Positions 1 to 64,000 of a stretch of 64,000 nucleotides of DNA are shown here, piece after piece. Made by a program: the position numbers and the translations under genes. Within the stretch, counting starts at the first letter, position 1, and each line of letters opens with the position of its first letter. The DNA is from a virus (taxonomy: Duplodnaviria; Caudoviricetes). The DNA is taken from IMG/VR virus record IMGVR_UViG_3300031992_000042, positions 32,001 through 96,000 of that record; one strand, written 5' to 3'. Under the pieces are notes generated by a model. That model had not been told where the DNA came from. It worked only from the letters and a program-made list of their open reading frames with translations, and made no database searches.

Positions 1-247
1 TTTCTGTCTGCTTATCTTTAACTTCTCTAAAACGAATACGATAATCAGATACTAAAAAATCTAACCGATAATTTCTTTCTCCATTGCATTCAGAAGGTAA
101 ACAAAACTTTAATTGTTTAAATCCGTTTCTTTCTGTATTAACGTAAACATCATGTGCTTGCCCAACTATATCGTTAGTACTGTCATACAGGTTACACAAA
201 GCATGTCCTGCATAATCATATACGTCTAAACTTAAAGTTCTTTGCAT
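1..247 (-). CDS. Tail protein downstream of Dit (Tal/baseplate hub-like), N-terminal part only; runs off the window edge
   Basis: ATG at 247 with AAGGGAG RBS; frame MQRTLSLDVYDYAGHALCNLYD... is open to the edge; position after Dit and TMP. Confidence 0.55.
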   Translation of the reverse strand, partial: MQRTLSLDVYDYAGHALCNLYDSTNDIVGQAHDVYVNTERNGFKQLKFCLPSECNGERNYRLDFLVSDYRIRFREVKDKQTE

Positions 248-274
248 AACCTTAATACTCCCTTCTTGCAAAGA

Positions 275-1402
275 TTAAGAATAAGTAGGCTTATAAATAA
301 AAGAGAGTCTTTTAAGACTCGTTCCTTGTGTTGGTGTTATTGTTATTTCGTTCATAGAAACAATACTAGTCTTACATATTCCAGACATTTGTGTATTTTT
401 AGTTAACTCTAAAGTGTGTTTATCAATACATTTATTTATTTTATACCAGTCTCCAAAAGAATCGATTCCAATATATATGTATTTACCTATATACCACTCT
501 TTTTCTCCTTCTTCCTGATATAAAATATTCGTTGCAACAACAAGTGAGTTGTTGTAAGAAACGTATAAGTCGCGTAAAATAGGGAAGGCTGGTTCTAACT
601 CTATAAATCCATGATCATGATAAAGAAATGCAAGTGACTTGTTCCCATCTGAGTCTAAAACAGTCTTTCCGTTGATTCCATCTGTGTAAATATAATCATT
701 ATTATTTGTGTTGAATGCAACATACTTGCAAGATTGTTGCGTTGCATTGTTGTATATTGTAACGCCATTACCCGCTGTGCCAGAAATAATAATATCCACT
801 TTCGCTTTTTCTGTGCCCGGGTTATATAAAATAATAGACTTTTGAGATGAAATATTATTAAAAGTCATGTCAGGCACCATGTATGCTTTATCTAAAATAG
901 CAGTATTTTTCATCATATCAAAATGATGTGGATCAAAAATTTCACTGTAAAAAAGGTGCTTATGTGCAGCATCTTCGTTAGCATCATCTGTAACGTTATA
1001 ACCACGAGCATATGGATAATAAGCTTTCATCGTAATTGTAACAACACCATTCAAATAGTTATATATCTGGCTTATATCTGGATTTGCCGTTACAGTTGCA
1101 TAATAATAACACCATGGTCTGCGCTTAAAAATTAACATTCCTTTTCTACCAACCCTAAATAAATCTAAAGTTTTTGCTAATACGCCTTGGGCTATATGTT
1201 TTTCTTCGTAGTAGCATCTTAATGTAAAAACTTTGGGTTGTTTTGATGCGCCGTATGAGTAACCACCATCATGTCCTTCGAAAGTTTCTTCATGCATGTT
1301 GGATTCAGCCGGAGCATAAACATAGGTATCTTTGTTTTCTGGAGCATATTCTAATCCAATATCAAAAATATCTACTCCACAGAAAGAAAATCCGCCTTTC
1401 AT
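275..1402 (-). CDS. Distal tail protein (Dit-like)
   Basis: Directly follows TMP; FSFCG...G.DG...F.L.C...F.R.P...Y...T..A..PYA and YNPG motifs typical of siphophage Dit proteins. Confidence 0.7.
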   Translation of the reverse strand: MKGGFSFCGVDIFDIGLEYAPENKDTYVYAPAESNMHEETFEGHDGGYSYGASKQPKVFTLRCYYEEKHIAQGVLAKTLDLFRVGRKGMLIFKRRPWCYYYATVTANPDISQIYNYLNGVVTITMKAYYPYARGYNVTDDANEDAAHKHLFYSEIFDPHHFDMMKNTAILDKAYMVPDMTFNNISSQKSIILYNPGTEKAKVDIIISGTAGNGVTIYNNATQQSCKYVAFNTNNNDYIYTDGINGKTVLDSDGNKSLAFLYHDHGFIELEPAFPILRDLYVSYNNSLVVATNILYQEEGEKEWYIGKYIYIGIDSFGDWYKINKCIDKHTLELTKNTQMSGICKTSIVSMNEITITPTQGTSLKRLSFIYKPTYS

Positions 1403-1503
1403 ACGGTCACCACCTTTCTTTGTTTCTTTCCTTTATAGTCAACTTGGAAATGTCTTATTGTTAATGAAATGAAAAGAAATAATAATGATTTGAAAAGAAA
1501 GTA

Positions 1504-1532
1504 GGGAAGGGCGCAATAAAAGCGCCCTTCCC
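1504..1532 (-). terminator. Intrinsic terminator after the TMP gene
   Basis: GGGAAGGGCGC / GCGCCCTTCCC stem with a T-rich tail on the minus strand. Confidence 0.7.
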
Positions 1533-1540
1533 GAAGAATC

Positions 1541-4500
1541 TTAACCGAAAGCATAACCTGATAAATTTAATCCGTTGCGCTGTAATTCCTTTGTAAAAGC
1601 TTGTCCAACACGTTTTGCTAAGTTATCTACGTCTGCATCAGAGTTAATTTCGGCTTGGTTAATCGTAATGTTGATATCTCCTACATTTGTGTTGTTGTTA
1701 TACATAGACGGATCTATGTAAGACATGTATGGAGAATTCTTAACATAAGTAAATGTATCAAGCATAGAACGAAGAAGTTTAGTATCTGTTGAATCTAAGA
1801 AAGACTCGGGACGTTGCATAGTTCCATCAACCCAAGCAAGTCCTGTATAATCAATTAATCCACCATTGGCGTGAGGACCTTTTGTTTGACCTGTTATTTC
1901 ATAAAATTCTTGAAGTACTTTATTAGATTCTTCTATTGCTTTATTTGCTCTCTCGATTGTTGCGTTATAAGCTTGATCTATTTTATCGAACTCTGAAAGC
2001 TGATTTGTTTTTCTACTTTCTTCGTTTACTTTATTGTTTATCCCGATAATTTTATCTGCTTCTTCTTGGCTTGTAACAACTATCGGAACAGCAACAGCAC
2101 CATGAACATCTTCTTTCGCAAGTTGTTCGTTAATAGCTTCTAATGCTTCTTTTTCTGTTGCATATTCTTTTGTTTTTTGTCCTGCTCCAACGCCTGTATA
2201 TTTCTTTGCGCCAGGTCCTCCATTATCTCCATTCCCACTGTCTGCAGCAGAAGCGGATGATGTTTCTGTAACAGTAGGAGCAACATAATATAATCCTGAT
2301 AAATCTGCAAGACTTAATCCTTCTCCAGTAGAAAAATCAATTGTAGAAACATTAGAACTATCTAAGCCATAAACATCTGGAGCCTTTCCGTCTATTGTTT
2401 TAATATCGACTTTGAAAATGTTATCTTCAAGTTCGTCAATTTTAGAAACAACATCTGTTAACGTATGAGTGTGTTCATCAAATTCCGCACCCGTTTTAAC
2501 AGAGTTAATATAATTATCGTAGTATTCTCCCCATTGCTGTTCAAGAATCCTCATGGAATTTTTGTCGCCGTTTTCTTCATATAACCGATATGTCCTGTCA
2601 ATAGAACGCATATAATCCATATATGTATCTTTATCGCTAAGAACAGTTGTGATTAATTGGTAGTTAGAATCAATAATATCGTTAGCTTTTTTCCATGTAT
2701 CTTCCCAGCCTTGAATCATTTGCTTTTGAGCGTCTGGTAGACTCTTCATAAAGGCTTCATTTTCTTTGCTCATAAACTCAAGAATCTTATTGTAGGATTC
2801 TTCGAACGATCCAGAAAGAATTTCGTTCATTTCTGTTGCAAAGTTATTTGCATCACCAAGAATCTCGTTTAAAAGTTCTTCGTTGTATTGAACAAATTTG
2901 TCCATGCCTTCCATTTGATCGTCGATACGTTCAGACTCAGCAGCTACTTCATCTTCGGCAACAGTCCAAGCATTTTCTTTTTCAAGCTCCTCAATTTTAC
3001 GACGAAGTTCTTTTGCGTCTTTAGTACGAGTAGGATCAGCTTCAATTAAAGCTAATTGCTGTCTGTACTCTGCAAGTTCCTCGTCTTTGTCTGCTTGCTC
3101 GGAAGCCTTTTTACGATAATTAAACCGTTCATTAATCAAACTCTTGTATTCTGCAAGGTTTTCTTTTTCTTTTTCTATGTCTTTCTTTTTAAGATTCCAT
3201 TCATCTTGTAAGCGTTTCTTAAGAAGATTGACAATAGTATCTTGCATAGAAACATTAGCAGAAAGAATTTCGCGCTGACGTTTCTTTTCTGCTTCAATTT
3301 CTTTATCGACAGCATCTTCTAACGTCTTACGAACTTGCATAATCTTCTTTTTATTTTCTTCAAGAAGCTTGTTATTTTTATCAATTTGCGTATTCTCTTG
3401 TTCTATTGCTTCTTCATGTTTCTTAATCTGCTCAACAATACGCTTTTCTTGTTCTTGATCATCCTTAAATAATTCTTTTTGCTTTTCAAGTTCGATAATC
3501 TCGTCTTGAAGAACTTTAACTCTGTTTCCACGAAGATTGTTCTCTTCTTCGATCATCGTGTTTACGTTAGTTAATTCACCATTGTTCTGGTAAACACTAG
3601 TTTGATACCCAAGAAGCTTAATATTATGATCATATTCAGAAGCGCCCCAGTCTTGATCCTCAAACAATTTATCTAAAGCAACTTTATTAATTTCACGCTG
3701 TTTCTGAGATTGTTCTAATAAGAATTTCTGATACTCAGATTCAGCTTCGTTAATAGCATCTAAAAGTTGCCGTTGTGTTTCTGGATCAAGTGTTTTGCTA
3801 GCCATACCTTCTTGATAAGTTTTATTTAAAGCGTCAAGTTTTTCTTTAGCTTCGTTTGTTAAACTACCAAGGTTATCCATATATCGACTCATAGCTTCCA
3901 TATAAGCTTCATTATCTTTAAGACTAAGATATTCTTGCGCCTGTTGAGATAATAATTCGTTCACATGTGAAAGTTCACGAGTCTGATCTGAATAATCTTC
4001 GTTTATTTTATCTATGTTACTTTGAGTCAAAGCTTTGTTAAGTTCAATTTGAGACAATTCTGCCTGAGCAACAGCTTCAGAATACTGATATACAGCTGCT
4101 TGGGCTTCATACCATGAAGTAGAACCTTCTTCAAGAGTTTCCATCTGTTTACGAGCAGAGGCTTCAGCTTTCATATTCTCTGCAATAATTGCAGCAGTAC
4201 TCTTTTGCTGTTCACGAATCATGTTTTCGTATTCATTTCTATAACCGCTTGATTGATAGAAATTACCATAAGCAGAAGCAATATTTTGATTATGGTTTGC
4301 TGTTTGAGTATCTTGCTGAAGAATTTTGGCAATTTGAGAAAGTTTTTGCTGATTTAGTTCAAGTTGTTCTTGTACTAATTGATTATCAAGTTCAGCGTTT
4401 TCTTCTTCAAGAGCATATATTTTATCTCTAACTTCTCTCCACTGATCAGAGTCAGCTTCCCATTGCTTAAGCTCATTCTTCCATTCTTCGATTTGAGCAT

Positions 4501-7500
4501 CGTTTTCTGTGCGCTGAGTTTGTATTTCAGACATTTTCTGTTCTGTTAATTGCACATAATCACTAAACCGATCTTGAGCCAATGCTCTTTCAGCATAAGA
4601 ACTGAGCATGTTTTGTTTATGGGTTCCTGATTTATCAGTTTCTTCTTGGGTTTCTTGTACGAACTCAATTCTCTTTGCTTTAGCTTCAGCAATTTCATTA
4701 TTATAATTAGCCAAAGATTCTTTTGCTGCGTTAATCTTTTCTGTAAGTTGCATGTACTTATCAGAAGTTTTATCTAATCCATTTTGCTGCTCTTCCATTT
4801 TTGCGATGTTTTCTGTTTGCGCAGCTCTCATCTTTTCAATAACAGCTACTTCGTTATCTATAGATGAAACAAATGCATCTCTATTATTTAATCTATTAGC
4901 GGTCGCTTGTTCAATTTGCGTCATCTTACGCTCATGTTCAAGCTCTTTCATCTTAAATTCTATTTCTTTAAGAAGTTTCGTTAACGGATCTACTCCACCA
5001 CCACTAGATTTTTTAGTATAACTAGTTTTACCTGTCATCGCTACAGCAACTTCATTAGCTAAAGCTAGTTGTTGAAGCTTTGATTTATCCATATTTATTA
5101 AATTTGCAAAAGCTTCACCGTATGTTTTATATCCTCCGCTTGCAATAACAGATTGCGCTTTAACAGTATCTCCACCTGCAGCAGCAACAGCAACAGAAGC
5201 AACTAATGGATTTTCTTTGCAATATGTATTCCATTGTTCTACTACTTTTGCTTGATCAGATTTTAAATTCGATGTATCAATAGTTAAATCAGTATTAAAC
5301 TTAACTTTAGATCTATCACTTTCCGGCATTATTTCATACAATTTATCTAAAGTATCTGTTAAAATTTTCTTTGCGTTTTTAAGCTCTTTTTTATCTACTA
5401 ATTTTTCTATATTGCCAGAACCTGTATCATATCCTGCAAGACCAAACAAGATAGGGAAGTTAACTTTGATATAATCATCTTTTACAACTTTGTTCAGAAT
5501 AGACTCAATATTACTCCACTTATCTTTAAATTCTTGTTCTAATCCTTCTGTAGCACTAGACAGATCAATAGTTCCGTCTTCTTTGAATATTATTTTTGAA
5601 TAATCAATTTTTGCACCAGACGATTCTACAAGAGCAACAAGTTCATTCTGAATATTTTGTACATTCTTTTTTTCTTGCGCTGCCGCAAGGGCTGACACTT
5701 GTTCTTTTGTAAGATTGTCAAGATCAGCTTTCTTTAAACCTGTCGCAGATAAGAAATATGATCTATCGTCGCCTTTTATTTGTTTGCCTGCTTTATCCTT
5801 AACTTTGTTTAACGCAACAAGTTCATTATATTGTTGGCTAAGCGTAGCATCTAACTCAACCATTGCAAGTTCAGTTTCGATACCGCCTTTGCCAAGGTCA
5901 ACAAGTATTTCTTTAAAATCTTTTGATACTTCTGTATATTTCAACATTTCATCTAAGCGTTCGCTATCAAAAGTTTTAAAGAACTCATCAAGTGCTTTTT
6001 GAGCAGATGTTAAATCATTATTTGAAAATGCTTGTAATGCATCTTGAAGCTCAGAGTAATTATTAGCAAGAATAGACCATAAAGTATAAGTTCCACTTTC
6101 TGTATCTTTCGTTGCAGCAAGCATCGAAGCTCCAATTTGATCTATTTTTGATTTATCAAACTTACCAAGATCATTTACGTTTTCACCAAATAAACGACTT
6201 AATAATGAACGATTAAGATCGTATTTGTATTTACCACCAGATATCTGAGCATTATCATATAGTTCAAGTAAATCAGGAGCGGCTTCATTCAAACCAACTC
6301 TGGTGGCATTCCAATATTCAGCCATTATAGCAGGATCAAGACTATGCCTTTTTGCAATTTCATTTAATGCGTCAGCGTAGCTGCGTTGTTTGCTGTGCCT
6401 TCCCGTAGAATCGTAATATATATCATACTCTGAATTTACAATTTTATTAATTTCATCCTGATATTGTTGTATCCAACTTGCAGCTCTAGCAGTTCGTGTC
6501 TGTTTTTCGTAATCTTCTAATCCTTGTTCGTAATAGTCTCCGGCTTGAGTTGTACGTTGTCCATTAATTTCTGCACTAACAACATGACCTTCTGCATCAA
6601 CTATTAGATTGGTCAAAGAACCAATTAATGAGTCTATTGAGTCATATAATTCAGGCTGTTCTGCTAATACTTTTGCTCTTAACTGATCTGCCCAATTAGC
6701 ATCGCTAAGATTAATACTGAACGATTTGGCAAACTCTTCAATCATTTTGCCTGTTTTATCGTTTAACATTTTTTGAAGATCCTGCTTGCCTTTGTCGGAC
6801 TTAATAAGATCTTTTATATCTTTATCCTCAAGACCTAAAATAGACGCTAAAGCATTACGATCCTCAGCTGTAGATACTCCAGCATTAAGAGCAGCTTGAG
6901 CATTTGCTAAACTCTTTTGTTGTTGAATGTACGGGTTTATCATACCCATACGTTCAGTTAAAGAACCTTCTGTCCAAGCGATATAATTCTGAAGTAATTT
7001 AGAAGCGTTTTTATCTTCTGAAAATTTAAAATTATATTTGGTAGTTTCTTCTTCTAAATTCCTATTAAAATTCTCAATAATGTTGAGCTGCTCTTGATTA
7101 GCTGCTTCACCAGCTAATCTAGCTGTAATATATTTTTCGATATCTGAATATCCATATGCTTTTAAAATTTCTGGAGATTTTTGCAATGTTCTCAAGTCTT
7201 TGTCAGACATTGTTTGCAGCTCGGATAAATGTGCTAATTGCTGTGTTTTAGTTAAACCTTCTTGTCCGCTTATTAGATTTGAAATTATTTCTTGCATATA
7301 AGCTGATTCAAATCTATTAAGGTTATCTTTTCCACCTCTAAAATACTTGTTAGCAATATTAGCACCTGCAATCTCAGAAACTAATGCTATTTCATCTTCG
7401 CCCATTACTTGTTCTAAACGATCTATCCAGCCAGATTCTTTTATAAATTGATCTCTAGTTGTTGCAAATGGATGTGCTGCGTTCCATTGCTGAATAGCCT

Positions 7501-10500
7501 CTGGCGTGTCTTTTGCGTAACCAAGATCTTTTTCACGCTGTTCTTTTATTTTATTTTGATAATTTTGATAATCTATGTCTATAGCTTTTTGTTGTAAGTC
7601 ATAAGATAAGTAATATCCATCTTCTAATTTATCTATTGCTTTACTTAACTTATCGCCTTTCTCTACATTAGACAAATTTCTTTGGTTGTACTCGCCAGAA
7701 GTTGATAATAATGCGTCGATATATTGTTGATACAATTCATCGCCGTTTAAAATTTTTCCAGAAGTTTCGTCACGTTGTATTCTTAGTGCTAATTTAGCAA
7801 AATCTTCACTTTGGTTAAGAATTTCCCAGTTACCAATATCTTCTTTAACTACATAATCATATAAACTTTGTAAATCGTTTAGACCGTTATCTAGAATCAT
7901 TTCATACATACGGGTAGCAATAAGAGGAAGTTGGTTCTTACTTTCCCACGTATTATATGTTGACTGTGCTTGTGCTCTAAAATGATCTTTGTATGCAGAA
8001 AAATCAGGTTTAATACTTTGTTCTGGTGCTTCCAAATCTTCAATAAAGTTTACAAGATCATCTGTTGTATTATTCATAAAATCAAAGAAATTACCTGTAA
8101 ACTTAATACCAGCAGAATATAATTTATTATTCAGCTTATTGATTGCTTTCTTTTGATCTTCTTCGGATATACCTTCTGAACTACGATATTCAGCTTCTAT
8201 ATCATTGTATGCTTTTTCAAACTTGGTAATCCTATCGTTGTATGTGTCGATTTGTTTTTCAGCTTGTTCTGACGTTAAATATTGACCAGTTTTATTATCG
8301 TAATAATATCCGTTTTGAATATAATCTAAATTTGCACTTTCAAATTTCTTTGCTTTTTCGTTTTTGTTATATCCTATTTCTTTTAAACGGTTTCTTGCGC
8401 TTTCAGCAATAGAATCAATAGTATAATTATCTTGTGACAAACTAAGTGCATCAGAAATATAACTAAAGAAATCCCCACCATTTTCAAGATATCTATTTGT
8501 TAGATCTTCAGCTAAAGCTTCGATTTCATTTTCATCTAAAGGCAAAGCCATATCGGATAGATATTGTATATAATTTTCCTTAGCAACTGTCTGCCGCTTT
8601 ACAGTTGGTGTATACGTATGCGACCAATAATCTTGCATTAACGTATATAATGCATCTGTTGCACTACCAGAAGCAAAATCAGTATGCCAACCTCCATTAT
8701 TCCAACTGTTAATAAACGCATTTTTCAGATTTTCATCACTTACGTTATAATCTCTTTTAATTTTTTCGAAGGCGTCAGAACTACTAATTTCATTATATAA
8801 ATTAAGTAATTGTCCTTGGACATACGTTGGTGCACCTTTGCCTTCCCTCAGCAAAGCGTTCATCGTTTCAGTATTATATTCGCCTGCAAACAATGTTTGC
8901 AACGCCTGACTACCTAGATTTGCTTCGTTTTCTTCATCTTCTCTAACGGCTTTATTTATCTCATCTTCGATTAATTTATTAGTTTTATTTCTATTACGAA
9001 TCATCTCACGAACTCTTGAAAGGTCATTCTTATCGCTCGCTTGCTGAATAATGTTTTCTGCATTCTGCCTTCTTTGTTCGTTTGTCTGTTTATTTACGGT
9101 ATCGAGATCTCCAGATTCAACAGTAATCGATAGGTTACGAAGAAGCCTATCGTATTCTTTTTCTTCTTCTTCTGATCTGTTGTCTCCCTTATTAAATAAA
9201 GTTCTAGCTTTTTCGACTTCTTCGTTTCTTGAATTATATCTATTGTTAATATTATCAATTATCTCTTGATATTGCTCTTCTGAAGACTTTTGGTTTCCAA
9301 TAGCAGATACAATGGCAGCAATGCCTAATCCGGCGGCTGCGACTCCAGCGCCAACTAAAGATCCAGACTTTAACCCTCCCATTATCATCAAAGAAGGTAA
9401 AATGCCCGCTAAGGTAACGCCAAGTCCACCTAAAGAATTATTTGCTTTATCTATTCCTTCTATAAAATTAGTGAGGAATCCTAATCCGCCCGTCAACGCA
9501 CCGCTATCTGTCATATCATGGACCAGTCCGTCCCATGTGTTTCTTAAATCTGTTAACGATGCATTTAAGGATTTTGTATAGATCTCATACTTTCTGTCTG
9601 TTATTCCTTCAGATTCTCCTGCTAATTGTAAATATTCACCAACTTTACCTTCTGACATACCAGACATAATAGCGGCAAAGTTAGAATACTGTCTTGTGCC
9701 AGCTATTGCGTTAGCAAATTGCTGTTGTTTAGCATCAGATAAGCTCTCCCATTTTTGAGATAACGCGAACAATGTATCAAACGAACTACGTTTATTTCCG
9801 TATTCGTCGTACATTCTTATGCCTTCTTCTTCAAGAAGCTTTGCAACAGCAGAACCACTTACAGCATTACCATTTTCGTCGTAGATAAGTTCGTTTGTTC
9901 CGATCTTATTCATACGTCCAAAAATAGTATTTAATGTACGACCTGCTACATTACCACCTATTTGAGTAGTAGATGTGATAGCAGTTAACATAGCTGAAAG
10001 CTGTGCAAAAGTAGTTCCGTCTGCGGCAGCAGCTGCACCAGCCTTTTCAATGCCTTTTTCGATTTCTGCGGCATTTGTAGCGGCATTATCGCCCAATGCA
10101 GTAACTATATCTGCGGCTTGTTCTGCCTGAGAAACAAGACCTGTATTCATTGCGACAGTAATAAGCTTTGTTGCGGCATCTACTTTTGTACCGGAAACTT
10201 TAGAGAATTTAGAAATAACACCAAGACGTTCATCTACTTCTTGATCACTTAATCCTTGACGATAAAGTGTAGCAGCGGACTGAGTAATCTCAGCTACTGA
10301 TACTTTCATTTCTTTAGCTTTATCGATTAATGTATCTCCAAGGGTAGAAATTTGTTCATCTGTTTTTAGAGTGATCATCTGAATAGTGTTCATCGACGCA
10401 TCAAACTGTTTTACAAAGTTTGTTGTCTCTGAAATTGCAGACTGGAACAAACGTCTGGTAAACATGTTGGACATATATCCAAACGTTGATTTAAACTCTG

Positions 10501-13500
10501 TTTTAAGAATTTTGGCACCCTGACCAAGAGCAATCATTGCTGGATTAGCTCTTCTTTCAAGCTGGTCTAACCCTTCATTTATCCTATCGTATTCATTTTT
10601 GGAATATTGACCTTCATTATACTGGTTACCAACTTGCTTTCTAAGAGTATTTATCTCTTGTTTTCTTGCGGCTGAAATAACAGATAAAGAATTTTTACTC
10701 TTTAAGCCTTGTTTTATCTGTAATGACTCTAAAGCCAGTCTGCCAGCCGTCTCGTTTTGTGTTGTGTATTCAGCTGCTAAACTTGCTCTAGCATCTTGAG
10801 CATTTGCAATACGTTGGTTAGCGACTTTAATAGCATCTTCGTATTGCTTTTGGTATGCAGAATCAACCAAACCTTTATCAAGACGGTTTTGCATCCACGT
10901 AATACCATTTTGCTGCTTGGATATTCTTTCATCATATTTATTTAGTGTCTCTTTTTGTTTGCTTAAACCAAAACCGTTTAATTCTTTTGTAATATCATCT
11001 TCAAGCTGTTTAGCATCAAGCATTATTCCGTTTGTAAAACTTTTATGCATGTTTTCAGTAACTTTATCTCTTGCTTGTGCTATCTGAGACATCCAAGCCG
11101 AACGTTGATCTTCTAAATCTTTTGTTCCTGTAAAAGCTGCATCAGATGCAAGTTCTTCTTCAAGAGCGTTTAAGGGTTGTAAATTTTCAAAAGTACGATA
11201 TTGTAAATAATTATATTGACGTTCTGCCAATGTCTTTTCATCATTTAATTTATTCTCTTTTCCTCTTTGCTCTCTCCAAAGTTCGTCCCCATAGGTTCTT
11301 GTGTCTGATAATATCTGGTTAAACCTATTTCCTACTTCTAAAGCATGTTCATATTTACTTAAATCTGCAAGAACTTTTTCTCTTTGTTCTGTTTGCTCTG
11401 CTTTTTTAGGCGTTTGCGGTCCCCATATCGCGTCAGCACTTTCAGACTGGTTTGTAGACGTCCCGCCTTGAATAGGCATACTTGCAGAACCCGAAGCTTT
11501 TGGATTTTCAACATAAACCAAATTGCCAGTATTTTTATCTTCATAAACAATATTGCCTTTTTCATCTCTGATGATATTATTGTTAGCAACAATTGCAGTT
11601 TCTGGTTTTGCAGGTTCTTTCGGTTGTTCTGGTTCTTTAAATGCCTCAGCCTGTTTGCGAAGCTCAACAACTTTTGATACAAGTGTTTGTCCTACAGCAT
11701 CTGTTGCATTTACAAAATTAGTTCTAAAGTCATCGCCATATGTACGAACAAGATCGCTTTCAAGCATACCGAATTGATCTATGGCGTTTCTTGCAGTTCT
11801 AATACCATATCTGGCTTCTTGTGCTTTAGCCCACTGCTCTTTAGTGTCATAGGCTTTATCGCCTAACATGAATTTACCAGTAGTTGGATCTCTATAATCA
11901 TCTGCAGCTAACGTCAATTCAGCAGCAGCAGCATTTATTAAGCCTTGAATATATTGACCTTCATCATTTGTAATATAAGCTCTCTCGCCTGTGCCAAATT
12001 GATGATGAAGCATACGCATCGTCTGCATCAGTTTGATGCGTTCAGGACCAGCATCACCATATCCGAGCTGTTTATCCATTGCTTCATATATAGCATCCAT
12101 TTGAGTGGGATCAACATTGCCTGTGCGATAAAGCTGGTTTGCTTGAGCAATAGCCATCATATGGTTTGACATATATCTAGAAGGCAAGTTAATTTCATCG
12201 ATGCCCATATCTCTAAGGGCTCTTAAATTGATATATTCTCCATTGGATGCTTTATATATATCTGGATGACTCGCATCTATATACGTACCTTCACGAGTTT
12301 TTACAGCGTTTTTACGATCTGGGGATACGATCATGTCTTCGTCAAACTTAAACAGATCTGTACGCTTTTCTGAGAATTTAGTATATTCTTTACCTAAACC
12401 TAAAGCAGCCCAAACAGGATCATCTTTTTCTAAAGTATAAGTTTGTGCTTTTTTAGGAGTAGAACCAATATCATATATACCTGCCATTCTCTGAGCCGCA
12501 TATACAAGCGCTTGGTTTTCTGGTCTTGAATAGTCGACCTGCATTATTCTGATACCAGAAGAACCTGTACCCATTGGCATAGTCGCATACAAATTGCGTT
12601 CTGCTTGAAGTCTATTTTGAACAGACCAGCTCTTTAATTGTTCTGGCGTATATACAATATCTTCACCTTTAACATCCGAGTCTTTGTATGCACCCATTCG
12701 TTTTAAAGAAGCTTGTACCGCATCGGCAAGTTCTTTATCGTAAATTGCTTTTACTTGGTCTGCATCGTAGTCCATGCCTTGAAGAATTCGTCTATCTTTT
12801 TCAGAAACATACATTCCTGTAGAAGTTGATATGCCAAATCCTTTATAAATAGGTTCTGCGTCAGCTGCCAAATTCTGCGCATAGTACATATTGCCGTATC
12901 CAGTAGGAGAGCGAACAACCGCTACATTGGCTTGATCTTTTCTGTTAAAGTCAAGCACTTTACCTTGCGGTAAAATGATCATATCTCGAATATCTTGGTC
13001 GGATAATCGAGCGTTTGCTTCTTTGTCTAAATATGAGCGAGCTTTCGCAATAGACGCATCTGGAACAGTCCCATCTTTAGCCAACAATATCGTCGCTAAA
13101 GGGCTTGCTGCAGCGCGAAGGTTTGCAATTTTGTCATCGTTGTCAAAGTTGATATATTTACCAGCAATTAAGTCGTTGTAAAGAGAAGCTCGCATATTAT
13201 CAATTCGTGAACGAGCTTCTGTTGACGCTAATAACTGTGAATTGCCACCGAATAAAGGATTAACCTTTCGACTTAGATAGTCTTCTTTATTGCCGAATAC
13301 ATATTTCAACTGACCTTCTTCGGTATCAAGTTCTTGCATTCGCCTCATTGCCATTTCAATTTGATGTTGTCTTAATTCAGGAGAAAACATCATAAAAGAC
13401 GACATCTGAGTACCTAAGTTATCTGAAGCAACTTGATCTAAGTCATAGTCAGCATGATAACTCATAGGATGACGCTGTAATAATGCGGTGAACCTTCTAC

Positions 13501-15589
13501 TTGCGATATCGCCAGATACATAATTACCATTTTCGTCTTTAAGAACACCTTGGTTCTTAATAACATCCATCGGTATATATCCTTGATAATCTGCGATATT
13601 AAATAATTCGCCGTTCGGACCAGGAGCCATTAAACGACCTTGTTCGTCAAGTAAACCAGTTTTCTTGCCAAACGCTCTTAAGTCGTTCCCTTCAAAAACA
13701 AACGCAGAACCTTTAAGACCGACTCCGCCTCTGAATTGACCAGAATGTGGCATAACTGAACTTGCAAAGAAAGCACCGCCGTCTCCGGGGGACACTCCGC
13801 CAAGTTGATCTTTTAACCGACTTGTATCAACTACAGCAAAACGTTTACCGTCTATATTTATCCCAAGGTCTGATGTATTCGTCCATGCTTTGTTAAGCAT
13901 TTCAAGATGCTTACCATACTTCTGTGCAGTAATACCATCTTTACCGCCAACGCCGTTTTGAATTAAACGATCTATTTCTGCGTCGTCGAAACCGCGCCAA
14001 TATGTACCACGAATACCACGAACAGCTTCATCAGGATGGTTTCTAATCCATTCCGCTTCTTGCTCGTTAACTCTATTAAAAGCATTTTGCTCAATCATAC
14101 GAACAATAGTGTCCTGACCTGTGCCATGAATACTCTGTGCGATAAACTTGGCATTGCCTAATTGAGCGCCATTTGGATTAAAAAGGTTTTCTAAAAACTT
14201 TTGATGTTCTGGATTTTTCGCATCATATCCAGCTAATGATACAATACGAATTGTATCGCTCACGTCTTGGTTGTTTTTCCATTTACCGCCACCCAAAAGT
14301 CTTGTATTATGACTTTCAGAGATCATAACACTCCTAGGATCGCCTAATGCAACTTTATCGCCTGTAAATGGAGAATATTTAGATACTACAAGCTGATCTT
14401 GAATACGTTTGCCTTCTCCTTGAAGTTTACTCCACGTGTTAGGATTGGCAGAATTTGTCCATGCACGAGTATCTTCCATACCTTCAATGTCTTGCATGGC
14501 AAGCATTGCTCTGCCTGACGTAGAGGATGTTAAACGTTGCATTAACGTTCTTTTATCTGATCCTGTTGCTTTATATGCATCAATAGCATTGCCCTTATAA
14601 CCAGAAACTCTAACTAAAAGATCATCATATAAAGCTTTTCTAAATCCTTCCCATTCAGATCTTGAAATTTCGTCTTTAGTTTCAAGTACGCCACGTTCAT
14701 CTCTTCTGCTAATACCAGAGGCTATTGCAGCTTTTACTGCAACAGAATTGTTTTTTAGAATATTATCAAGCTGTTTTCTATAAGCAGTGTCGAGCACCAT
14801 CGACTGATATGACTTATCAAACGTCTGAAAGTCCCGGCCCTGAGATCTGAAAGTTGCCTTGAAAGACTCGGGAAATAAGTCTTCTGGTTTACCTGTATAT
14901 AACCCAGCACTTACATTTTGTCTAACATGACCGTATCTTGCCTTCTGGTAAATTTTATTCATGTTAGCTGGAGTAATAGACGGAATAAGATACTCAATCA
15001 TCCTATCAAGGTTGAATTCAGCATCTGTATTAGATAAGCCATGTTTGTTTAATAAACCTCTTATTGCAGGGTCCATTTTTGTTGGGTTAGTTCCGCCTGT
15101 TAATTCTTTTGCAATTTGTCCTACGTCTTTTGAGAGAATTGAACTGCCTGCTTTACTTAAGCTACTTATTCTACTCCGAACGATAGAAGTTAATTGTGGA
15201 GCAATAGTATCAAACTGATGTTGCACAGCAGATGGAAGATCTCCAAACCATTGTTTTGCTATTTGCGCACTATAAGATGTTGTACCAAGCTGAACATCTC
15301 TTAAAGCATTAAGCTCTAAAATATTATTATTTGCACCACGCTCAAGCGCAACACGCTCAGCATCGGAAGAATATGTTTTATTTTGAAGCTTCTCTAATTT
15401 GTCATTTAATGCGTCAACAACAGTAACTGAACGTTCAAATGAATTATCAAGAATTTTACTAACATTTGGCATTTCCGAAATACTTGTTTTTAATCCATCA
15501 ATGCCTTGTTTAATGGTACTAATTTGTTGTTTCGCATCTCCAAAGTCCATGTTAGCAGATATATTAAGTTTAATTTCATTCCACGGCAT
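1541..15589 (-). CDS. Giant tape measure protein (4682 aa) with a putative N-terminal two-barrel RNA polymerase domain
   Basis: TP901-type TMP core (FDASMNTIQMIT...QSAATLYRQG...GGNVAGRTLNTIFGR), long coiled coils, C-terminal HANGG...WVDG..RPE motif; N-terminal DG-x15-R-x-KG, VRSP and DYDAD motifs. Confidence 0.85.
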   Translation of the reverse strand: MPWNEIKLNISANMDFGDAKQQISTIKQGIDGLKTSISEMPNVSKILDNSFERSVTVVDALNDKLEKLQNKTYSSDAERVALERGANNNILELNALRDVQLGTTSYSAQIAKQWFGDLPSAVQHQFDTIAPQLTSIVRSRISSLSKAGSSILSKDVGQIAKELTGGTNPTKMDPAIRGLLNKHGLSNTDAEFNLDRMIEYLIPSITPANMNKIYQKARYGHVRQNVSAGLYTGKPEDLFPESFKATFRSQGRDFQTFDKSYQSMVLDTAYRKQLDNILKNNSVAVKAAIASGISRRDERGVLETKDEISRSEWEGFRKALYDDLLVRVSGYKGNAIDAYKATGSDKRTLMQRLTSSTSGRAMLAMQDIEGMEDTRAWTNSANPNTWSKLQGEGKRIQDQLVVSKYSPFTGDKVALGDPRSVMISESHNTRLLGGGKWKNNQDVSDTIRIVSLAGYDAKNPEHQKFLENLFNPNGAQLGNAKFIAQSIHGTGQDTIVRMIEQNAFNRVNEQEAEWIRNHPDEAVRGIRGTYWRGFDDAEIDRLIQNGVGGKDGITAQKYGKHLEMLNKAWTNTSDLGINIDGKRFAVVDTSRLKDQLGGVSPGDGGAFFASSVMPHSGQFRGGVGLKGSAFVFEGNDLRAFGKKTGLLDEQGRLMAPGPNGELFNIADYQGYIPMDVIKNQGVLKDENGNYVSGDIASRRFTALLQRHPMSYHADYDLDQVASDNLGTQMSSFMMFSPELRQHQIEMAMRRMQELDTEEGQLKYVFGNKEDYLSRKVNPLFGGNSQLLASTEARSRIDNMRASLYNDLIAGKYINFDNDDKIANLRAAASPLATILLAKDGTVPDASIAKARSYLDKEANARLSDQDIRDMIILPQGKVLDFNRKDQANVAVVRSPTGYGNMYYAQNLAADAEPIYKGFGISTSTGMYVSEKDRRILQGMDYDADQVKAIYDKELADAVQASLKRMGAYKDSDVKGEDIVYTPEQLKSWSVQNRLQAERNLYATMPMGTGSSGIRIMQVDYSRPENQALVYAAQRMAGIYDIGSTPKKAQTYTLEKDDPVWAALGLGKEYTKFSEKRTDLFKFDEDMIVSPDRKNAVKTREGTYIDASHPDIYKASNGEYINLRALRDMGIDEINLPSRYMSNHMMAIAQANQLYRTGNVDPTQMDAIYEAMDKQLGYGDAGPERIKLMQTMRMLHHQFGTGERAYITNDEGQYIQGLINAAAAELTLAADDYRDPTTGKFMLGDKAYDTKEQWAKAQEARYGIRTARNAIDQFGMLESDLVRTYGDDFRTNFVNATDAVGQTLVSKVVELRKQAEAFKEPEQPKEPAKPETAIVANNNIIRDEKGNIVYEDKNTGNLVYVENPKASGSASMPIQGGTSTNQSESADAIWGPQTPKKAEQTEQREKVLADLSKYEHALEVGNRFNQILSDTRTYGDELWREQRGKENKLNDEKTLAERQYNYLQYRTFENLQPLNALEEELASDAAFTGTKDLEDQRSAWMSQIAQARDKVTENMHKSFTNGIMLDAKQLEDDITKELNGFGLSKQKETLNKYDERISKQQNGITWMQNRLDKGLVDSAYQKQYEDAIKVANQRIANAQDARASLAAEYTTQNETAGRLALESLQIKQGLKSKNSLSVISAARKQEINTLRKQVGNQYNEGQYSKNEYDRINEGLDQLERRANPAMIALGQGAKILKTEFKSTFGYMSNMFTRRLFQSAISETTNFVKQFDASMNTIQMITLKTDEQISTLGDTLIDKAKEMKVSVAEITQSAATLYRQGLSDQEVDERLGVISKFSKVSGTKVDAATKLITVAMNTGLVSQAEQAADIVTALGDNAATNAAEIEKGIEKAGAAAAADGTTFAQLSAMLTAITSTTQIGGNVAGRTLNTIFGRMNKIGTNELIYDENGNAVSGSAVAKLLEEEGIRMYDEYGNKRSSFDTLFALSQKWESLSDAKQQQFANAIAGTRQYSNFAAIMSGMSEGKVGEYLQLAGESEGITDRKYEIYTKSLNASLTDLRNTWDGLVHDMTDSGALTGGLGFLTNFIEGIDKANNSLGGLGVTLAGILPSLMIMGGLKSGSLVGAGVAAAGLGIAAIVSAIGNQKSSEEQYQEIIDNINNRYNSRNEEVEKARTLFNKGDNRSEEEEKEYDRLLRNLSITVESGDLDTVNKQTNEQRRQNAENIIQQASDKNDLSRVREMIRNRNKTNKLIEDEINKAVREDEENEANLGSQALQTLFAGEYNTETMNALLREGKGAPTYVQGQLLNLYNEISSSDAFEKIKRDYNVSDENLKNAFINSWNNGGWHTDFASGSATDALYTLMQDYWSHTYTPTVKRQTVAKENYIQYLSDMALPLDENEIEALAEDLTNRYLENGGDFFSYISDALSLSQDNYTIDSIAESARNRLKEIGYNKNEKAKKFESANLDYIQNGYYYDNKTGQYLTSEQAEKQIDTYNDRITKFEKAYNDIEAEYRSSEGISEEDQKKAINKLNNKLYSAGIKFTGNFFDFMNNTTDDLVNFIEDLEAPEQSIKPDFSAYKDHFRAQAQSTYNTWESKNQLPLIATRMYEMILDNGLNDLQSLYDYVVKEDIGNWEILNQSEDFAKLALRIQRDETSGKILNGDELYQQYIDALLSTSGEYNQRNLSNVEKGDKLSKAIDKLEDGYYLSYDLQQKAIDIDYQNYQNKIKEQREKDLGYAKDTPEAIQQWNAAHPFATTRDQFIKESGWIDRLEQVMGEDEIALVSEIAGANIANKYFRGGKDNLNRFESAYMQEIISNLISGQEGLTKTQQLAHLSELQTMSDKDLRTLQKSPEILKAYGYSDIEKYITARLAGEAANQEQLNIIENFNRNLEEETTKYNFKFSEDKNASKLLQNYIAWTEGSLTERMGMINPYIQQQKSLANAQAALNAGVSTAEDRNALASILGLEDKDIKDLIKSDKGKQDLQKMLNDKTGKMIEEFAKSFSINLSDANWADQLRAKVLAEQPELYDSIDSLIGSLTNLIVDAEGHVVSAEINGQRTTQAGDYYEQGLEDYEKQTRTARAASWIQQYQDEINKIVNSEYDIYYDSTGRHSKQRSYADALNEIAKRHSLDPAIMAEYWNATRVGLNEAAPDLLELYDNAQISGGKYKYDLNRSLLSRLFGENVNDLGKFDKSKIDQIGASMLAATKDTESGTYTLWSILANNYSELQDALQAFSNNDLTSAQKALDEFFKTFDSERLDEMLKYTEVSKDFKEILVDLGKGGIETELAMVELDATLSQQYNELVALNKVKDKAGKQIKGDDRSYFLSATGLKKADLDNLTKEQVSALAAAQEKKNVQNIQNELVALVESSGAKIDYSKIIFKEDGTIDLSSATEGLEQEFKDKWSNIESILNKVVKDDYIKVNFPILFGLAGYDTGSGNIEKLVDKKELKNAKKILTDTLDKLYEIMPESDRSKVKFNTDLTIDTSNLKSDQAKVVEQWNTYCKENPLVASVAVAAAGGDTVKAQSVIASGGYKTYGEAFANLINMDKSKLQQLALANEVAVAMTGKTSYTKKSSGGGVDPLTKLLKEIEFKMKELEHERKMTQIEQATANRLNNRDAFVSSIDNEVAVIEKMRAAQTENIAKMEEQQNGLDKTSDKYMQLTEKINAAKESLANYNNEIAEAKAKRIEFVQETQEETDKSGTHKQNMLSSYAERALAQDRFSDYVQLTEQKMSEIQTQRTENDAQIEEWKNELKQWEADSDQWREVRDKIYALEEENAELDNQLVQEQLELNQQKLSQIAKILQQDTQTANHNQNIASAYGNFYQSSGYRNEYENMIREQQKSTAAIIAENMKAEASARKQMETLEEGSTSWYEAQAAVYQYSEAVAQAELSQIELNKALTQSNIDKINEDYSDQTRELSHVNELLSQQAQEYLSLKDNEAYMEAMSRYMDNLGSLTNEAKEKLDALNKTYQEGMASKTLDPETQRQLLDAINEAESEYQKFLLEQSQKQREINKVALDKLFEDQDWGASEYDHNIKLLGYQTSVYQNNGELTNVNTMIEEENNLRGNRVKVLQDEIIELEKQKELFKDDQEQEKRIVEQIKKHEEAIEQENTQIDKNNKLLEENKKKIMQVRKTLEDAVDKEIEAEKKRQREILSANVSMQDTIVNLLKKRLQDEWNLKKKDIEKEKENLAEYKSLINERFNYRKKASEQADKDEELAEYRQQLALIEADPTRTKDAKELRRKIEELEKENAWTVAEDEVAAESERIDDQMEGMDKFVQYNEELLNEILGDANNFATEMNEILSGSFEESYNKILEFMSKENEAFMKSLPDAQKQMIQGWEDTWKKANDIIDSNYQLITTVLSDKDTYMDYMRSIDRTYRLYEENGDKNSMRILEQQWGEYYDNYINSVKTGAEFDEHTHTLTDVVSKIDELEDNIFKVDIKTIDGKAPDVYGLDSSNVSTIDFSTGEGLSLADLSGLYYVAPTVTETSSASAADSGNGDNGGPGAKKYTGVGAGQKTKEYATEKEALEAINEQLAKEDVHGAVAVPIVVTSQEEADKIIGINNKVNEESRKTNQLSEFDKIDQAYNATIERANKAIEESNKVLQEFYEITGQTKGPHANGGLIDYTGLAWVDGTMQRPESFLDSTDTKLLRSMLDTFTYVKNSPYMSYIDPSMYNNNTNVGDINITINQAEINSDADVDNLAKRVGQAFTKELQRNGLNLSGYAFG

Positions 15590-15650
15590 AAATATTTCTC
15601 CTTTTCAGTTTAGTTATATATAAACAGATAAACTCTGAAATTTCCGAATT

Positions 15651-15679
15651 TTGACTTTCACTCCTTTTGTGTGTAAACT
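15651..15679 (+). promoter_or_regulatory. SigA-type promoter of an antisense moron gene
   Basis: TTGACT-17 bp-TAAACT with TGTG just upstream of the -10. Confidence 0.6.
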
Positions 15680-15702
15680 ATATACGAAAGGAGATAATAT
15701 AT

Positions 15703-15867
15703 ATGAAAAAAGAAAACAAAGATAAACAGTTCGAAGAAGACTTCGAACCTGAATGGTTAAAAAAAGCAGCCCAAACAATGCTGCAAGGACAAAAAGAATC
15801 CTACGGAGATGAGGATCAAAATGAGTTAATGTGTTTAATTAACTCAAATGATGAAGATCAATTATGA
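15703..15867 (+). CDS. Small acidic hypothetical protein (moron, opposite strand to the virion module)
   Basis: AAAGGAG RBS, own promoter and downstream terminator. Confidence 0.6.
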   Translation: MKKENKDKQFEEDFEPEWLKKAAQTMLQGQKESYGDEDQNELMCLINSNDEDQL

Positions 15868-15873
15868 AAAATA

Positions 15874-15899
15874 GGGGAGTGCCATAAAAGGCACTCCCC
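15874..15899. terminator. Terminator hairpin between convergent genes
   Basis: GGGGAGTGCC / GGCACTCCCC stem. Confidence 0.7.
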
Positions 15900-15900
15900 G

Positions 15901-16293
15901 TTAAGTTTCTTTAAATTTATTCCATTCTGCATCTTCATTTTCTTTTGTAATATGATTTTGTTTCATAAAATCCGTCACAGCTTTAATATAATCTGTTTCT
16001 TCTTCTAATATAGCTGGTTCAATCTTAGTTGTAATAATATCATAAATCCATTCAACAACTTTTCCTTTTTTAGATTCAATTACATTTCGTTTTTCAGATT
16101 CAAGCATTAAAATATTTTCAATTTCAGTCCAGCCAAAAGTATAGTCAGTAACCTGAGCTGGATCTAATTTTAACGTATACATAATATGTCGCCAATCAGG
16201 TTCAAGATACCAAAATCCATTATCCGCCTGAATGATTGTTTCTTCCTTTACTTTGTTAATAAACTCTGTATATAACATATTAACTCTCCTCAA
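15901..16293 (-). CDS. Hypothetical protein
   Basis: ORF in the operon; GAGGAG RBS suggests the start is a few codons in, at MLYTEF. Confidence 0.55.
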   Translation of the reverse strand: MRRVNMLYTEFINKVKEETIIQADNGFWYLEPDWRHIMYTLKLDPAQVTDYTFGWTEIENILMLESEKRNVIESKKGKVVEWIYDIITTKIEPAILEEETDYIKAVTDFMKQNHITKENEDAEWNKFKET

Positions 16294-16459
16294 AACTTGC
16301 TTCTAAAGTTAAAGTTTTAATTTTTTCTCCAGAAAGCAATTCTTCTTCTTTATAATCTATTTCATCGATATCGATCCTGCCAAACTTGTTGTGACGATAC
16401 ATAACAATACTGTCCTCTGGATACACTTCCAAAATTTCTTTTAATTCTTTAATTGTCAT
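16280..16459 (-). CDS. Small hypothetical protein (MTIKELKEILEVYPEDSIV...)
   Basis: 59-aa ORF below the ORF-track cutoff; shares the MT-V/I-x-E/D-L..L...P.D N-terminus with its neighbour. Confidence 0.55.
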   Translation of the reverse strand: MTIKELKEILEVYPEDSIVMYRHNKFGRIDIDEIDYKEEELLSGEKIKTLTLEASFEES

Positions 16460-16463
16460 AATA

Positions 16464-16667
16464 TCACCCCAATATCACAGCAGGACTGACGTCATAGCCG
16501 TTTTTATTATGTTTGTCCAAAAAATAAAAATTATCATCAACAGCTATATCAGTAATCTCTTTATAATCAGTAACTACAGGTAAATCCTGTGGCAGGTCAC
16601 GTAGTTCTTTTATGAGATCACGCACTGTCATTATTCTCACCTCCAAGGATGTAAAAATTTGAACCAA
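16464..16667 (-). CDS. Small hypothetical protein (likely start MTVRDLIKEL)
   Basis: GGAGG RBS before the internal ATG; N-terminus related to 16280-16459. Confidence 0.55.
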   Translation of the reverse strand: MVQIFTSLEVRIMTVRDLIKELRDLPQDLPVVTDYKEITDIAVDDNFYFLDKHNKNGYDVSPAVILG

Positions 16668-17434
16668 GATTTCTTTTCTTTTTCTTCTTCCGGGATTCCG
16701 AGAATTTTCTCAGGTTCTTCTGTTTTTACTTTTTTAATCTCTTTAGGTTCGACTTCTGTATAATTAATAATCTGACAAAGCTCTTCCGCTAATAGATGAA
16801 CTTTACGAATATTATGCTTTAAATATACTTCTTTCATTTCTTCGAATTTAAAATACTCAGGAGTCTCATCAGCAAAAGGATTTTCTAAGGCAATATCCAT
16901 TAAATGAACAGCATATTGTCTCACGTTGTCGCTATCTTTTAAATTATATGCTTCTGTCATTTTATAAAGAACATATTTAATATCGTCTGTTTCTTCTTTT
17001 TTCTTCTGCTGTTCTTCTTCAAGTTTCTTTTGTCTTTCTGCTTCTTCTTTTTGTTTTAATTCTTCTGCTTCACGTTTTTCTTCAAGTTTTCTAATTGCTT
17101 CACGTTCCTTTTCCTTTTGTTCTTCAAGCTCACGTTTCGCTTCTTCTTTGTCGAAAACATAAGGATTTTCAGGATGTGATTCGCATAACTTTCGCGCATA
17201 ATCTAACAGTTTACGATAATTAAGTTTAGCTTCTGGTCCATGATTTTTCCATCTTGTATAACTTAATTTCATCTGAAAAAATAATTCAGCATCATCGCTA
17301 TTTTCCTGAAATGGATTATTTGGATCTAAATCCATTATGCAACGAGCGCCATGCTCAAACAATCCGTTTTCTTTTGCCTGAAAACCTTCAACCATTTCTT
17401 TATATAAAGTATATAAAGAGTTATTGCGTCCCAT
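16637..17434 (-). CDS. Hypothetical protein with a duplicated helical domain and a charged linker
   Basis: AGGAGG RBS; internal repeat LY..M.E......(I/L)MD....NPF. Confidence 0.65.
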   Translation of the reverse strand: MGRNNSLYTLYKEMVEGFQAKENGLFEHGARCIMDLDPNNPFQENSDDAELFFQMKLSYTRWKNHGPEAKLNYRKLLDYARKLCESHPENPYVFDKEEAKRELEEQKEKEREAIRKLEEKREAEELKQKEEAERQKKLEEEQQKKKEETDDIKYVLYKMTEAYNLKDSDNVRQYAVHLMDIALENPFADETPEYFKFEEMKEVYLKHNIRKVHLLAEELCQIINYTEVEPKEIKKVKTEEPEKILGIPEEEKEKKSWFKFLHPWR

Positions 17435-17446
17435 ATTATTTCCTCC

Positions 17447-18348
17447 TTAAAATAGACCTTCAGCCCAATCAAGACTGCCACCACCAAGTTGTTTTTCGGC
17501 AGCTTTCTTTGCTGATGCTTTATCATCACTTTTAATAATTTTAATTTGACCCATAAGTCCCATAACACCAGTATTAGTTTTTCCACCATTTTTAATAAGC
17601 GGATTAGCTGCTTGAATAATTTTTGAAGAATCCTTTGCAAAGCTATTTCCATATAGATTAGAAATGGACTCATAATTTAACCGTTTTCCTAGTGCTTCTA
17701 ATACTGCATTAAACCATATATAAGCCATATTGTTTATTTTGTTTTCGTCTACCTCGCCCAGGTGAGCTGCTACGGCAGCTGCCGCCTCATCTAAACTTAA
17801 TGCTTCGCCTGGGCTTCCTTGTTTTTTCTTGCTGCTTCTTCTTTTTCGTCTATATGATTAAGACGCCCAAAGATTTTACAAATACGGTCAATTGTCTCTG
17901 CATCTAAGTTGTCATAGTTATCTCTGACTAAAGTAGAATTATCAAATGCAGCAACAAGAAAATCATATAATAATTGGTCTGCATCGCGGCGTTCATCTAA
18001 AACGCCTTTTCCATAGGTTAAGAACTCATGTAAAGGTATGGCTTTGATAATTCCGTAAGCAGACGCAGCTTTATTTCGAAAGTATTTAAGCTTGGTAGGT
18101 TTAAGTTCTATTTTTTGATCTCCTACCATTACGCAGTTTTCTTCTAATAAATCGGATGGTTTTTCCTCTTTTTCCGGAGAAACTTTAGGTATAGTTTCAA
18201 CTCTTACAGATTCTTGCGGAATAGTATTAATTGTAGGAGTTTGACTCGGTTGTTCTTTATTCAATTCAACCGCTGCAGGTTTTTCTTTATCAACAATATT
18301 TTCTTCTGGTAATTCTTTTAATTTGCTTATATTTGGAAATTTAGTCAT
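17447..18348 (-). CDS. Tail assembly chaperone pair: G (17797-18348) and G-T fusion by -1 frameshift
   Basis: Follows the tail tube gene; slippery A-AAA-AAC at 17827-17821; the -1 frame is open through to the 17447-17728 ORF. Confidence 0.7.
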
Positions 18349-18410
18349 TAACCCTTTCTCCCTTCAAAGACGCTTTTGCGTCTGTTTAGACATCTATTGT
18401 CTAAAAAATA

Positions 18411-18440
18411 AAAAAGGGGGGTACCATATAGGTACCCCCC
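18411..18440 (-). terminator. Intrinsic terminator after the tail tube gene
   Basis: GGGGGGTACC / GGTACCCCCC stem followed by a T run on the minus strand. Confidence 0.8.
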
Positions 18441-18477
18441 TGTTCTTAATCCTTGGTACCTTTTAAAACCTTTTAGA

Positions 18478-19636
18478 TTAAGCATTCTTGCCAACAAAGG
18501 CGATAGAATAGGTAGCTTCGTCAGGGCGCTTGGCATCCATAGCAGCCAGCGTGAAGCCGAAGGTATTCGCAGTCTTGTAGGACGCATCGAAACCCGGAGC
18601 CTGCGTAACACGAGCATTGTAAACACGAACCAGAACATAACCGATAATAGAGCTATCTGTGCAGTTTTCGCCAGAACCGTAAACCGGATATTTCATGATC
18701 GCTTCACCACGAGCGGAGCTGCGGTTGTCAATGTTTGCTTCTTGAGCTTCTACAGAATAGAAATAAGAAACAGCAACATCGTTTTCAACGTCGCCTGCAA
18801 AGAAGATAATCTTAGCGACTTCGCCAGATGTATCAACCTTGAACTTTCCTTTAACAGGTGTTTGCGCTGTTTCTTCAAGCCCAGCAATAGAAACAGAACC
18901 TGTAATTGGAATCTTTGCTAAATCAACTTCGTTCGTGCCGTCAACGGTCAGAATTTCAGTAATTGGCATCTGATAATGTTCGTTCGTTTCAAAGTTGGTA
19001 GCATTCGCCATAACAAACAGGTCAGCTTCAAACTTACCTGAAGTAATGGACATCTCAACATTTTGTTCAACTGAGGGCGCTAACCTCAGCCCGCTTATTA
19101 AGCTGCTGCACATTGCTGTGCAGTTCAGACTATCTCTTCACCCTATTAAATAGGGGCTCTTCTTTTCGACCCGCTTGGGCCTACACCTTTCGGTTAGTCG
19201 TTACACATTCAAACAGAAATCCAATGGAGATTATTGGTTTTATTAAGTTTTCCTCTGATACATTTTATAATCGCACTTGCATCTGCCCCGGTTTGACGTT
19301 GAGCTTCTGCTGCAGATTCATATTCAACACCAGTTTCAATAAATAATCATATAACCACCTATTTCTGTTCTTAGCACGGGATTGTCCCAATGGGAGTTTC
19401 CCCGTTTAGAAGAGTAATTTATAGTCCGCCCAAGAGATTGTTTAGGTGGACTGACCGGGTAAATAAGCCACAGGATACAGAGACCAACCAGCGTTAATTT
19501 CTGTATAGTTAACCTGAGGCGTTACGGTCGCATTAGTGAGTTCATCGAAATAGAACACGCGACCATCGCAGCGTTTAAACCACAGCCGCGGCACGTCGGC
19601 AACGTATCCGTTAAACTCTTTAACATAAGTAGCCAT
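18478..19636 (-). CDS. Major tail (tube) protein, 257 aa, spliced: exon 1 19636-19444, exon 2 19058-18478
   Basis: Two ORF halves join in frame after intron removal (...PGQST-F-EMSITS...); highly expressed codon usage; position before the chaperones and TMP. Confidence 0.75.
19059..19443 (-). mobile_element. Group I intron in the tail tube gene, containing a homing endonuclease remnant
   Basis: Minus strand P AAACGGGGAAACTC, Q AATCCCGTGCTAAG, R TGTAACGACTA, S AAGAGATAGTCT; exon ends in U paired with G of the IGS (GTCCACCT / GGGCGGAC); intron ends in G. Confidence 0.85.
19209..19350 (-). pseudogene. Deleted homing endonuclease remnant (MIIY* start fused out of frame to a NUMOD1/IENR1-like tail)
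   Basis: AGGTGG RBS, ATG ATT ATT TAT TGA, overlapping frame IETGVEYESAAEAQRQTGADASAIIKCIRGK...HW. Confidence 0.65.
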
Positions 19637-19763
19637 AACACATGACCTCGCTTTTGTATATTTATAACAACAACCAATTCTCTCCCACAAGTTTCAGTTG
19701 CGGTTATACGATGAGGTCCTTCATATAACCTTTGATGCCAGTATTAGCCCTGACTCAAGGCTC

Positions 19764-20228
19764 TCAATAAACCTTCATGTAATAGAAAGCAATTGATTTT
19801 CGAATATACCCGACAGTACGGGTTCCAAGATCCCAGTCTCCGGCTATCCAAAACCGATAACCAGTATCTGCAATATAACGCTGACTTGTTAAATCGTGAT
19901 AGATTTTTTCTGCAATAAGATCTGCTCTACTTATTAATCTATCGTCTCCAACGTTATGCATCTCTTCTTGTTTAACATAAATATCGAATGTCATCATATT
20001 TCTACGAACATTAGGAACATTTGTGTCACTTCCCTGTTCATCTGAATATATGATCCTACATACTTCATCGGTTAATAATTCATTTGTAAAACCAGCGCGA
20101 ATAAAGTATCTTTCACAAAATTGAAGAATACCAGTTTTAGGCGGTATTTTCATAAGACGTTTAAGTTCGTAGTCGCGCCAGATTACGTCACGAATAATTT
20201 TATTCCAAGCATTAACCCAGCCTAACAT
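19764..20228 (-). CDS. Putative tail terminator / tail completion protein
   Basis: Synteny (immediately before the tail tube gene), size, FDIYV motif. Confidence 0.5.
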   Translation of the reverse strand: MLGWVNAWNKIIRDVIWRDYELKRLMKIPPKTGILQFCERYFIRAGFTNELLTDEVCRIIYSDEQGSDTNVPNVRRNMMTFDIYVKQEEMHNVGDDRLISRADLIAEKIYHDLTSQRYIADTGYRFWIAGDWDLGTRTVGYIRKSIAFYYMKVY

Positions 20229-20671
20229 TATGAAATACCTCCTAATAAAGTAGATAATTCTTCTATTATTTCTGGCTGTGCTGATTCAATAAACCGTTGC
20301 TGGACATCTGTCCAATCAAGCATATTGTAAATTTCAGACTCAATAAAAAAAGAAATTTTTTTGTCAAAATTATCGTTTATTAAATCAACTAACCCTCTAT
20401 TTTTAGATAAAAAATCAACAGATAGTTTAGCTATATCAATTTCAGCCTTTGCTTTAATTGCTCCAATTCCAAACTTAACTTCTGCAGATAAATAATGAGT
20501 TAGCATATTATATATTTTTTTATCTTCTTCAGTACTAGCAGCAGATGCACTTATAGTTAATTCGTTTCTCATCATTCCGTATAATGCATTTTTAAAATAC
20601 AAAAAAGATGTATCTCCAAAAATAGAGTATAAATCAGTACCCATGTATACCACCCGGCTTTTTCTTTGCAT
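20228..20671 (-). CDS. Hypothetical protein in the neck region
   Basis: ORF in the operon. Confidence 0.5.
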   Translation of the reverse strand: MQRKSRVVYMGTDLYSIFGDTSFLYFKNALYGMMRNELTISASAASTEEDKKIYNMLTHYLSAEVKFGIGAIKAKAEIDIAKLSVDFLSKNRGLVDLINDNFDKKISFFIESEIYNMLDWTDVQQRFIESAQPEIIEELSTLLGGIS

Positions 20672-21368
20672 GAAACTTTAACGTTCCATATTCGCCAAAA
20701 ATATTTATGCCTACTCTATTTATATCAACAATGTAATATGTTTCATTTCCCCACTCAAACTCATCTTTTATATGAATTTGGGCAGTTTTAGGATTGTATT
20801 GAGTTGTAAATATAGTCAAAGCATTAACAGTTTCTCCGGGTGTCCCAGACACAGTAACATCTTCAGGTCTTCCGTCGTAACGGAAAGCATTGCATGGAAG
20901 CCTGTCAACAATTTTAATTTTGCCTGATTTAGATCCACGTTTAACATAACCTAAATCATCGACTTCTGCATCTTTAAATCGTTCAATATTTAACATCATA
21001 TTGCATCGTAAAGCACGAGAAGGAGCATTATTCGATTGAAGATGAACTTCCCAGTCTAATATGTAAACCGTATTATCTGGTTCAATAAGCATATCACCTT
21101 TTCGTATTCCGCTTGAGCGAGAACATCTGATGTTCATATTATTATCTGTATTTTCATATCGACTCTTTGTAGAATCTGGATATATTTCTCCACGAATATA
21201 TGTCGGCTTATAGTCTTTTTCAAACTGGTCATACCAATTATGAAGAAGTTCAAAATCCATATTCGTATCTGGAATATCCTGTTCTAAGAATTTATCAAAG
21301 TCAGCGGCAAGCGTCCTCGGGACCCTAAACCGCTTGGTAGTACCTTGCGGTACATAGGGAATAGACAT
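20634..21368 (-). CDS. Putative head closure/stopper protein
   Basis: Synteny; two beta-barrel-like repeats (IRKGD...VYI and IHIKDEF..G..TYYI). Confidence 0.5.
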   Translation of the reverse strand: MSIPYVPQGTTKRFRVPRTLAADFDKFLEQDIPDTNMDFELLHNWYDQFEKDYKPTYIRGEIYPDSTKSRYENTDNNMNIRCSRSSGIRKGDMLIEPDNTVYILDWEVHLQSNNAPSRALRCNMMLNIERFKDAEVDDLGYVKRGSKSGKIKIVDRLPCNAFRYDGRPEDVTVSGTPGETVNALTIFTTQYNPKTAQIHIKDEFEWGNETYYIVDINRVGINIFGEYGTLKFHAKKKPGGIHGY

Positions 21369-21377
21369 ATTGCCACC

Positions 21378-21707
21378 TCATTTCATTGTTCTTGCAAGAT
21401 ATTCACTAAAAGGCATTGTTGTAGCTTTCACGCCCTTAAAAGAAAGATTTTCAGGCAATCGTCTAACAGCATTTGCTTGATCTAAAAGCTTATGTCTAAT
21501 TTTTTGAAACCTTTCTACTAATTCAGGAGACCAGTCTTGTTTTTGCTTGTTTCCTGAAAAATAATAAAACGCATCTTCTACATCCATTAGTATACGTTTT
21601 AACTCTAAACTGAGCATTTCTGTATAGTCGATAAAGTCATATTCTTTTTCGACTACAGTTTCAAGATCTTTATTTTTATATTCGATCTTCACTCTAAAAT
21701 CACTCAT
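21378..21707 (-). CDS. Hypothetical protein
   Basis: ORF in the operon. Confidence 0.55.
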   Translation of the reverse strand: MSDFRVKIEYKNKDLETVVEKEYDFIDYTEMLSLELKRILMDVEDAFYYFSGNKQKQDWSPELVERFQKIRHKLLDQANAVRRLPENLSFKGVKATTMPFSEYLARTMK

Positions 21708-21719
21708 TTACTTTCACCC

Positions 21720-22163
21720 TTAAGTCTCGTTTGTATCACGAGCCATCATTTTATGAAAAACACGAATCCGATCAAGTTCGAGATCATCGATTTCCTGTTG
21801 TATCGATTTATATCCCTCTTTTGCTCCTGTTACAGATAACGCATCTGTTGTATAACTCATAGCTGCATCACCAGCAACATCGTTAAAAACTTTACGATAA
21901 AAATTTAACTTGCAAAGAATATAAATGTATTCTTCTTGGACAATATCAAAATCATGATCATAACAAACATTTTCTTCTTCGTCAGTTGTAAACAAAGTTC
22001 GGTCATAACTATTAGGGTGGTTGACGTCAACAAAAAACCTTTTAATTGCCCATACTACGATTTTTACAAAATCTTCTGGATACATAGGCGTAGGTGTACT
22101 TTGCCAATCTAACTCTTCTTTGAGCTGATCAGCTGTTTCCTGAATATTGTACACATCAGCCAC
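21720..22163 (-). CDS. Putative head-tail adaptor
   Basis: Synteny after the capsid gene; size and helical pattern with an SYTTDALSV beta element. Confidence 0.5.
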   Translation of the reverse strand: MADVYNIQETADQLKEELDWQSTPTPMYPEDFVKIVVWAIKRFFVDVNHPNSYDRTLFTTDEEENVCYDHDFDIVQEEYIYILCKLNFYRKVFNDVAGDAAMSYTTDALSVTGAKEGYKSIQQEIDDLELDRIRVFHKMMARDTNET

Positions 22164-22174
22164 TCCTTTCTAAA

Positions 22175-22642
22175 TTATTGTTCGCTCTCTTCTTCTTCGA
22201 GAAGATCACGATTGGGCATTTTAGCATTCAGAACCTTCAACTTGCTTGCTGGAAGGTCCATCTTTTTGCCAACTTCCCAAATTTCATGGATTTCAACAGG
22301 ATCTTCAATCTTGTTAATCCAAGACTTAAAAGCATTAAAAGGCTTTTTAAGATTTGCTTCAATTTCTTTGGCGTTATGATGTACAGCCGTAGATTCATCC
22401 GTGAATCCGCCTACATCTTCAAGTGTTAAGTCTTTGCCATTATCATCTACAGGAACTAACATTTTTCCTGAGAAGAATTTACGATGAGTACAAATACTCT
22501 CTATATAGAGAATATCGTTAACAGACAGCACGGCAAAGCTGCCCGGTTTAATATTTAAAGATTGTTGACCGTTGTTAACATAAACACCGATAGCGTGGTT
22601 ACAACGATTATATACGCGATATCTCGCATCTCCGTTAATCAT
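22175..22642 (-). CDS. Hypothetical capsid-associated protein
   Basis: ORF immediately after the major capsid gene. Confidence 0.55.
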   Translation of the reverse strand: MINGDARYRVYNRCNHAIGVYVNNGQQSLNIKPGSFAVLSVNDILYIESICTHRKFFSGKMLVPVDDNGKDLTLEDVGGFTDESTAVHHNAKEIEANLKKPFNAFKSWINKIEDPVEIHEIWEVGKKMDLPASKLKVLNAKMPNRDLLEEEESEQ

Positions 22643-22684
22643 AATTCCTTCATACCTTTCATCGAAATAAAAATATCAAAAATA

Positions 22685-22712
22685 GGGAAGCGAGCCGTAA
22701 AGCTCGCTTCCC
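22685..22712 (-). terminator. Intrinsic terminator after the major capsid gene
   Basis: GGGAAGCGAGC / GCTCGCTTCCC stem followed by TATTTTT. Confidence 0.8.
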
Positions 22713-22729
22713 GTAAAACCAAATAATGA

Positions 22730-23731
22730 TTAGCCGATCTCATACGCACCGATGGTGGGAATGGAACCAACAACAAACGCAGCACCGAAGCGCTGAGTCA
22801 GTTCAGTTTCAAACGTATGATCATCGATAGTCTGTTGAGTCATGCTATAGGTCGGACCTTCGTTCAGAACCTTCAGGTTCTTCTGATCGTTGGACACACC
22901 GGCAGAGATAATGTAAATCCAGTCGGGGTTCAGGATCGGAGTGGTCTTGCCATCTTCATAAGCATTGATCATAGAGATAACAGCAGCGCCATTGTAACGA
23001 CCAAGGTAGCCATTGTTATTCTTCTCATCGATCATGCTGCCACTATACTGAACACTATTGTTGTTAACAGGAGCGCCAGACAGAGCAAACAGACCTTCAA
23101 CAGCAGCAGCGTCACCAACAAGGCTTACGCCGCCAAGCCGCTTAAAGTACATCAGCTGATCGTCGATAGTGTTCTTAACGATACCAGTACCAGTGCCGTA
23201 GAACGGAGTGCTGTAAGCACCGCTGGACAGAGCATCATGCAGAACCTTTTCAACATACTTCAGCTTCAGCATAGTGAATTCTTTGTTTGCATCACGAATC
23301 AGGTCAGGCATATTGATCCGGTTCATACGAATGTCCCAGATATTGATAGCCGGACGGCTCGCGATTTCGAAAGTATTAATAGAGAACTGACGATCAGTCA
23401 CGTAGCTCCGAGCGGTGGTAGCACCAGTCGCTTGGATAAACGCCTTGATGCCAGCAGTCTTCATGCGATACATGGGACGGTCACCCAGAGCTACGTTACG
23501 CACATCCGCAAAAGTCTCGATGAAATTCAGAGAATTCTGTTGCAGTTCATTGATGGTGAACGCAATAATCTGACCAATTTCATGCTGATGCTGAGGAGAC
23601 ATATCCTGAGCCAGCTCGTTGACGATAGCGGAAGCCTCTTCGACCTTGTCGGATTCGACCCGTTCATTACGGACCTGAGCAGCCATTACTTTAATGAGCT
23701 TGCTGTCCTTATCAACCCTAATTTCAGCCAT
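22730..23731 (-). CDS. Major capsid protein
   Basis: 333 aa; strong codon bias; GGAGG RBS; followed by a terminator; order portal-protease-decoration-capsid. Confidence 0.8.
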   Translation of the reverse strand: MAEIRVDKDSKLIKVMAAQVRNERVESDKVEEASAIVNELAQDMSPQHQHEIGQIIAFTINELQQNSLNFIETFADVRNVALGDRPMYRMKTAGIKAFIQATGATTARSYVTDRQFSINTFEIASRPAINIWDIRMNRINMPDLIRDANKEFTMLKLKYVEKVLHDALSSGAYSTPFYGTGTGIVKNTIDDQLMYFKRLGGVSLVGDAAAVEGLFALSGAPVNNNSVQYSGSMIDEKNNNGYLGRYNGAAVISMINAYEDGKTTPILNPDWIYIISAGVSNDQKNLKVLNEGPTYSMTQQTIDDHTFETELTQRFGAAFVVGSIPTIGAYEIG

Positions 23732-23745
23732 TGCAATTCACCTCC

Positions 23746-24192
23746 TTAACCAATTGTACCGTCAGCCTTCAGGGTGTACACAGCACCAGCAGTAGGCGTT
23801 CCGGTCACGCAGGTAGTAACAAACTCTTCGCCCAGTAACAGAGCGTGAGCCCGCATCAGTTCACCGACAGGCTGCGTATAATTACGCTTGTCGTATTCCT
23901 GATAATCTTCAACATTAAATTGACGTTCGTTTTCAACTAAGAAATGGCGCTTGCCAATTTCCTGAACTTGAAAACGATAGGCAGTCATGCCACCATAGAT
24001 ATCGGTAACTTCCATGCAAAGGAACTTCGCACCAGTATCAGCAGCCGGAAGAACCAGTGCATCATTGGTAGGAGGAGTTGTGGAAGCTAAACCCTGATCC
24101 ATGATAAGACCATTCGGCACAGGATTAGCAGCACCATTCTTCAGAGTGCCTTCATAAACATAACCCTGAAGCTTTGTCATATATCCAGCCAT
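23746..24192 (-). CDS. Putative capsid decoration protein
   Basis: Small, highly expressed, beta-rich ORF between the scaffold and capsid genes. Confidence 0.55.
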   Translation of the reverse strand: MAGYMTKLQGYVYEGTLKNGAANPVPNGLIMDQGLASTTPPTNDALVLPAADTGAKFLCMEVTDIYGGMTAYRFQVQEIGKRHFLVENERQFNVEDYQEYDKRNYTQPVGELMRAHALLLGEEFVTTCVTGTPTAGAVYTLKADGTIG

Positions 24193-24221
24193 AGCTAGTC
24201 ATACCTTTCATTTAGATTTTC

Positions 24222-25577
24222 TCAAGCCTTTTCAAGCAGAGAATAAGACGCCGTTTTGGTTTCTTTTTCAAGCAGAGAATATTTCCCTGTTGCATTAAGA
24301 TCACCCATAAACGGATTGATTTCGCCTACAACTGGTTTCGCTTCGGCAATTTGCTTCTGCTCTTTCAGCTCAGCGATTTCAGACTTAAGCTCGCTAATCA
24401 TGTCAAGCATTTCTGCAATTAACTGTTCAGCGGTCTTTTTCTGTTCTACATTAATAACAGGTGGGTCTTCTTCAGCAGCAGGTTCGGTTTCGCTCTGGTC
24501 GTTGCCAGACCCTGAATCACCGGACTCACCGGAATTATCCCCATTTTGTGTTTCAGAATTGTTGGTTTCACCGCTAGTTTCTCCGTCTCCAGATTCGCCT
24601 GCGCCGTCTCCATCCGCTTCTGCAACATGAATACCATCAACTGTTTCAACCAGAGTACCTTCCTGGACATCATTACTGCATGTTTCAATCGTTACAGTCT
24701 GGCTAACTTCTTTGCCAGTTTCTGTATCGTATGCAACACTGGTATGACGTTCTTCATGATATTCACGAGTTACAACAGCTGCGTTTTCTGCCTCAGCAGT
24801 TTCTGTGCTTTCAGCAGTTTCTTCTTCAGCCTTTTCCTTTTTCTTGCAGGCTGCATTTTCGGTTTCTTCTTCAGATTCGGCATTTTCAGCTTTATCTTCT
24901 GTTTCAACCTTTTCTTCTTCAGCCAGTTCAGGCTGTGTGGCTTCGGTCTCAACGACTTCAGCCTTGGTTTCGACTTCTGCCATTTCACTTTCACCCTTTC
25001 TGGTTTCATCTGTGTTCTTCTGTGCTACTAATTCAAGTGCCACAGCTTCTTCACAGGCGGGATAGGTCACAATGGCTGTGCCTTCCAAATAGTTGTTTTC
25101 AGACGCATCGATCAGAATTGTTTCATCATCAAGTTCGGTGTACTCACCAACAGAAAGTTCGAAAGAAAATTTCAGAGCATTATCGGCAAATAATTCGGAT
25201 ATTGCTTTGCTTAACTTTTTGTTGCGCTTTGGAATACGAGCGTATCCAACCAAAGCACAGCCGTTCTGTATAGTTTGTTTTTCGAATTGATAAAAACTTC
25301 CGATCTGCGTTGAATGGAACTCGCCTGTTCTGACATCGTACAGATGACCAAGGCGATTATAATTTCCATTAGTCAGAGCCTTGACGTCCGCATAAAGCGG
25401 AAGACCTACATACCGCGCTTCATTACCTACAATTTCATCGATGAAAGCTTCGGTAACTCTTGCTCCGTTAAGATTAGCCTCAGGAGCTTCGCATATGCGA
25501 GCCTTGACAGTCATAAAAACATCCGACTGCTGGATTTCGGAAATGGTAGACGCAAAGACAAGTTTGCTCATAACCAT
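24222..25577 (-). CDS. Prohead protease with an acidic scaffold domain
   Basis: N-terminal NLNG...GH...FSFE...G.A.V..PA protease pattern; acidic low-complexity C-terminal half, with an internal RBS before MAEVETK. Confidence 0.7.
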   Translation of the reverse strand: MVMSKLVFASTISEIQQSDVFMTVKARICEAPEANLNGARVTEAFIDEIVGNEARYVGLPLYADVKALTNGNYNRLGHLYDVRTGEFHSTQIGSFYQFEKQTIQNGCALVGYARIPKRNKKLSKAISELFADNALKFSFELSVGEYTELDDETILIDASENNYLEGTAIVTYPACEEAVALELVAQKNTDETRKGESEMAEVETKAEVVETEATQPELAEEEKVETEDKAENAESEEETENAACKKKEKAEEETAESTETAEAENAAVVTREYHEERHTSVAYDTETGKEVSQTVTIETCSNDVQEGTLVETVDGIHVAEADGDGAGESGDGETSGETNNSETQNGDNSGESGDSGSGNDQSETEPAAEEDPPVINVEQKKTAEQLIAEMLDMISELKSEIAELKEQKQIAEAKPVVGEINPFMGDLNATGKYSLLEKETKTASYSLLEKA

Positions 25578-25884
25578 TCTCCCTTTGCTTTGCGTTCAGT
25601 GGTGGGAGACAAAGAGCGCAAGGCTAATCTATACAAACACCTTTCGGTGGATGTATTAAAAAATGCTGGGACTTATACACAAAGGATGCCCAGCCGCTAC
25701 CAAGGTGCGCATTACAAATAAAATTTTTAAGGAGGAGGAATCTTACCTATGAAAGTTTTGAAGAGGCGCTGGTAGCACTATTAAATAAATCGATTTTATA
25801 GGGATATCGTAACCGCAACAACGTTGCATTCAGGCGCAACAAACCATTACTGCTCTTGACTTTATTTATAGACGCGCAAAGCTT

Positions 25885-27468
25885 TTACGTCTCGTCATCC
25901 ATAGATCCTTCTGGATTGCTCGGCTTGGGCTGTTTACCTCTTACTGCCGCTTCTGGATCGGATGTACGTTCGTCGTCTTCCTTTTTAGGGCGTCCGACTT
26001 TATTATTTGTACTGCTTGTTGAATTATCTACATAAGTTGTATTACCAAGCTCTCTCGGTAACATAACCTGATCTGTACCATCTTTCTTCTCGTTTTCACG
26101 ATTTTCTCTTTCGATTTCGAGAGAATATCCGTTAATATCAAGCATATGCTTCGTAGAAATAACACCCTTCTCCCAAAGCTCAATGGCCTTTTCACGAAGA
26201 GCTTTTTTACCTTCGATAGAAAGCGGCTGAAAATGAAATTCAGGTGTTTCTTTTAAGTTATATGTTCCCGGAATGCTTTCTGCTAAACGTTTATTGATTT
26301 GTGTCATCATGTCGCAGAACTCATCTCGAACAGCATTAATACGAGCTTCTGCTGTTTGAGTAGAAACCTGAGCAGAAGCGAACGTAGAACCGTCTTCAGA
26401 TATACCTGTAACTAATACACCGCTTATACCGCCTGCAGAAAGAATATCGTTGTTAACGTTTCTGTATTTATCCCATTGGAATAAATCGTCCATGTCGAAC
26501 TGGACAGTTTCTGCTGAGGCTAAATGATTTGTAACAGCTAGCGGCGTACCGCTCATTGCAGATAAGAATATCTTACGGACAGCAGCTAATTGCGGTTGAT
26601 CTGGAAGAACATCGTTTATCTTTGAGCTTTCGCCATATTTAACATGCACAAAACTACGTTTACCGATATTAAGCATCGCATCCTCGTAGCTTGAAATAAG
26701 CTCTTTTTTAGCAAGAGCCCTAAGTGCGGACGCAATAAAAGGAATAGCGTATCTTTGCCAGCTTTCTTTAGATCCTTGTAAAACAAATGTATTTGCCGGA
26801 TCAAGCTGCGCATATTGTTGATTACCCTTAACAGCTTTCTGAATTTCTTCTGGATAACCTTTTAAAATATAATCAACATTACTATCCTTAACATAGTTTT
26901 CTTTAACGCTATAACCTTTTTGTTGAATATCGTTAATAATACTTTGGCAGTCGAAATCAATAATAGGAGTTCCGTTAAACATTGTATTACCGATACGCCA
27001 CTTATTCGGAGGTAAAGTAATAAGATCTCCGTCTTTAAGATAACAACAAACGTTGTTATATTTCCAGATTTCAAGCATAATAGCGTCTATTTTTTCTCTT
27101 AAACGCATACGCTTATATTGTTCTTCGTACAGTTCGTAAGTCTTTTTCTTGGAACCTGTAAGATACCAATCTGAACAGGTAGAAAAGGGAACATATACAT
27201 GTTTAACGATACCATGAACAATTGGATCTGCGTCTGTATAATAATCAGCTAATTGGTAAAAGTTTTGTATGTTGTCCTGTTTATTACGAAGAATTGATAC
27301 ATAATCGTATTCCGACAATTCTCCGCTAAAAGTGAAGTTGGAGTTAGAAAAGCTTTGGATTGTTTCCTGATCCTGTTCTTTTCCTGCCCCAACCGCAGTT
27401 ATCTTCTTCTGGGGCGGAGTTGCCACAGTTGTTTCGTTTCGACCAAACAGTCGGTCTAATAAGCCCAT
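25885..27468 (-). CDS. Portal protein
   Basis: 527 aa; follows the terminase; C-terminal GRP motif. Confidence 0.75.
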   Translation of the reverse strand: MGLLDRLFGRNETTVATPPQKKITAVGAGKEQDQETIQSFSNSNFTFSGELSEYDYVSILRNKQDNIQNFYQLADYYTDADPIVHGIVKHVYVPFSTCSDWYLTGSKKKTYELYEEQYKRMRLREKIDAIMLEIWKYNNVCCYLKDGDLITLPPNKWRIGNTMFNGTPIIDFDCQSIINDIQQKGYSVKENYVKDSNVDYILKGYPEEIQKAVKGNQQYAQLDPANTFVLQGSKESWQRYAIPFIASALRALAKKELISSYEDAMLNIGKRSFVHVKYGESSKINDVLPDQPQLAAVRKIFLSAMSGTPLAVTNHLASAETVQFDMDDLFQWDKYRNVNNDILSAGGISGVLVTGISEDGSTFASAQVSTQTAEARINAVRDEFCDMMTQINKRLAESIPGTYNLKETPEFHFQPLSIEGKKALREKAIELWEKGVISTKHMLDINGYSLEIERENRENEKKDGTDQVMLPRELGNTTYVDNSTSSTNNKVGRPKKEDDERTSDPEAAVRGKQPKPSNPEGSMDDET

Positions 27469-27487
27469 CGGGACTCAGCCCCTTTCG

Positions 27488-29182
27488 TTAAAAATGTCCA
27501 AACGTTTTTGCGATTCGTTTAGATTCAAAGTCGTCGAAACCTCCGGTAATGCCTACACATACAGGTCCCCGTTTATGAAGTTTTACGCTTTCTTTTTCAA
27601 GTTCAGATATATAGTCATTAGCCATAGCCAATGATGAATATCTGTCCTTATGCTGGTTTGCACGAGGAACGTCATATGTTTTATTACCAGAAGCTGAAGT
27701 TTTTTCTACAATATTTCCCATCTCAAACTGAAGAGCGTCTGCTTCTAAGAATACAGCCATTTCTTCAGTACTGAGTCTTTTGTTTGGATCATCAATTTCC
27801 TGTTGCTTTGCTCTCATTGTTCTTTCATTCATAGGAAGTTCAATTGTACGTTTTTCCAAAGCAACACGAAGGTTAGTATATATACGTTGATTTAACTGGT
27901 TTACAGCCCTAAATGGATGTAAAACCTGTTCAGCGTCAGGATTAGTCAATGATTGATCGTCCACCACCAAAGGAGGATATTCTTTTCCTGAAACAGGATC
28001 GATCCATTCTTTATCAAAGAAACGGTCAAAGCTGTCTCCTAATCCACGCGCATCGTATATTATTTTCTCTGTATTAGGAAAACGAAGGTGATAATACTTT
28101 CGTACTTCCTCGGCTAAGAAGTCTAACGGTTTACCGTTATAGCTTCTAATATGAACCAGTTTCTTTGCAAAAGAGCCATCGCTTCGTTCTGTAAATTTTT
28201 CAACAGAAAGAATACTGTTATCAGATCCTTTTGCTTGCGAAGTAGCTATATCCAGACATATCACATATCTGGATTTGGAATTCTTTGGCTGTTCCATTTC
28301 AACTTGTTCCAACGTCCTGCATGGACTTGTAAGGTCAAAAGGAAACGCCGAATTAGAATTTGCTCCAACAAACTTAGAACCATATTCCATTTGAAAAATT
28401 AAATCAGGCATACGTTCTTTTTCTTGCATAAAGAAATCAATATCAGTAATTCCGTTTGCGGCGGCAGAACGATAGTCTAAAGCACATGCAAAAACCGTAG
28501 GATCGCCTTTAGCCATTCTTCTAACGTCTTTTACAAATGCTTCATAATATTGATTTGATTTTTCACATGCAGAAGTAATGGTTATTGTTTTAGACTGAAA
28601 GTCTTTAAAACCATAAGAAAAGCATAATCCTCTTGTTGCGTTTCTTGTAGGATTAACGATTGCTTCCAGTTCGGTCTGGTCAACATCCAAAGCTTCGTCT
28701 ACTATAACAATCTTAAAACGGTGACCACGAGCGCTTGACAAAGAAACGCTTTCCAAGGTGCTTCCGTTCTTTAAAGTACATTTAGAACTATCCTTGGACA
28801 CTTGCACTAAAGACTTGGAGTTGGACGCTTGTATTTCGTTCGCAACGTGCGGATTTTGGTTTGCTATATCCTTTAGCTTTCCTAATGCTAATGTGGCTTG
28901 CATAGCGGTAGCTGAAATAATACCAACAGGAGTGCCAGGGTATAGAACCCCTAAACCAAACGCGGCAAAAGCTGCAATCCAAGTCTTACCATATCCACGG
29001 GAACAAGTATCCTTAGAGTCGACACAATTGCCTATTTGCCGAACCATGACATGTTGAGTTCTTGTAAGTTTCGTCGGAGGAAAAGCATCCTCCAAAAAAA
29101 CATCTAAGTGTTCACGATAAAACTGTACTTGTTCTTCAACTAAGTTCCAGTCTGTAATAACACCCATTCTTGGCATTGCCAT
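27488..29182 (-). CDS. terL: Terminase large subunit
   Basis: Walker A SRGYGKT, Walker B IVIVDEA, nuclease LDIA...YDARGLG...HKDRYSS. Confidence 0.9.
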   Translation of the reverse strand: MAMPRMGVITDWNLVEEQVQFYREHLDVFLEDAFPPTKLTRTQHVMVRQIGNCVDSKDTCSRGYGKTWIAAFAAFGLGVLYPGTPVGIISATAMQATLALGKLKDIANQNPHVANEIQASNSKSLVQVSKDSSKCTLKNGSTLESVSLSSARGHRFKIVIVDEALDVDQTELEAIVNPTRNATRGLCFSYGFKDFQSKTITITSACEKSNQYYEAFVKDVRRMAKGDPTVFACALDYRSAAANGITDIDFFMQEKERMPDLIFQMEYGSKFVGANSNSAFPFDLTSPCRTLEQVEMEQPKNSKSRYVICLDIATSQAKGSDNSILSVEKFTERSDGSFAKKLVHIRSYNGKPLDFLAEEVRKYYHLRFPNTEKIIYDARGLGDSFDRFFDKEWIDPVSGKEYPPLVVDDQSLTNPDAEQVLHPFRAVNQLNQRIYTNLRVALEKRTIELPMNERTMRAKQQEIDDPNKRLSTEEMAVFLEADALQFEMGNIVEKTSASGNKTYDVPRANQHKDRYSSLAMANDYISELEKESVKLHKRGPVCVGITGGFDDFESKRIAKTFGHF

Positions 29183-29195
29183 AAAGATTCACTCC

Positions 29196-30119
29196 TTATA
29201 TCGTGTCAAGACCAAGAGACTCAACAATATATCTAAATTCTTCTATAGTTTTGTCAACATCGTCTTTTTCCCATTCTATTTTTCTTTGCATCGTATGACC
29301 TGTAGTTTCAAGCTGGAAACAAATTTCAGCCCATGAGCCCAAACCACCTTTATCTCCGGGCTTACGCTTGCACGCGGCAAAGTTACCAGTCTTCATTAAT
29401 AGGTCGTACTGCGCAATAGCGTCTTTAACATCCTGCAAATTGCATTTGCCGGACATATAATCGTTTTGCGCTTTATCTGCTAACAACGAAGCTTTAGCAA
29501 CTTTCTTAGCGTTATCTCTAAGAGAAGTATCCGAAAGATCGAAGTCTTGCTCTAAACCTTTGTAATAGTTTTTAAGATACTCTAGTTCCGCAGGTTTAAA
29601 TTCTCCGTTGAAGAACTCGTCGTAGATTTTTAAATTTTTATCCTTTGCTCTCTGCGGTTCTGATTCTACAATCTGTCCGTTTTCTTTTGCTTCGTCGTAG
29701 TCGTTTGTATTTGCATCCTTTTTATGTTCTTCGTATTTATAGTTCTGAGTTAACTTAAACAACGAAGGCATAATAGGGCAAGCTATCGATTCTAATAAAA
29801 CAGCACGGCGATCTTCGTTAGACTTCTGATAAACAGTTGATTTAGCAGCTTCTAATTCTGCCTGTTTAAGAGCGTTCTCCCAAACATTTTCTTTCCACAT
29901 TCGATTGTTTTCCCAGAAGTATCTACGCATTTCGTCTTTTGTTCTTATCTTAGCAAGACATTGTTTACACCATGCGTCCTTATTTCCGTTACTAACCCAG
30001 TCTCTGTTCGACAAAAAATTCGACAAAGGTTTTGTTTGCCCGCAGTGTATGCACATACGGGTTTGAGCAGGAGGGTTTGTTTTTTTTGGTTTCGATACGA
30101 TGTAAGGCATAACATTCAC
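29196..30119 (-). CDS. Putative terminase small subunit (Zn-finger N-terminus)
   Basis: CIHC...CKQC motifs; directly upstream of terL. Confidence 0.5.
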   Translation of the reverse strand: MNVMPYIVSKPKKTNPPAQTRMCIHCGQTKPLSNFLSNRDWVSNGNKDAWCKQCLAKIRTKDEMRRYFWENNRMWKENVWENALKQAELEAAKSTVYQKSNEDRRAVLLESIACPIMPSLFKLTQNYKYEEHKKDANTNDYDEAKENGQIVESEPQRAKDKNLKIYDEFFNGEFKPAELEYLKNYYKGLEQDFDLSDTSLRDNAKKVAKASLLADKAQNDYMSGKCNLQDVKDAIAQYDLLMKTGNFAACKRKPGDKGGLGSWAEICFQLETTGHTMQRKIEWEKDDVDKTIEEFRYIVESLGLDTI

Positions 30120-30523
30120 TCTGTATCGTCTTGAATTAAGTTTTCAATTTCCTGCTCGTTAATTTGAAAACTTACGGTTTTCTTTTCAGCTTCTGTTAAA
30201 TCAGATTCTTTAACTTCGATACAGCCTGTTTCTAAAGGAGTTAACTCTTTAGTTGTCTTATCGATCTTTTTCATTGTTTGTTCATGCCTGACTTGATTAT
30301 AAAATTCTGCTAAAGCTAAAAAGAGCTCCGGTGTCTTAGTATATTTATATCTGATAATCGGATACTTAAAATGTTTTTTAGCATAGGTATAGTTAATACC
30401 TTTATCTTCTAAAAACTGGACTTCACGTTTCCATTGTGTGGAATACTCTTTATCGAACACTTGCTTGGGAACATCTAATTTAACTTCGTTGTCCATAAAA
30501 ATAATCTCCTTTAAGTTAATCAA
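30116..30523 (-). CDS. Hypothetical protein, first gene of the late operon
   Basis: AGGAG RBS before MDNEVK. Confidence 0.55.
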   Translation of the reverse strand: MINLKEIIFMDNEVKLDVPKQVFDKEYSTQWKREVQFLEDKGINYTYAKKHFKYPIIRYKYTKTPELFLALAEFYNQVRHEQTMKKIDKTTKELTPLETGCIEVKESDLTEAEKKTVSFQINEQEIENLIQDDTE

Positions 30524-30894
30524 AATAGGGAAGGAGTATATACTTCTCCCTTATACCTAACTTAGAAAGACACGGTATCAAAATATACAAAAATGTATAT
30601 TTTTCCCTTTTTAGATTTTTGTTTTATATAAGTTTCTTTAAGAGACACGGAAAGAGTTTTAAGAAATATGTTTGAAACTCTGTTTTTTTGTAGGTCTTAA
30701 AACGTAGATGTTGGATTTTGAAAACTGGTTTGGTGGAGAACTTATATATATGAATTCGAAAAGCTGAAAGTTTTTCAGCGTAAATTCGGTAGCAGCACCC
30801 TTGGCTATCGGGTACAACAGGCGAATGAGGGTTGCCTAGCCAGCCGTCTAATCCGCGATAAGGATAAAAAAACAATTTGTTGGAGGTGCCCCGT

Positions 30895-31293
30895 ATGAAG
30901 AAAGTTTATATCGTGAAGTCCCAGCTGCCCGTTGTTGCGTCTGATGCTCGTTATACAGTTACTTTTGCTGTTGAGCATCTTCGCGGTAAGACTTGGGAGT
31001 TTGACGTAATGTCAGACGACAACAGCTACCGCGACGTAAAGAGCGACAAGGTTAAGGTTATTATGAAGCCTGACCTTGCGTCTATGGCGTTCCCGGAGGA
31101 CGCCAATCGTCGTCTTGACTACGTTATGAGCATTGAAGATGCTCGTAACTTCTGGAAGTTCATGCACAAGTCAGTTCACTTCTGGTTCGCTCTGGATATG
31201 GCGAATCAGGCTGAACTGCACGGCTTTGACGCCGATCTCGTCAAGTGCATGGAGAACTGCAATGGTTGCGTTGCAGACGTTGAACCCGTGTAA
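30895..31293 (+). CDS. Early hypothetical protein
   Basis: GGAGG RBS; first gene of the divergent plus-strand region. Confidence 0.6.
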   Translation: MKKVYIVKSQLPVVASDARYTVTFAVEHLRGKTWEFDVMSDDNSYRDVKSDKVKVIMKPDLASMAFPEDANRRLDYVMSIEDARNFWKFMHKSVHFWFALDMANQAELHGFDADLVKCMENCNGCVADVEPV

Positions 31294-31396
31294 TGCCGAA
31301 AAGCTCTGCTCCGAAAGGAGCATCTTCTACGTGGTGGTGGCTCCCCACGTACTGATGATGGCAAGCCGTCACGGAATTCGCTTAGGAGGTGTTGGC

Positions 31397-31612
31397 ATGG
31401 TTGATACCTATATCGACATTGTCAACGGCAAACGTGTCGAGAAGGAAATTGAAACTTTCGACGATGCGATGCTTGCGTGGGAAACCGGACAATTGTCCGG
31501 TTTCGAAGTTCCTGACTATATAAACAGTCGAAACGACGCAAAAATTGCATACGAAGCTGGGCTTCTTAACGAAGCAGGTTTCAGGTTCTTCGATACGATG
31601 CAATACGATTAA
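31397..31612 (+). CDS. Early hypothetical protein
   Basis: AGGAGG RBS before MVDTYIDIV. Confidence 0.55.
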   Translation: MVDTYIDIVNGKRVEKEIETFDDAMLAWETGQLSGFEVPDYINSRNDAKIAYEAGLLNEAGFRFFDTMQYD

Positions 31613-31775
31613 ACCTTGATAGACGAGAGTTCTGTTAGGACTCTCGTAATCAGGGCTTGGTCTCTGTCGCTTAGTTGCAGATTAGCGTAACTGTAACAGC
31701 TTAACCCAGCTAAAGGGAATAATAAAAGAGCTACAGCGGCAACTGTAGCTCAAGATCTGAAAGGAGTTGTCCACC

Positions 31776-32009
31776 ATGTCAAAGTTTCTCACTATTCTCA
31801 GATCCGTAGTTAATAATACTGCGGAGAACAGCGTTAAGTCAAGTCTGAAAAAGCTTGGCTTCAATGTCACAAACAAAGATGCCATTCGACACGAAATCAA
31901 GCGTCTTGATGCCGAAGCTATCGATCTTATTGGTGATAACGATGCGTACTATGCCAACCATAAAGCCTGTTGGAATCTTACCAGCCTTTTGCTTGGGGAG
32001 GTGAAGTAA
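31776..32009 (+). CDS. Early hypothetical protein
   Basis: AAAGGAG RBS. Confidence 0.55.
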   Translation: MSKFLTILRSVVNNTAENSVKSSLKKLGFNVTNKDAIRHEIKRLDAEAIDLIGDNDAYYANHKACWNLTSLLLGEVK

Positions 32010-32010
32010 G

Positions 32011-32388
32011 ATGTTTATTATCACGTATGATGAACAACGTGGCATTTACTACTATCGCAATATAACAGAGTCGTTTAAAGATCGAAATGAAGCTAACAGC
32101 CGCTGGGTTGAGTTGAAGAAGAACCCGCTAATCGCTAACATGCGTCCTAGCACAACAGAAGAACCTGAACAGACTTACATTGCCGTTCAGGTTCTTTTCT
32201 CTAATTACAGCAAGAAATACACGTATCTTGCTAACGATCCTGTTGAAGTAGGGCAACTAGTCGTTGTCCGTACCGAAGAAGGATTAAAGGTTGTTACTTG
32301 TGTCGGTTGCACAAGAGCAACAAGATCCCAACTTGAGGTTATTTGTCCCTTTAATAAATTTAAGAAAATAGTAGGAAAGGTGGTTTAA
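32011..32388 (+). CDS. Early hypothetical protein
   Basis: GGAGG RBS; KKYTY...VGQLVVV motif. Confidence 0.6.
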   Translation: MFIITYDEQRGIYYYRNITESFKDRNEANSRWVELKKNPLIANMRPSTTEEPEQTYIAVQVLFSNYSKKYTYLANDPVEVGQLVVVRTEEGLKVVTCVGCTRATRSQLEVICPFNKFKKIVGKVV

Positions 32389-32561
32389 GCATGTTAGTTC
32401 TTGTCACAGCTATTGTTGTTACCGTCATAATCGCTCCTGATCTGTGGGAGTATTGCAAGAACTATTATAAACCTTAACACACAGGAGCCCTTCGGGGCTC
32501 TTGTAGTTAGGGCTTATGTCCTAATAATTTATGGGTTGCGACCTACCGCAGGAGGTATATT

Positions 32562-32744
32562 ATGAACATGTCAAAGAATACTTACAATGCAATTTCCCCC
32601 TACAACAAAGCATCAAACGCTCGTAAGAACACAACTACTTTCTTTAATCCTGTAAATATAAAAGAACTACAAGCATGGGCTAATAAAGGACTAAATGTCG
32701 ATAAAACAAAATTGATGATAATCAAGTATACAGCAAAAGCATAA
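32562..32744 (+). CDS. Small early hypothetical protein
   Basis: AGGAGG RBS. Confidence 0.5.
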   Translation: MNMSKNTYNAISPYNKASNARKNTTTFFNPVNIKELQAWANKGLNVDKTKLMIIKYTAKA

Positions 32745-32990
32745 TATGCTTTTGCTTTTATATAGTTTGCAGAACACTCCATCTGCATCCTAACAGCTAA
32801 GCTTGACAACTTAGTTAGGAGTATTGCCTTGTCAGCCGTTTGCTGCGAAAAAGCTAAAGGGGCTTCTGTCCCAAAGAAGCCCCGGTGCGGTGTCCCAAAC
32901 CGCATTTCAAGGAGATAACTATGAAATACATCCATATGTATTTTATCAGTTCTCCAAACAAATTACAAGATCTGTTTAGGAGGTAATACT

Positions 32991-35414
32991 ATGAAAATGA
33001 TCCAGAAGCTAAACCTTATCGAAAATAAGGTTGACACCATCTCTCTGTTCACGTCAGCGTTCACAGACAAACTCGATGCTATGAGCATCGATCCCAAAGA
33101 CGCAATCGTCAAGATTTGCGCAGAGTGCCCTAAGAACGATGAAGCAGAAGCTATTGTCAAGGCTACACTTGCGAACTATTGCGCCGAAGGTTATCTCCTC
33201 GGAGAGAACATTTACGATGCATTTTGCGCTGGTGCTAGCGATGCTCGTAAAGCTACAGCTACTTGGCTTCGGCACGATCTCGTTCCTGAACTTGGCAAGT
33301 GGGCTATGTGTGGGTTGAACACCAAGAACATGAAACTCGCTATTAACAAGTACATGGCATACATCGGATTGCTGTTCTCTGCAAGCAAGCCTTTCGTCGA
33401 TGTTTTCGGCAAGAAGATTGACATTCGTCGTGTCGCTGTTATCAAAGATACAGATGTTGTCGTTAACGCAGTTGCAGATCTTGTGACGATGGAATCTGTG
33501 TCTCGTAAGGTTAATCGCGAGATGGTTATCAATGCATTTGATGGATGTGGAATCCATCGCTATGAACTTACAAACGGCGAAGCTTGCACTTTAAGAGACG
33601 CTTGGATGAAGATCTGCAGTTTCCCTGTAAAGTGGAGTAAACTGTTTGGTTTCTGCTGCGACCGTGGCATCAAAGCTACGTTTGTAGACTTCTGGGGTAA
33701 TGAGATCGCTCTGAAAGACGTGGATCTTATTATCACGGAGTCTTGCTTCAAAACAATTAAACTGTATGAATCTTGGGAGCAGTATTGCAGCGCTCACGAA
33801 GCTCTTGGACATGAAATCCGTGTCTGCGTACGGGAGCACGCTCCGAAGCTGAAGGGACTTCCTTATCAGCAAGGTCAGACTCTGATGGGTAACGAAGACG
33901 ACGCAATGTCCTTCGCTATGCATGCCAAGAAAACGGTGTACAAGTATCATGACATAGCTGGCGCACCGAAACTCCTCCGTGGCGCTCATCAGCAGGCTGC
34001 AAAGATGTATCCTGCGCTGATGACTGAAGGTCATACTAAACGGGCAATGCAGGAAATGTACACAACCAAACGTAACGATATGCTCGGCGGACGTATCCCT
34101 GAGCTTGGTTACAATGCGTTTCTCGCTCCTGATCCGGTTGCATTTGCAGAGCATCTGTTCGGACTGGAAATCAAAGGCTTCCTGAAAGCAGGAGAATGCT
34201 ATTGCTCGAACTGCAAGGAAGGTCTCGTTGATGTGACTCGGTCTCCGCACCTGGACAACGCACATGTCCTTCTGAACAACGTGACTGAATGCCCGCTGGC
34301 AGAAGGTCCTACGATGTTCATCAACATCTTCGACACAACTACTATTCAGCTTCGTGCTGACTATGATGGCGATCATGTATGGTACAGCCAAGACGAACAT
34401 CTGCTTCGACTGGTTGAAGAAACCTACGAAAAGCTGAACAATATTCCTGTTGATTGGGATGTTGCTAAAACAGATAAAGTCCAGATCACCAAGTCTGGAG
34501 TTGCGAACTTCATCATCAACCTGATCCACGGATCTGAAATCGGCTTGTATGCCGATGCTCTGACTAAGATGTGGAATCAAGCTTACGATCAGGACGTCTG
34601 TGATTGGTTAACTTATGCAGCTAACGTTCTTATCGATGCTGCAAAGCATGCGACTGTGAAGATTAAGAAACCTGATGCGGTTGTCGAACTGAACAAGGTT
34701 TCTCTTCCGCTGTTTGCAATGTATGCCAAAGCGGATGCTGACCGTCCTGTCGGTGACTATTGGCTGAAAGAGCGCAAAGTCATGACTCGTCGCGGAGAAG
34801 AAGTAAATCTGCCTCCCCGTTGTGCTTATTCTGGATCTTTCTTGGATATGTATTCTAAGAAGGTGCAAGAGAACGTGACTGAAACGCTGACAGTCGAAGG
34901 ACTGGATAACGAAATCTTCGACGTCACCAAGATGATGTTCGACGCGCATCGCAAGATCGGCAAACTGTCTGGTCTGTCCAAAAAGGGCGTTTACAACGAA
35001 CAGACTGGCAAGTTCAACGACTGTGGTCTCTTCCAAGAGATTGCCTTTCGGCACAGCACCGAATGGAACAAACTGGTAGGAGAAACTTCCTTCTTTGCTC
35101 ATCGCCGTGAGTGGGAAGAAGAAGTTGCGAAAGCTGCCCGCAAGGAGATCATCGACTGGGCTCGTGCTCAGTACGAAAATACTTCTGACATCTCCGATGA
35201 ACGCATTGAAGATGCTTGCTATGACATAATTGTCCGTAACATTTACGGTACAAAGATGAGTGATGGCATGGACACTGTAATCAAACAGGCGTTCTGGAGA
35301 ATCTATGGAGATAAGGCTGTGAAGGCTCTGAAGCAGAACCTGAACGAGTCTATCCCGGACTTCGATGACGAAGAGTTTGAAGAGCTCTTCGATGTAAGTG
35401 ACTGCGATTGCTAA
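32991..35414 (+). CDS. Single-chain two-barrel RNA polymerase (YonO-like), copy 1
   Basis: AFDGCG...LR, VTRSPHL, catalytic ADYDGD, IDAAKH; AGGAGG RBS. Confidence 0.85.
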   Translation: MKMIQKLNLIENKVDTISLFTSAFTDKLDAMSIDPKDAIVKICAECPKNDEAEAIVKATLANYCAEGYLLGENIYDAFCAGASDARKATATWLRHDLVPELGKWAMCGLNTKNMKLAINKYMAYIGLLFSASKPFVDVFGKKIDIRRVAVIKDTDVVVNAVADLVTMESVSRKVNREMVINAFDGCGIHRYELTNGEACTLRDAWMKICSFPVKWSKLFGFCCDRGIKATFVDFWGNEIALKDVDLIITESCFKTIKLYESWEQYCSAHEALGHEIRVCVREHAPKLKGLPYQQGQTLMGNEDDAMSFAMHAKKTVYKYHDIAGAPKLLRGAHQQAAKMYPALMTEGHTKRAMQEMYTTKRNDMLGGRIPELGYNAFLAPDPVAFAEHLFGLEIKGFLKAGECYCSNCKEGLVDVTRSPHLDNAHVLLNNVTECPLAEGPTMFINIFDTTTIQLRADYDGDHVWYSQDEHLLRLVEETYEKLNNIPVDWDVAKTDKVQITKSGVANFIINLIHGSEIGLYADALTKMWNQAYDQDVCDWLTYAANVLIDAAKHATVKIKKPDAVVELNKVSLPLFAMYAKADADRPVGDYWLKERKVMTRRGEEVNLPPRCAYSGSFLDMYSKKVQENVTETLTVEGLDNEIFDVTKMMFDAHRKIGKLSGLSKKGVYNEQTGKFNDCGLFQEIAFRHSTEWNKLVGETSFFAHRREWEEEVAKAARKEIIDWARAQYENTSDISDERIEDACYDIIVRNIYGTKMSDGMDTVIKQAFWRIYGDKAVKALKQNLNESIPDFDDEEFEELFDVSDCDC

Positions 35415-35467
35415 AGATTAAAGCTGCGCTATCGGCTATACGGGCTATTGAGAAAGGAGAATGAAAA

Positions 35468-35884
35468 ATGAACGTTTACTTTGTGTGTGATGGATTTTAT
35501 CCTTGCTTTGTTCAGTCTCAGGCTATTTACGACTTCGATAAAGCTATGAAATGCTACGAAGAAGTAAATGAATATCAGCCGATGGATCTATTTAAACTCA
35601 ACGGCGAAACTGGAGAACTTTCCTGTTACGACTGCATGGAAGACACGTTCTATACTGGAAGCAAGGTTTACATTGTTGTCAGACGTCCTGCAAACGTTAA
35701 CTATCCTGAAACTGTTATCTGCGACAATGGCATCTTCAACAAACTTAAAGATGCAGAAGATTTTATAGCATTGAATGGTGGTTCATGGAAACTGTATTCA
35801 CACCAGGGACTTATCGATAAACTAAATGAGAGCGAAAGAATTAAGAAAGAAGAAATTCCAGACGAAGATGAACGTCCATTCTAA
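35468..35884 (+). CDS. Hypothetical protein with an SSB-like acidic tip (DEDERPF)
   Basis: AAAGGAG RBS; followed by a terminator. Confidence 0.6.
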   Translation: MNVYFVCDGFYPCFVQSQAIYDFDKAMKCYEEVNEYQPMDLFKLNGETGELSCYDCMEDTFYTGSKVYIVVRRPANVNYPETVICDNGIFNKLKDAEDFIALNGGSWKLYSHQGLIDKLNESERIKKEEIPDEDERPF

Positions 35885-35889
35885 TAATT

Positions 35890-35915
35890 AGCCAGTCGAA
35901 AGACTGGCTTTTTTA
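35890..35915 (+). terminator. Intrinsic terminator
   Basis: AGCCAGTC-GAAA-GACTGGCT followed by a T run. Confidence 0.85.
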
Positions 35916-36185
35916 TTTTTTACGAGTATGGCATTAAACCTGACTAAAGATTCATACACGGGAGTCTCGAAAGAGACTCTCGTAATGAGTCCTTAGTGAC
36001 TCTGGTATAATTTTACCCGACGACTATTTTTATCGGCTCCAAAATTTAGGGGCGGGATATTTTTTTGGGGAGCACGATGTTTCCGGTCTTAACTCACGTG
36101 ACTTGATCTAAAAAGACGGCGCAAGCGCCTGCTAATGCTGTGAAGATAAGTCTTATCTTCGTAATAATATTTGGAGGTGCAGACC

Positions 36186-36413
36186 ATGAATCCCATTGAC
36201 CTGTTGAACGAAGCAAAGAATCAGAGAATGTTTCTCGAAGCTGACAAGAAAGAAATCGAAGCTATCGAGGAAGAACTGAAGACTGGAGACACCAGCCGCA
36301 AACTCAGACTGGAAGAACTGTTCGAATTGGTTGACAGCCATATCAAATGGCTTGAAACTCACGCTCAGGAAATGAGCGAATCCGCACGACTGCTCAGAAG
36401 AGTCGTTGCGTAA
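36186..36413 (+). CDS. Small coiled-coil hypothetical protein
   Basis: GGAGG RBS. Confidence 0.55.
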   Translation: MNPIDLLNEAKNQRMFLEADKKEIEAIEEELKTGDTSRKLRLEELFELVDSHIKWLETHAQEMSESARLLRRVVA

Positions 36414-36891
36414 TACCTGCCACGACTACTGCTTTGCGCTGGTCAAGGTGGAAGAACCTTGTATGCATCCTCTGCTCATCCACGTTGGTGAGCGGAATTA
36501 TGCATACAGGGACGCTTTCAAGAACAGGTGGCACGAAAAACTGTTCTTGTCTGACATGTCCTACATGAAGTTTATCGTTTCGAAGAGATGCCAGCTCTGA
36601 CTGACGATAGCTGCACGGGTCCCGGGGGATGACGGGTCCCCTGGGGTTTGCCCGAACTTTTATATCGATATTATCTTAATCTTCATCGCTTCAGCGTTGA
36701 AGCGACTGAAGCGAGCTTCATGGGTTCCTCCTTTCTTAGGGACTGGCGTGGGAAACCAGTCCCATCCTTTCGTTAATTTGGCTTCGTGAGCTGTGCCATA
36801 AACAGCTCACTTTTTTTGTCTTAACCATGCTACTTGGCTTTAGCGACGGCGCAAGCGCCTGCTAATACCACGAACAAATCTCTACAAGGAG

Positions 36892-37350
36892 GTGTTAATT
36901 GTGCTAGAGATTATTGCTCATACCGATGGTTCGTGTTTAGGCAACCCCGGAGTTGGCGGATATGCCGCACGAATGGAAGCTAAAGGCAAGATTAAGTTTT
37001 GCCAAGGATACGAGACTGAGGACACGACTAACAACCGAATGGAACTTTGCGCTGTTATTCGTGTTATGAAGTGGTGCAATGCAATTCAAAAAGAGCCTTG
37101 CAAAGTGACCTTCTATACAGACAGTCAGTATCTTATCGACTGCTTCAAGCATGACTTCTCAGACCTGTCTTCTAACTCTAGAGCGAACAGTGACTTGTGG
37201 GTTCAGCTTATTAAAGAAACGCTGAACGGACATCACGAAATTTCCTTTGTGAAAGTGAAAGGTCACAACGGAAACATGCGCAACGAAGAAGTAGACAAAC
37301 TTGCAAAAGCGCAAGCGTTGAAAGCGAGGCATGAACGTTATGGAACTTAA
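36892..37350 (+). CDS. rnhA: Ribonuclease HI
   Basis: HTDGSCLGNPGVGGY, TTNNRMEL, YTDSQY, NSDLW, VKGHNG...NEEVDKLA. Confidence 0.92.
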   Translation: MLIVLEIIAHTDGSCLGNPGVGGYAARMEAKGKIKFCQGYETEDTTNNRMELCAVIRVMKWCNAIQKEPCKVTFYTDSQYLIDCFKHDFSDLSSNSRANSDLWVQLIKETLNGHHEISFVKVKGHNGNMRNEEVDKLAKAQALKARHERYGT

Positions 37351-37427
37351 AGCACACGTATTATCCTGTTTCGTTTCTTTGGCATCAGCTTTGGTTGTTG
37401 CCGCATTATTACTTGGAGGAATCTAAC

Positions 37428-37574
37428 ATGTGGGATGAAATACTGAAAAGCTACGACAATTTGGATGACTATTTCGCAGATCACCCAGAAGAATACGATG
37501 ACTACGTAGATGACATGTACGAACTCTACGGGCACGAAGAGCCTATCGACTATCCTGAAGACTGGGCGGTGTAA
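37428..37574 (+). CDS. Small, very acidic and aromatic peptide (48 aa)
   Basis: GGAGG RBS; MWDEILKSYDNLDDYFADHPEEYDDY... Confidence 0.5.
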   Translation: MWDEILKSYDNLDDYFADHPEEYDDYVDDMYELYGHEEPIDYPEDWAV

Positions 37575-37576
37575 TA

Positions 37577-37834
37577 ATGCAGATTCTTGATAATGTCATC
37601 ATTCTTTCTTTGCCTGTGCTTGCATTTATTGCAGGCAAGATTATTTCTGACAGATACCATGAACGTCAGATTCAGGAACTTGAGTATCAGCTTCGACTGT
37701 ATGCCGCTGAACGTGGAGTGGGTTACGTTGCTCCTCCTGCAAAGCGTAAGTATGTCCCTATAGGTCAACCTTTTATGGACAAGCTGAAAGAGAACGGTCA
37801 TGCTACCCAAGCTCTTCGGAACCCTCATACTTGA
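37577..37834 (+). CDS. Small membrane-anchored hypothetical protein
   Basis: N-terminal hydrophobic segment. Confidence 0.55.
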   Translation: MQILDNVIILSLPVLAFIAGKIISDRYHERQIQELEYQLRLYAAERGVGYVAPPAKRKYVPIGQPFMDKLKENGHATQALRNPHT

Positions 37835-38069
37835 CCTAACGAGACGGCGCAAGCGCCTTCTAATTCTATGAAAAAGGAATCTTCATGATTCTTTTTATCG
37901 CATGAATGAAATCCATCACTCTTCGTGCAAGTGGCGTCACGTACCCACTATAAATACCGCCGCGTGATAGTCTGCATCGGACGATAAAAGATGGCGTTGG
38001 TCTGCACGAATCTGAAGCAGGCAGAAATACAAAACAAGTAATAAAAAGCAAATTTCGGAGGTAACTAAA

Positions 38070-38459
38070 ATGACTACATTTGTTGGTAATATTTCTAAGG
38101 CTGCAAACACCCGTTACGTTGAAGCTCTGCATACGACTGTGACCGACTTTAATGTCGCTGAGAACTATCAGGGTCGTAACGGCAAGCGGTATACTCAGTT
38201 CTACCGTGTCAGCATCTGGGATAAGCGTGGCGCTAACCTCGAGAAGTACCTGACACTGGGTCGTCCGATTCAGATTTCCGGTCGTGTTAAGGCTTCTGCC
38301 TACATCGACAAGGATGGCAAGGCTCAGGCTCAGCTCGAGATTGCGAATCCGCAGGTAACCTTCATCACTGCGAACGGCGCTCCTGAAGAAGTGGATGCCG
38401 CCGCCGCTCCCGAAGCTCCTGTTGTGGACGAGATCCCGGAGGACGACAAGCCCTTTTGA
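38070..38459 (+). CDS. ssb: Single-stranded DNA-binding protein, copy 1
   Basis: OB-fold pattern (GN...F.VA...F.RVS.W...L..G...G) and acidic tip DDKPF. Confidence 0.85.
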   Translation: MTTFVGNISKAANTRYVEALHTTVTDFNVAENYQGRNGKRYTQFYRVSIWDKRGANLEKYLTLGRPIQISGRVKASAYIDKDGKAQAQLEIANPQVTFITANGAPEEVDAAAAPEAPVVDEIPEDDKPF

Positions 38460-38747
38460 TAAGACACTCCTCGGCATGGTGAGGAGACTATTTAAGTAAG
38501 ATTAAGGAGTCAGACTTGATGGAAGTCTGGCTCCTATTTTTTACTTAACCCTGTTTTTTGGTATAGCCTGTCTCTTTTGTTTCTGCTGTCGCAACATGAC
38601 AGTAGACATAAGAAAGATAGTTCGGTACCTAAATTTGAAGACTTTCTAAGATGGCTATAAGGGGAGGAGAATTTTTGGGGGCATATATTTTCTGTGCCGC
38701 AGATTTTTTGTAAGCCTCTTACATTTTTTAAGATAGGAGAACAATCG

Positions 38748-39050
38748 ATGACAGAAAAAATAGCTATGCTGGCAGAAGACACAGAGACTGTTATTAACTT
38801 TTGCAAGCACAACATCGGAGACTGGGCAGAAGTATACACGACAGACAAGGCGGTAATGAAGCGGTACGATAAGTTTATGCGGAACCATCCGGAGTGCTGC
38901 CGACTGGTAGGAGAAGACAAATACTCTATGACGTTTAGCGTAGACCCTAAATGTGCATCCTATTTTCCAAGAGCCCCTCGTAAAGTTAATTATACAGAGG
39001 AGCAAAAGCGACTGCTTACAGAACGTTTAGCCGCCGTAAGAAACAGATAA
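38748..39050 (+). CDS. Hypothetical protein
   Basis: AGGAG RBS before MTEKIAML. Confidence 0.55.
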   Translation: MTEKIAMLAEDTETVINFCKHNIGDWAEVYTTDKAVMKRYDKFMRNHPECCRLVGEDKYSMTFSVDPKCASYFPRAPRKVNYTEEQKRLLTERLAAVRNR

Positions 39051-39374
39051 GCACAGAATATAGTTTCTTGCCTAGATAAACACAAGTGACTTGTGACTGG
39101 AAACATACTCTATACAGAGAATGAGTATTTGTTCGTCCTAAAAAGCTAATCCGAAGCAATATGAAGTGAGTTCTGTAAAAAAAGGAGATAAACCTATGAC
39201 TGAAATTAGAATTTATCCTGAACACGACAAAATTGTCGTTACGCATGAATGTTCTGACCCTGACGACGCACTGATAGAGATGGTTTCTGCATATAAAGAA
39301 TGGGAAGACGATGGATGGGAATATTATCGTATGCCTTTGTCTGAATTTATGAAAAACTTTAGGAAGAACGACTG

Positions 39375-40020
39375 AAGACTTATCTTTTAGTTAATGTCTT
39401 AACGTTTAGTGACTGATCTTATCTGTTTAGACTGTCTATACTAAAAAGACATAATCTTCACTTGTTCAGATTAGTCTTTTTAGAATTCATTAGTCTTATC
39501 TGTCAGTTAAGACTCTATTATAAAGTCTCACTTACAACTTAAATTAACGTTCCTCTATATTCCCCTTTTATGGGGAATATAGGGAACGTATTAAACGAAT
39601 AATCTGTACTTATCGTTAAGTAACTGAACGTTTAGTCTCTTAACTGACTATATAGCCTTATCTTTCAGTTAAGACTCTTCTTTAAAAGATTATTCTTAAA
39701 GATAAGTCTATAATATATATATAATTATTATTATATAGAAGGAACTTTTCTAAATATGATTAATTAATCTAAAAATGATAAGACTTATCTGGTTTTAAAG
39801 ACTTTATTTAGGGGATAGTCTTTACTGTAGAGACTTTATTGTTTAGTAGAGATTAATTCTTTCAATAAAATACAATACAAAAAAGATTAGTTTTACATAA
39901 CAGTAAAGATCTATTCTTTCAAAATAATTCCTATTCAAATAGTCTTAACAACATTATCTAAAATAATTCTCTAATACTTAAACAATCTATAAACGATAAG
40001 ACTATCTAAAAGATAAGGAG
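39375..40020. other. AT-rich non-coding region with short AGACT/AGTCT/TTATCT repeats and a long hairpin; candidate replication origin
   Basis: No ORF of 60 aa or more; CAGTTAAGACTCT occurs twice; hairpin at 39548-39589. Confidence 0.45.
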
Positions 40021-40028
40021 AGACTGAA

Positions 40029-40196
40029 ATGAATTTTATAGCCGAGGATAAGATGTCGAAGAAACAGCGGGCGGAAATTAACAAAGCGCGAAGAATACAA
40101 TGGGACTTTAAACCTACGACTCGCGTTAAACCTTCTGCAAAAGTCTACAACAGAAAGAGGATAAAATATATATGCGATACAAAGAAAACGAATTAA
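40029..40196 (+). CDS. Small basic hypothetical protein
   Basis: AAGGAG RBS; MNFIAEDKMSKKQRAEINK...KVYNRK. Confidence 0.55.
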   Translation: MNFIAEDKMSKKQRAEINKARRIQWDFKPTTRVKPSAKVYNRKRIKYICDTKKTN

Positions 40197-42759
40197 AAAA
40201 TATGTATCCTAAACATTATACAATGATGCGGGAAATATGCGCAGGTAGAGCTTGCGGCGCAGATTGTCCTTTATCCGCAGAATGTCCTTACGATTTCGAC
40301 CTTAAAACAATAGAAAATGCATATACAACGCTGTTCGGTAAGATGTTAAGTGTACAAGAAGACGATATTATGTCTTTACTAGGAGAATAAAATGCGAAAA
40401 GATTTTTTTGACAAGGAAACGCTAACAGGAGCAACTGCAAGAGTATTGTGCAACGATACGACTTGCAACGATTGTAAAGAGTTCTTCGGTATAGTGGACG
40501 GGTCTTGCCCAGCCGATCTTGCAACAAAAGAACAGACTATCGCTTTTATGCGGGATCTGTATGTTGCTCTTAAAGATAAATTTGAAGACCATCCTGACTG
40601 GACCGATATATCCTTCGAAGAGATCGTAGATATATTAACAAAGTAAAAGCTCCGGTCGCGGCACCGGAGCTCAGGAGAGATGCGATCCTTAGATCGTGTA
40701 TATTATACAAGATGTTGTGTTAAAAGTAAATACTTTATACTAGGAGAAGTAAAATGTATCAAGTAGGAGACCTTGTACGAATTAAAGATAATTTTTGGTT
40801 ATGTCAGGCTACTGTACGAATGGGCTATAACAAATATATGGAAGATATGCAGGGTGAAGTCTATAAAATAAAAACAACTCCGATTAACGGTTGTAAAACA
40901 CATTATAGACTTGACGTCAAGAAAGCAGATTCGATATGGGAATTTGAACATGACTGGGTTTGGGATGAAGCATGGCTTGAACCAGTGACTGAAACGACTG
41001 AAATTAAAGATGTATATACAGAAGAACTGGACTTATTGTTTATGGGAGACTGAAAGGGAAATGAGGTAAAGTGAATGAAGGCGATAATAAAACTCGACGT
41101 TCCAGACTGGCAAATCGGTCAGCCTGTATCCGTATACTTCCCGGATACGATGCTGAAGAAAGGCATCTGCGAAGCTGCGCCGAATACATCTCCAAAGAAA
41201 AAGTACGGCACATGGGTATGCGGCAACTGTGGTTTTGAAGTGCATCGCAACTGGATGCATTGTCATCGGTGCGGGCAGAAACTTAATTTTCCAAAGGAAG
41301 AATAAAATGAAATTAAAAGACTATCTTGTATATTTCTGGTTTGATGTAGTTCTTAAACGTGGTTATCCTTGCGGTAGAACCAAGAAAGATAAACATCTAT
41401 GTTGTAAAAGACCTATCAACAGTAAAACTTGTTTTATGTCTGAAGATGAAACAGCAGCTTATTGTTTGTATTGCGGTCATGTTCGTGTAGACGGTAATGT
41501 AAAAATAGATCTTAACAACTTATGGGGTGACTGAAAATGAAATACGAAAGAGGAGAACAGGTTCAAATAAAAGATAATTTTGCAACATTAAGGTTTGTCA
41601 ACGATCCCCAGATTGACCCAAAGATGTTGTCATACGCAGGTAAAATATTTGTAATATCAAAATGGTATAACGAAACTTATAAATGGTACAAGCTTGAAAA
41701 TAATCAGTTTGTCTGGGATGAACGTTGGCTAGATCCTGTCGAAGACAATATAACAATGACTGAAAATGATATTTTGGATATGTTTAAGGAATAAATACGA
41801 TGGTTAAGAAAATTGAATATATAGAAACGCCTTTTGCAGGCAGAGATAGTTCTAAAATTGGAAAGTTTACTCAAGATATAAGAAATATTATCGAAAATAA
41901 AATTGAATACGCAGAACTAATAGATATGCCTTACGCAGATTCTACCGCAAACGAAGATCTCGGTTATAAAGCAAGAAGAATTTGCAGGGACTATTTCTGG
42001 GAAAAATATTATTGCGGTCCAGAAGCGACTGATTTTTTTAAATTTGCTAAACGTACAAAGGAGGACGGTGTTCATTGGTATGTGCAGTTTAATGTAACTG
42101 GTTTTGAGAAGATGGTGAATAAATGCTTGAAGAGTTCTTGAATCATAAACTCTTAATTCGCATTGCAGGCGCAACAATAGACGATTTAAAAGAACTTGAT
42201 AAAATAATAGGACTTCCTTATTTGTCAGGCGATAGATTATACGAAAAATATACAGATACAAGTGTTGAAAGATATTTGCATCATCGCGTAAACAAAGGTG
42301 GTTTGTCTTTTTCTGATAAGCCTGTCGATGTTTATGATGGAAACAAACCTATTCCATTTATAAACTATTATGAATTGTTTGAAAAAAACATGGAAATATC
42401 CTCTGAAGAAATAGAAAGTTTGTTTAGGTAAAAATATGCTTGAAGAATTTTTAGATCATAAACTACTGATCAATATAAAAGGTGCGTCAGTAGAAGAGCT
42501 TAGAAAACTTGATGAGCTTATCGGTGTCAAATTTCTATCTAATAGAACAATAGAAGATATTCCGTCTAAAGATGACAGATATTTACACTGCAGAACATCT
42601 CAAGAATTTGATAGAAAATATATTTCGTTTTCGATGGACCCGATTGATGCTTTTGAAGAGCGTAAGCCTATGCCGTATGTTTATTATTATGAAATACTCT
42701 GTCTGGCTAATAATTTTGAATTAAAAGAAGATGATCTGATGAATTTATTAAAGGAGTGA
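40172..42759 (+). CDS. Run of small hypothetical ORFs (40172, 40392, 40754, 41075, 41306, 41537, 41800, 42123, 42436), including Cys-rich, Zn-ribbon and SH3/KOW-like paralogs
   Basis: Tightly packed ORFs with RBSs; 42123 and 42436 are clear paralogs (MLEEFL.HKLLI.I.GA). Confidence 0.6.
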
Positions 42760-43217
42760 TTGCTGTGCTTAAATTTGAAAAGGGCGACATTGTCACCGGA
42801 AACTATCCCATTTTCTGCCAGCAGGTCAACTGTAAGGGTGTAATGGGAGCAGGTTTAGCCAAACAAATTAAGACTAAATATTCTGAAGTATACAATCAGT
42901 ATAAAATGTATTGCGATGTAGCTTCACTTGGTAAATGCGATTATGTGCCAACAAAAGACAGACGCATCTGTATTAACATGTTCGCTCAGGATGGATATGG
43001 TCGCGATAAAAGATACACAGACTACGATGCTTTTAAAGAATGTCTTGAACATATTTCATTCTTTATGAAATTTCGTTCGAAGAATAAACCAAGTATTGCA
43101 TTCCCCTACGGTATTGGATGCGGATTAGCAGGCGGAGACTGGTATATCATTCTCGGTATGTTGAAAGACTTTGCAGAAAAGATTCCGCAGGATGTTATTA
43201 TCGTCGAAAAGGAGTAA
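42756..43217 (+). CDS. Macro domain protein (TARG1/DarG-like ADP-ribose hydrolase)
   Basis: KGDI...QQVNCKGVMGAGLAKQI...IAFPYGIGCGLAGGDW. Confidence 0.9.
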   Translation: MIAVLKFEKGDIVTGNYPIFCQQVNCKGVMGAGLAKQIKTKYSEVYNQYKMYCDVASLGKCDYVPTKDRRICINMFAQDGYGRDKRYTDYDAFKECLEHISFFMKFRSKNKPSIAFPYGIGCGLAGGDWYIILGMLKDFAEKIPQDVIIVEKE

Positions 43218-43402
43218 GCCTATGGAATTATCTAAGAATGACAACAGAAATCTAAAAGCATTTGGTCTGCATGAGCATACTTGTTATGTGTGCGGCAAAG
43301 AATTTGAATGTAGAGTTGATTATGTATATAAAAAATATACTACAAGGTCTAAAGGAACAGAATATTATTGTTCTTATACATGTATGAGGAAGGCAGAAAA
43401 AA

Positions 43403-43657
43403 ATGATATTTAAAGAAGGAAACCATGTTCGAGTTAAAGAAGGTTTTCAAGAAATAAGATATAAAGGCGACCCGGGTGTTGTTTCAGAAATGCTGCCTTG
43501 TATAGGACAAGAATTTACTATAAAACAGATGCTTTCAGCAAAAAGTTGTTTGCTTGAAAACAATTATTGGACTTGGTCTACCGAATGGTTAGAACTTATA
43601 GAAGACCAATGTAAAGAAATACAAGTAAACGAATTAGAAATAATGAATATGTTTTAA
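43403..43657 (+). CDS. SH3/KOW-like small protein (paralog family)
   Basis: FK.G..VRVK...W.W..EWLE pattern shared with 40754, 41537 and 45159. Confidence 0.6.
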   Translation: MIFKEGNHVRVKEGFQEIRYKGDPGVVSEMLPCIGQEFTIKQMLSAKSCLLENNYWTWSTEWLELIEDQCKEIQVNELEIMNMF

Positions 43658-43666
43658 GGAGTTTAT

Positions 43667-44452
43667 ATGGAGTTTCGAGATAAGTATGCGTTTTTAAGTA
43701 ATATGTATTCCTGTCCTATTCATTATAAAGGAGAAACTTTTCCTTGTATAGAAACTGCTTTTCAATGGGAAAAATGTGCAGATGTCAACGAACAAGAGAA
43801 GTTCATAAATAATAAAGGCTATTTTGTAAACGGATTTGTTGCACGTAAACTTGGTCGGCAGGTAAAACTAAGAGACGACTGGAAGTATGCACGACTGACT
43901 GTTATGTATGACCTTCTTGAAGAGAAATTTTGTCGCAATGAAAAACTTCGACAAGCACTAAAAGATACAGGAAATATTTGGATTCAGGAAGACAATGACT
44001 GGGGCGATACATTCTGGGGTGTTTGCAATGGCGTAGGAGAAAATATGCTAGGCAAAATGATAATGGAAATACGTCAGAATATTCAAGACTGCGATAGAGA
44101 CGTCAAGAAAGTTATTGTCGCAGGAAGTAGAAATTTTAAAGATTATAAATTGCTCTGTAAACGACTGGATTATTATTTTTCTAATATTCAACCGATTATT
44201 ATTTGCGGTGAAGCTCGAGGCGCAGATACCTTAGGCAGAAAATACGCAGAAGAACATAATTACTTAATTGAATCTTATCCTGCTGATTGGTCAAAAGGCA
44301 GAGATGCAGGATATATAAGAAATAAAAGAATGGCAGAAGTTGCAGATTGTGCAATATGCTTTTGGAATGGAAAATCTAAAGGGACAGAACACATGATCGA
44401 TACAATGAAGAAACTGAATAAACCTGTAAAGGTGGTGAAATTTGTTGATTAA
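43667..44452 (+). CDS. NADAR (YbiA-like) domain fused to a SLOG (YspA/DUF2493-like) domain
   Basis: FLSNMY...E..FQ..K...R.DW...KF...D.FWG...G.N.LG; then VIVAGSR...GEARGAD..G...RN..M...FWNGKSKGT.HM. Confidence 0.85.
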   Translation: MEFRDKYAFLSNMYSCPIHYKGETFPCIETAFQWEKCADVNEQEKFINNKGYFVNGFVARKLGRQVKLRDDWKYARLTVMYDLLEEKFCRNEKLRQALKDTGNIWIQEDNDWGDTFWGVCNGVGENMLGKMIMEIRQNIQDCDRDVKKVIVAGSRNFKDYKLLCKRLDYYFSNIQPIIICGEARGADTLGRKYAEEHNYLIESYPADWSKGRDAGYIRNKRMAEVADCAICFWNGKSKGTEHMIDTMKKLNKPVKVVKFVD

Positions 44453-44693
44453 TGTTTGTGCGCATTATTGTGGCACAACAATTTTAATAGACTCTTTCAA
44501 AACAGAAGAAGAAGCAAAAGAGTTTATGAAACATGATTATATTTTATATTATGCAGACGAGCTTGAAAACGCAGAAGAAGATGAAATAATTTACTCGAAT
44601 GAAATGTTTATCGAAGATGAACTGCCTTTCTTTGAAACACAAACGCCGCAAATTAAATTTGAAGATGTAAATTTAGATGAGCTGCCATTTTGA
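44442..44693 (+). CDS. Acidic hypothetical protein with a DELPF tip
   Basis: ORF; DELPF occurs twice. Confidence 0.55.
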   Translation: MLINVCAHYCGTTILIDSFKTEEEAKEFMKHDYILYYADELENAEEDEIIYSNEMFIEDELPFFETQTPQIKFEDVNLDELPF

Positions 44694-44793
44694 CGTTCGC
44701 CAGCCGCAAGCGGCTGGCATTATACTTTGAATTTATTTTCTCTTTCTTTCTTGACTTAACCTAGTTACAGAAATACAGGATGGACTTACAATA

Positions 44794-45183
44794 ATGAAAT
44801 ATATAGAAAGCTTTATGCTTGGGAAAATAGGCATAGATATTATTAATTCAGATGCGGCTGACATCAAACAAATATCAAACTATATCGAAAGTCATTACAT
44901 AAACTTTATAGAAACACCTCTTACATTTTTTGACGGACCCATAATTAATACATTGTATGACTATTATATCTATCTTTTGAATGAAGACACAAAAAATCCG
45001 TGGCAAGTATTAGTCTATGAAAAAGATTTAAGAACTTTTAATGGGTATCGTGGGACGTCAGCCGAACAATATAGAGATGAATATACAGTAATGACCGCCG
45101 AAGAAATACTGGAAAAGAAAGTAAAAGAGATAACAGAAAATGATATAGAAGGTTTGTTATGTTTAAAGTTGGAGACAAAGTAA
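44794..45183 (+). CDS. Hypothetical protein
   Basis: ORF. Confidence 0.55.
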   Translation: MKYIESFMLGKIGIDIINSDAADIKQISNYIESHYINFIETPLTFFDGPIINTLYDYYIYLLNEDTKNPWQVLVYEKDLRTFNGYRGTSAEQYRDEYTVMTAEEILEKKVKEITENDIEGLLCLKLETK

Positions 45184-45413
45184 GAATAAGAGAAGATACG
45201 CATGATGTAGGAGGACTTTATTGGCTCTCTGAGATGGATAAGTTTCGTGGAATTGAGACATGTATTAAAAGCACAAATGGACGTTGGTATCATCTTGAAA
45301 AAGGTTCTTACGAAGGCAGTGATACATATGCGTATGATGAATCCTGGCTTGAATTAATTACAGAAGATAATTTTAGTATTGAAGAAAAAGAAATAGAAAA
45401 ATTTTTTACATAA
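45159..45413 (+). CDS. SH3/KOW-like small protein (paralog family)
   Basis: MFKVGDKVRIRE...DESWLE. Confidence 0.6.
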   Translation: MFKVGDKVRIREDTHDVGGLYWLSEMDKFRGIETCIKSTNGRWYHLEKGSYEGSDTYAYDESWLELITEDNFSIEEKEIEKFFT

Positions 45414-45425
45414 AGGAGATAAAAA

Positions 45426-46211
45426 ATGGCTAACACAAAGAAAATTAAAGTTGAAGTTGAAAACAACGAAGGTAAAACTGAAGTTATGGAGCTTCCTGAG
45501 CGAGCAACAGAGCGAATTGAGATTAAGAAAGTTCCTGTTGAAAAAGTTCGTGTAAAGATTGTTGGAGATACTCCGCTTCTTGTTCATGCATGGTCTGAAA
45601 AAGTTAAGAAACAGCTTTTGACTGATATGCAGATGTCAAAGCGTGAAAAGAAAGAAAAAGAACACGAGAAGAAAGATCCGTTTGCGGATTTTGTTGAAGC
45701 TGCATACTGGATTACTCCTATGCCCCAGGTTCGTGGACTTCCGTTTGAAGAACAGGTTAAATTGTTTGAAAAAGCAATCGAAGATGGAGCTAAATTTGGA
45801 TTTCCCACAATTGCGTTTAAGAAAGCTGCTATTACTGCTTGTTATAGCGCAGGATATATTAAGAGTACAGCTCTTATGCGCAGGCTGTTCCATGTTAACG
45901 CTGTGAATGGTGCGCATGTTGGCTCTTCTCAGGAACTGGCAATTATCGATATTGAAGAACCGCCGGAATTGTCTGAAGACGTTGTAAAAGTTGGTCCTTT
46001 CAATAATCGTGTACCTGATCTTCGTTATCGTCCTTCTTTCCGTAAATGGTCTGTTGAACTTGAACTGAGCCTTATCAAGACAGGTATGTTTACACTTGAA
46101 GATATTGTTAATGCCGTTGATATGGGCGGATTTATGAATGGCGTCGGTGAATGGCGCACAGAGAAAGACGGAGAATTTGGTAATTATCATGTTTACAGGG
46201 AGGGTGAGTAA
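45426..46211 (+). CDS. Stand-alone Cas7/RAMP-like RNA-binding protein, probable effector of the downstream pentamer array
   Basis: N-terminal strand VKIVGDTPLLVH; FP..AFKKA helix (compare IPGSSLKGA in RAMPs); thumb-like DLRYRP.F..W; C-terminal G-rich loop GGFMNGVGEWR.EKDGEFG; strong RBS and codon bias. Confidence 0.75.
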   Translation: MANTKKIKVEVENNEGKTEVMELPERATERIEIKKVPVEKVRVKIVGDTPLLVHAWSEKVKKQLLTDMQMSKREKKEKEHEKKDPFADFVEAAYWITPMPQVRGLPFEEQVKLFEKAIEDGAKFGFPTIAFKKAAITACYSAGYIKSTALMRRLFHVNAVNGAHVGSSQELAIIDIEEPPELSEDVVKVGPFNNRVPDLRYRPSFRKWSVELELSLIKTGMFTLEDIVNAVDMGGFMNGVGEWRTEKDGEFGNYHVYREGE

Positions 46212-46212
46212 T

Positions 46213-46497
46213 ATGAATATTAATGAAATAGTTGATTATCTGCTTAATATAAAATTTGAAGGTTTAATTGATGCTCCTTATATTGAAATTGGGAAAAATA
46301 ATAACAATCAATATACCGCAGAATTAAGTAATGTTTGGGTTCTGTCTGACGACGAAGAAAGCATGGCTGGCGAGTATGGAGTTGGATCAACAGTCGAAGA
46401 AGCATTATCAAACTATATTGCCATAATTAAAGGGAAAACGCTTATTATTCAAGATGAACTTGAAGAAGAAAAAGAATATACAGCATTTGTTAGTTGA
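46213..46497 (+). CDS. Acidic hypothetical protein within the RAMP/array locus
   Basis: GGAGGG RBS before MNINE. Confidence 0.55.
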   Translation: MNINEIVDYLLNIKFEGLIDAPYIEIGKNNNNQYTAELSNVWVLSDDEESMAGEYGVGSTVEEALSNYIAIIKGKTLIIQDELEEEKEYTAFVS

Positions 46498-46511
46498 CGA
46501 GGTGAATAAAT

Positions 46512-47006
46512 ATGGGTCAAGCGTTTGAATATAAGTATCGAGTAAGCGGCATTGTTAAAGCTCCTGCAGAAATAACTGGCAGAGTCTGCAAAAGCTTAAT
46601 CGATGAAGATGGTGCAGTAACGCCTGAAAGACTCGTTGAGGTTAGTAAGCCTAAAGATGCTCCGCTTCATAACGAATTTGAATGGAATAACACAATTGCA
46701 GCGCAGAAATATCGTGAAGAACAAGCACGTCAAATTATCAAGAATATTGTAATAATGGAAGTTTCAGAAGAAATTGGTGAGCCTAAACAAGTTAAATGTT
46801 GGGTTAACAGTGATCGTGCTTTTGTTCCTACTGATGAAAGACTACATCGGTATGTCACAATTGATACGGCTTTAAGCACAGAAGCATGGCGTAAGAATCT
46901 TCTTAAAGCTGCAAGAAGAGATATGACATCGTTTATTGCTAAATATAGACGACTGACTGAATTAAGTAAAATTATCGATGATATGAACGATTTCCTTGGA
47001 GCCTAA
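46512..47006 (+). CDS. Hypothetical protein, probable accessory gene of the RAMP/array locus
   Basis: G.VTPE.LV..S.P...PLH..FEW.N..AA..YR..QAR.II motif; lies directly upstream of the array. Confidence 0.65.
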   Translation: MGQAFEYKYRVSGIVKAPAEITGRVCKSLIDEDGAVTPERLVEVSKPKDAPLHNEFEWNNTIAAQKYREEQARQIIKNIVIMEVSEEIGEPKQVKCWVNSDRAFVPTDERLHRYVTIDTALSTEAWRKNLLKAARRDMTSFIAKYRRLTELSKIIDDMNDFLGA

Positions 47007-47062
47007 GAGCTAAGAGGCGCTGTAAGATCTCTCGAAGTGGATGAAAAGTCTGAACATGGTTA

Positions 47063-47750
47063 GGCAGCCTGGGTGGGGTCGGTATAGGCGCGTACAGGTG
47101 CGTTGGGTTATGTTAGGGCAGTCAAGGTTAGTTGCGGCTCGAACGGGTTAGTACGGGTGTGTTATGCCAAGGCAGTCATGGTGGCGCGAGATAGGTTACG
47201 TTGAGAACGGGTTTGTTTAGCAGTGGCAGTCGTGGAATGTAAAGGCACGTTAAGTTGTGTAGGGGATAGCATAGGCAGTCGTGGTACGCTTAGTTTCGTA
47301 TGGACTAGTTGTGCAATGGCAGTCACGGTGGGTTGAGTAATGTTACGGCAGGGACAGGCTTGGTTAGTTCTGGCAGTCTAGGTTAGTAATGTTGCGTAGT
47401 GGTTCGTTTAGTACGGGCGGCGTATGGCAGTCTAGGTGTGGACAGGAGGCGGTTTGTCTGTGTTGGTTCCGTTACGGCAGTCGAGGTTAGTTCCGTTATG
47501 TTACGTACAGGTGGGCTATGGCAGTCATGGTGAGCTGTGTTAGCGAGAGGCGTGGTCTGGTTGCGTCGAGGCAGTCAAGGTCAGGTAATGCCTGGTCGGT
47601 CGGGTTACGTTATGATTTGTTGGCGTAAGGGTCGGCAGTCGGGGTGTGTACCGGAGTGTTAACGTCCGACACGTTATGTTCGGGCTGTCTAGGCAAGATA
47701 AGGTATCGTATGCTGAGTTGGGTACTGCTATGTCTTGTAGTGGCTGTCTA
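47063..47750 (+). repeat. 13-unit array of GGC(A/T) plus 8-12 G-initiated pentamers; putative guide RNA array, not a CRISPR
   Basis: Unit starts at 47063, 47117, 47171, 47225, 47274, 47318, 47372, 47426, 47476, 47520, 47570, 47634 and 47683, terminal motif at 47742; lengths 54, 54, 54, 49, 44, 54, 54, 50, 44, 50, 64, 49, 59. Confidence 0.92.
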
Positions 47751-47763
47751 AGAAATTCGCGCT

Positions 47764-47795
47764 GGGGAGACGCGAAGAAATATCTCCCCATTCTT
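47764..47795 (+). terminator. Hairpin closing the array transcript
   Basis: GGGAGA / TCTCCC stem followed by ATTCTT. Confidence 0.5.
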
Positions 47796-48192
47796 GTGGG
47801 ATAATATAAAACGATTTTATACTACTATGTTTAGTTATAAAAACTATCTATAACTACGTTTGTTCTGCTAAATAAAAAAGCTTAAAACTCTAATAATTTC
47901 AACGCCAACCGCAAGCGGTTGGCACTATACCGTGAACTCCTGGTACTTACCATCGGGCACCAGCGATCTACATATAATTTATAGAATATTCTAAGAAATA
48001 ATGTTTGATAAAATGAAAAGAATATTTCTGTAATTAAAAAGCAATTTCTCTGTAAAAGATGAAGGTGTGTCAGAGAAATAGCAAGCAAAATTTGACATTT
48101 TCTGTGCGATAACACCTCCTCGCACATGACCGAAAAGAGAGACTGGTGTATTGATGGGGCATCAGCCTCTCTTCTTTTTAAAGGAGATTTAC

Positions 48193-48690
48193 ATGAGATA
48201 CCTTGTTGTTGAAGAAGATGAAATTTATGATGATATCGACGAAGCAATAAAGCAATGTATTGAAGATGATTGGCATCGAGACGATGATTATTTTGAAGAA
48301 TGGGTTAATGACCGATATAATCCTGTTGAAATAAACGGTGAATGGTATAACCCATATGATATCTTGGATAATATGGACCAAGGTAATCTTGATGATCTTC
48401 GGGATGAATACTGTGAAAGTGAAAATGAAAATGACGGAGATGATGCTCGATATGAAATTGAACATGGAAGAATTGGCGACTTAATTACTGTTCATAACCA
48501 TACAATTGAAATTCTTGACGATGAAGACCTCGAAGAAATTAGTGATTACGATGGGGACGAACATCTTGAAACGATTGAAGATGTCCGTGCTCGGTTAAAA
48601 CAAGAAAATGAATTTAAAGTCGAGCAAACTATACAGACAGAAAAAGAAGAAAAAGATCTTATGAATATGTTTCAGATAGTAGGTGAGTAA
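48193..48690 (+). CDS. Very acidic hypothetical protein (possible DNA mimic)
   Basis: AAGGAG RBS before MRYLVV; high D/E content. Confidence 0.6.
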   Translation: MRYLVVEEDEIYDDIDEAIKQCIEDDWHRDDDYFEEWVNDRYNPVEINGEWYNPYDILDNMDQGNLDDLRDEYCESENENDGDDARYEIEHGRIGDLITVHNHTIEILDDEDLEEISDYDGDEHLETIEDVRARLKQENEFKVEQTIQTEKEEKDLMNMFQIVGE

Positions 48691-49063
48691 TATGGGTTAC
48701 TATACAGATTATACACTTACGGTCCGCAAAATAAAAAACGAAGAAGAGTTTAATAAACTGAATGAATATCTAAAAGAAAAAGAGATTATTAATTATGCTA
48801 TCCAAGAAGGCGACTACGATCCGAACCATCAAGAAGCGGTTTTCTATCCTTATGACAGTGTCAAATGGTATGATCATTCAGAAGCAATGGTAGGGATTGC
48901 AGAAAAATTTCCTAAAATGTATTTCGAACTTGAAGGCGCAGGAGAAGTATCTGGGGACTTCTGGAAAGAATATTATCACGATATGGACATAGAATATTGT
49001 CGTGGTGAAGTTGTTTACGAACAGCCAAAGAAAGTAGCTTGGCAAGACTTGCTTGTGATATAA
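48683..49063 (+). CDS. Hypothetical phage protein (MGYYT.Y...KWY...GE..GD.W)
   Basis: ORF with RBS. Confidence 0.6.
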   Translation: MSNMGYYTDYTLTVRKIKNEEEFNKLNEYLKEKEIINYAIQEGDYDPNHQEAVFYPYDSVKWYDHSEAMVGIAEKFPKMYFELEGAGEVSGDFWKEYYHDMDIEYCRGEVVYEQPKKVAWQDLLVI

Positions 49064-49177
49064 TTAGTTCGGTACCGAAACTTGAGACCTTTCTAAGTTT
49101 GGTATAAAGGAGAAGGATATATAGTTAGGTACCGAACTTTGAAGCCTTTCTAAGTTATGCATAAGGGGAGAGAGCAC

Positions 49178-49263
49178 GTCCAGATGTCCGAGCTTGGTTT
49201 AAGGAGATAGTCCTGAAAACTATTGAGTGTAATGCTCCGCAGGTTCGAATCCTGCTCTGGACG
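49178..49263 (+). tRNA. tRNA-Ser(UGA)
   Basis: GTCCAGA/TCTGGAC acceptor, ATAGT-CCTGAAA-ACTAT anticodon arm, long variable arm, G discriminator; C at position 33 is atypical. Confidence 0.8.
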
Positions 49264-49272
49264 CTTTTATAT

Positions 49273-49314
49273 GCGGATATGATAGAATCGGCAGGTTCAA
49301 CTCCTGCGTCCGTA
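49273..49314 (+). ncRNA. tRNA minihelix-like remnant (acceptor stem and T arm only)
   Basis: GCGGAT...GCAGG-TTCAACT-CCTGC-GTCCGT-A. Confidence 0.45.
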
Positions 49315-49435
49315 CTTAAAGACCCGGACAATTGCATATTGAGTCTTTAGCCTTTACCAAGCTTTCTTTAGGTATGCGACTTTCGTCTGCTGTAGTTAAC
49401 AGCAGTCTATTTTTATATATAGGAGTGGTAAACCT

Positions 49436-49867
49436 ATGCATGATTTATCTAATTACAATATTTATACTTGTAAAGATGGCAGAGTTAGAGCATATAACAA
49501 AATAACTCATGCTGTAACATCCTATCCAAGATTACTAATGGAAATAAAACTTGGACGACCTTTATTAAAAACAGAAGATGTTCATCATATTGATGAAAAT
49601 CCGCAGAATAATAACATTGAAAATCTAGAAGTTGTTGATCATCGCGAGCACGATAGGCAACATGCACGAAAATATTTTGATAAAGAAATGATATGTCCAA
49701 TTTGTGGCAAAACGTTTATTTGGACGGCATATCAACAAGTAAAAAGAGCTGGTAATATGCAAAGAAAAAATAGAATAATACCTAAAATCGGACCATGTTG
49801 TTCTAAATCATGTGCTGGTAAAGCAAGTGCAATGACAATTAAAGAAAATAAAAGAAAGGCTGTTTGA
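49436..49867 (+). CDS. Free-standing HNH homing endonuclease
   Basis: R...E..LGR.L...EDVHHIDENPQNN.IENL.V....EH; C-terminal CPIC...CS..C. Confidence 0.85.
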   Translation: MHDLSNYNIYTCKDGRVRAYNKITHAVTSYPRLLMEIKLGRPLLKTEDVHHIDENPQNNNIENLEVVDHREHDRQHARKYFDKEMICPICGKTFIWTAYQQVKRAGNMQRKNRIIPKIGPCCSKSCAGKASAMTIKENKRKAV

Positions 49868-49881
49868 CAGCCTTTATATAT

Positions 49882-50167
49882 GCTCTCTTGTCGGAATTAG
49901 GCATACGAAGCGGACTTTGAAATGAGCACCAAGATAAGAAATTTCTTGAGTGAATGCTGGCTAATTCGGTGAAACTCTCATTGAGACAACGCCGAGCTAA
50001 ATTCGTAGCGATACGATAAACGTGTAGAGACTATATACCAGCTACCTAAATCGAAAGACATGGTAAAGACATAGTCCAGACTACAACAGAAATGGCTGTG
50101 GCGACACAGAGTAGTAAGAAAATCCGTTGCCCGAAAGGGATTGGGGGTTCGATTCCCCCAGAGAGCA
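49882..50167 (+). tRNA. tRNA-Leu(UAA) interrupted by a group I intron (exons 49882-49917 and 50119-50167)
   Basis: GCTCTCT/AGAGAGC acceptor; spliced anticodon arm GCGGA-CTT|AAAA-TCCGT; long variable arm; GGGGG-TTCGATT-CCCCC T arm. Confidence 0.88.
49918..50118 (+). mobile_element. Group I intron (201 nt) in the tRNA-Leu(UAA) anticodon
   Basis: P AATTCGGTGAAAC, Q AACGCCGAGCTAAA, R GTGTAGAGACTA, S AAGACATAGTCCA; U before the 5' splice site, terminal G. Confidence 0.88.
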
Positions 50168-50327
50168 CGTTCGAGGTTCATACAGCGAAAGCTACCCTCG
50201 CGGACGAAGGTATGAATACTACACGGTCTTAAACCCAACAGGACAAACAGCGGCAGTAGTTGTAGGTTGAAGTCGAGCAATGGGGAACAACCTTCTGGCT
50301 GCTAGGAAAGACTAGCTTCATATATAT

Positions 50328-50404
50328 GCCAGATTAGCTCAGTTGGCATGAGCAGTTGATTTGTAATCATCAGGTCAAGGGTTCAAGTCCCTTATCTGGC
50401 TCCA
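50328..50404 (+). tRNA. tRNA-Thr(UGU)
   Basis: Cloverleaf, loop TT-TGT-AA, encoded CCA. Confidence 0.9.
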
Positions 50405-50642
50405 AGAACGTCTGAGACAGAATTCTAGAACAACTGTCAATAAGAAAACACTCTATGAGATAGACCTTTAAGGATAAAATGCTCCTGCACTCGAGAAAAG
50501 CGAAAATAAAAATTTACGCAGGATTTCGGAAGCTCGTTTTCTTAACGTTCCACATTACATCATTATTAAAAGACAAATTCTCCTACGATGACTTATAGGA
50601 AAGACTATACGGTTGCTGGGTGCTGCTAAACCCAGTGCTTAT

Positions 50643-50716
50643 GCTCCGCAAGCTCAATTGGTCGAGCAGTCGGCTTATATCCGAAAGGATCGTGGGTTCA
50701 AGTCCCCGGCGGAGTA
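50643..50716 (+). tRNA. tRNA-Ile(UAU)
   Basis: GCTCCGC/GCGGAGT acceptor; TCGG-CTTATAT-CCGA anticodon arm. Confidence 0.75.
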
Positions 50717-51000
50717 CTAGGAGAGATGGCAAGTAAATGCAGGACGCTGCATAGTGAAGGACACTACTCGAGAATAGCCCTGTAACTGCGCAGGATAAGA
50801 GAACGCCGTGGGTGTACACAAAAACCAGAATATAATAAAGCACGGTCTGAACAAAAGTTCTTCTGCTCTCCTTATTATCCGTCGCTGTGGGCAATAAAAT
50901 GCAGATATCCTTAACAGGACTCTCTTGCGGGACGGATATTACCGCTGTACTAGTGTACAGTTGGTTCCTGGAGTCGTCTTTATAGACGGCTCCTGTTTAT

Positions 51001-51071
51001 AGCCCTTTAGCGTAATGGTAGCGCAGTGGACTTTGACTCCATATGTGGTAGTCCGATTCTACCAAGGGCTG
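51001..51071 (+). tRNA. tRNA-Gln(UUG)
   Basis: AGCCCTT/AAGGGCT acceptor; GTGGA-CTTTGAC-TCCAT; G discriminator; T loop TCCGATT. Confidence 0.8.
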
Positions 51072-51072
51072 C

Positions 51073-51590
51073 TACATCCTAACCAAATAATCGGGACGTT
51101 ATATATCACTCCTGCGGGTAGTAAATAAGGACGTGGCTACTGATTAAGTACACCTGTTAGTTTCAGGGGCGCAGGTCGCGTATAACGTTTCTAAAAAGCC
51201 CGCCCGGTGGCGTAGGATGACGAGCTAAGCATTCTCATATAAACTGCTTTTAACAGTCTAGCCAACAGGTTCTGAAGTTATTCATCCGAGTGGCTTCCGT
51301 AGAGTATGATGTGGCTGTCGTACATGCGTGATGACCCAATGAAGTTAGTAAGAACAAAACTATGGCTTGCGTTTGTCTGGAGCGCAGCTGAAAATCTATC
51401 CATGATTTGAACTGTCTGTCAACCGCGTCCGAAGTTGCCTTGTTATTTTATGAAACTATAGTTCGCCTTCTAACTGACAACTAGATATAAGTCGAAATAG
51501 CAAATAAAAGTTGATAAGGTTAGGTAGGAGCACTGCCGTGACGCGCCAGTAATGCACCTTTGAGTCGCATATGTGGTCGCACGGCATTTT
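51073..51590 (+). ncRNA. Candidate large structured ncRNA in the tRNA cluster
   Basis: No ORF; long-range pairings CCTAACC/GGTTAGG and ACCTGTT/AACAGGT; 3' hairpin TGCCGTG/CACGGCA. Confidence 0.45.
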
Positions 51591-51637
51591 ATTGTTTATT
51601 AGCTTTTAAAGCATATTTATATAAAATTTGAAAAAGG

Positions 51638-52166
51638 ATGGTATGTATGAGAAATGGATATAAAATGCTCTTTATGCCAGAACATCATCGTGCAGATATA
51701 ACAGGATGTGTTTATGAACATGTTATTGTCGCAGAACAAAAAATAGGACGAGAATTAAAAGATGAAGAAGTAGTCCATCATATTGATGAAAATAGAAGTA
51801 ATAACTCACCAGAAAATTTAATGGTTTTTGCAAATACAGCAGAACATAGTGCTTATCATGCCACACATGAGGCATATCAGATTGATAATATTTGGTATGC
51901 ATCAAGAAAAAGAAAGCCAAAAGAATGTAAAATTTGTGGCAAAATGTTTATTCCTAAATATAAAAATATAAATTATTGTTCGCATAAATGTGCACAAAAA
52001 GCTAATAGAAAATTACCAGATATCGACCAAGTTGTAAATGTACTTCGAAAAAAACAACGGCAATATGAGTGCTGTCAGCAGAATTTTTAATGTTACTCCT
52101 AATGCAATTGTAAGAATACTTAAAAGAAATAATTTGCCATATCATAGTAATGATTATGCAAATTAA
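51638..52166 (+). CDS. HNH homing endonuclease; C-terminal HTH displaced by an apparent +1 frameshift in an A7 run (52048-52054)
   Basis: VYEH..VAEQKIGR.L...EVVHHIDENRSNN.PENL; alternative frame NGNMSAVSRIFNVTPNAIVRILKR. Confidence 0.75.
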
Positions 52167-52174
52167 ATATATAT

Positions 52175-52248
52175 GGCTCGTTAGCTTAGCCCGGTAAAGC
52201 AGCCGCCTGTTAAGCGGAAGAGCGTAGGATCGAAGCCTACACGAGCCG
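52175..52248 (+). tRNA. tRNA-Asn(GUU)
   Basis: GGCTCGT/ACGAGCC acceptor; CCGC-CTGTTAA-GCGG; atypical T loop ATCGAAG. Confidence 0.8.
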
Positions 52249-52251
52249 CTT

Positions 52252-52373
52252 TGGGAAGTAGTTTGGAGAGTCCAGCGTAAGACTCCATAGAAAAGTAAGA
52301 GCTAGCGCAGTTCTGAATTCGCTGGTAAAACGGCTCTACGCAGCAGATACTGGTTCGAGTCCAGTCTTCTCAA
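52252..52373 (+). ncRNA. tRNA-like RNA with a large D-loop insertion and a degenerate anticodon arm
   Basis: TGGGAAG/CTTCTCA acceptor, GTTT...TGGTAAAAC D arm, ACTGG-TTCGAGT-CCAGT T arm. Confidence 0.5.
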
Positions 52374-52744
52374 CTTGCTCTCTTAATGGGATACAGAGAG
52401 CGTTTGTACCTCCTTTCAGGTTGAATAAACATTGCTCCGATGTTTACAGTTGCCGCTGGTTTAGTAGGAGCGCTTTTTGCCAACCGCAAGCGGTTGGCTT
52501 TATACCGTGAATCCTATAACTAATTTACAAGTCTTAACCTGTTACATTGATTATAGGATATTTTTTTATGCCCTGACACGTAAGTTCTTAATGAATGGCT
52601 CGTCTCCATTCGGGGTAAACTGCATAACTCACAGAAAAGTGTGAAGCACTGCGAAGAGTTTGGATAGCATCTCTGGAAGTTCTCGTGCTATCCGCTGATC
52701 ATCATCTTATTTATAAGAAAATTTGATTAATGGAGGGATGAAAG

Positions 52745-53353
52745 ATGATCAAAGTTACTCTTATTAGCACCAATGGACGCAAGACCGACATGTTTGCAGA
52801 ACATCAGACTCCGCGTGAAGTATTTGAATACTTCGATGTTGATTATTCCGTCGCGACAAACACTATTGATGGTGTCAGGATTGGTATCGGTGACATGGAC
52901 AAGTCTCTGAAAGAGCTTGGCGCAGGAGCTGAATGCCGTATCTCGTCAATTGTTAAGACCGATAATGCTGCGCACATTGATCTGACTGGCGCTGCGGCTG
53001 TTCTGGTTTCCGATGTGAAACTGGAAGACTGGAAGCGTGTCGAAAAGTACGCACCGGAAGCTCTGAAAATCGTCGATGAAGAAGGCGATGTTGTCTTCAA
53101 GGTTATGACTTGTTGCTGCACTGGTTCTGTTAATGAAAACGGAGTGTGTTTCGGCACATACACCAACGAAGGCGGTCTTGCAACTGTGACAGTTCTGATG
53201 GACGATGAAGTAGAAGATCGTCTTCAGGCAATTAAAGATGTTGCTGGGCAGGCTCTGCTGGATCTGAATGATATTGAAAAGGATATTCCTCAGATTCTGA
53301 AGGACATTGAAGAGAAAGAAGCGGAGATTGAAAAGCTGATTGTAGCTAAGTAA
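52745..53353 (+). CDS. Ubiquitin-like (beta-grasp) domain fused to a C-terminal domain
   Basis: N-terminal ~75 aa have a beta-grasp pattern (IKVTL...TPREVF...IDG...DKSL.ELG....I..IVK.DNA); first gene of the E2-JAB-E1 cluster. Confidence 0.65.
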   Translation: MIKVTLISTNGRKTDMFAEHQTPREVFEYFDVDYSVATNTIDGVRIGIGDMDKSLKELGAGAECRISSIVKTDNAAHIDLTGAAAVLVSDVKLEDWKRVEKYAPEALKIVDEEGDVVFKVMTCCCTGSVNENGVCFGTYTNEGGLATVTVLMDDEVEDRLQAIKDVAGQALLDLNDIEKDIPQILKDIEEKEAEIEKLIVAK

Positions 53354-53366
53354 TCTCCGATACATA

Positions 53367-53398
53367 GGGGCTGAGGTTAAACTCAGCCCCTTTTTTTA
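53367..53398 (+). terminator. Intrinsic terminator between the Ubl and E2 genes
   Basis: GGGGCTGAG / CTCAGCCCC stem followed by T8. Confidence 0.85.
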
Positions 53399-53427
53399 AA
53401 AATTATAAGGAGATTAAAAGTACAAAA

Positions 53428-54846
53428 ATGTTTAGAGAACATATTGAAAAACCAATTGATCCTATTCCGCAGGTTTACGCTGACAAAATTCAGCGCCTGT
53501 ATAACGAACCTGATTATAGTTTAACCTCTCTTGGTATTGCACTTCTTAAATCACGTATTGAAAATTATGACGGTATTACTGGTGTTTATTATAGCTACGA
53601 CAATAAAGTAAATGCATTTAAGGACTTTGTTAATCGAGTAAATTCTGTCGATACTCATCCTTTGTATTGCTATTATATATATAGTACAGATAACGATGTT
53701 TCAGATATTATAAATGAAAATCTGTCTGAATTTAAAGAAAGAAAAAATATTTCTGCATTCATTAAAGAAAAGTCCGACAACGAATGCACTGTTTTATATC
53801 ATGAAACAAAGAATGCAGTAGGTATCTTTGTTAATTCAAGAGATTTTCGACTGTATCATCTTCTGATGTCATTCGTTTCTTTGTATTATCCTTCTTTGTT
53901 TGTAGAAAAGAAGATGACAGAAGAAGACTATACAATTGTTAAATCATTATCTAATAAAGAAAAAGATAAGTTTTATACAAGTGTTCAGAACGTATTAAAG
54001 CCTTTCACGATTGAATTTAGAAGGCTTCAACTTAGTTCTTTAATGAAAGATATTCATGATGTAAAGATTAACAATGCTTTGAACAATGTAAATAATCTGA
54101 GAAGTAGTGCAAATTCTATCGAAGAACAGCTTGGACGTGTTATCGCACAGTTAAAGGATGCTATTGTACTTTATGAAGGTATGAAAGCTACTGAAAATTA
54201 TGATGCTCCTGAAGAAGAATTGGTAGAATATCTTTCAAATAATGCCGATATTCATGGTCTTGATATTAGAGATCATCATTTATATTTCTCTGTTACAACA
54301 TTGCTGAACAATTTTAATCAGCAAGCATGGGATACGTTTAGCAATCGTGGGAATATTTATGACGGCGAATATAGCGCAAATTTGCTTGACGTATTCAAGA
54401 AAAGAGAAAACAGAAAGATCATTCTTGATGCTATCTTCAGTGAAGACCCGAAACTGTTTGTGCGAATGGCTGGAAATTATATTATCAATCTTGATCAGTG
54501 TAGAGTATCTACCAGTTCTGGATATGATTATGAAAATGTCGATCCTATATTTAAAGATTATATGCCGAATCCGCATTTGAAAATCTTCGAATGTCTAGGC
54601 GGATATAGAGACCGAATTATGCCCGCGTTAAGAGATCGTAATTATATTTCAGCTATTGAAATTTGTATTGCTTCAGCAGGATCTATTAATCTTGATGAAG
54701 TTACCCAAACATTCAGACCATTCTTAGGATGGATTCTGTCTAGTACAAATAAGATTATGCAAACTCAGGATGGAACTGCCATGACACCTGAAGAGGCACT
54801 TGTATGGTTAATTGATAATAAGGAGAAAGATAATGCGACCGATTAA
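53428..54846 (+). CDS. Prokaryotic E2-like conjugating enzyme (C-terminal) with a coiled coil
   Basis: PNPHL....CLG catalytic pattern, then S.N..E; operon context. Confidence 0.65.
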   Translation: MFREHIEKPIDPIPQVYADKIQRLYNEPDYSLTSLGIALLKSRIENYDGITGVYYSYDNKVNAFKDFVNRVNSVDTHPLYCYYIYSTDNDVSDIINENLSEFKERKNISAFIKEKSDNECTVLYHETKNAVGIFVNSRDFRLYHLLMSFVSLYYPSLFVEKKMTEEDYTIVKSLSNKEKDKFYTSVQNVLKPFTIEFRRLQLSSLMKDIHDVKINNALNNVNNLRSSANSIEEQLGRVIAQLKDAIVLYEGMKATENYDAPEEELVEYLSNNADIHGLDIRDHHLYFSVTTLLNNFNQQAWDTFSNRGNIYDGEYSANLLDVFKKRENRKIILDAIFSEDPKLFVRMAGNYIINLDQCRVSTSSGYDYENVDPIFKDYMPNPHLKIFECLGGYRDRIMPALRDRNYISAIEICIASAGSINLDEVTQTFRPFLGWILSSTNKIMQTQDGTAMTPEEALVWLIDNKEKDNATD

Positions 54847-55657
54847 TCTGTCGAATGAGGCAATAGAAAAATTATACGGTGAATTTCTTGAAAAATTCAA
54901 GAATGAAATAGCAAATTACGGTTTTAACGGCGGTTCTTCGATGACAATTAAAACTAATTTCGAAGAAGTTGCTAAAGAAAAGGTTATTATTAGATATACA
55001 CAGGAAGCGTTCTTGCGTATGCAAGCGTTGGTAGATTTCTTTGATTCTGAAGTTGCATGGTATGGGCTTTGTGAACGGCTCGGAGAAAAAGAATTTAGAG
55101 TGTATGACGTTAAGGTTTGTAAGCAAGAAGTTACAGGAGCTAAAGTAGATACAAGCGATGAAGACACTTTAGAATTCTTCTGCAGTCTAACTGATGATGA
55201 AGCTGAACATTTGCATTTTCAGGCTCATAGTCATGTGAAAATGTCTACTGGAGCATCAGGTACGGATATTCAGAATCAGCAGGATGTTGTAAAGAATATG
55301 GGTAAGACTGGTTATTATATTTTCCAGATTTGGAACAAAAATAACGATATTAATACTTATCTGTATGATTTAGATAATAATGTTTTCTATGATCGAAAAG
55401 ACGTAATGATCGTGATCGAAGATAGCCTTGGAGATCTGGATGACTTTATTGCATCTATTGCTGATTGTGTTGTAGAAAAGAAAACATATCCATATCAGTA
55501 TAGTGGAAGTGGCTATGCTGGAAATTACTATAATAAATCCGTAGAAACGAAAACTCCAAAAAAAACAAAAGAAAACGAAGAAGATGACTACGACACGGTC
55601 TATCTAGGAGAATATTATGATGGTATTCATGGATATTATGGAAGGAGCGATTGGTAA
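54833..55657 (+). CDS. JAB/JAMM metallopeptidase (deubiquitinase-like)
   Basis: EVAW...HSHVKMSTGASGTD matches E...HxH-x7-S-x2-D; AAGGAG RBS before MRPIN. Confidence 0.85.
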   Translation: MRPINLSNEAIEKLYGEFLEKFKNEIANYGFNGGSSMTIKTNFEEVAKEKVIIRYTQEAFLRMQALVDFFDSEVAWYGLCERLGEKEFRVYDVKVCKQEVTGAKVDTSDEDTLEFFCSLTDDEAEHLHFQAHSHVKMSTGASGTDIQNQQDVVKNMGKTGYYIFQIWNKNNDINTYLYDLDNNVFYDRKDVMIVIEDSLGDLDDFIASIADCVVEKKTYPYQYSGSGYAGNYYNKSVETKTPKKTKENEEDDYDTVYLGEYYDGIHGYYGRSDW

Positions 55658-56329
55658 TTGAATTTATCAAAAAGCTTTGAGTTTTTTAATCCTGAAGTGT
55701 GTATAGATACTATTCATATTATCGGCTGCGGTTCAGTTGGTTCAACCGTAGCCGAACTTCTTGCTAGGTTTGGTTTAAAAAATGTTAAACTTTACGATTT
55801 CGACTTTGTAGAAGAGCATAATTTGGCTAACCAAATGTTTACAACAGAGAACTTGTATAAACCAAAGGTTGAAGGCGTATATGACCGATGGGTTTCTATC
55901 AATCCTGAAGCCGCTAAAACAATTAAATTATATGGTGACGGTTGGACAGGACAAAAATTAAACGGTTATGTATTTCTGTGTGTAGATAACATTGAACTTC
56001 GCAAGAAGATCGTAGAAGAAAATAAGTATAATCTGAACATTAAAGCAATGTTTGACTTTAGGACGAGTTTAGATACAGCGCAGCACTATGCAGCAGACTG
56101 GTCTAAGCCTAAAAGTATTGAAGCGTTGCTTGATACAATGGATTTTACTCATGCAGAAGCTGAGAAGAATACTCCAATGAGTGCTTGTAAAGTTTCTTTG
56201 TGTGTAATGCCAACTGTTTGGTCTGTGGCAATGGCTGGTGTAGTAAATTTTGTAAATTTCGTTAAAGAAGGCAAATTAGAACAGGCTGTTATTACAAGAC
56301 CATTTGCATTTGATACTCTTATTTGTTAA
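55658..56329 (+). CDS. E1/ThiF-family activating enzyme
   Basis: IIGCGSVGS, DFDFVEEHNLANQ, KPKVE, CVDN..R, candidate catalytic Cys in SAC. Confidence 0.9.
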   Translation: MNLSKSFEFFNPEVCIDTIHIIGCGSVGSTVAELLARFGLKNVKLYDFDFVEEHNLANQMFTTENLYKPKVEGVYDRWVSINPEAAKTIKLYGDGWTGQKLNGYVFLCVDNIELRKKIVEENKYNLNIKAMFDFRTSLDTAQHYAADWSKPKSIEALLDTMDFTHAEAEKNTPMSACKVSLCVMPTVWSVAMAGVVNFVNFVKEGKLEQAVITRPFAFDTLIC

Positions 56330-56330
56330 T

Positions 56331-56850
56331 AAAGTCCATCAACTTCGGTTGGACTGTTTATGTTATAAATAGTAACGCTTTGCCCGGTAGGAGACGACGG
56401 GCCAAATGCCCAGACGGCTGGAGGTGCTGCACTGCTTACTGCTGAAAGAGGCAAATCAAATTAGAAAACCTATAAAATAACTAATTTACACCTATTCAAT
56501 TGAAGAAATTCACTTGAATCAACCATAAAGTCGCCTGGGAAAAGAAGACTGAATCTTAATTTAGTTTATAAACAAAAGAGTATTAAAAATATCATATAAA
56601 GACCTTCAACTTATGTTGGACAATTTATGTTATAAGTTGTAACTCTTTGCCGGGGAATAGTGAAACGACGCGGGCATGTCTGAAGAACATTCCACTCCCG
56701 AAATCATCGTAGAACAAAATGAACTGCTACTATACAAACTGAAAATTAAAATATTCAGTATTAACAGAACCATTAAGATAAATAGACCAATACGACGGAC
56801 GTCAAGAAACTCCCTGGGATCTCCTAATTTAGTTTATATGATACAAGAAA
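56331..56850 (+). ncRNA. Two tandem ~270-nt units with conserved ends upstream of the RT (putative msr-msd-like RNAs)
   Basis: Both units share TCAACTT..GTTGGAC..TTTATGTTATAA.T.GTAAC.CTTTGCC.GG, ACGACG, CCTGGGA and TAATTTAGTTTATA; middles are divergent. Confidence 0.6.
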
Positions 56851-56861
56851 AGGAAGTAAAA

Positions 56862-58004
56862 ATGATTTATATTACAACAATGCAGCATAGGAAGCCAAGG
56901 CAATTATCTTGGGAAGATGTCATTATGGAAAAAGAAATTTTTAATGATTTTACTAATGACAAGTCTTCATCTACTGCAACAATTACAAGAAAATACGAAG
57001 AAGTAAAAGAAGAAGTTCTTAACAGAATTAACGTAGATGCTATGATTAGATGGCTAAAACAGTTTAATGATTCGAATAAAGAACTGTTTGAAGCAGATCG
57101 TAAGTCTCTGTATTCGTCGTTTAAGATTCCGAAAACGACTGGTGGATTCAGGCAAATTGATGCTCCTTGTGAGAAATTGCAAGACGAATTACAACGATTG
57201 GTACATTTCATTGGGGATGATTGCGGTGTGCTGTATCATACTGCTGCGTTCGCCTATGTAAAAGGCAGAAGTATTGTTGACTGCATAAGGAAACATCAGA
57301 AGAATGAATCTATGTGGTTTCTGAAAACAGACTTTAGTGGGTTTTTTCCAAATACTACTTTGAATTTTACAATGAAAATGTTGTCGATGGTATTTCCACT
57401 GTCTGAAGTATGTAAAAGAGAAGATGGATATAAAGAATTAGAAAAAGCAATCAGCCTTGGATTCTTGAACGGTGGACTTCCTCAAGGAACTGTGTTGTCT
57501 CCGATGCTTACAAACATTTTTATGATTCCGATTGATCATAAATTGTTTAATGAATTGGCGGATCGACACATTGTTTATACACGATACGCTGATGATATTC
57601 ATATTTCAGCTCAGGAAAAATTTCCTTGGCAAGAAATTGTTAAATTGATTGAAGATACGCTAAAAGAATTTAATGCGCCTTGGGTAATTAAGAAAGAAAA
57701 GACACATTTTGGTAGTAGAAAAGGTCGCAACTGGTCATTAGGATTAATGCTGAACAGTGATAATAATATAACTGTTGGATGGAAGAAGAAACAATATTTC
57801 AAGGCTGCGCTATGTTCGTTTATTCTTGATACAAAGAATGGCAAACATTGGGATATTGGAGATGTTCAACATCTTCGTGGTCAATTGTCCTATTATACAA
57901 TGGTTGAAAAAGATTATTTTAATAGCATTATAAAACAGCAAAATAAGAAATGGAATGTAAATGTAAACGATATGTTTAAAGCATATCTCAATGGAACTGT
58001 TTGA
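56862..58004 (+). CDS. Retron-like reverse transcriptase (380 aa)
   Basis: F.IPK..GG.R.I.AP, H..AFAY..GRS, KTDF..FF, LPQG..LSP, YTRYADD, KEKT; AAGGAAG RBS before MIYIT. Confidence 0.85.
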   Translation: MIYITTMQHRKPRQLSWEDVIMEKEIFNDFTNDKSSSTATITRKYEEVKEEVLNRINVDAMIRWLKQFNDSNKELFEADRKSLYSSFKIPKTTGGFRQIDAPCEKLQDELQRLVHFIGDDCGVLYHTAAFAYVKGRSIVDCIRKHQKNESMWFLKTDFSGFFPNTTLNFTMKMLSMVFPLSEVCKREDGYKELEKAISLGFLNGGLPQGTVLSPMLTNIFMIPIDHKLFNELADRHIVYTRYADDIHISAQEKFPWQEIVKLIEDTLKEFNAPWVIKKEKTHFGSRKGRNWSLGLMLNSDNNITVGWKKKQYFKAALCSFILDTKNGKHWDIGDVQHLRGQLSYYTMVEKDYFNSIIKQQNKKWNVNVNDMFKAYLNGTV

Positions 58005-58035
58005 CAAAGAAAAGTCGAAAGACTTATTTAATGTT

Positions 58036-58140
58036 ATTAAATAAAACGAGAAAAGACTACATGTAAATAATAAAACTTGATCGTTCCTGAAGGCGGAACT
58101 AAAGTACCGCCTTCAGGAAGATCAAGTCTTCTTATTTAAT
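58036..58140 (+). ncRNA. Long-hairpin element downstream of the RT, closed by a 9-bp inverted repeat
   Basis: ATTAAATAA/TTATTTAAT flanks enclose a ~21-bp stem at 58075-58127. Confidence 0.5.
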
Positions 58141-58215
58141 CAATACTTTGTATTCAGTTTGTTAAATAGTTAGGTACCTAACTTTGAAGACTTTCTAAGT
58201 TTGGTATAAGGGGAG

Positions 58216-58710
58216 AGAGTTAAGAAAGGAAGGAAGTGCTCCTGTTTTTCTCTCTCTTTAACATGTCTCGATGTTACGCATACGTGCAGCGGTTAGTAGA
58301 GACTTCTGCCCGAAAGGGCAGAATTATATGAGGCTGACAAGTTCACGGCTTGAAAGTCTCTTGCAGTTTGCCAGAACTCATCTGGTGTAGAATATGCTTT
58401 AAAGCGCTTACCGCGTTTAAAGACACCCGTGAGTGTCTAACGCGGTATTTTGCTCTGCTGCGTAAAAGCTTAATGACAGGCTCGCCACCTGTCGGAGTAA
58501 CAACAAAAGACAGTTATACTGTGTCAGATCTTTCCTGATATCTAGATAGTTCGACTAATCATCGGACTACACCTACACATTTTTCCTTTCTGTATGTTCT
58601 GGATAGGTTCTGCTGACAACATAGGATGAACTTTCTCCCCGAGGTTTATCCTATTATGCGGTACTTGCGTAAAGGTTAAATGCAACCTCGCCTGTTGCAG
58701 CCGCCAATTT
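58216..58710 (+). ncRNA. Candidate large structured RNA or 5' leader of RNAP copy 2
   Basis: Starts just after the 58168 promoter; closing stem AGAAAGGA/TCCTTTCT; several GC-rich hairpins. Confidence 0.45.
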
Positions 58711-58992
58711 AATAAAATGAAAGCACCATATAAAGACCTGCATCATATGACGATACTGGTGCTGCAGCAAGTTCACTCGTATTCTTTAAACAAACAGGAT
58801 GTAAGAATGCCCCATGTTGATTTAGAGACCACCAGATACGAGACTTATTGCTGTTGGAGCTGTTTATTATTACGGGTTGGGTTCGTATACCGACATAAAC
58901 AGCTCCTATTTTTTATTACAGAATTAGTAAATCTATCCTTTTGGATTAAATATACGTATCTTAAAAACAACAAAATGAAAGGGGGCCGCGAG

Positions 58993-61830
58993 ATGTCTGT
59001 AAAGACATACTTGCAAGAACAGATTCGTCTTGTATCTTTGTTAAGTAAAGACTTATACACAGATGAAGAAATGATTCTGTACAAAAAAATAATCGATCAG
59101 AAAAATATCCTAGATCTGATGGATGAGAAAGGAGCAGAAAAAGAAGAACGCAAAGCTGTAATCAACGAGAAAAATAAACTAAAAACACAGCTTGATAAGC
59201 TTATTCTTTCTCATGCAGATACGCCAAGAACTGTGAACTTAAAGTCTGTCATCTATTATCCCAAAGATGCAGACTATCCTTTTCCCGAAGGAGTAACTTA
59301 TCGAAGTTTAAAAACAAATAAAAAAATAGCTGAGTTTTGTTGCGAATTATCCCGCGCAATGGGACTTGAAAATTTAGACTGTACTCTTGATTTAATTGTA
59401 ATCAAATGGAAAAACATAGAGATTTTAAGACAACTAGTAGTTAATGGATTTTATATGCCAATTCTGAATAAAGATGGCACAGTAGAAAATAGACACTATC
59501 ATTTTTATACAGCCAGCAGCGGTCAGTTAAGGCGTGATAAGTTCATGGCAATATCTGACAGCACATGGAATAAAATTCATAATAAACTTGAATGCGGTAT
59601 TACTTGGGATGTTATCAACGCAAAAGGCGGGATAAACTCAAATAAGTTAAGTGCTTATGATGCGCTTCAAAATTCTGCAACTGAAGTATGGGAAGATTTT
59701 AATATAGATTCTGTAATTGTAGTCGATGATTATGAAGGCGAAGTTACTGATAGAATGATTTATATTAAACCTGATTATACGTTTGAAAAAGGAATACGTA
59801 CAGTAAAGATAACACATACAGACGGATGTGGAATGATGCTCCCTGAAATATCTGATTCGAATTTTATGATCAGAATACCGTATGGAAAAGGCTTATTAAT
59901 AGTATTTGACTTTATAAGATTCTGCAAAGAACATAATGTAGAACCTATAGTAACTGATATATATGGCAAACAATGGCATCTAATAAACGATAATATTAAA
60001 ATAATTCTGTTTAAAAGTATGTTTAAACTTTGGAAATATTTTAATAACTGGCAAGAGTATAAAGATGAATTCAAGAAGAACGAATGCCATTGCGGAAAAA
60101 CTAACTATGAAGAAGAATTCTTAGCAAATAAAACATTAAATTATCAAATGATAGATACGTTAACAGATTTTACGGATGAAGAAATTAAACAGTTTACAGA
60201 AAAAGAACATGAACGTATCGTTAAGCTCACAAAAGATAAAGATGCAATGCTTGACGTGTTGAAAGCAAATGAAAAAAGTGAGCAACCATATAAGGTTGCT
60301 CTTAAAATTTATCCAGAACTTTTACGTGAAGCTTATGCTCGACAATCTTTAATTGATATTCGTAAGCGAATGTTATTGGATGCTAAATCTGGAAAAATAA
60401 GGAGTTTAAATAAACGTTTATTTGCTTGTCCAGATCTATATGGCGTTTGTGAATGGCTGTTTTTACATGATGAACATCCTAAAGGATTACTAAAAAACGG
60501 AGAAGTTGCATGTAAAATATTTAGACGGCATGAAAAAGTAGACGTGCTTCGAAGTCCACATTTAGCGATGGAACATGGCGTACGAAATATCGTACAGAAT
60601 CAAAAAGTCTATGATTGGTTCTGTACAAATGGATTATATAGCTCGTTGCATGATTTATTAAGCAGATTGTTGCAATGCGACTGGGACGGGGATCAGCTGA
60701 ATGTTGTAGCCGATCCTTTATTTGTCGAAATTGCAGAAAGAAACATCAAGAAATATGACGTTGTACCGTTGTTTTACGAGATGGACAAGGCTCCGGCTGA
60801 AATAATAGACAGTAATACTATGTTCAACGCTTTAAAAAGAGCTCATGACTATTCTGCTGGAGAAATAACAAGTATAGGCGAGATATCTAATATGTTGACT
60901 CGTCTTTGGAATAAAGAAAATCCAGATAGAGATGTTGCTAATCTGCTTACAATGTTCAACAATTTAGTGATTGACGCAGCTAAGAACGGAAAAATAAACC
61001 ATTATAAGAATTATCCAAAGATAGCGAAAAGAATTGGCAAAGCTACCGGAGGTAAAAATGGTCGCATGCCTTACTGGTTTCAATTCTCAAAAAATGGCAG
61101 AAAAGATACGCCAGAAAATAGAAACCGTAAATATGCAGAACCCAATAATTCAACGATGAACCGAATATGTAAAGCATTTGACGATATTGGATATATAAAT
61201 CTAAACTATGCTGGCATTTCTCAGTTCAATTATCAAATGCTTATGTCTGCTCCATGCTATGATTCAAAACCTGAAATTTATCAGTTATTTTGCGAGCTTG
61301 ATAACTCGAATAAATCAAGTATTATTGCTTCGCAAGAAAATACTTATGCTTCAGAGAAGCAACTGATAAATAATTATAGTATAGTAGCGGAAGACATTAC
61401 AAACGAGATCATTCAAAGATATGGTTCATTGGAATATGCCTATCCATATATAGTAAAGTATCTTTTTGCAGGAGAAGGCATGGACAAATCTGCGCATAAA
61501 CAAATGTTCTGGCGTGTGTTTGGAGAAATTGCATTAAATAATCTTCGCAAGAATTTATCAGAATGTGATACGTGTAAAGATTGTTTTATAAAAATACCAG
61601 CATGGGTAGAAGACCATAACTGTATAAAAAATACAAAAGGTTTTTATGAATGCATAGACTGTCATGTTTTATGTGAACGAACTAATCCGAAGCAATGTCG
61701 TTGTACAGAATGCCAATCTGTGTATAAAACATTACAAAGACGGATAAAGCAAAGAGCCAAAAGAGAATTAAAGAAAGTAATTGAAGAACAACGTATTACG
61801 TCCTTGGGATCGTTCTTGAACAAGACGTAA
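58993..61830 (+). CDS. Single-chain two-barrel RNA polymerase (YonO-like), copy 2, with C-terminal Zn ribbons
   Basis: TASSGQLR, HTDGCGM...FMIR...KG, VLRSPHL, catalytic CDWDGD, IDAAK; C-terminal CxxC motifs. Confidence 0.9.
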   Translation: MSVKTYLQEQIRLVSLLSKDLYTDEEMILYKKIIDQKNILDLMDEKGAEKEERKAVINEKNKLKTQLDKLILSHADTPRTVNLKSVIYYPKDADYPFPEGVTYRSLKTNKKIAEFCCELSRAMGLENLDCTLDLIVIKWKNIEILRQLVVNGFYMPILNKDGTVENRHYHFYTASSGQLRRDKFMAISDSTWNKIHNKLECGITWDVINAKGGINSNKLSAYDALQNSATEVWEDFNIDSVIVVDDYEGEVTDRMIYIKPDYTFEKGIRTVKITHTDGCGMMLPEISDSNFMIRIPYGKGLLIVFDFIRFCKEHNVEPIVTDIYGKQWHLINDNIKIILFKSMFKLWKYFNNWQEYKDEFKKNECHCGKTNYEEEFLANKTLNYQMIDTLTDFTDEEIKQFTEKEHERIVKLTKDKDAMLDVLKANEKSEQPYKVALKIYPELLREAYARQSLIDIRKRMLLDAKSGKIRSLNKRLFACPDLYGVCEWLFLHDEHPKGLLKNGEVACKIFRRHEKVDVLRSPHLAMEHGVRNIVQNQKVYDWFCTNGLYSSLHDLLSRLLQCDWDGDQLNVVADPLFVEIAERNIKKYDVVPLFYEMDKAPAEIIDSNTMFNALKRAHDYSAGEITSIGEISNMLTRLWNKENPDRDVANLLTMFNNLVIDAAKNGKINHYKNYPKIAKRIGKATGGKNGRMPYWFQFSKNGRKDTPENRNRKYAEPNNSTMNRICKAFDDIGYINLNYAGISQFNYQMLMSAPCYDSKPEIYQLFCELDNSNKSSIIASQENTYASEKQLINNYSIVAEDITNEIIQRYGSLEYAYPYIVKYLFAGEGMDKSAHKQMFWRVFGEIALNNLRKNLSECDTCKDCFIKIPAWVEDHNCIKNTKGFYECIDCHVLCERTNPKQCRCTECQSVYKTLQRRIKQRAKRELKKVIEEQRITSLGSFLNKT

Positions 61831-61904
61831 AGAACGGTTCTTTTATACCTTCTTGGCTTCTTTGCAAAGCAAATACTACATCAGAACAGCGTTCTGGATG
61901 GAGA

Positions 61905-62288
61905 ATGGTCAGGCAATACAAAAAAACAAAATTCAATTTATCAAAATTACTTGTAACATCTTTATATGGTCATGAAGATATGCTTGATTATTTTTCTGAT
62001 TTTAGAACACAAGACAAGATGGGCGGCGTTCACTATTATCCTAAAGGAGCTCTGTGCTGGTTTGAAACAAACCAGTACGGAGATCTTTTAAATTCAGTAT
62101 ATCTTGTACGACTTATACCTGATATGAAAATGGTCGAATTACCAATGGCACAACGAGGTTTAAGACGATTAAAAGCACAACAAAATAAAAAGAAAACATT
62201 AAATGAAATACTAACAAAAGAAAAAAACGATACAGAAATAATAGAAACAATAAAGCCAAAATTACATAAGTGGAAAGAAGGAGAATAA
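61905..62288 (+). CDS. Hypothetical protein (true start may lie upstream)
   Basis: ORF in the operon. Confidence 0.5.
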   Translation: MVRQYKKTKFNLSKLLVTSLYGHEDMLDYFSDFRTQDKMGGVHYYPKGALCWFETNQYGDLLNSVYLVRLIPDMKMVELPMAQRGLRRLKAQQNKKKTLNEILTKEKNDTEIIETIKPKLHKWKEGE

Positions 62289-62291
62289 AAG

Positions 62292-63020
62292 ATGGCTCCA
62301 CGCAAAAGTACAGAAACAGAAGCAAAAGAAAACCCTCAGATTCATACAAACATGCGTTTCTATGGACAGGTTCAAGATACTCCGCAAGAAGCACGCAAAG
62401 AAATTGGAGCAGGTCGTTTAAAAGGTTATACAGATATCAATCCGATGTGGCGTATTAAACGTCTCACCGAAGTATTTGGTCCAGCTGGTTTTGGCTGGTG
62501 GACGCAAAATGAAAAGTTCACGTTTGAAGAATGTAAGACAGGAGAAACAGCTGTATTCTGCACATTAGAATTAATTGTTGTAGATCCTGAGACAAAGGAA
62601 TCGTCTCATCCTATTACGGGCGTTGGCGGTAATAAGTTTGTCGCGAACGAAAAGAATGGTCCATATTGCAATGATGAAGCCATGAAGATGGCATATACAG
62701 ATGCTTTATCTATTGCTTGCAAAGCTCTTGGTTTCTCTCATGATATTTACTTCTCTAAAGATAGAACTAAATATTCTTTGGCGGAAGATGAAGCAAGAGA
62801 AGAAGGACCGTCTGCTGAGGAATTTCAGGCAATAACTGCTCGCATCCAGAAAGGTATTACAAAAGTAACAGCTAACATGGATAAAGAAGCAAAAGATCAG
62901 TTTACACAGAATGTCGTTGTAAAACATATTGGCGCTGTTAATTATATGACATGCAAAGATATGAATAAACTAAATGCTTTATTGGAAGAACTTCTGACAA
63001 TGGCAAAGAAATCTGCTTAA
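62292..63020 (+). CDS. Rad52/Sak-like single-strand annealing protein
   Basis: DINPMWRIKRLTEVFGPAGFGW...G.GG...DEA.KMAYTDALS.A.K.LG...DIY. Confidence 0.75.
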   Translation: MAPRKSTETEAKENPQIHTNMRFYGQVQDTPQEARKEIGAGRLKGYTDINPMWRIKRLTEVFGPAGFGWWTQNEKFTFEECKTGETAVFCTLELIVVDPETKESSHPITGVGGNKFVANEKNGPYCNDEAMKMAYTDALSIACKALGFSHDIYFSKDRTKYSLAEDEAREEGPSAEEFQAITARIQKGITKVTANMDKEAKDQFTQNVVVKHIGAVNYMTCKDMNKLNALLEELLTMAKKSA

Positions 63021-63178
63021 GCTATACCACCAGTTTAAGCAGTGACTTTACGCATTGACTTGAAACTGGTGTTAGTACTTTCTGAGCATCTTCAGAAAGT
63101 TTAATTTCACTAGGGTACCAAATGTGAAGTTAATAAAAATAAAAAGATGCAAATATGTACAAAAAAGGTGGTAAACGT

Positions 63179-63562
63179 ATGCCAAACTATGCAAAGGTAG
63201 CGCTTACGGGACGATTAACTCGTGAGCCAAGGAACGGCGAATACAATGGATCGACTGTGATTTCATTTAGTGTTGCTGTTTACACAACCAAAAAAGTTGA
63301 CGACAAATATGTTGCTGACTTTTACAATGTAAGTTACTGGGGCAAAGCAGCCGAAGCTGTTTATCCGAAGCTTGCACAAGGAACGCTTGTTCAGGTATAT
63401 GGCGATCTGTATCAGGAAGATTATACCGATAAACAAGGCAATAAGAAACAAGGTATGTCTGTTCGTGCCAGTGAAGTCATTAAGCTGAAAGATCCTGAAG
63501 AAAATAAGGAAACTAAGCCAAAGGCTAAACCGAAAGCAGTCGAAGAAGACGACCCATTCTAA
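63179..63562 (+). CDS. ssb: Single-stranded DNA-binding protein, copy 2
   Basis: LTGRLTREP...FSVAV...F.NV..WGK.AE...G..V.V.G; tip EDDPF. Confidence 0.9.
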   Translation: MPNYAKVALTGRLTREPRNGEYNGSTVISFSVAVYTTKKVDDKYVADFYNVSYWGKAAEAVYPKLAQGTLVQVYGDLYQEDYTDKQGNKKQGMSVRASEVIKLKDPEENKETKPKAKPKAVEEDDPF

Positions 63563-63839
63563 TCAACTAAATAATTTAAGTCATGAACTGCAAACATGTA
63601 TAAATAACTTTATATAATGTTGCTCTGTTAATGTTATTAATAGAATCATGAAAATAAAAGTGAACGGACATCCCGGCTCTCGCTGCCCAACGGCAGCGAG
63701 CCGGATGTCCTACTTTTACAGCTCTCAACGCTAGTGAGCTGTAAAAGTTAAAACACTATGTGTTTAGATGACTTATCAAAAATAAAAAGCAATAAATAAA
63801 AGTACAGAAAAGAAATAAAAAGTGAGAGGTGTAATCACA

Positions 63840-64000
63840 ATGGATAGTACCAGCAATGCTGTCATCGAACTGGCAGAGAAACATCTTGGTAGTTTTAGAA
63901 TTAAGAATGGACAGGTAATTGCAGAATATTGTCCGTTTTGCGGTGGTCACGAGCATGATAAAGAAACATTTGCAGTAGGGCTTTCAAATGGTCTGTGGCA
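63840..64000 (+). CDS. Primase or primase-helicase N-terminal Zn-binding domain (partial)
   Basis: GAGGTG RBS; MDSTS...YCPFCGG.....TFAV...NGLW; follows SSB and the annealase. Confidence 0.65.
   Translation, partial: MDSTSNAVIELAEKHLGSFRIKNGQVIAEYCPFCGGHEHDKETFAVGLSNGLW

What the first reader, a model, noticed from the sequence alone, without database searches (positions are those of the whole stretch)
11700..14300. Virion RNA polymerase apparently fused into the tape measure protein
Seen: the N-terminal ~1300 aa of the 4682-aa TMP are globular and carry, in order, the motifs of the two free RNAPs in this window. D603-G...R-x-KG (GDGGAFFASSVMPHSGQFRGGVGLKG versus TDGCGMMLPEISDSNFMIRIPYGKG) has a D-to-R spacing of 17 in both. 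VVR893SP matches VLRSP and VTRSP. D940YDAD lies 47 aa later, versus DYDGD at 40 aa and DWDGD at 43 aa. Knowledge: two-barrel RNAPs use a DxDxD triad, crAss-like virion RNAPs tolerate a non-Gly fourth residue, and a tail-tape-fused virion RNAP is known from Thermus phage P23-45. Inference: the polymerase is injected with the tape measure and transcribes the early region, a strategy I do not know of from Bacillota phages.
Basis: partly seen in the sequence, partly recalled or inferred. Interest (0 to 1): 0.88.

Follow-up and report, generated by a model that had tools for sequence, protein, structure and literature searches.

The report
Tape measure protein carrying RNA polymerase
The giant tail-length "ruler" protein of this uncultured SPbeta-like phage begins with a complete, conserved cell-type (two-barrel) RNA polymerase related to YonO, so the phage probably carries its own transcription enzyme into the host with its tail, an arrangement shown experimentally so far only in Thermus phage P23-45.

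Summary
The 4682-aa tape measure protein (TMP; window 1541-15589, minus strand) carries D603G…R620…K626G, VVR893SP and D940YDAD exactly as described.

These motifs are not chance.
- A profile of residues 380-1320 aligns over 440 columns with the YonO family (hhalign E 6e-8), motif to motif.
- An AlphaFold model (pLDDT 84.7) matches the single-chain two-barrel RNA polymerases: RDR2 and QDE-1 (Z 15-17), P74-26 gp62 (Z 14), P23-45 gp96 (Z 11).
- The Asp triad is kept in 41 of 41 aligned family representatives, all giant TMPs of 3.7-6.8 thousand residues.

The genome is a 105.7-kb SPbeta-like phage contig with two further free YonO-type polymerases.

The domain is not detectably related in sequence to P23-45 gp96, so the fusion is probably independent of that one. 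I found no cultured phage and no paper with it. This scan has already noted the same architecture in another genome (e1-5767643).

Delivery with the tail and early-gene transcription are inferred by analogy and were not tested.

Verdict: a new variant of a known kind, and well supported as a polymerase domain.

The parts
1541..15589 (-). Whole gene: 4682-aa tape measure protein with an N-terminal polymerase module
   Evidence: Single ORF with no internal stop. RBS AAAGGAG lies 8 nt upstream of the ATG. Forty full-length relatives of 3699-6777 aa share the same layout.
14405..15589 (-). N-terminal extension, aa 1-395: conserved, mostly alpha-helical, function unknown
   Evidence: AF2 model md1bcb3b14b85 has pLDDT 77.1 and pTM 0.49. 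Structure search gives only generic helical-bundle matches, Z 7.6 or lower. No profile similarity to YonO or to the gp96 N-terminus. G292, G330 and R352 are invariant in 29 sequences.
12098..14401 (-). Two-barrel RNA polymerase core, aa ~397-1164
   Evidence: AF2 model m5643b67fc769 has pLDDT 84.7 and pTM 0.78. VIA-align gives Z 17.3 to RDR2 and Z 15.1 to QDE-1 over model residues 18-785. ESM Atlas gives TM 0.57-0.60 to phage RdRP clusters. hhalign to the YonO family gives E 6.2e-8.
13709..13783 (-). First-barrel motif D603-G604...Q618-x-R620...K626-G627 (beta-like barrel, basic residues)
   Evidence: Translation checked. Aligned to the YonO invariants D369, G370, R386 and K391. G604, Q618, R620 and K626 are kept in 43/43, D603 in 40/43.
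12905..12913 (-). R893-S-P motif preceding the catalytic barrel
   Evidence: Translation checked. Aligned to the YonO-family invariants R612 and P614. R is kept in 39/41 and P in 41/41.
12758..12772 (-). D940-Y-D942-A-D944: putative Mg-binding triad of the beta-prime-like barrel
   Evidence: Translation checked. All three Asp are kept in 41/41. The fourth residue is A in 21, G in 18 and S in 2. The surrounding model residues 440-575 match isolated DPBB domains and RNAP largest subunits.
11630..12097 (-). C-terminal helical part of the polymerase module, aa 1165-1320
   Evidence: Conserved in the family profile up to about position 940. Helical in the model.
11390..11629 (-). Low-complexity Pro/Glu/Lys-rich linker, aa 1321-1400; start of the poorly conserved segment that runs to ~aa 1650
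   Evidence: Visible in the sequence. No majority residue in the family consensus after the module.
9386..10405 (-). Tape measure core, aa 1728-2068 (PF10145 / TIGR01760)
   Evidence: Pfam PF10145 E 1.8e-24 at aa 1757-1964. TIGR01760 E 3.5e-26 at aa 1728-2068. PHROG tape measure families. 27% identity to SPbeta YomI and the Perkons TMP.
9290..9442 (-). Hydrophobic Gly/Ala-rich segment, aa ~2050-2100
   Evidence: Kyte-Doolittle 19-residue windows above 1.5 occur only here.
275..1402 (-). Distal tail protein (Dit), immediately downstream of the TMP gene
   Evidence: phrog_33 E 2.9e-20 and Pfam Sipho_tail E 6e-6.
32991..35414 (+). Free YonO-like polymerase 1 (807 aa, DYDGD)
   Evidence: Pfam RdRP E 4.8e-10 and phrog_8308 E 2.4e-74.
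58717..61830 (+). Free YonO orthologue (DWDGD); its likely true start is the ATG at 58993, which follows an AAAGGGGG RBS
   Evidence: phrog_8308 E 1.3e-180. 34.7% identity to SPbeta YonO. Start region read.

Best explanation
What it is. The first ~1320 residues of the tape measure protein form an added module:
- a helical extension (aa 1-395);
- a complete single-chain two-barrel RNA polymerase of the YonO / QDE-1 clade (aa ~397-1164);
- a helical tail (to aa 1320).
A flexible linker joins this module to an SPbeta-type tape measure.

How it most likely works (inferred).
- The whole protein is built into the tail as the ruler.
- In siphophages the TMP C-terminus sits at the tail tip (general knowledge). 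The polymerase end would therefore lie head-proximal, next to the leading DNA end.
- At infection the TMP is expelled ahead of the DNA. The polymerase reaches the cytoplasmic side.
- There it transcribes the first phage genes as the DNA enters, using D940, D942 and D944 to hold catalytic Mg.
- The two free YonO-type polymerases would then take over later gene classes.

Shown here: homology, fold, active-site conservation, and a constant fusion to the TMP.
Inferred: catalytic activity, presence in the virion, delivery into the cell, and which genes are transcribed.
For: Homology:
- hhalign of the 8-sequence domain profile against a 6-sequence YonO-family profile gives probability 94.7% and E 6.2e-8 over 440 columns. 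It puts DG/R/KG, RSP and DxDxD on their YonO counterparts.
- Relative P0074 hits both the domain profile (E 6e-15) and phrog_8308 (E 1.6e-8).

Fold (AF2 model pLDDT 84.7, pTM 0.78):
- Foldseek against PDB: QDE-1 E 1.4e-11, then RDR2, crAss phi14:2 gp66 and P23-45 gp96.
- VIA-align: Z 17.3 with 513 aa aligned (RDR2), 15.1 with 541 aa (QDE-1), 14.0 (P74 gp62), 11.2 (gp96).
- A Foldseek-independent search of 48,161 chains gives the same top five. DPBB-only proteins match the catalytic barrel.
- BFVD and the ESM Atlas top hits are phage 'RNA-dependent RNA polymerase' proteins, with TM 0.57-0.60.

Selection on the active site:
- The Asp triad is kept in 41/41. R620, K626 and Q618 are kept in 43/43, in relatives whose overall identity to the window protein (measured over aa 1-420) falls to about 19-27%.

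Fusion is constant:
- All 40 full-length representatives are 3699-6777 aa, and in those listed with coordinates the domain lies at about residues 360-1480.
- The only apparently free copy, P0076, is a piece of a giant ORF cut by five in-frame TAG codons.

It is a real TMP in a tail operon. In SPbeta YomI and the Perkons TMP the tape measure core starts at aa ~310-370, against ~1650 here. That fits an added N-terminal module of ~1300 aa.

Precedent: P23-45 gp96 is an active TMP-fused virion polymerase that transcribes pre-early genes (PMC10770324).
Against: - No Pfam, PHROG, NCBIfam or PDB-sequence model detects a polymerase in this protein. Pairwise BLAST to the free polymerases is at best E 0.009. 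Homology therefore rests on profile and structure comparison.
- This protein has Ala, not Gly, as the fourth residue of the motif. Three relatives have N at D603.
- A folded ~100-kDa domain should not fit a siphophage tail-tube lumen (general knowledge). It must travel unfolded, sit elsewhere, or be cleaved off, and nothing here decides which.
- There is no cultured member, no virion proteomics and no transcript data.
- No promoter has been assigned to this polymerase.
- SPbeta itself manages without such a domain, and this phage already has two free polymerases, so the need for a third is not self-evident.
Confidence: 0.7

Rival explanations
1. The domain is an active polymerase but is not delivered. 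It is cleaved from the TMP at the low-complexity linker during tail assembly. It then works only inside the producing cell, or merely helps TMP folding or assembly before being discarded.
For: A poorly conserved Pro/Glu/Lys-rich linker follows the module. TMPs of some phages are proteolytically processed (general knowledge). A folded domain of this size should not fit in the tail lumen.
Against: The fusion is kept in every one of 40 full-length representatives over deep divergence. That is hard to explain if co-translation had no purpose. The phage already has two free polymerases for intracellular work. In P23-45 the fused form is the virion enzyme (PMC10770324).
Confidence: 0.12
2. The domain keeps the polymerase fold but serves another nucleic-acid task at entry. 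It could prime DNA replication, copy RNA (QDE-1-like RNA-dependent synthesis), or act as a motor or anchor that pulls the genome in. It would not express early genes from promoters.
For: The nearest solved structures, QDE-1 and RDR2, are RNA-dependent or dual-template enzymes (PMC9508822 abstract). No promoter was identified for it.
Against: The closest sequence relatives are YonO-type enzymes. YonO is a processive DNA-dependent transcriptase of phage genes (PMC5467207). The only characterised TMP-fused relative is promoter-directed (PMC10770324).
Confidence: 0.1
3. The domain is a catalytically dead relic, used only as a structural plug or length-independent cap of the tape measure.
For: No activity data exist. 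The fourth motif residue is not the canonical Gly in half of the family.
Against: The three Asp, the Arg, the Lys and the Gln of the two barrels are invariant or nearly so. Meanwhile the rest of the family diverges to about 19-27% identity, measured over aa 1-420. crAss-like virion polymerases are active with DFDxD (bioRxiv 10.1101/2020.03.07.982082).
Confidence: 0.05

Closest known systems
Thermus phage P23-45 gp96 (also P74-26, G20c, TSP4): tape-measure-fused virion RNA polymerase (Chaban et al. 2024, PMC10770324; PDB 8h2m, 8h2n)
   Same: A giant TMP (5002 aa against 4682 aa). A two-barrel polymerase sits at the N-terminus behind an extension of ~330-400 residues. The DxDxD motif lies at residue 779 there and 940 here. 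The genome also encodes free polymerase(s). The fold is shared: Z 11.2 over about 355-360 aligned residues.
   Different: No detectable sequence relationship (hhalign probability 1.4%). The domain here is closer to YonO, QDE-1 and gp62/gp64-type enzymes than to gp96. The phage lineage differs: an SPbeta-like head and tail module, a mesophile-like 37% GC genome. No metallopeptidase domain was detected. There are two free polymerases rather than one. gp96-type proteins occur only in 10 Thermus phage records of the phage collection.
Bacillus phage SPbeta YonO (single-chain DNA-dependent RNAP transcribing late genes; Forrest et al. 2017, PMC5467207)
   Same: Same polymerase clade. The profile alignment covers both barrels and all motifs. 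The phage group is the same too: YonB, YomU, YomX, YomW and YomG homologues flank the gene in relatives.
   Different: YonO is a free ~840-aa protein made during infection. The domain here is fused to the tape measure and has diverged beyond the reach of the Pfam and PHROG models. SPbeta's own TMP, YomI (2285 aa), lacks it.
Eukaryotic RNAi polymerases QDE-1 and RDR2 (PDB 2j7n, 7y7t, 7w82)
   Same: These are the best structural matches: Z 15-17 with 513-541 aligned residues, and Foldseek E 1e-11.
   Different: Only 10-12% identity. They are cellular enzymes of RNA silencing with RNA-dependent activity, and have no virion context.
Virion-packaged polymerases of crAss-like phage phi14:2 (gp66, PDB 6vr4) and of N4-like phages
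   Same: Polymerase domains embedded in very large virion proteins that are ejected into the host to start transcription. gp66 is also two-barrel, with a non-Gly DFDxD motif (Foldseek E 7.6e-4).
   Different: Those proteins are capsid or ejection cargo of short-tailed phages, not tape measures. The N4 enzyme is T7-like, not two-barrel.

Membership tests
Two-barrel (double-psi beta-barrel) RNA polymerase superfamily | Two DPBB domains arranged as in the beta/beta-prime active centre | tested here: met
   The AF2 model (pLDDT 84.7) matches single-chain two-barrel RNAPs at Z 11-17 over 350-540 residues. Isolated DPBB domains match model residues 440-575.
Two-barrel (double-psi beta-barrel) RNA polymerase superfamily | DxDxD metal-binding loop in the beta-prime-like barrel | tested here: met
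   D940-Y-D-A-D. All three Asp are kept in 41/41 aligned representatives, and the motif aligns to the YonO DxDGD.
Two-barrel (double-psi beta-barrel) RNA polymerase superfamily | Conserved basic residues in the beta-like barrel | tested here: met
   R620 and K626 are kept in 43/43 and align to the YonO-family invariants R386 and K391.
Two-barrel (double-psi beta-barrel) RNA polymerase superfamily | Template-dependent RNA synthesis | not testable with these tools
   Needs purified protein.
YonO-like / RdRP family (Pfam PF05183, phrog_8308) | Match to the family's own HMM above threshold | tested here: not met
   No PF05183 or phrog_8308 hit for the TMP at E up to 0.1 and 0.001 respectively. Both free polymerases hit.
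YonO-like / RdRP family (Pfam PF05183, phrog_8308) | Profile-level homology across both barrels | tested here: met
   hhalign E 6.2e-8 over 440 columns. Relative P0074 bridges the two profiles. ESM Atlas clusters carrying PF05183 match at TM 0.57.
P23-45 gp96-type TMP-fused virion RNAP | Polymerase domain at the N-terminus of a tape measure protein | tested here: met
   PF10145 / TIGR01760 lie at aa 1728-2068 of the same ORF, and the gene sits between the tail tube and Dit genes.
P23-45 gp96-type TMP-fused virion RNAP | Sequence homology to gp96 | tested here: not met
   hhalign of the domain profile against a three-sequence gp96 profile gives probability 1.4% and a wrong register. tblastn with gp96 finds only Thermus phages.
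P23-45 gp96-type TMP-fused virion RNAP | Presence in virions and transcription of pre-early genes | not testable with these tools
   There is no cultured member.
Phage tail tape measure protein (PF10145 / TIGR01760) | Family HMM match and position in the tail gene order | tested here: met
   PF10145 E 1.8e-24, TIGR01760 E 3.5e-26, six PHROG tape measure families, and Dit immediately downstream.

The most novel reading that the evidence does not exclude
SPbeta-like phages of uncultured Bacillota independently re-invented the tape-measure-fused virion polymerase. They did so by duplicating their own YonO gene and grafting it onto the ruler protein. Together with two free YonO paralogues this gives a three-polymerase cascade (virion, early/middle, late). 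That cascade makes the phage largely independent of host RNA polymerase and couples genome entry to transcription. Fusion of a polymerase to the tape measure would then be a recurrent solution, not a Thermus oddity.
Probability: 0.35. Interest if true: 0.8.

Novelty: new variant of a known kind. Interest (0 to 1): 0.68.

Why it matters
A tape-measure-fused virion RNA polymerase has been demonstrated once, in thermophilic Oshimavirus phages. This finding gives a second lineage that is unrelated to it in sequence.
- It comprises at least 40 divergent giant proteins from metagenomes.
- They sit in phages related to the well-studied Bacillus model SPbeta.
- The polymerase derives from the YonO clade.

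This suggests that delivering a polymerase on the tail ruler is a general strategy. It also offers sequences for biochemistry, since YonO assays already exist. It raises a concrete physical question: how a ~100-kDa enzyme travels with, or through, a tail about 500 nm long. Finally, it would explain why these rulers are far longer than the tail-length rule alone requires.

Tried and rejected
Sequence searches that did not detect a polymerase:
- Pairwise BLASTP of the N-terminal 1400 aa against the two free polymerases gave only one weak segment (E 0.009) around RSP...DxDxD.
- Pfam, PHROG, NCBIfam and a profile search of PDB sequences show no polymerase in the TMP.
- Single-sequence hhalign against SPbeta YonO or against gp96 was insignificant. 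Only family profiles gave signal.

Searches for free-standing or prophage copies:
- The word-based search for free-standing relatives of 517-1647 aa found none.
- P0076 (937 aa) looked free-standing. It is one piece of a 13.6-kb reading frame interrupted only by five in-frame TAG codons.
- P0044 and P0074 lie in frame-shifted or oddly joined contigs and were not used as evidence.
- No relative was found in the phage collection, and none in 185,579 species genomes by pattern scan. One was found in IMG/VR.

Relation to gp96:
- The gp96 family profile against the domain profile, and against the YonO profile, showed no similarity.

Tests that could not be run:
- Whole-record searches of the relatives' contigs for extra polymerases were not possible.
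Environment and expression are therefore untested.

N-terminal extension (aa 1-420):
- Profile comparisons, the ESM Atlas feature search and a structure search gave nothing specific.

Promoters:
- Sigma-70-like promoter matches in 30-40 kb are not enriched (20 found, 18.1 expected). The scan says nothing either way.

Motif alone:
- DxDxD by itself was rejected as evidence, because about 1.8 are expected by chance.
Full report
**The object.** The window is part of a single 105,695-bp contig with 37% GC. Its minus strand from 30 kb down to 0.3 kb carries a head-and-tail module in this order: large terminase, portal, major head protein, a tail tube gene interrupted by a group I intron, the giant ORF 1541-15589, and then Dit. 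The giant ORF is uninterrupted and encodes 4682 aa. A strong ribosome-binding site precedes it. It is a genuine tape measure protein. PF10145 (E 1.8e-24) and TIGR01760 (E 3.5e-26) cover aa 1728-2068. Six PHROG tape measure families hit the same region. That core is 27% identical to SPbeta YomI and to the TMP of Psychrobacillus phage Perkons.

**The observation.** The two free proteins it used for comparison are YonO-type polymerases. DxDxD by itself means little in a protein this long, since about 1.8 are expected and three are seen. The test therefore has to come from relatives, profiles and structure.

**Relatives.**
- A word-indexed search found 19 homologues. A profile search of 1.84 billion representatives found 83 clusters.
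- Forty are full-length proteins of 3699-6777 aa; in those listed with coordinates the domain lies at about residues 360-1480. The rest are fragments from short contigs.
- Seven fetched loci are syntenic. They carry the SPbeta-specific Pfam families YonB, YomU, YomX, YomW and YomG around the gene.
- Across 43 representatives, G604, Q618, R620 and K626 are invariant.
- R893 is kept in 39/41, P895 in 41/41, and D940, D942 and D944 in 41/41.
- The fourth motif residue is Ala (21), Gly (18) or Ser (2).
- Overall identity to the window protein, measured over aa 1-420, falls to about 19-27% in the same set. The active-site residues are therefore under strong constraint.

**Homology.** A profile of aa 380-1320 from eight sequences was compared with a six-sequence YonO-family profile. 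That profile was built from both free polymerases of this genome plus SPbeta, Perkons, Thomasclavelia and Enterocloster phage proteins. The alignment spans 440 columns with probability 94.7% and E 6.2e-8. It superposes DG, R, KG, RSP and DxDxD on the YonO invariants. One relative, P0074, matches both the domain profile and phrog_8308.

**Structure.**
- AlphaFold2 on aa 380-1320 with 20 sequences gave pLDDT 84.7 and pTM 0.78.
- Foldseek against PDB ranks QDE-1 first (E 1.4e-11). RDR2, crAss-like phi14:2 gp66, P74-26 gp62, P23-45-group gp64 and gp96, and cellular beta-prime subunits follow.
- VIA-align gives Z 17.3 (RDR2, 513 residues), 15.1 (QDE-1, 541), 14.0 (gp62) and 11.2 (gp96).
- An exhaustive search independent of Foldseek returns the same five first. 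Isolated DPBB domains align to the barrel that holds DYDAD.
- BFVD and the ESM Atlas return phage proteins annotated as RNA-dependent RNA polymerase, with TM 0.57-0.60 over 609-661 residues.

**Architecture.**
- aa 1-395 is a conserved, mostly helical extension. Its model has pLDDT 77, and only generic helical-bundle matches were found. It shows no similarity to YonO or to the gp96 N-terminus.
- aa ~397-1164 is the polymerase core.
- aa 1165-1320 is a helical tail.
- A Pro/Glu/Lys-rich linker and a poorly conserved stretch follow, up to about aa 1650.
- Next come the tape measure core, a hydrophobic Gly/Ala segment near aa 2050-2100, and about 2350 residues rich in Glu, Lys and Gln.
- In YomI and the Perkons TMP the core begins at aa ~310-370, so about 1300 residues have been added here.
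- At 0.15 nm per residue (a general rule of thumb), the part after the module would measure about 500 nm.

**Is the fusion constant?** Yes, as far as I can see. The only apparently separate copy, P0076, sits in a locus where six consecutive ORFs share one frame. They are separated only by TAG codons, and the last ends in TAA. That phage evidently reads TAG as sense, and its protein has the same layout.

**Relation to the known case.**
- P23-45 gp96 is the one characterised TMP-fused virion polymerase. It transcribes pre-early genes, including the gene for a second, free polymerase. Its authors propose transcription coupled to DNA entry at the TMP pore (PMC10770324).
- The present domain shares that layout and the fold. 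It has no detectable sequence relationship to gp96, and it is closer to YonO.
- gp96-type proteins occur only in Thermus phages in the phage collection.
- That paper's survey table, as held in text (one supplementary file was cut when stored), contains none of the motif variants DYDAD, DFDAD, DFDSD, DLDAD or DYDSD found in this family.
- Full-text searches found no other report.
- I therefore read this as an independent, or at least very old and separate, fusion in the SPbeta-like lineage. It probably arose from a YonO duplicate.
- Independent origin is an inference from relative similarity, not from a tree.

**Mechanism and limits.**
- Delivery and early transcription are inferred from the precedent, the constancy of the fusion and the preserved active site.
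- The main physical objection is that a folded ~100-kDa domain should not pass a tail tube. The same objection applies to gp96 and is unresolved.
- Cleavage at the linker, a non-transcriptional role, or a dead domain are the rivals. The last is unlikely given the conservation.
- This scan's notes record the same architecture in another genome (e1-5767643). I treat that as a lead, not as support.

Noticed in passing
window 36121, 36851, 37849, 44706, 47911, 52486 (all + strand): Six copies of a G+C-rich hairpin whose centre reads GCAAGC. An ATAC-like word and GAA follow 5-15 nt later, with no T-run. The core CGCAAGCG occurs 7 times in the window, all on the + strand, against 1.07 expected. These are candidate phage-polymerase promoters or RNA processing sites in the non-structural region.
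   Followed up: partly
window 38614-38670, 49061-49117, 49118-49174, 58163-58219: A 57-nt repeated element with a GGTACC-centred palindrome, followed by TTGAAG...TATAAG and a Shine-Dalgarno-like GGGGAG. One copy ends just before tRNA-Ser. Another lies upstream of the YonO orthologue. It is probably a regulated promoter/operator.
   Followed up: partly
window 19106-19453 (-) and 49907-50099 (+): Two group I introns by Rfam RF00028 (55.3 and 69.4 bits). The first interrupts the tail tube gene.
   Followed up: partly
window 49178-52249 (+): A cluster of tRNA genes. ARAGORN calls Ser-TGA, Thr-TGT, Gln-TTG and Asn-GTT. Rfam calls one more at 50643-50716.
   Followed up: no
L016:8912-22498: In a 110-kb relative, the giant polymerase-TMP frame is interrupted by five in-frame TAG codons and ends in TAA. 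Its capsid and tube genes are also called short. This suggests TAG is read as sense in that phage's late genes.
   Followed up: partly
window 47106-47697: Five copies of a 26-nt repeat (GGTTATGTTAGGGCAGTCAAGGTTAG-like) at about 100-nt spacing in a stretch without long ORFs. They could be iterons of a replication origin or a small structured-RNA array.
   Followed up: no
window 58717-58995: The ORF of the YonO orthologue is open from 58717. Similarity to YonO starts near residue 96, and an AAAGGGGG site precedes the ATG at 58993. The true product is therefore probably about 945 aa.
   Followed up: partly

Follow-up and report, generated by a model that had tools for sequence, protein, structure and literature searches.

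Three predicted paralogous two-barrel RNA polymerases, one of them within the tape measure protein, in a single phage

The phage DNA analyzed here (the window, that is, the whole stretch of 64,000 nt) encodes three RNA polymerases that are apparently paralogous, each a single chain with two barrels and a member of the YonO/eukaryotic-RdRP clade: two free-standing proteins (genes A and B) and a domain of the giant tape measure protein (TMP). By sequence and structural models all three look intact, and we infer that each is enzymatically active. A sequence-only reading had proposed three two-barrel polymerases in one phage, and this proposal is borne out by homology or fold together with conserved catalytic residues for all three. 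The conservation of these residues in related phages supports the view that the catalytic signature of each polymerase is kept under selection. Because three diverged polymerases are present, one of them in the TMP, a large share of the transcription of this phage is probably performed by its own enzymes, stage by stage. Earlier descriptions of such an arrangement concern two-polymerase versions only.

The polymerase genes and their conservation

The two separate YonO-like genes of 807 and 945 aa with intact DxDGD motifs that the sequence-only reading had listed are present, with DYDGD in gene A and DWDGD in gene B (Table 1). Gene A matched phrog_8308 in a profile search (E 2e-74) and Pfam RdRP above the gathering cut-off (E 5e-10), and SPbeta YonO aligned with it at 26% identity (tblastn, E 1e-31). 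In 49 orthologues of gene A, D184-G185, R202, K207, R417-x-P419, and D457-Y-D-G-D461 were all invariant; thus, the second barrel (DPBB-B) keeps its basic residues R202 and K207 together with D184-G185, and the RxP element (R417-S-P419) is found along with the DxDGD loop of DPBB-A. The AF2 model (pLDDT 88, pTM 0.82) resembled maize RDR2 (VIA Z 25.3 over 619 residues), QDE-1 (VIA Z 18-19), P23-45-type gp64 (Z 15.8), and phi14:2 gp66 (6VR4; Z 12.8). The profiles of the A and B families aligned at E 3.9e-55 over 698 columns (hhalign), so that gene A is colinear with gene B over nearly its full length. Gene A is a divergent, long-branch paralogue, separate from gene B and YonO, and its orthologues fall into more than 100 clusters. 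YonO-type tblastn searches with A and B gave a single matching place per cultured phage record among the matches listed, and among these matches paralogue A seems to have no counterpart in cultured phages. An RNase H gene (36892-37350) and an SSB gene (38070-38459) are located 3' of gene A.

The longest ORF that contains gene B (58717-61830, plus strand) has 1,037 aa, with DWDGD at residues 655-659, and its homology to YonO starts only at residue ~96-99. An ATG at 58993, behind the good ribosome-binding site AAAGGGGG, yields the 945-aa protein and is likely to be the start codon. Gene B matched phrog_8308 at E 1e-180 (profile search) and SPbeta YonO at 35% identity (tblastn, E 3e-126). In the tree it was placed in a clade with the YonO proteins of SPbeta, Perkons, and D-1873 (97% SH-aLRT), and its DPBB-B (DGCG...R.P..KGL), RSPH, and D.DGD blocks have aligned counterparts in YonO. 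Gene B is the orthologue of SPbeta YonO. Its location before the replication genes, as initially noticed, was verified: an SSB gene (63155-63562), a Toprim/DnaB-like primase-helicase gene, and a PD-(D/E)XK nuclease gene follow downstream.

The polymerase domain that had been described as fused to the TMP does exist, but it lies on the minus strand, outside of the region from 32991 to 61830 given in the sequence-only reading, and its motif reads DYDAD, not DxDGD. One ORF carries both the N-terminal polymerase core and the PhageMin_Tail domain of the TMP. Upstream of DYDAD are R893-S-P895 and R620...K626-G627. The AF2 model of the domain (pLDDT 85, pTM 0.79) contains the whole two-barrel core at high confidence. 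Foldseek matched it to QDE-1 at E 6e-12, and the VIA Z scores were 19.4 for QDE-1 (538 residues, rmsd 4.3) and 15.7 for P74-26 gp62. QDE-1, RDR2, and gp62/gp64 were at the top of the fold list, and gp96 was absent among the best 50 entries. The domain also aligned with the B/YonO family (hhalign probability 96%, E 2.7e-9, 526 columns), and a profile built from six TMP domains matched SPbeta yonO at E 2.8e-8. No tblastn match to the TMP N-terminus was found in 50,697 phage records, and zero sequence matches to it, to gene A, or to gene B were found among PDB chains. Because the model is more similar to QDE-1 than to gp62/gp64, the profile matches YonO, and tblastn gave no match, this TMP fusion looks independent of that in Thermus phage P23-45.

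Homologous giant TMPs, about 30 in number, all keep the three aspartates and have the consensus DxDGD, with Ala and Gly alternating at the fourth position and Ser in one member. Across six phages with an overall identity of 16-20%, D940, D942, D944, R893, P895, K626, and G604 of the TMP domain are invariant.

The trio is also present in at least six related IMG/VR genomes (G001-G005 and G008), with invariant catalytic residues. Each of the first five (121-151 kb) has A (DYDGD), B (D[WV]DGD), and a TMP of 4.6-7.3 kaa with DFDGD or DEDGD at residues 900-1140. When the TMP-domain profile was compared with their TMP N-termini, E values ranged from 3e-34 to 4e-10 (hhalign probability 98-99%). A single TMP-domain sequence used as the query found nothing in these five genomes; the idea that they lack the domain was rejected, because motif inspection and profile searches recovered it in all five, and the miss was thus a failure of sensitivity. 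The sixth relative, G008, holds all three polymerases, and its TMP domain matched at E 8e-250. In SPbeta and Perkons, the TMP-domain profile found nothing except yonO, in agreement with the single YonO known for SPbeta.

The source phage is an uncultured phage of the ruminant gut. Among species genomes, it matched only one 9.7-kb contig, which belongs to a yak MAG. In contrast to the Thermus phages, it probably infects a gut Firmicute.

Table 1. Polymerase features and promoter-like motifs in the window
Feature	Position	Strand	Basis
Giant TMP, 4,682 aa; PhageMin_Tail at residues 1757-1964	1541..15589	-	
RNA polymerase domain within the TMP, residues ~395-1290; candidate for a virion polymerase delivered by the tail	11720..14407	-	
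Metal-binding DYDAD in the TMP domain, residues 940-944	12758..12772	-	
D1 core without palindrome, head of structural operon	30544..30569	-	
Gene A, free-standing YonO/RdRP-like two-barrel RNA polymerase, 807 aa; proposed early non-virion enzyme	32991..35414	+	homology, model
Catalytic DYDGD of gene A, residues 457-461	34359..34373	+	
D3 motif	36101..36144	+	
D3 motif between terminator (36786-36810) and RNase H gene	36831..36874	+	
D3 motif upstream of first SSB gene	37829..37872	+	
D1 motif between intrinsic terminator (38505-38535) and ORF 38694-39050 (+)	38618..38667	+	
D5 motif	44696..44732	+	
D5 motif	47901..47937	+	
Two tandem D1 motifs directly 5' of tRNA cluster (tRNA-Ser from 49178)	49065..49171	+	
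D5 motif 5' of operon starting at 52745	52476..52512	+	
D1 motif upstream of gene B	58167..58216	+	
Gene B, YonO orthologue, 945 aa, C-terminal Cys-rich zinc-ribbon-like tail; proposed late enzyme	58993..61830	+	homology
Catalytic DWDGD of gene B	60679..60693	+	

Promoter-like motifs and transcription units

Several distinct promoter-like repeat families had been noticed in this DNA, and this observation holds for D1 and D3/D5, which are kept in relatives and head separate units. The D1 motif upstream of gene B consists of the palindrome AGTTAGGTACCTAACT followed by TTTGAAG-N15-TATAAGGGGAGA. The D3 motif is a GC hairpin with a GCAAGC loop, followed by TAAT..GTGAA, and D5 has a D3-like architecture with a GCAAGC-loop hairpin and a TATAC.GTGAA-like box. 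There are five copies of D1 and six of D3/D5, located after intrinsic terminators and before genes; the D3 copy nearest to gene A precedes an ORF at 36171 by about 30 nt. D1 heads both gene B and the minus-strand structural operon that includes the large terminase gene (27488-29182). In the relatives G005 and G001, D1 is found 30-50 nt upstream of the start of B, and the D3 motif just 3' of gene A is kept in L004, L005, L006, L012, G001, and G005. Taken together, these positions support D1 and D3/D5 as two conserved families of putative promoters that head separate transcription units. Neither D1 nor D3 turned up in G008, a TAG-recoded relative, which counts against the division of labour proposed below and leaves the motifs without a tie to TAG-free versus TAG-containing genes. 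Upstream of gene A, an alignment of the regions from six phages gave no clear shared promoter, and the word CTGTCSCAWAGA located there has no repeat elsewhere in the intergenic DNA.

Exact k-mer counting mostly returned coding repeats in tail-fibre genes. Words common to the intergenic gaps of the minus and plus strands were rejected as promoters, being remnants that resemble homing endonuclease or intron sequence. A minus-strand lysogeny block at 37.3-39.3 kb was likewise dismissed, because the plus-strand ORFs, including SSB, are the real ones. The word CATAAGGGAGA downstream of SPbeta yonO bears a putative resemblance to D1; the start site of SPbeta YonO is reportedly located at B. subtilis 168 coordinate 2225998.

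A possible division of labour and its alternatives

On balance, we consider it probable that the three polymerases divide the infection cycle between them. In a first step, the TMP polymerase domain of about 900 residues would be assembled into the tail, enter the cell with the DNA, as P23-45 gp96 does, and transcribe the first genes, among which the operon of gene A probably belongs. Polymerase A, made early, would then transcribe the early/middle units marked by the hairpin-type D3/D5 motifs, which begin directly 3' of gene A. Finally, polymerase B would read D1 ahead of its own gene and the replication module, of the tRNA cluster, and of the structural operon, the latter including the TMP-polymerase for the next virion.

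We infer this order, from virion to early/middle to late, from the orthology of B with YonO, the TAG-free gene A, and the analogy with P23-45. A cascade of this kind, which might be largely host-independent, had been proposed in the sequence-only reading. YonO transcribes the late operon of SPbeta (PMC5467207). For the TAG codons, the argument is drawn from a single distant relative, G008 (A 40-42% identical), which is TAG-recoded and has a suppressor tRNA(CTA): six in-frame TAGs were counted in B, 18 in the TMP, and one to five in each of the structural and replication genes, versus none in the 961 codons of gene A, where about 4.2 were expected (Poisson P ~0.015). The assignment of motifs to enzymes could be the reverse of that proposed here. 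Furthermore, D1 precedes gene B itself, so that, if B reads D1, its own start must depend on read-through or on another polymerase.

A bolder version appears doubtful to us, namely that a widespread clade of ruminant-gut siphophages of 120-150 kb possesses a fully phage-owned three-step relay derived from one YonO-like ancestor. It would jointly comprise a tail-injected TMP-polymerase that arose independently of the Thermus phage fusion, an early A acting on the hairpin-type D3/D5, perhaps aided by the early SSB, and the late YonO orthologue B acting on D1 promoters, its own included. If this were true, lytic growth would proceed without the need for host RNA polymerase.

It is unlikely that, conversely, most of the programme depends on the host RNA polymerase and a phage polymerase is needed for late genes only, as in SPbeta. 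D1 would then be a host promoter with a phage-encoded dimeric activator bound to the palindrome, and the additional polymerases would have an accessory role, such as getting infection started when the host transcribes little or has been shut off. The geometry of D1 would suit this explanation, since the centre of the palindrome is about 41 nt upstream of the TATAAG box, as for class II activators, and an extended -10 box, TGGTATAAG, is seen in some copies of D1; at 36004-36012 there is a TGGTATAAT box (D13). Moreover, the early genes of SPbeta are transcribed by the host polymerase (PMC5467207). However, sigma-70-type promoter matches in the phage are no more common than in shuffled sequence (21 vs. 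21.1 expected and 71 vs. 69 expected), the 15 nt spacing between TTGAAG and TATAAG in D1 is poor for sigma-A, and the conservation of D1 extends through the predicted start (GGGGAGA), which is typical of promoters of phage-specific polymerases. In addition, all three polymerases are intact across a wide clade, which argues for an essential role of each. Sigma70 region 2 was not found in the record, which is about 77% complete, so that a sigma factor or another regulator could be encoded in the missing part.

Quite unlikely, in our view, is a scenario in which one of the free-standing copies does not transcribe phage genes and serves replication priming, an RNA-templated activity, or counter-defence, so that there would be three enzymes, yet no three-step transcription relay. 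The gene neighbourhoods would fit, as B is followed by SSB, primase-helicase, and nuclease genes and A by RNase H and a second SSB, and in structure A comes closest to RNA-dependent polymerases, RDR2 foremost. QDE-1 accepts both DNA and RNA templates (PMC9508822). Against this scenario, B is clearly orthologous to YonO, for which DNA-dependent transcription has been proven (PMC5467207), a Toprim primase domain is already available in the replication module, and two families of promoter-like motifs suit two promoter-specific enzymes.

The Ala in DYDAD departs from the Gly of nearly all two-barrel polymerases and counts against the model of three polymerases. Nevertheless, it is very unlikely that the TMP domain has become an inactive relic that serves the tail structurally or by handling DNA, which would leave two working polymerases only: this noncanonical motif, the fast evolution of the domain (16-20% identity between related phages), and the relatives missed with its single sequence all favour such a relic, whereas the invariance of the three Asp, R893-x-P895, K626, and G604 across six phages and in about 30 family members, the Ala/Gly alternation (with one Ser) within the TMP family, the confidently predicted complete core, and the active example of such a fusion in P23-45 gp96 (PMC10770324) speak against it.

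Significance and comparison with known systems

No simpler relatives of cellular RNA polymerase are known than the two-barrel polymerases of phages. To our knowledge, studies of them have so far been limited to YonO, crAss gp66, and the two enzymes of P23-45. A lineage in which three paralogues have diverged and presumably each recognize a promoter code of their own is a natural experiment that could show how minimal polymerases gain promoter specificity and how a polymerase threads through a phage tail. Polymerase delivery by the tape measure protein would be extended from one group of thermophile phages to abundant gut phages, which suggests that the TMP-polymerase fusion arose more than once. 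The enzymes and their short putative promoters are candidates for orthogonal transcription tools, and the trio can serve as an annotation marker for this phage group.

The closest parallel is Thermus phage P23-45, in whose group P74-26, G20c, and TSP4 are also included, and which has a TMP-fused virion RNAP, gp96, and a non-virion RNAP, gp64 (Chaban et al., 2024, PMC10770324). Shared features are a giant TMP (about 5,000 aa) with a single-chain two-barrel RNA polymerase as its N-terminal part, one or more free polymerases that are paralogous to it and encoded by the same genome, and paralogy within one phage lineage. In contrast, P23-45 has one free polymerase and the phage studied here has two, and all three enzymes of the latter belong to the YonO/QDE-1 branch. 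Furthermore, the late genes of P23-45 are read by the host polymerase (PMC10770324), whereas here a YonO orthologue is at hand for them.

With Bacillus phage SPbeta, the YonO of which was studied by Forrest et al. (2017; PMC5467207), the phage shares a similar genome size and a similar arrangement of structural genes, and gene B shares the DPBB-B, RSPH, and D.DGD blocks as well as the C-terminal Cys pair with YonO. However, SPbeta and Perkons have one polymerase only, without a TMP-fused domain, gene B contains an extra Cys-rich insert, and it is located before the replication genes rather than directly before the late operon.

Staged programmes opened by an injected polymerase are also found in N4 (virion RNAP, RNAP II, then host RNAP) and in phiKZ and AR9. 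The virion polymerase of N4 reads hairpin promoters with the assistance of SSB, and the present phage is similar in this respect, given the hairpins in its D3/D5 motifs and its early gene for an SSB. However, the N4 enzymes are T7-like and not two-barrel polymerases, and the jumbo phages phiKZ and AR9 have virion and non-virion multisubunit RNAPs; we know of none among these phages with three phage-encoded polymerases of one family. Finally, the virion RNAP gp66 (PDB 6VR4) of phi14:2, which is a crAss-like phage, is likewise a virion-packaged, single-chain two-barrel enzyme of the RdRP-like clade, but it is a capsid-packaged protein of 2,180 aa and not part of the TMP.

Two free-standing polymerases and a tape measure fusion

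The window corresponds to bases 32001-96000 of a 105,695-bp IMG/VR record with a CheckV completeness estimate of 77%. Structural genes occupy the minus strand below about 31 kb, and the plus strand codes everything from 31.1 kb up to the window end. Between 37300 and 39300, the longest ORFs are on the minus strand and look like antisense artefacts; they were rejected, and the plausible genes there are plus-strand ORFs, including that of an SSB. A hairpin with TGAAGAGATAGTCT is common to window positions 19114-19441 and genome position 98194-98210, and adjoins an apparent remnant of a homing-endonuclease ORF.

Features of the window, with positions in nt
Feature	Position	Length	Remarks
Tape measure protein (TMP) gene	1541-15589	4,682 aa	minus strand, structural block
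Large terminase gene	27488-29182		minus strand, structural block
Leader of gene A	32757-32990		two neighbouring hairpins, word GTCCCAAA common to both loops
ORF upstream of A	32922-32987	21 codons	terminates within the ribosome-binding site of A
Gene A	32991-35414	807 aa	DYDGD at residues 457-461
First SSB gene	38070-38459		in the early block, preceded by a D3 hairpin motif
Non-coding stretch	39250-40030	780 nt	dense in GATAAGACT / AGTCTTATC words and GTCTTAAC
HNH endonuclease gene	49436-49867
HNH endonuclease gene	51638-52090
Reverse transcriptase gene	56676-58004		RVT_1, E 3e-20; just upstream of a D1 motif and gene B
Gene B, longest ORF	58717-61830	1037 aa	DWDGD at residues 655-659
C-terminus of B	61550-61830		Cys-rich tail CxxCxxC ... 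C.C ... CxC..C
Second SSB gene	63155-63562		with replication genes, after B

Gene A matches phrog_8308 (E 2e-74) and YonO, the single-chain RNA polymerase of SPbeta-like phages (tblastn, 26% identity, E 1e-31), and passes the Pfam RdRP threshold. Across 49 orthologues that are 42-91% identical, the second-barrel positions D184-G185, R202 and K207 are invariant, as are R417-x-P419 and D457-Y-D-G-D461. The AlphaFold model of A (pLDDT 88, pTM 0.82) aligned with maize RDR2 (Z 25.3, 619 residues), QDE-1 (Z 18-19, 608-631 residues), a P23-45-type gp64 (Z 15.8, 430 residues), crAss gp66 (Z 12.8, 546 residues) and P23-45 gp96 (Z 11.1, 356 residues).

Gene B likewise matches phrog_8308 (E 1e-180) and YonO of SPbeta-like phages (tblastn, 35% identity, E 3e-126). 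The similarity to YonO begins only at residue 96-99 of the longest ORF, and an ATG at 58993 is preceded by AAAGGGGG; therefore, translation most likely starts there and yields the 945 aa given in the sequence-only reading. In the alignment with YonO of SPbeta, Perkons and D-1873, the blocks DGCG...R.P..KGL, RSPH, D.DGD and a C-terminal Cys pair are common, and B carries an extra Cys-rich insert. The Cys-rich tail is kept in B orthologues, and SPbeta YonO has only its distal Cys pair; the tail may be a zinc ribbon for DNA or promoter binding.

The mutual identity of A and B is a mere 24%. Their family profiles align over 698 columns (E 3.9e-55), so that A is a full-length paralogue and not a fragment. 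The sequence-only reading, which had described two separate YonO-like genes with intact DxDGD motifs, was correct on both, and it had also proposed a phylogeny of all three polymerase domains. For A and B, a maximum-likelihood tree was obtained, in which B and its orthologues cluster with YonO of SPbeta, Perkons and D-1873 (97% SH-aLRT) and A and its orthologues form their own clade on a long branch (1.7 substitutions per site); the TMP domain was compared by profile and fold. Therefore, B is orthologous to YonO, and A is a paralogue that either is older or has evolved faster.

Among 1.8 billion representative proteins, TMP residues 201-1400 matched about 35 giant TMPs (3.7-6.5 kaa) and no free-standing polymerase. 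D940, D942 and D944 are invariant in this family, in which R893-S-P895 and R620...K626-G627 are conserved as well; the family consensus is DxDGD, whereas the fourth motif position in the TMP of this phage is Ala. The model of residues 301-1320 (pLDDT 85, pTM 0.79) matched QDE-1 (Foldseek, E 6e-12; VIA-align, Z 19.4, 538 residues, rmsd 4.3), P74-26 gp62 (Z 15.7) and the beta-prime subunits of cellular polymerases (Z about 9). In a profile comparison with the B/YonO family, the barrel motifs were in register over 526 columns (96% probability, E 2.7e-9). A profile of six TMP domains found yonO in the SPbeta (E 2.8e-8) and Perkons (E 1.5e-6) genomes and nothing else there, in agreement with the single YonO that the sequence-only reading gave for SPbeta. 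Because of these profile and fold matches to YonO and QDE-1, the TMP domain is assigned to the YonO clade, and the claim of three such polymerases in one phage holds by homology and fold. The fusion is absent from cultured SPbeta-like phages.

The trio in related phages

In metagenomes, orthologues of A make up more than 120 clusters, and several of these lie on contigs of 113-148 kb. A (DYDGD), B (DWDGD or DVDGD) and a TMP of 4.6-7.3 kaa, whose motif is DFDGD or DEDGD within residues 900-1140, all occur in each of five long IMG/VR relatives, G001-G005 (121-151 kb). A single-sequence search missed these TMP domains; the more sensitive family profile matched them (E 3e-34 to 4e-10; hhalign probability 98-99%), and K626, R893, P895 and the three Asp are retained despite pairwise identities of 16-20%. 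All three polymerases are also present in a more distant relative, G008. The provirus G006, outside the group, has one YonO, which is split (69802-73946). Likewise, the YonO orthologue of G004 lies in three ORFs (19462-23998; loci L023, L024), with one break exactly within DxDGD (311-nt gap, query residues 656/657) and another gap of 1.4 kb; it looks as if introns or homing elements had inserted into the best-conserved sites. Among the matches listed from 50,697 cultured or deposited phages, none had two YonO-like places in one record.

If a gene of a recoded phage lacks the recoded stop codon, its expression is taken to precede the availability of the suppressor. G008 (92 kb, loci L047-L051) is TAG-recoded, with an 84-nt suppressor tRNA(CTA) at 49228-49311 and in-frame TAGs in most long genes: 6 in B, 18 in the TMP gene and 1-5 in each of the structural and replication genes. 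Its gene A has none in 961 codons, versus about 4.2 expected (P about 0.015). Four of the six TAGs in B align with Leu of the orthologues, which hints at TAG-to-Leu instead of the usual TAG-to-Gln recoding.

Promoter-like motifs and the proposed cascade

The distinct promoter-like repeat families noticed earlier are indeed present and conserved in relatives: two families mark off units of plus-strand genes. Intrinsic terminators are enriched (20 observed versus 7.9 expected) and precede most of these units. D3/D5 occurs in six copies, each a GC hairpin whose loop reads GCAAGC and then a TA...GTGAA box. The series starts just 3' of A and precedes small genes, RNase H, SSB and the operon beginning at 52745; six relatives also have such a motif just downstream of A, about 55 nt before ORFs. 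D1 occurs in five copies, each a 16-bp palindrome followed by TTTGAAG-N15-TATAAGGGGAGA, upstream of B, the tRNA cluster and one small unit, with a minus-strand copy at the head of the structural operon. In G001 and G005, D1 lies 30-50 nt before B, and G001 has an additional minus-strand copy. A word similar to the D1 core G[TC]ATAAGGGGAGA occurs in SPbeta (locus L040, 8627-8640): CATAAGGGAGA, which lies 128 nt 3' of yonO. The non-coding stretch at 39250-40030, whose GTCTTAAC has 8 copies in the window versus 2.2 expected, resembles an operator array on which a phage regulator would act; its palindrome GATAAGTCTTATC also occurs after the first D3 motif.

This anatomy most likely reflects a three-step wiring. 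The TMP-borne enzyme would start the infection and produce A; A would read the D3/D5 units; and B would read D1, resulting in its self-amplification and in expression of the replication genes, tRNAs and late operon. B would perhaps first be reached by read-through, with no strong terminator found between 53391 and B. Enzyme activity, virion delivery and the assignment of motifs to enzymes are inferred here, as is the order of expression, on which three lines bear indirectly: the orthology of B to YonO, which transcribes the SPbeta late operon (PMC5467207), the TAG-free A of G008 and the motif families.

Sigma-70-type promoter matches were at chance level only, and region 2 of a sigma factor is not encoded in the record. 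D1, whose palindrome centre lies about 41 nt upstream of a TATAAG box, would by this geometry also fit a host promoter that depends on a dimeric activator. In addition, if the phage is temperate, the host polymerase must act at induction. For these two reasons, we do not accept as established that the cascade is largely host-independent, as the sequence-only reading had proposed.

Comparison with known systems

A full-text literature search found no description of two YonO paralogues or of a YonO-type TMP fusion. Among described systems, Thermus phage P23-45 comes closest: one of its polymerases is a TMP-fused virion enzyme, another is free, and the host polymerase transcribes the late genes (PMC10770324). 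The phage described here differs in having two free paralogues instead of one and in that its three polymerases are all members of the YonO/QDE-1 branch, and its TMP fusion is probably of independent origin.

What the first reader, a model, noticed from the sequence alone, without database searches (positions are those of the whole stretch)
45426..47795. Lone Cas7/RAMP-like gene plus a pentamer-periodic guide array: candidate RNA-guided system with a gapped code
Seen: 47063-47750 is non-coding, G/T-rich and made of 13 units that start with GGCAGTC (variants GGCAGCC, GGCTGTC). Each unit parses as GGCA plus n pentamers, so lengths are 4+5n (44, 49, 54, 59, 64); two units carry one extra base. 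Unit 2 reads ggca gtcaa ggtta gttgc ggctc gaacg ggtta gtacg ggtgt gttat gccaa. By my hand count 117 of 125 blocks start with G, and the 8 exceptions all start with YG. Positions 1-3 are mostly GGT/GTT/GTA/GGC/GTC while positions 4-5 vary freely and differ in every unit. Upstream on the same strand is a 261-aa protein with RAMP hallmarks and a 164-aa accessory gene. No cas1, cas2, cas3, cas5 or cas6 is present in this window. Knowledge: Cas7 subunits polymerise along guide RNA with a fixed nucleotide period. Inference: each unit is processed at GGCAG into a guide, one subunit binds each pentamer through the G-triplet, and the variable NN pairs together specify a 16-24 nt gapped target such as NN-x-NN-x, which would ignore codon wobble positions. 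Likely targets are rival phages, mobile elements or host defence genes. This resembles what I recall being reported as VIPR (alternating GGY/NN repeats); I cannot verify that here, and the triplet in this array is more degenerate (GTT/GTA-rich).
Basis: partly seen in the sequence, partly recalled or inferred. Interest (0 to 1): 0.96.

Follow-up and report, generated by a model that had tools for sequence, protein, structure and literature searches.

The report
Phage VIPR guide array targeting rivals
An uncultured ruminant-gut phage carries a complete VIPR system (a lone Cas7-like protein, a helper gene and 13 pentamer-coded guide RNAs); three guides match genes of rival temperate phages under the published "read two bases, skip one" rule, so it is a well-supported new example of a system first described in 2026.

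Summary
VIPR (Viral Interference Programmable Repeat) was described in 2026 preprints (10.64898/2026.04.26.720920, .720927, 2026.10.15.759431).

- **Protein:** the 261-aa protein is a Vipr homologue. It matches SUSP1 Vipr (PDB 36pp) at E 3.5e-9 and hhalign probability 98.4%, has a Cas7-like fold, and keeps the RNA-contact residues.
- **Accessory gene:** a homologue of the 164-aa gene lies in 75 of 80 related loci.
- **Array association:** 78 of 80 related loci carry a same-strand period-5 G array.
- **Array anatomy:** 13 units spaced 5n-1 nt apart, joined by GGCAGYC. The scaffold triplet is relaxed to G-K-H rather than GGY, and there is no 3' tail. This fits the published "staggered" arrays.
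- **Targets:** three of 13 guides have natural targets under the 1-nt skip rule.
  - Two guides hit conserved SNF2-helicase motifs of prophages in Clostridia/Christensenellales genomes.
  - One guide has 76 exact IMG/VR hits in a probable rival RAMP (vipr-like) gene of ~40-kb temperate phages.
  - Skipped bases fall on codon wobble positions.
- **Controls:** skip 0, 2 and 3 and shuffled guides give no perfect matches.
- **Not tested:** transcription, processing, RNP formation and Vap function.

Verdict: a new member of a known kind. This scan's index lists the same stretch once more (e1-5844193, read from another window) and shows no example on other DNA.

The parts
45426..46211 (+). vipr: 261-aa lone RAMP/Cas7-like guide-binding protein, single copy in the record
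   Evidence: phmmer to PDB 36pp_D 'SUSP1 Vipr protein' E 4e-6. Profile A1 gives E 3.5e-9. hhalign to SUSP1 Vipr gives prob 98.4%, E 9e-15 over 185 columns. AF2 pLDDT 86. Foldseek top hits are type VII Cas7, Csm3 and Cas7-11, prob 1.0. H54, R202, E242, W243 and R244 align to SUSP1 H17, R138, D177, W178 and R179 and are invariant in A1. Hits phrog_4652. One copy only.
46213..46497 (+). 94-aa ORF between vipr and vap; probably an inserted passenger gene, not part of the module
   Evidence: A homologue is found in only 1 of 80 related loci. No Pfam or PHROG hit.
46512..47006 (+). vap: 164-aa conserved Vipr-accessory protein of unknown fold with a long C-terminal helix
   Evidence: A homologue lies beside vipr in all 20 loci whose coordinates were listed, before or after the array, and is present in 75 of 80 loci overall. 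Hits phrog_15946. AF2 pLDDT 86. No fold match except coiled-coil helices. No similarity to SUSP1 Vap1.
47007..47062 (+). Conserved leader between the vap stop codon and the first junction
   Evidence: 83% mean identity across the window and L001-L004. RNAalifold predicts stems, 5 of 23 pairs with compensatory changes. The outer stem pairs the vap stop region with the first GGCAGCC. Only five sequences, so this is weak.
47063..47741 (+). vrRNA array: 13 guide units of 8-12 pentamers (G-K-H-N-N), each preceded by a 4-nt GGCA frame-break junction
   Evidence: The same junction and 5n-1 spacing occur across the clade. Two units (47426, 47476) are shared with relative L001 and the others differ.
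47117..47170 (+). Guide unit 2 (NN: AA TA GC TC CG TA CG GT AT AA); targets an SNF2-helicase gene of Clostridia prophages, and also a gpA-type terminase
   Evidence: 7 exact IMG/VR hits and 8 exact hits in bacterial genomes, 6 of them Clostridia/Christensenellales MAGs. The genes hit are phrog_62/SNF2 and phrog_675 TerL. The skip base is codon position 3.
47634..47682 (+). Guide unit 12; targets the same SNF2 helicase about 100 bp away (peptide RIVGLTGTP)
   Evidence: 17/18 match in G001, G002, G004 and in all 6 Clostridia MAG hits. The single mismatch (AA vs AG) corresponds to a TTR versus CTG leucine codon. The skip base is codon position 3.
47683..47741 (+). Guide unit 13 (22 specified nt); targets a ~200-aa probable RAMP (vipr-like) gene of ~40-kb temperate phages
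   Evidence: 76 exact IMG/VR hits. All variation among them lies at every third (skip/wobble) position. The peptide is YKKIIDGLIFV, in the same sense as the guide. Evidence that the target gene is a RAMP: G-loop-like motif and weak Cas7/Csm4 hits, an Atlas cluster named RAMP, and adjacent period-5 tracts.
47742..47800 (+). Terminal junction copy (GGCTGTC) followed by a G+C-rich hairpin; probable end of the array transcript
   Evidence: Sequence read. An inverted repeat at 47756-47776 was scored as a terminator on the - strand. A similar hairpin follows the array in L002. Function is inferred.

Best explanation
This is a VIPR (Viral Interference Programmable Repeat) system carried by an uncultured, probably temperate, ~106-kb-plus phage of ruminant-gut Clostridia.

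Proposed mechanism:
1. The array is transcribed from the + strand behind vipr and vap.
2. Vipr protomers polymerise on the RNA, one per pentamer. They hold the G-K-H triplet through the conserved His/Arg/Glu-Trp-Arg contacts and expose the two variable bases.
3. The 4-nt GGCA junction breaks the 5-nt register between units, so it delimits 8-12-repeat guides. In the published wording this is a 'staggered', 1-nt-overlapping array with no 3' tail.
4. Each filament recognises double-stranded DNA reading NNxNNx..., with the skipped base usually on a codon wobble position. This most likely blocks transcription of the bound gene.
5. Known targets of this array are the replication/recombination SNF2 helicase of one family of Clostridia prophages (two guides) and an early gene, probably the vipr of a different VIPR system, of a second family of ~40-kb temperate phages (one guide).

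The system therefore serves inter-phage competition, either against resident prophages during infection or against superinfecting phages from the lysogen.

Shown here: homology, fold, conserved contact residues, array-gene linkage, the 1-nt skip rule and the targets.

Inferred from SUSP1 and P. fulva work: filament assembly, dsDNA binding, silencing and processing.
For: - **Homology and fold of Vipr:**. The contact residues named in 10.64898/2026.04.26.720927 are conserved.
- **Array anatomy and periodicity:**
- **Linkage:** 78 of 80 IMG/VR loci with a homologue carry a same-strand period-5 G tract, in nearly all cases just downstream of vipr. 75 of 80 have the vap homologue.
- **Skip-rule test 1:** 46 guides from the window and four close relatives were searched against four target-phage records. 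Skip 1 gave 6 perfect and 8 matches with <=1 mismatch. Skip 0, 2 and 3 gave 0. Shuffled guides gave 0 perfect and a mean of 0.15 with <=1 mismatch.
- **Skip-rule test 2:** of 2,112 unique 8-pentamer windows from 81 loci, 28 had perfect 16/16 matches under skip 1, against 0 for skip 0, 2 and 3.
- **Wobble placement:** the skip base is codon position 3 of the real gene at every mapped target whose covering gene I could assign.
- **Database hits:** exact hits for unit 2 numbered 7 (IMG/VR) plus 8 (genomes), and for unit 13 numbered 76. Five other window guides scanned exactly gave 0 hits, which is the background.
- **DNA rather than mRNA:** unit 13 has the same sense as its target mRNA, and targets occur on both strands.
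- **No self-target** in the phage's own record.
- **Phage context:** portal, terminase, capsid-like gene and integrase; the record is a virus record.
Against: - No expression, processing or binding data exist for this locus.
- No target was found for 10 of the 13 guides. Six of these were searched beyond the phage's own record and the four target records: five by exact IMG/VR scan and four of those also against five host MAGs.
- The scaffold triplet departs from the GGY that the SUSP1 structure explains: position 2 is G or T, and position 3 tolerates A.
- There is no 3' tail or pseudoknot, which in SUSP1 nucleates assembly.
- Vap has no recognisable DNA-binding or nuclease fold, so silencing versus cleavage is undecided.
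- Part of unit 2's hits fall in an unrelated terminase gene. This could be a second target or a chance match multiplied by four identical contigs.
- The carrier phage is 37% GC and the targets are 51-58% GC, so a shared host is inferred, not shown.
Confidence: 0.92

Rival explanations
1. The recognition module is the same VIPR, but the outcome is destruction or another Vap-mediated effect on the target DNA rather than a transcriptional roadblock. Vap would be the effector recruited by the filament.
For: Vap is present in 75 of 80 loci. Published types III-V pair Vipr with nucleases or helicases. In SUSP1, Vap1 is required in vivo. This Vap is unrelated to Vap1 and has no known fold, so its activity is open.
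Against: No nuclease, helicase or ATPase motif or fold was detected in Vap. It is small (164 aa) with a coiled-coil tail, which looks more like an adaptor or DNA-binding protein. Phage-borne types described so far silence.
Confidence: 0.15
2. The guides act on RNA (mRNA of rival phages) rather than on double-stranded DNA.
For: The nearest structural relatives are RNA-targeting Cas7 proteins of types III and VII. Units 2 and 12 are antisense to the helicase mRNA.
Against: Unit 13 and several relatives' guides have the same sense as the target mRNA and could not pair with it. Published VIPRs bind dsDNA on either strand.
Confidence: 0.04
3. The array is largely a decaying relic. Only a few units are functional and the relaxed G-K-H triplet reflects erosion rather than an altered binding specificity.
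For: No target was found for 10 of the 13 units. Two units carry +1 indels. Position 2 is only 41% G.
Against: The same relaxed composition recurs in four independent close relatives whose guide content differs, and G is still excluded from position 3. Guides with irregular pentamers, such as L001:7491 (22/22), still match targets perfectly. The frame-break spacing is kept in 11 of 13 units. Missing targets are expected when exact matching is used on incomplete databases.
Confidence: 0.05
4. It is not a guide array at all. It would be a chance G/T-rich repeat, a structural DNA element or a coding repeat next to an unrelated RAMP-like protein.
For: None beyond the absence of direct expression data.
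Against: A period of 5 is incompatible with coding, and no ORF spans the array. Linkage to the gene is conserved in 78 of 80 loci, on one strand only. Target matches are highly non-random.
Confidence: 0.01

Closest known systems
SUSP1 and Pseudomonas fulva prophage VIPR systems (type II; bioRxiv 10.64898/2026.04.26.720920, 10.64898/2026.04.26.720927, 10.64898/2026.10.15.759431)
   Same: A lone Vipr RAMP plus a small accessory gene plus pentamer-repeat guides on a phage. The G1, G2 and Y3 contact residues are conserved (His, Arg, Trp, Arg identical; Asp to Glu). Recognition follows the 1-nt skip rule with the skip on wobble positions. Targets are rival mobile elements, including another VIPR gene. 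There is no self-targeting.
   Different: Only ~29% identity over the aligned core. This protein is 261 aa against ~200, with an N-terminal extension (two strands, residues 6-24). The guides have no ~40-60-nt 3' pseudoknot tail and abut through a 4-nt GGCA junction. There are 13 guides rather than 4. The triplet is G-K-H, not GGY. The Y3-pocket residues differ (E71 to K112, C173 to N238, from the alignment). Vap is unrelated to Vap1.
'Staggered' vrRNA arrays with 1-nt overlaps, and alternative NNNGG/YNNNG/NNNNG repeats, described for other VIPR types (fig. S18 and Methods of 10.64898/2026.04.26.720920)
   Same: The 5n-1 spacing between junctions is exactly what n pentamers overlapping by one base would give. 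A G-only strict position fits the 'NNNNG' class.
   Different: The figures and type tables are not held, so I could not check which of the seven types this is, or whether the junction motif GGCAGYC and this Vap family are the ones shown there.
Non-canonical VIPR arrays found by entropy periodicity (bioRxiv 10.64898/2026.10.21.760802)
   Same: Period-5 arrays next to Vipr-like folds, with triplets other than GGY or degenerate at one position.
   Different: The motifs listed there (GAC, CAC, WGT, TGH) are not G-K-H. Here two triplet positions are relaxed, and relatives show a gradient from GGY to G-K-H.
Class 1 CRISPR-Cas Cas7 backbone (type III Csm3/Cmr4, type VII Cas7, Cas7-11)
   Same: The RRM/RAMP fold with a G-loop. 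The protein oligomerises along a guide with a fixed period and flips bases out periodically. These are the best structural matches.
   Different: There is no cas1, no repeat-spacer array and no Cas5/Cas6/large subunit nearby. The period is 5 nt with 2 read, not 6 nt with 5 read. The system is phage-borne. TM-scores are only 0.4-0.5.

Membership tests
VIPR system | Vipr protein homologous to characterised Vipr proteins | tested here: met
   PDB 36pp_D SUSP1 Vipr: phmmer E 4e-6 and profile E 3.5e-9. hhalign prob 98.4%, E 9e-15, 185 columns. A broad family HMM hits SUSP1 Vipr at 2e-18.
VIPR system | Minimal RAMP fold (RRM core, G-loop, thumb) | tested here: met
   AF2 pLDDT 86. Foldseek finds Cas7 of types VII and III and Cas7-11, prob 1.0, TM 0.4-0.5. 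The G-loop motif GVGEWR is invariant. The thumb was not delineated separately.
VIPR system | Residues that hold G1, G2 and Y3 of the repeat (SUSP1 H17, R138, D177, W178, R179) | tested here: met
   They align to H54, R202, E242, W243 and R244, all invariant in 36 homologues. D177 is replaced by Glu. The Y3-pocket residues E71 and C173 are not conserved.
VIPR system | Adjacent same-strand tandem pentamers with a fixed triplet and variable NN (GGY/NN or related consensus), 9-16 repeats per guide | tested here: met
   13 units of 8-12 pentamers. G1 is 91%, position 2 is K, position 3 is H, NN is near uniform. The consensus is relaxed relative to GGY, and distant relatives of the same clade keep GGY.
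VIPR system | Targets specified by NN with a one-nucleotide skip, skip on codon wobble, either strand, no self-target | tested here: met
   Skip 0, 2 and 3 and shuffled controls gave no perfect matches.
VIPR system | Conserved accessory gene (vap) in the locus | tested here: met
   The 164-aa homologue is present in 75 of 80 loci. It is not homologous to SUSP1 Vap1. Assignment to vap2-6 could not be tested.
VIPR system | vrRNAs are expressed, processed and co-purify with Vipr; the RNP binds dsDNA and represses | not testable with these tools
   No RNA-seq or biochemistry is available for this uncultured phage.
VIPR type II (SUSP1-like) | Each vrRNA ends in a conserved structured 3' tail or pseudoknot; vap1 is present | tested here: not met
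   Units abut with only a 4-7-nt constant junction. The array is no more structured than shuffles. Vap is not Vap1. It is therefore not type II.
CRISPR-Cas (class 1) | Repeat-spacer array plus adaptation genes and a multi-subunit effector | tested here: not met
   No Cas1 in the record. There is a single RAMP gene. The array has period 5 with 4-nt junctions, not 25-40-nt repeats.

The most novel reading that the evidence does not exclude
This clade may be a VIPR subtype not yet described. It would be defined by four features. First, a tail-less array in which a 4-nt GGCA frame-break, rather than a structured tail or ribozyme, phases and delimits the guides. Second, a Vipr whose altered Y3 pocket and Glu G-loop accept a relaxed G-K-H scaffold. 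Third, a Vap of new fold. Fourth, arrays from at least 15 related phages, many only 40-50% identical in Vipr, aimed at one family of Clostridia temperate phages. In this array the last guide would be an anti-VIPR guide against a rival phage's own vipr gene.
Probability: 0.3. Interest if true: 0.65.

Novelty: new member of a known kind. Interest (0 to 1): 0.5.

Why it matters
It extends the very recently described VIPR code, by computation only, to a divergent clade from anaerobic gut Firmicutes phages. The original work used E. coli and Pseudomonas systems.

- The 1-nt skip rule and wobble placement hold even where the scaffold triplet is relaxed to G-K-H and the guides lack a 3' tail.
- The locus supplies concrete natural targets: SNF2 helicase motifs, and a probable rival vipr gene with 76 exact hits.
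- It gives a testable idea of how tail-less arrays are phased.
- A Vipr that tolerates G/T at position 2 and A at position 3 could widen the design space of programmable VIPR guides.
- The targeting network is a handle on phage-phage competition in the rumen.

It does not reveal a new class of system.

Tried and rejected
- **Self-targeting:** none. The best scores equal shuffled guides.
- **Exact IMG/VR scans** of units 47063, 47171, 47318, 47372 and 47570 gave 0 hits. Unit 47318 in metagenome contigs also gave 0.
- **Host-MAG search:** four of these guides (47063, 47171, 47318, 47570), searched with 2-3 mismatches in five target-bearing host MAGs, gave nothing except one 2-mismatch hit that is probably chance. 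Units 47225, 47274, 47426, 47476 and 47520 were compared only with the phage's own record and the target records.
- **Junction as part of the guide:** the 'AG' of GGCAG does not extend the matches at the window guides' target sites (sequences).
- **crAss-like phage:** rejected. The terminase is only ~30% identical to Clostridium phage c-st and other Firmicutes phages, and there is no DNA similarity to any isolate.
- **Vap function:** Pfam, PDB sequence, Foldseek and VIA-align wide searches found no domain beyond a long helix.
- **Hammerhead or other ribozymes** between units: none found in Rfam.
- **Sigma-70 promoters** near the array: not enriched over shuffles.
- **Rival target ORF as a Vipr, by sequence alone:** only marginal (HMM E ~1e-3 per sequence, hhalign prob 6-25%). 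That reading rests on combined weak evidence.
- **VIPR type (I-VII):** could not be assigned, because the figures and supplementary tables are not held.
Full report
**1. The observation**

Window 47063-47750 (+) holds 14 copies of GGC[A/T]G[T/C]C that delimit 13 units of 54,54,54,49,44,54,54,50,44,50,64,49,59 nt. That is 4+5n, with two units one base longer.

Read as GGCA followed by pentamers, 114 of 125 pentamers begin with G, and the 11 exceptions begin with YG. Position 2 is T or G (46/41%). Position 3 is T, C or A (54/22/21%) and almost never G (2%). Positions 4-5 are close to uniform. The G autocorrelation peaks at every multiple of 5 and is flat in the neighbouring genes.

The tract is unique in the 105,695-bp record that holds the window. 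It has no long ORF and no Rfam match. Folded as RNA it is no more stable than shuffled sequence (z +0.28), as expected for a protein-coated single strand.

Everything else is as described.

**2. The genes**

ORF 45426-46211 (261 aa) has no Pfam domain but belongs to phrog_4652.

- It matches the PDB chain 36pp_D, 'SUSP1 Vipr protein', directly (E 4e-6). The match is better with a profile of 36 homologues (E 3.5e-9).
- Profile alignment with the SUSP1 gene taken from KT454805 covers 185 columns at 98.4% probability.
- The AlphaFold model (pLDDT 86) finds Cas7 subunits of type VII and III effectors and Cas7-11 as best solved structures (probability 1.0, TM 0.4-0.5).
- The residues that the cryo-EM paper names as holding G1, G2 and Y3 (H17, R138, D177, W178, R179) align with H54, R202, E242, W243 and R244. 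All are invariant in the alignment.
- The pocket residues said to exclude purines at Y3 are not conserved (E71 to K112, C173 to N238). This may relate to the A tolerated at position 3, but that is inference.
- The family is large: 3,908 representatives at 50% clustering.

ORF 46512-47006 (164 aa, phrog_15946) has a homologue in 75 of 80 related loci. In the loci whose coordinates I inspected it sits next to vipr, between vipr and the array or just after the array. Its model is confident (pLDDT 86), but no fold beyond a long C-terminal helix is recognised. It is not similar to SUSP1 Vap1.

The 94-aa ORF between the two genes is not conserved.

**3. Linkage and comparative anatomy**

Of 80 IMG/VR loci encoding a homologue, 78 have a period-5 G tract on the same strand, in nearly all cases downstream of the gene. 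There are almost none on the opposite strand.

The closest relatives (L001-L004, 70-92% identity) have the same leader, the same GGCAG[T/C]C junction and 5n-1 spacing. Their NN content differs, except for two units shared between the window and L001. The junction and spacing persist in relatives down to ~40% identity.

Those distant relatives keep a canonical GGY triplet (position 2 G 89-100%). The window's sub-clade has relaxed it to G-K-H while still excluding G at position 3.

The 5n-1 spacing is what the VIPR paper calls staggered arrays, in which neighbouring vrRNAs overlap by one base. Equivalently, the junction is a pentamer one base short, which breaks the register.

**4. What is already known**

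VIPR systems were reported in 2026. They consist of a lone ancestral RAMP (Vipr), an accessory gene (vap) and vrRNAs of GGY/NN pentamers. The NN bases pair with dsDNA while every third target base is skipped. Most are phage-borne and aimed at rival elements. There are seven types, including staggered and ribozyme-interspersed arrays and alternative repeat consensuses.

Structures show one protomer per repeat and an R-loop triplex. SUSP1 needs vipr and vap1 to beat its satellite, and some vrRNAs target other VIPR genes. A language-model survey also found non-canonical triplets. None of these papers mentions this phage group; a text search for crAss-type phages also found nothing.

**5. Test of the code on this locus**

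- The NN strings have no match in the phage's own genome beyond chance.
- Written as NNxNN..., unit 2 (47117) has 7 exact matches in IMG/VR and 8 in the bacterial genome collection. Six of the eight are Clostridia/Christensenellales MAGs from ruminants.
- Five other window guides scanned in the same way gave none, which sets the background.
- The unit 2 hits lie in an SNF2-type helicase (phrog_62) and, in four identical contigs, in a gpA-type terminase.
- I fetched four whole target records and scored 46 guides from the window and its four close relatives. With one skipped base, 6 guides match perfectly and 8 match with at most one mismatch. With 0, 2 or 3 skipped bases none do. Shuffling the order of dinucleotides gives 0 perfect matches and a mean of 0.15 with <=1 mismatch. 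One of the six perfect matches is the guide used to pick the records.
- The targets are the SNF2 helicase (window units 2 and 12, ~100 bp apart), a Gp2.5-like SSB, an amidoligase, a ParB-methyltransferase and a terminase. The skipped base is codon position 3 of the real gene at each mapped site whose gene I could assign.
- Unit 12 matches 17/18 in every helicase-bearing genome. Its single mismatch is the difference between TTR and CTG leucine codons in the motif RIVGLTGTP.
- A wider, anchor-free harvest of 2,112 unique 8-pentamer windows from 81 loci gives 28 perfect 16/16 matches to the target phages under skip 1 and none under skip 0, 2 or 3. The windows come from 16 loci, many only 40-50% identical in Vipr.

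**6. The last guide**

Unit 13 (47683; 22 specified bases) has 76 exact IMG/VR matches. All fall in one ~200-aa gene (peptide YKKIIDGLIFV), and every difference among the 76 sites lies at a skipped or wobble position.

The guide has the same sense as the mRNA, so it cannot act by pairing with that mRNA.

In L146 the gene sits just after the integrase/repressor/HTH switch, at the head of the early operon. The gene has no Pfam or PHROG match, but several weak lines point the same way:

- It ends in a G-loop-like motif (GIGQWR...GRF).
- It gives weak hits to Cas7 and Csm4 chains and marginal profile matches to the Vipr family.
- Its ESM Atlas cluster is auto-named a RAMP protein.
- In 38 of 76 loci there are period-5 G tracts, mostly a few hundred bases from the target site.

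I read it as a divergent vipr of a rival phage (about 75% likely), which would make unit 13 an anti-VIPR guide of the kind already reported for P. fulva and SUSP1 relatives.

**7. Context**

The record is a virus contig (CheckV 77% complete) with portal, terminase and capsid-like genes and a tyrosine integrase. It carries one vipr and no Cas1.

Its GC is 37% against 51-58% for the four fetched target records. A shared Clostridia host is inferred from where the targets reside and from the Firmicutes affinity of the terminase.

Earlier notes of this scan call it an SPbeta-like sheep-gut phage. I did not check that.

**8. Verdict**

It is a new member of a known, very recent class.

Features worth recording are a tail-less junction-phased array, a relaxed G-K-H scaffold, a Vap of unknown fold, and defined natural targets including a probable rival vipr.

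Transcription, processing at the junction, RNP assembly and the role of Vap remain untested.

Noticed in passing
L146:6924-8060 (IMG/VR 3300045988_028822) and 37 other loci among L123-L198: The ~40-kb temperate phages hit by unit 13 appear to carry their own VIPR-like locus. It has a ~200-aa RAMP-like gene followed by short runs of G-first pentamers (e.g. GCATC GATAA GCTAT GAGAG ...) interrupted by non-periodic, hairpin-rich stretches that resemble vrRNA tails. The protein family is very abundant: at least 8,000 clusters, some with thousands of members.
   Followed up: partly
L008, L013, L014, L029, L030, L037, L046, L049, L060, L077, L078 arrays against G001-G004: Guides from many distantly related Vipr-carrying phages (40-50% Vipr identity) have perfect skip-1 matches to the same 67-71-kb Clostridia (pro)phage family. 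That family therefore looks like a recurrent target of the whole clade.
   Followed up: partly
window 47426-47519 and L001:7643-7736: Two adjacent guide units are nearly identical between the window and its 92%-identical relative, while the other units differ. This suggests cassette-like gain and loss of guides within arrays. How new guides arise is unknown.
   Followed up: no
window 46995-47075: The end of the vap ORF (CCTTGGAGCCTAA) can pair with the first junction (TTAGGCAGCCTGG). A small hairpin in the leader shows compensatory changes among five relatives. This may be a regulatory or nucleation element.
   Followed up: partly
window 56676-58004, 32991-35414 and 58717-61830: A reverse-transcriptase gene (phrog_2825/1423) and two large phrog_8308 genes. 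Earlier notes of this scan read them as a retron-type RT and YonO-like RNA polymerases.
   Followed up: no
window 43667-44452: A 261-aa fusion of a NADAR domain and a YspA/SLOG (YAcAr) domain, about 1 kb upstream of vipr. Homologues occur near vipr in L002 and L004. It may be a counter-defence gene.
   Followed up: no
window 48683-49063: A 126-aa ORF with a weak RnlA-toxin-like N-terminus (PF15935, E 0.001) that belongs to phrog_6306.
   Followed up: no
window 1541-15589 (- strand): A giant 4,682-aa ORF. Other agents of this scan describe it as a tape-measure protein fused to an RNA polymerase.
   Followed up: no
G000:C1:5389-5898 (outside the window): A tyrosine integrase in the same record. 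The VIPR carrier is therefore probably temperate, and the array could act from the prophage state.
   Followed up: partly

Follow-up and report, generated by a model that had tools for sequence, protein, structure and literature searches.

The locus and its setting

The locus lies in the genome of a large uncultured gut or rumen phage, in which a retron-type reverse transcriptase (RT) appears to be served by four separate template-like RNAs, not the usual one. An operon for ubiquitin-like (Ubl) tagging adjoins the RT and its non-coding RNAs (ncRNAs). This layout is common to hundreds of related phages. The stretch of DNA that was analysed, called the window below, is 64,000 nt long and its own record comprises 105,695 bp. 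The following genes frame the locus:

52745-56329 (+): upstream operon encoding proteins of 202 aa, 472 aa, 281 aa (JAB-like) and 223 aa (ThiF/E1-like); ThiF 6e-18, PADLOC E1-E2 and JAB hits
55658-56329 (+): ThiF/E1 gene
56862-58004 (+): retron-type RT, 380 aa; Pfam RVT_1 2e-20, YADD
63155-63562: SSB gene, phrog_44

Downstream of the RT, about 830 nt of conserved structured non-coding DNA are followed by the gene of a YonO-like RNA polymerase (RNAP; 35% identity to SPbeta YonO, E 1e-127), an exonuclease gene and the SSB gene.

The relatives of the RT were recovered by a profile search, which found more than 552 loci in IMG/VR; a single-protein search with the RT against viral contigs gave no match. 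The protein search returned 4,359 protein clusters at E <= 1e-3, not all of which are established members of the phage lineage, and 430 clusters at 50% identity have E <= 1e-30. Flanking DNA was examined for about 100 RT loci, and about 85 related contigs, with RT identities of 35-95%, were compared for layout. All related loci were recovered through the RT itself, and all those compared belong to one syntenic phage lineage with genomes of 100-160 kb, in which the RT module is a conserved block. A DNA search of GenBank phages with the region gave no match. In Rfam, the window and one relative, searched at gathering and permissive thresholds, gave only chance matches of long hairpins to microRNA models.

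The reverse transcriptase

By sequence and by predicted fold, the RT is a member of the retron RT clade. Its best PADLOC profile is RT_II-A (7e-50), followed by I-A and III-A. The NCBIfam retron St85 profile gives 177 bits, which is under its curated cut-off of 235, and the RT is for this reason regarded as a divergent clade of its own. The ten best matches of a PDB sequence search are all retron RTs (Ec83, Ec78/Eco7, the St85 family, Ec67, Kva2 and Ec86). The same holds for the top ten of a Foldseek search of the PDB with the AlphaFold model of the RT (pLDDT 85), where TM is 0.62-0.76 on monomeric RTs of about 310 aa. In both the profiles and the fold search, the similarity to RTs of diversity-generating retroelements (DGRs) and to DRT RTs is much weaker than that to retron RTs. 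A group II intron was rejected as an explanation of the locus, since there is no group II intron hit in Rfam and the group II RT profile reaches 70 bits, far below the 177 of the retron profile.

The YADD motif and all polymerase motifs are invariant across the RT family. When the RT is aligned to that of retron Ec83, CIRKH is found at the NAxxH position (region X) and SLG at the VTG position (region Y), so that neither motif is present in its retron form; the preliminary description, which had called the enzyme retron-like and had noted YADD, had read both replacements in the same way. Across the family the first position reads D[CNAV]xxKH, in which H alone is invariant, and the second NWxLG, in which G is invariant. 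H and G are the most conserved residues of the two retron motifs (PMC7736814). An N-terminal extension of about 75 aa is conserved in the family and specific to it.

Units A and B upstream of the reverse transcriptase

Two units, A and B, are arranged head to tail between the ThiF/E1 gene and the RT. Their ends are designated a1 and a2:

56323-56575 (+): unit A, retron-like ncRNA; repeats, covariance model R1 69.5 bits
56323-56333 (+): unit A, a1, overlapping the E1 stop codon
56334 (+): unit A, candidate branching G, directly after a1
about 56335-56355 (+): unit A, hairpin 1
56353-56373 (+): unit A, hairpin 2, loop GTT
about 56391-56545 (+): unit A, variable middle
56534-56540 (+): unit A, CCTGGGA
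56560-56564 (+): unit A, TTTAG, directly before a2
56565-56575 (+): unit A, a2, 10 of 11 pairs with a1 (one mismatch)
56590-56843 (+): unit B, retron-like ncRNA directly upstream of the RT ribosome-binding site; R1 77.5 bits
56590-56600 (+): unit B, a1, 11 of 11 pairs with a2
56601 (+): unit B, candidate branching G
56620-56640 (+): unit B, hairpin 2
about 56658-56805 (+): unit B, variable middle
about 56813-56819 (+): unit B, CCTGGGA
56830-56832 (+): unit B, TAG, preceding a2
56833-56843 (+): unit B, a2

The repeat search delimits a 5' block of 59 nt (56329-56387 and 56596-56654, 83% identical, at a spacing of 267) and a 3' block of 17 nt (56554-56570 and 56822-56838, 94% identical). ACGACG and CCTGGGA occur in both units, and the middles of A and B do not align with each other. 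The covariance model of the 5' domain (R1) finds unit B with an E of 1e-16 and unit A with an E of 1e-14; next in rank within the window comes a full-length match at 63593-63665 (E 1e-5), which is a fourth copy. The end of unit B is separated from the RT start codon by 18 nt, an arrangement like that of an msr-msd-ret operon. Both units lack the long msd hairpin of the classical retron kind and have A/C-rich, weakly structured middles. The predicted fold of unit B is no more stable than those of shuffled sequences (z = 0.13).

Outside the window, the tandem of A and B is confined to the closest relatives (L001, L002/L003, L022, L096 and L097; RT at least 79% identical), and the orthologous distal units in L002 and L022 have a1/a2 stems of 12 bp. 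All other loci have one unit before the RT. Short open reading frames on either strand of the units were ruled out as genes by non-triplet indels in the 5' domains. A helix between the GCCCGG block and the CCWGG block was also discarded, as no covariation was seen by eye.

Units C and D

A third unit begins at the RT stop codon, and the fourth, an orphan, is located between the SSB gene and a zinc-finger primase-like gene, about 5.5 kb away from the RT:

57997-58169 (+): unit C, retron-like ncRNA after the RT; unconstrained minimum free energy (MFE) fold, R1 matches hairpin 2
57997-58008 (+): unit C, a1, overlapping the RT stop codon
58009 (+): unit C, candidate branching G
58013-58024 (+): unit C, hairpin 1
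58025-58043 (+): unit C, hairpin 2, carrying TTAATGTTATTAA at 58028-58040
58064-58138 (+): unit C, long msd-like hairpin
58158-58169 (+): unit C, a2, preceded by CAG; 12 pairs, of which 2 are G-U
63577-63775 (+): unit D, orphan retron-like ncRNA between the SSB and primase genes; R1 33.8 bits, E 1e-5
63577-63584 (+): unit D, a1, forming an 8-bp stem with a2
63585 (+): unit D, candidate branching G
63628-63640 (+): unit D, hairpin 2 with TTAATGTTATTAA
about 63666-63711 (+): unit D, near-perfect hairpin of about 20 bp, followed by a second hairpin
63768-63775 (+): unit D, a2, preceded by TTTAG

Folded without constraint, units C (z = -10) and D (z = -11) each adopt an MFE structure in which the a1/a2 stem encloses two small hairpins and a long one. 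The long hairpin of unit C is a nested stem, in which the arms 58084-58100/58103-58119 lie within 58064-58082/58120-58138 according to the repeat search. R1 matches the small hairpin of unit C at 58024-58048 and the post-RT hairpin 2 in ten relatives. Anchored a1/a2 stems, often of 10-12 bp, are present right after the RT stop codon in about 50 of 85 loci, the distant clade included; anchored counts are given, as whole post-RT units align too poorly in MAFFT for pairs to be counted formally. Units resembling D occupy the same SSB-primase junction in two related phage records, complete or near-complete, one of them being complete, with terminal repeats. A search of the 105,695-bp record for more units revealed no copy beyond A-D.

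Much of this had been foreseen in the preliminary description, which had proposed two tandem units with shared ends and divergent middles, and a third element after the RT with a similar hairpin and a long stem; the repeat blocks of A and B, and the TTAATGTTATTAA hairpin and nested stem of C, bear this out. The pairing of the unit ends that it had put forward (TGTTTAT with ATAAACA), however, is not conserved. The conserved stem is formed by 56323-56333 and 56565-56575 in unit A and by 56590-56600 and 56833-56843 in unit B. Its set of several ncRNA units thus stands, whereas the register of a1 and a2, the fourth unit and the single upstream unit of most relatives had been missed.

Covariation of the unit ends and of the 5' hairpins

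From one locus to the next, the gap upstream of the RT opens with an a1 of 7-12 nt, which is the reverse complement of an a2 located 10-40 nt before the RT start codon. The a1 and a2 words vary between loci and their complementarity is kept, as in the pairs CACGTAAA/TTTACGTG, TGCGTAAT/ATTACGCA and CATGCAAT/ATTGCATG, and in GTCTGTATT/AATACAGAC and CCTGTAAC/GTTACAGG of further loci. Across the loci, a G comes after a1, and (T)TAG or CAG comes before a2.

Among 81 distinct a1/a2 pairs with 40 different a1 7-mers, 99.8% of the positions are paired, compared to 69% when the partners are shuffled, the first figure being inflated by the partial selection of this set for pairing. Two measures are fairer. 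At the expected place, an anchored stem of at least 8 pairs is present in 84% of 74 loci, compared to 11% for shifted controls and 19% for the opposite strand, and in an unanchored search most loci have an a1 with a G after it. The units are flanked by covarying stems of 7-12 bp, like the inverted repeats of retrons. The G stands directly after a1 in the four units of the window and in the loci where the unanchored search finds a1, and its place in the sequence is that of a retron branching G, for which it is the candidate.

Hairpin 2, with the loop GTN, is 83.8% paired in an alignment of 50 units. Its covariation is 0.71, compared to 0.26 for shuffled alignments (none of 500 as high) and at most 0.33 for slid controls. 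For hairpins 1 and 2 taken together, the paired share in the close clade is 95.5%, a value also inflated by partial selection for pairing, and both sides have changed in 10 of 13 pairs. The frequent U-G pairs indicate that the structure is formed in the RNA of the + strand.

The order of the parts, a1, branching G, msr hairpins, template part, a2 and RT gene, is the classical msr-msd order of retrons. The ncRNA-like cassettes that the preliminary description had seen on both sides of the RT have the anatomy of retron ncRNAs. Among the ways it had named of judging its reading were covariance across homologous loci and the presence of such units beside homologous RTs; the a1/a2 stem and hairpin 2 do covary, and homologous RTs carry the units.

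Hypervariable middles of the units

The window and its close relative L096 differ little in their genes, with DNA identities of 91% for the RT and 92% for E1. Units A and B have kept their a2, and the identity of their 5' domains is 90-91%. For the middles of these units it is only 50-51%, a value close to the minimum that a global alignment returns, compared to 75-78% for the fourfold-degenerate sites of RT and E1. This turnover of the template, faster than that of synonymous sites, suggests a role in conflict.

Searches of about 100 related loci with the middles of A, B and D gave no match (E <= 0.01), and no sharing of cassettes was seen; the stem of the long hairpin of unit C (CCTGAAGGCGG...) is the sole part of a middle with matches there. 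The composition is kept: a G-rich, T-poor stretch after the 5' domain is followed by an A/C-rich, G/T-poor, template-like stretch. Complementarity of the middles to the phage's own genome is no more than expected by chance (longest match 14 nt, E 0.05), which is evidence against a role as guide or primer on the phage's own DNA. The middles have no second copy in the phage genome. A DGR was rejected on this ground and because the DGR RT ranks only 33rd in the fold search; nor did a pair of template repeat and variable repeat come to notice.

Linkage to the ubiquitin-like operon

E1 was found by tblastn upstream of the RT in every locus with enough flanking DNA, and JAB in most. The linkage, for which the preliminary description had proposed a check, holds down to 35-37% RT identity, and a phage record from human faeces is among the loci concerned. 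Members of the distant clade have an additional open reading frame of 250-300 aa between E1 and the ncRNA; the three that were tested contain no RNase H or other Pfam domain. No known type of retron effector is located next to the RT, whose neighbours are Ubl/E2/JAB/E1 and the YonO-like RNAP. As all loci come from one syntenic phage lineage, linkage alone is no proof of functional coupling, and the co-occurrence of RT and Ubl genes may be conserved synteny within that lineage.

Proposed function and alternatives

Given the observed class of the RT and the architecture, covariation, copy number, linkage and hypervariability of its units, the locus is probably a phage-borne variant of a retron, in which one retron-type RT serves several cognate ncRNAs and one msDNA is made per unit. 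The ends a1 and a2 of a unit would fold into the closing stem, and the conserved 5' domain, comprising hairpins 1 and 2, would be the module recognized by the RT, equivalent to msr. The 2'-OH of the invariant G directly after a1 would act as the primer, and reverse transcription would start from UUUAG just 5' of a2 and proceed back through the unit-specific 3' part, the equivalent of msd. Each unit would thus give rise to a different branched msDNA, and unit D would be used by the RT in trans. Units C and D are expected to yield classical msDNAs with a long hairpin. The products of A and B would be longer T/G-rich single-stranded DNAs, copied from A/C-rich templates and hypervariable between near-identical phages. 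The hypervariability and the constant Ubl-E2-JAB-E1 neighbourhood suggest a function in conflict, either counter-defence or competition between phages, rather than housekeeping. The preliminary description had suggested that several different single-stranded DNAs serve as decoys against host defence or are linked to the Ubl system, and both ideas are conjectural. A more far-reaching proposal, which is tentative and may well prove wrong, is that in a widespread clade of large gut and rumen phages one retron RT produces a varied set of msDNAs, in part hypervariable from strain to strain, that is functionally coupled to the phage's Ubl conjugation cascade and has a role in conflict with the host or between phages, an arrangement with no described counterpart.

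The anatomy would be the same, and the role different, if the block were a defence or exclusion system carried by the phage, with RT and msDNA as the sensor or antitoxin and Ubl-E2-JAB-E1 as the effector arm. The E1 and JAB genes directly upstream of even the most divergent RTs compared would fit such a role, as would the matches of E1 to the PADLOC E1-E2 defence models and to NCBIfam 6A-MBL cap2_3; the retrons characterised are defence systems of three parts, which include an adjacent effector (PMC7736814). The block, however, has the appearance of a syntenic core component of the lineage's early/replication region, not of a variable accessory island, and several ncRNAs, one of them 5.5 kb off, are unlike toxin-antitoxin retrons. 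A defensive system of this kind is considered unlikely. The same position, within a module for replication and transcription (YonO-like RNAP, exonuclease and SSB, with unit D between SSB and primase), could instead point to a use of the msDNAs, or of RT-RNA complexes, in phage DNA metabolism, such as replication priming, recombination substrates or packaging. The RT is indeed present in every related locus recovered, though all of them were found through it. A replication element would be expected to be conserved, but the middles are hypervariable, and their complementarity to the phage's own genome does not exceed chance, which makes a metabolic role very unlikely.

Two further explanations do not involve routine copying of the units. 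The units might be structured regulatory or scaffold RNAs that are bound by the RT and are not copied, or are copied only when triggered, comparable to type VI retrons with little msDNA at rest. The absence of a classical msd hairpin from A and B and the lack of excess predicted stability in unit B are compatible with this, and retrons without abundant msDNA are reported in the preprint 10.1101/2025.10.22.683967. The invariance of YADD and of all polymerase motifs across the family argues for an active enzyme, however, and the conserved G and UUUAG provide the a1/a2 junction with the elements required for priming; non-copied RNAs are accordingly judged quite improbable. Finally, the repeated blocks could be punctuation of transcription, that is terminator, promoter or RNA-processing junctions of phage polymerases of the YonO type, unrelated to the RT. 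The hairpin-2 motif does occur at three intergenic junctions (56357, 56624, 58028 and 63628), and a U-rich run follows hairpin 1 of unit A. Against this, the a1/a2 stems covary across 170-400 nt, which places both ends on one RNA, U-G pairs are frequent, and the 105.7-kb genome has units beside the RT and at a single other conserved site, and nowhere else. The conserved blocks carry no promoter of the sigma-70 type and no intrinsic terminator, a consensus that may not suit the YonO-like RNAPs of the phage. Duplicated terminator-promoter junctions, which the preliminary description had named as the alternative that would undo its reading, are thus not favoured, and this explanation is the least probable of those considered here.

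Among the conserved genes of this very large lineage of uncultured phages is a retron-type RT, which appears to have several cognate RNAs in each genome and has the Ubl/E1/JAB genes as its constant neighbours. Should cDNA be made, viruses would be using retron chemistry for their own ends, and a single RT would act in trans on several natural templates, a property directly relevant to multiplexed genome editing with retrons. The origin and diversification of retrons would then become open to experiment, and the hypervariable template regions would point to an arms race at the level of sequence that has so far not been described.

Comparison with known systems

Retrons are bacterial defence systems that consist of one RT, one ncRNA and one effector. 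Their classification comprises 13 types, and ThiF is not mentioned in its text (PMC7736814). The pattern of one ncRNA per RT with a known effector, common to the 13 types, is not followed by the phage locus, which has four units and Ubl/E2/JAB/E1 neighbours. Full-text literature searches revealed no description of several ncRNAs in a phage retron or of a link between a retron and E1/JAB; the clustering of some viral RTs with those of retrons is noted in general terms (PMC13681634).

The retrons of types I-A and II-A (Ec83, Ec78/Eco7, St85/Sen2 and also Ec86) are closest to the phage RT in fold and sequence. They share with it an ncRNA directly upstream of the RT, a1/a2, the G after a1, small 5' hairpins and the long msd-like hairpin, which is here found in units C and D. 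The phage RT differs from them in its CIRKH and SLG motifs, in its N-terminal extension of about 75 aa and in having 3-4 ncRNA units, one after the gene and one 5.5 kb away. The upstream units have hypervariable, A/C-rich template regions, the known retron effector is replaced by the Ubl-E2-JAB-E1 operon, and the whole is a conserved block of a lineage of phages of 100-160 kb.

Ec67 and Ec73 are prophage-borne retrons, which are single-ncRNA accessory defence cassettes of P2/P4-like elements. Ec67 (Eco2), the RT of which is in the PDB, and Ec73 thus resemble the present locus in being retrons on phage genomes, whereas the module described here has several ncRNAs and is syntenic across a very large phage clade. 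The neighbouring operon, with its ThiF/E1-like and JAB-like genes, recalls the Bil systems and the E1/E2/JAB systems of CBASS of the Cap2/Cap3 type. It differs from these in being encoded by a phage and in the small size of its E1, only 223 aa, and to our knowledge no described Bil or CBASS system has an RT or ncRNA component. DGRs and DRT2/DRT9 resemble the phage locus in that the RT has an ncRNA template of its own and lies near hypervariable sequence. In DGRs the variability is in the target gene; here it is found between phage strains and in the template itself.

Variable segments of the upstream units

The middles of units A and B, two of the retron-like non-coding RNAs around the reverse transcriptase (RT) gene, are variable (56391-56545 and 56658-56805, respectively). 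Here and in the related loci, these segments keep a compositional pattern without conservation of sequence. From 5' to 3', the pattern consists of a G-rich, T-poor segment, in which GACGACG is often present, an A/C-rich segment, and a conserved CCWGG that lies about 25-45 nt upstream of a2, the 3' arm of the closing stem.

The RT gene and its neighbourhood in related phages

In a distant clade of the RT, an extra gene is inserted between the ThiF/E1-like gene and the upstream RNA unit. It encodes a protein of 250-300 aa that belongs to no known family. Its positions in three of the loci, each with its own numbering, are:

L051, 1327-2136
L078, 1262-2167
L029, 1376-2128

RT homologues of 450-500 aa also exist (P0132, P0134, P0141, P0143, P0146 and others). 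The query matched these proteins in two stretches, which implies either that about 80 aa have been inserted or that an intervening element interrupts the RT gene.

Other features of the window

The window contains a giant ORF, a tRNA gene cluster that harbors an HNH endonuclease gene, and two group I intron matches, both of which exceed the Rfam gathering score.

1541-15589 (-), single ORF of 4,682 aa
19106-19453 (-), group I intron match
49178-52249, tRNA gene cluster: Ser-TGA, Thr-TGT, Gln-TTG, Asn-GTT and a fifth tRNA
49907-50099 (+), group I intron match within the tRNA cluster region
50643-50716, the fifth tRNA, found by Rfam and not called by ARAGORN
51638-52090, HNH endonuclease gene inside the cluster

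The non-coding region and the RNA polymerase gene

A conserved, GC-richer non-coding region of about 830 nt (58167-58992) extends from unit C, the retron-like RNA downstream of the RT gene, to the gene of a YonO-like RNA polymerase. At its start lies a perfect palindrome of 16 nt, AGTTAGGTACCTAACT; the relatives have a variant of this palindrome, AGTTCGGTACCGAACT, in which the symmetry is retained. Hairpins in the region covary among the relatives, for example GCCGCATT...AATGCGGC versus ACCGCGTT...AACGCGGT in the window. A search of Rfam returned no match for the region, which may represent a large, so far undescribed phage RNA. The relatives carry tRNA genes (Ile-TAT, Thr and Ser) in their counterpart of this gap.

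Within the same region, the sequence at 58720-58749 resembles the start of unit B (CCATATAAAGACC...), that is, the 5' arm of the closing stem, a1, and the G directly after it. There is no matching a2 downstream. The sequence may be the remnant of a unit, or the resemblance may be due to chance.

The polymerase gene that follows (58993-61830) encodes a protein of 945 aa that matches phrog_8308 and is 35% identical to YonO, the single-subunit RNA polymerase of SPbeta (E 1e-127).
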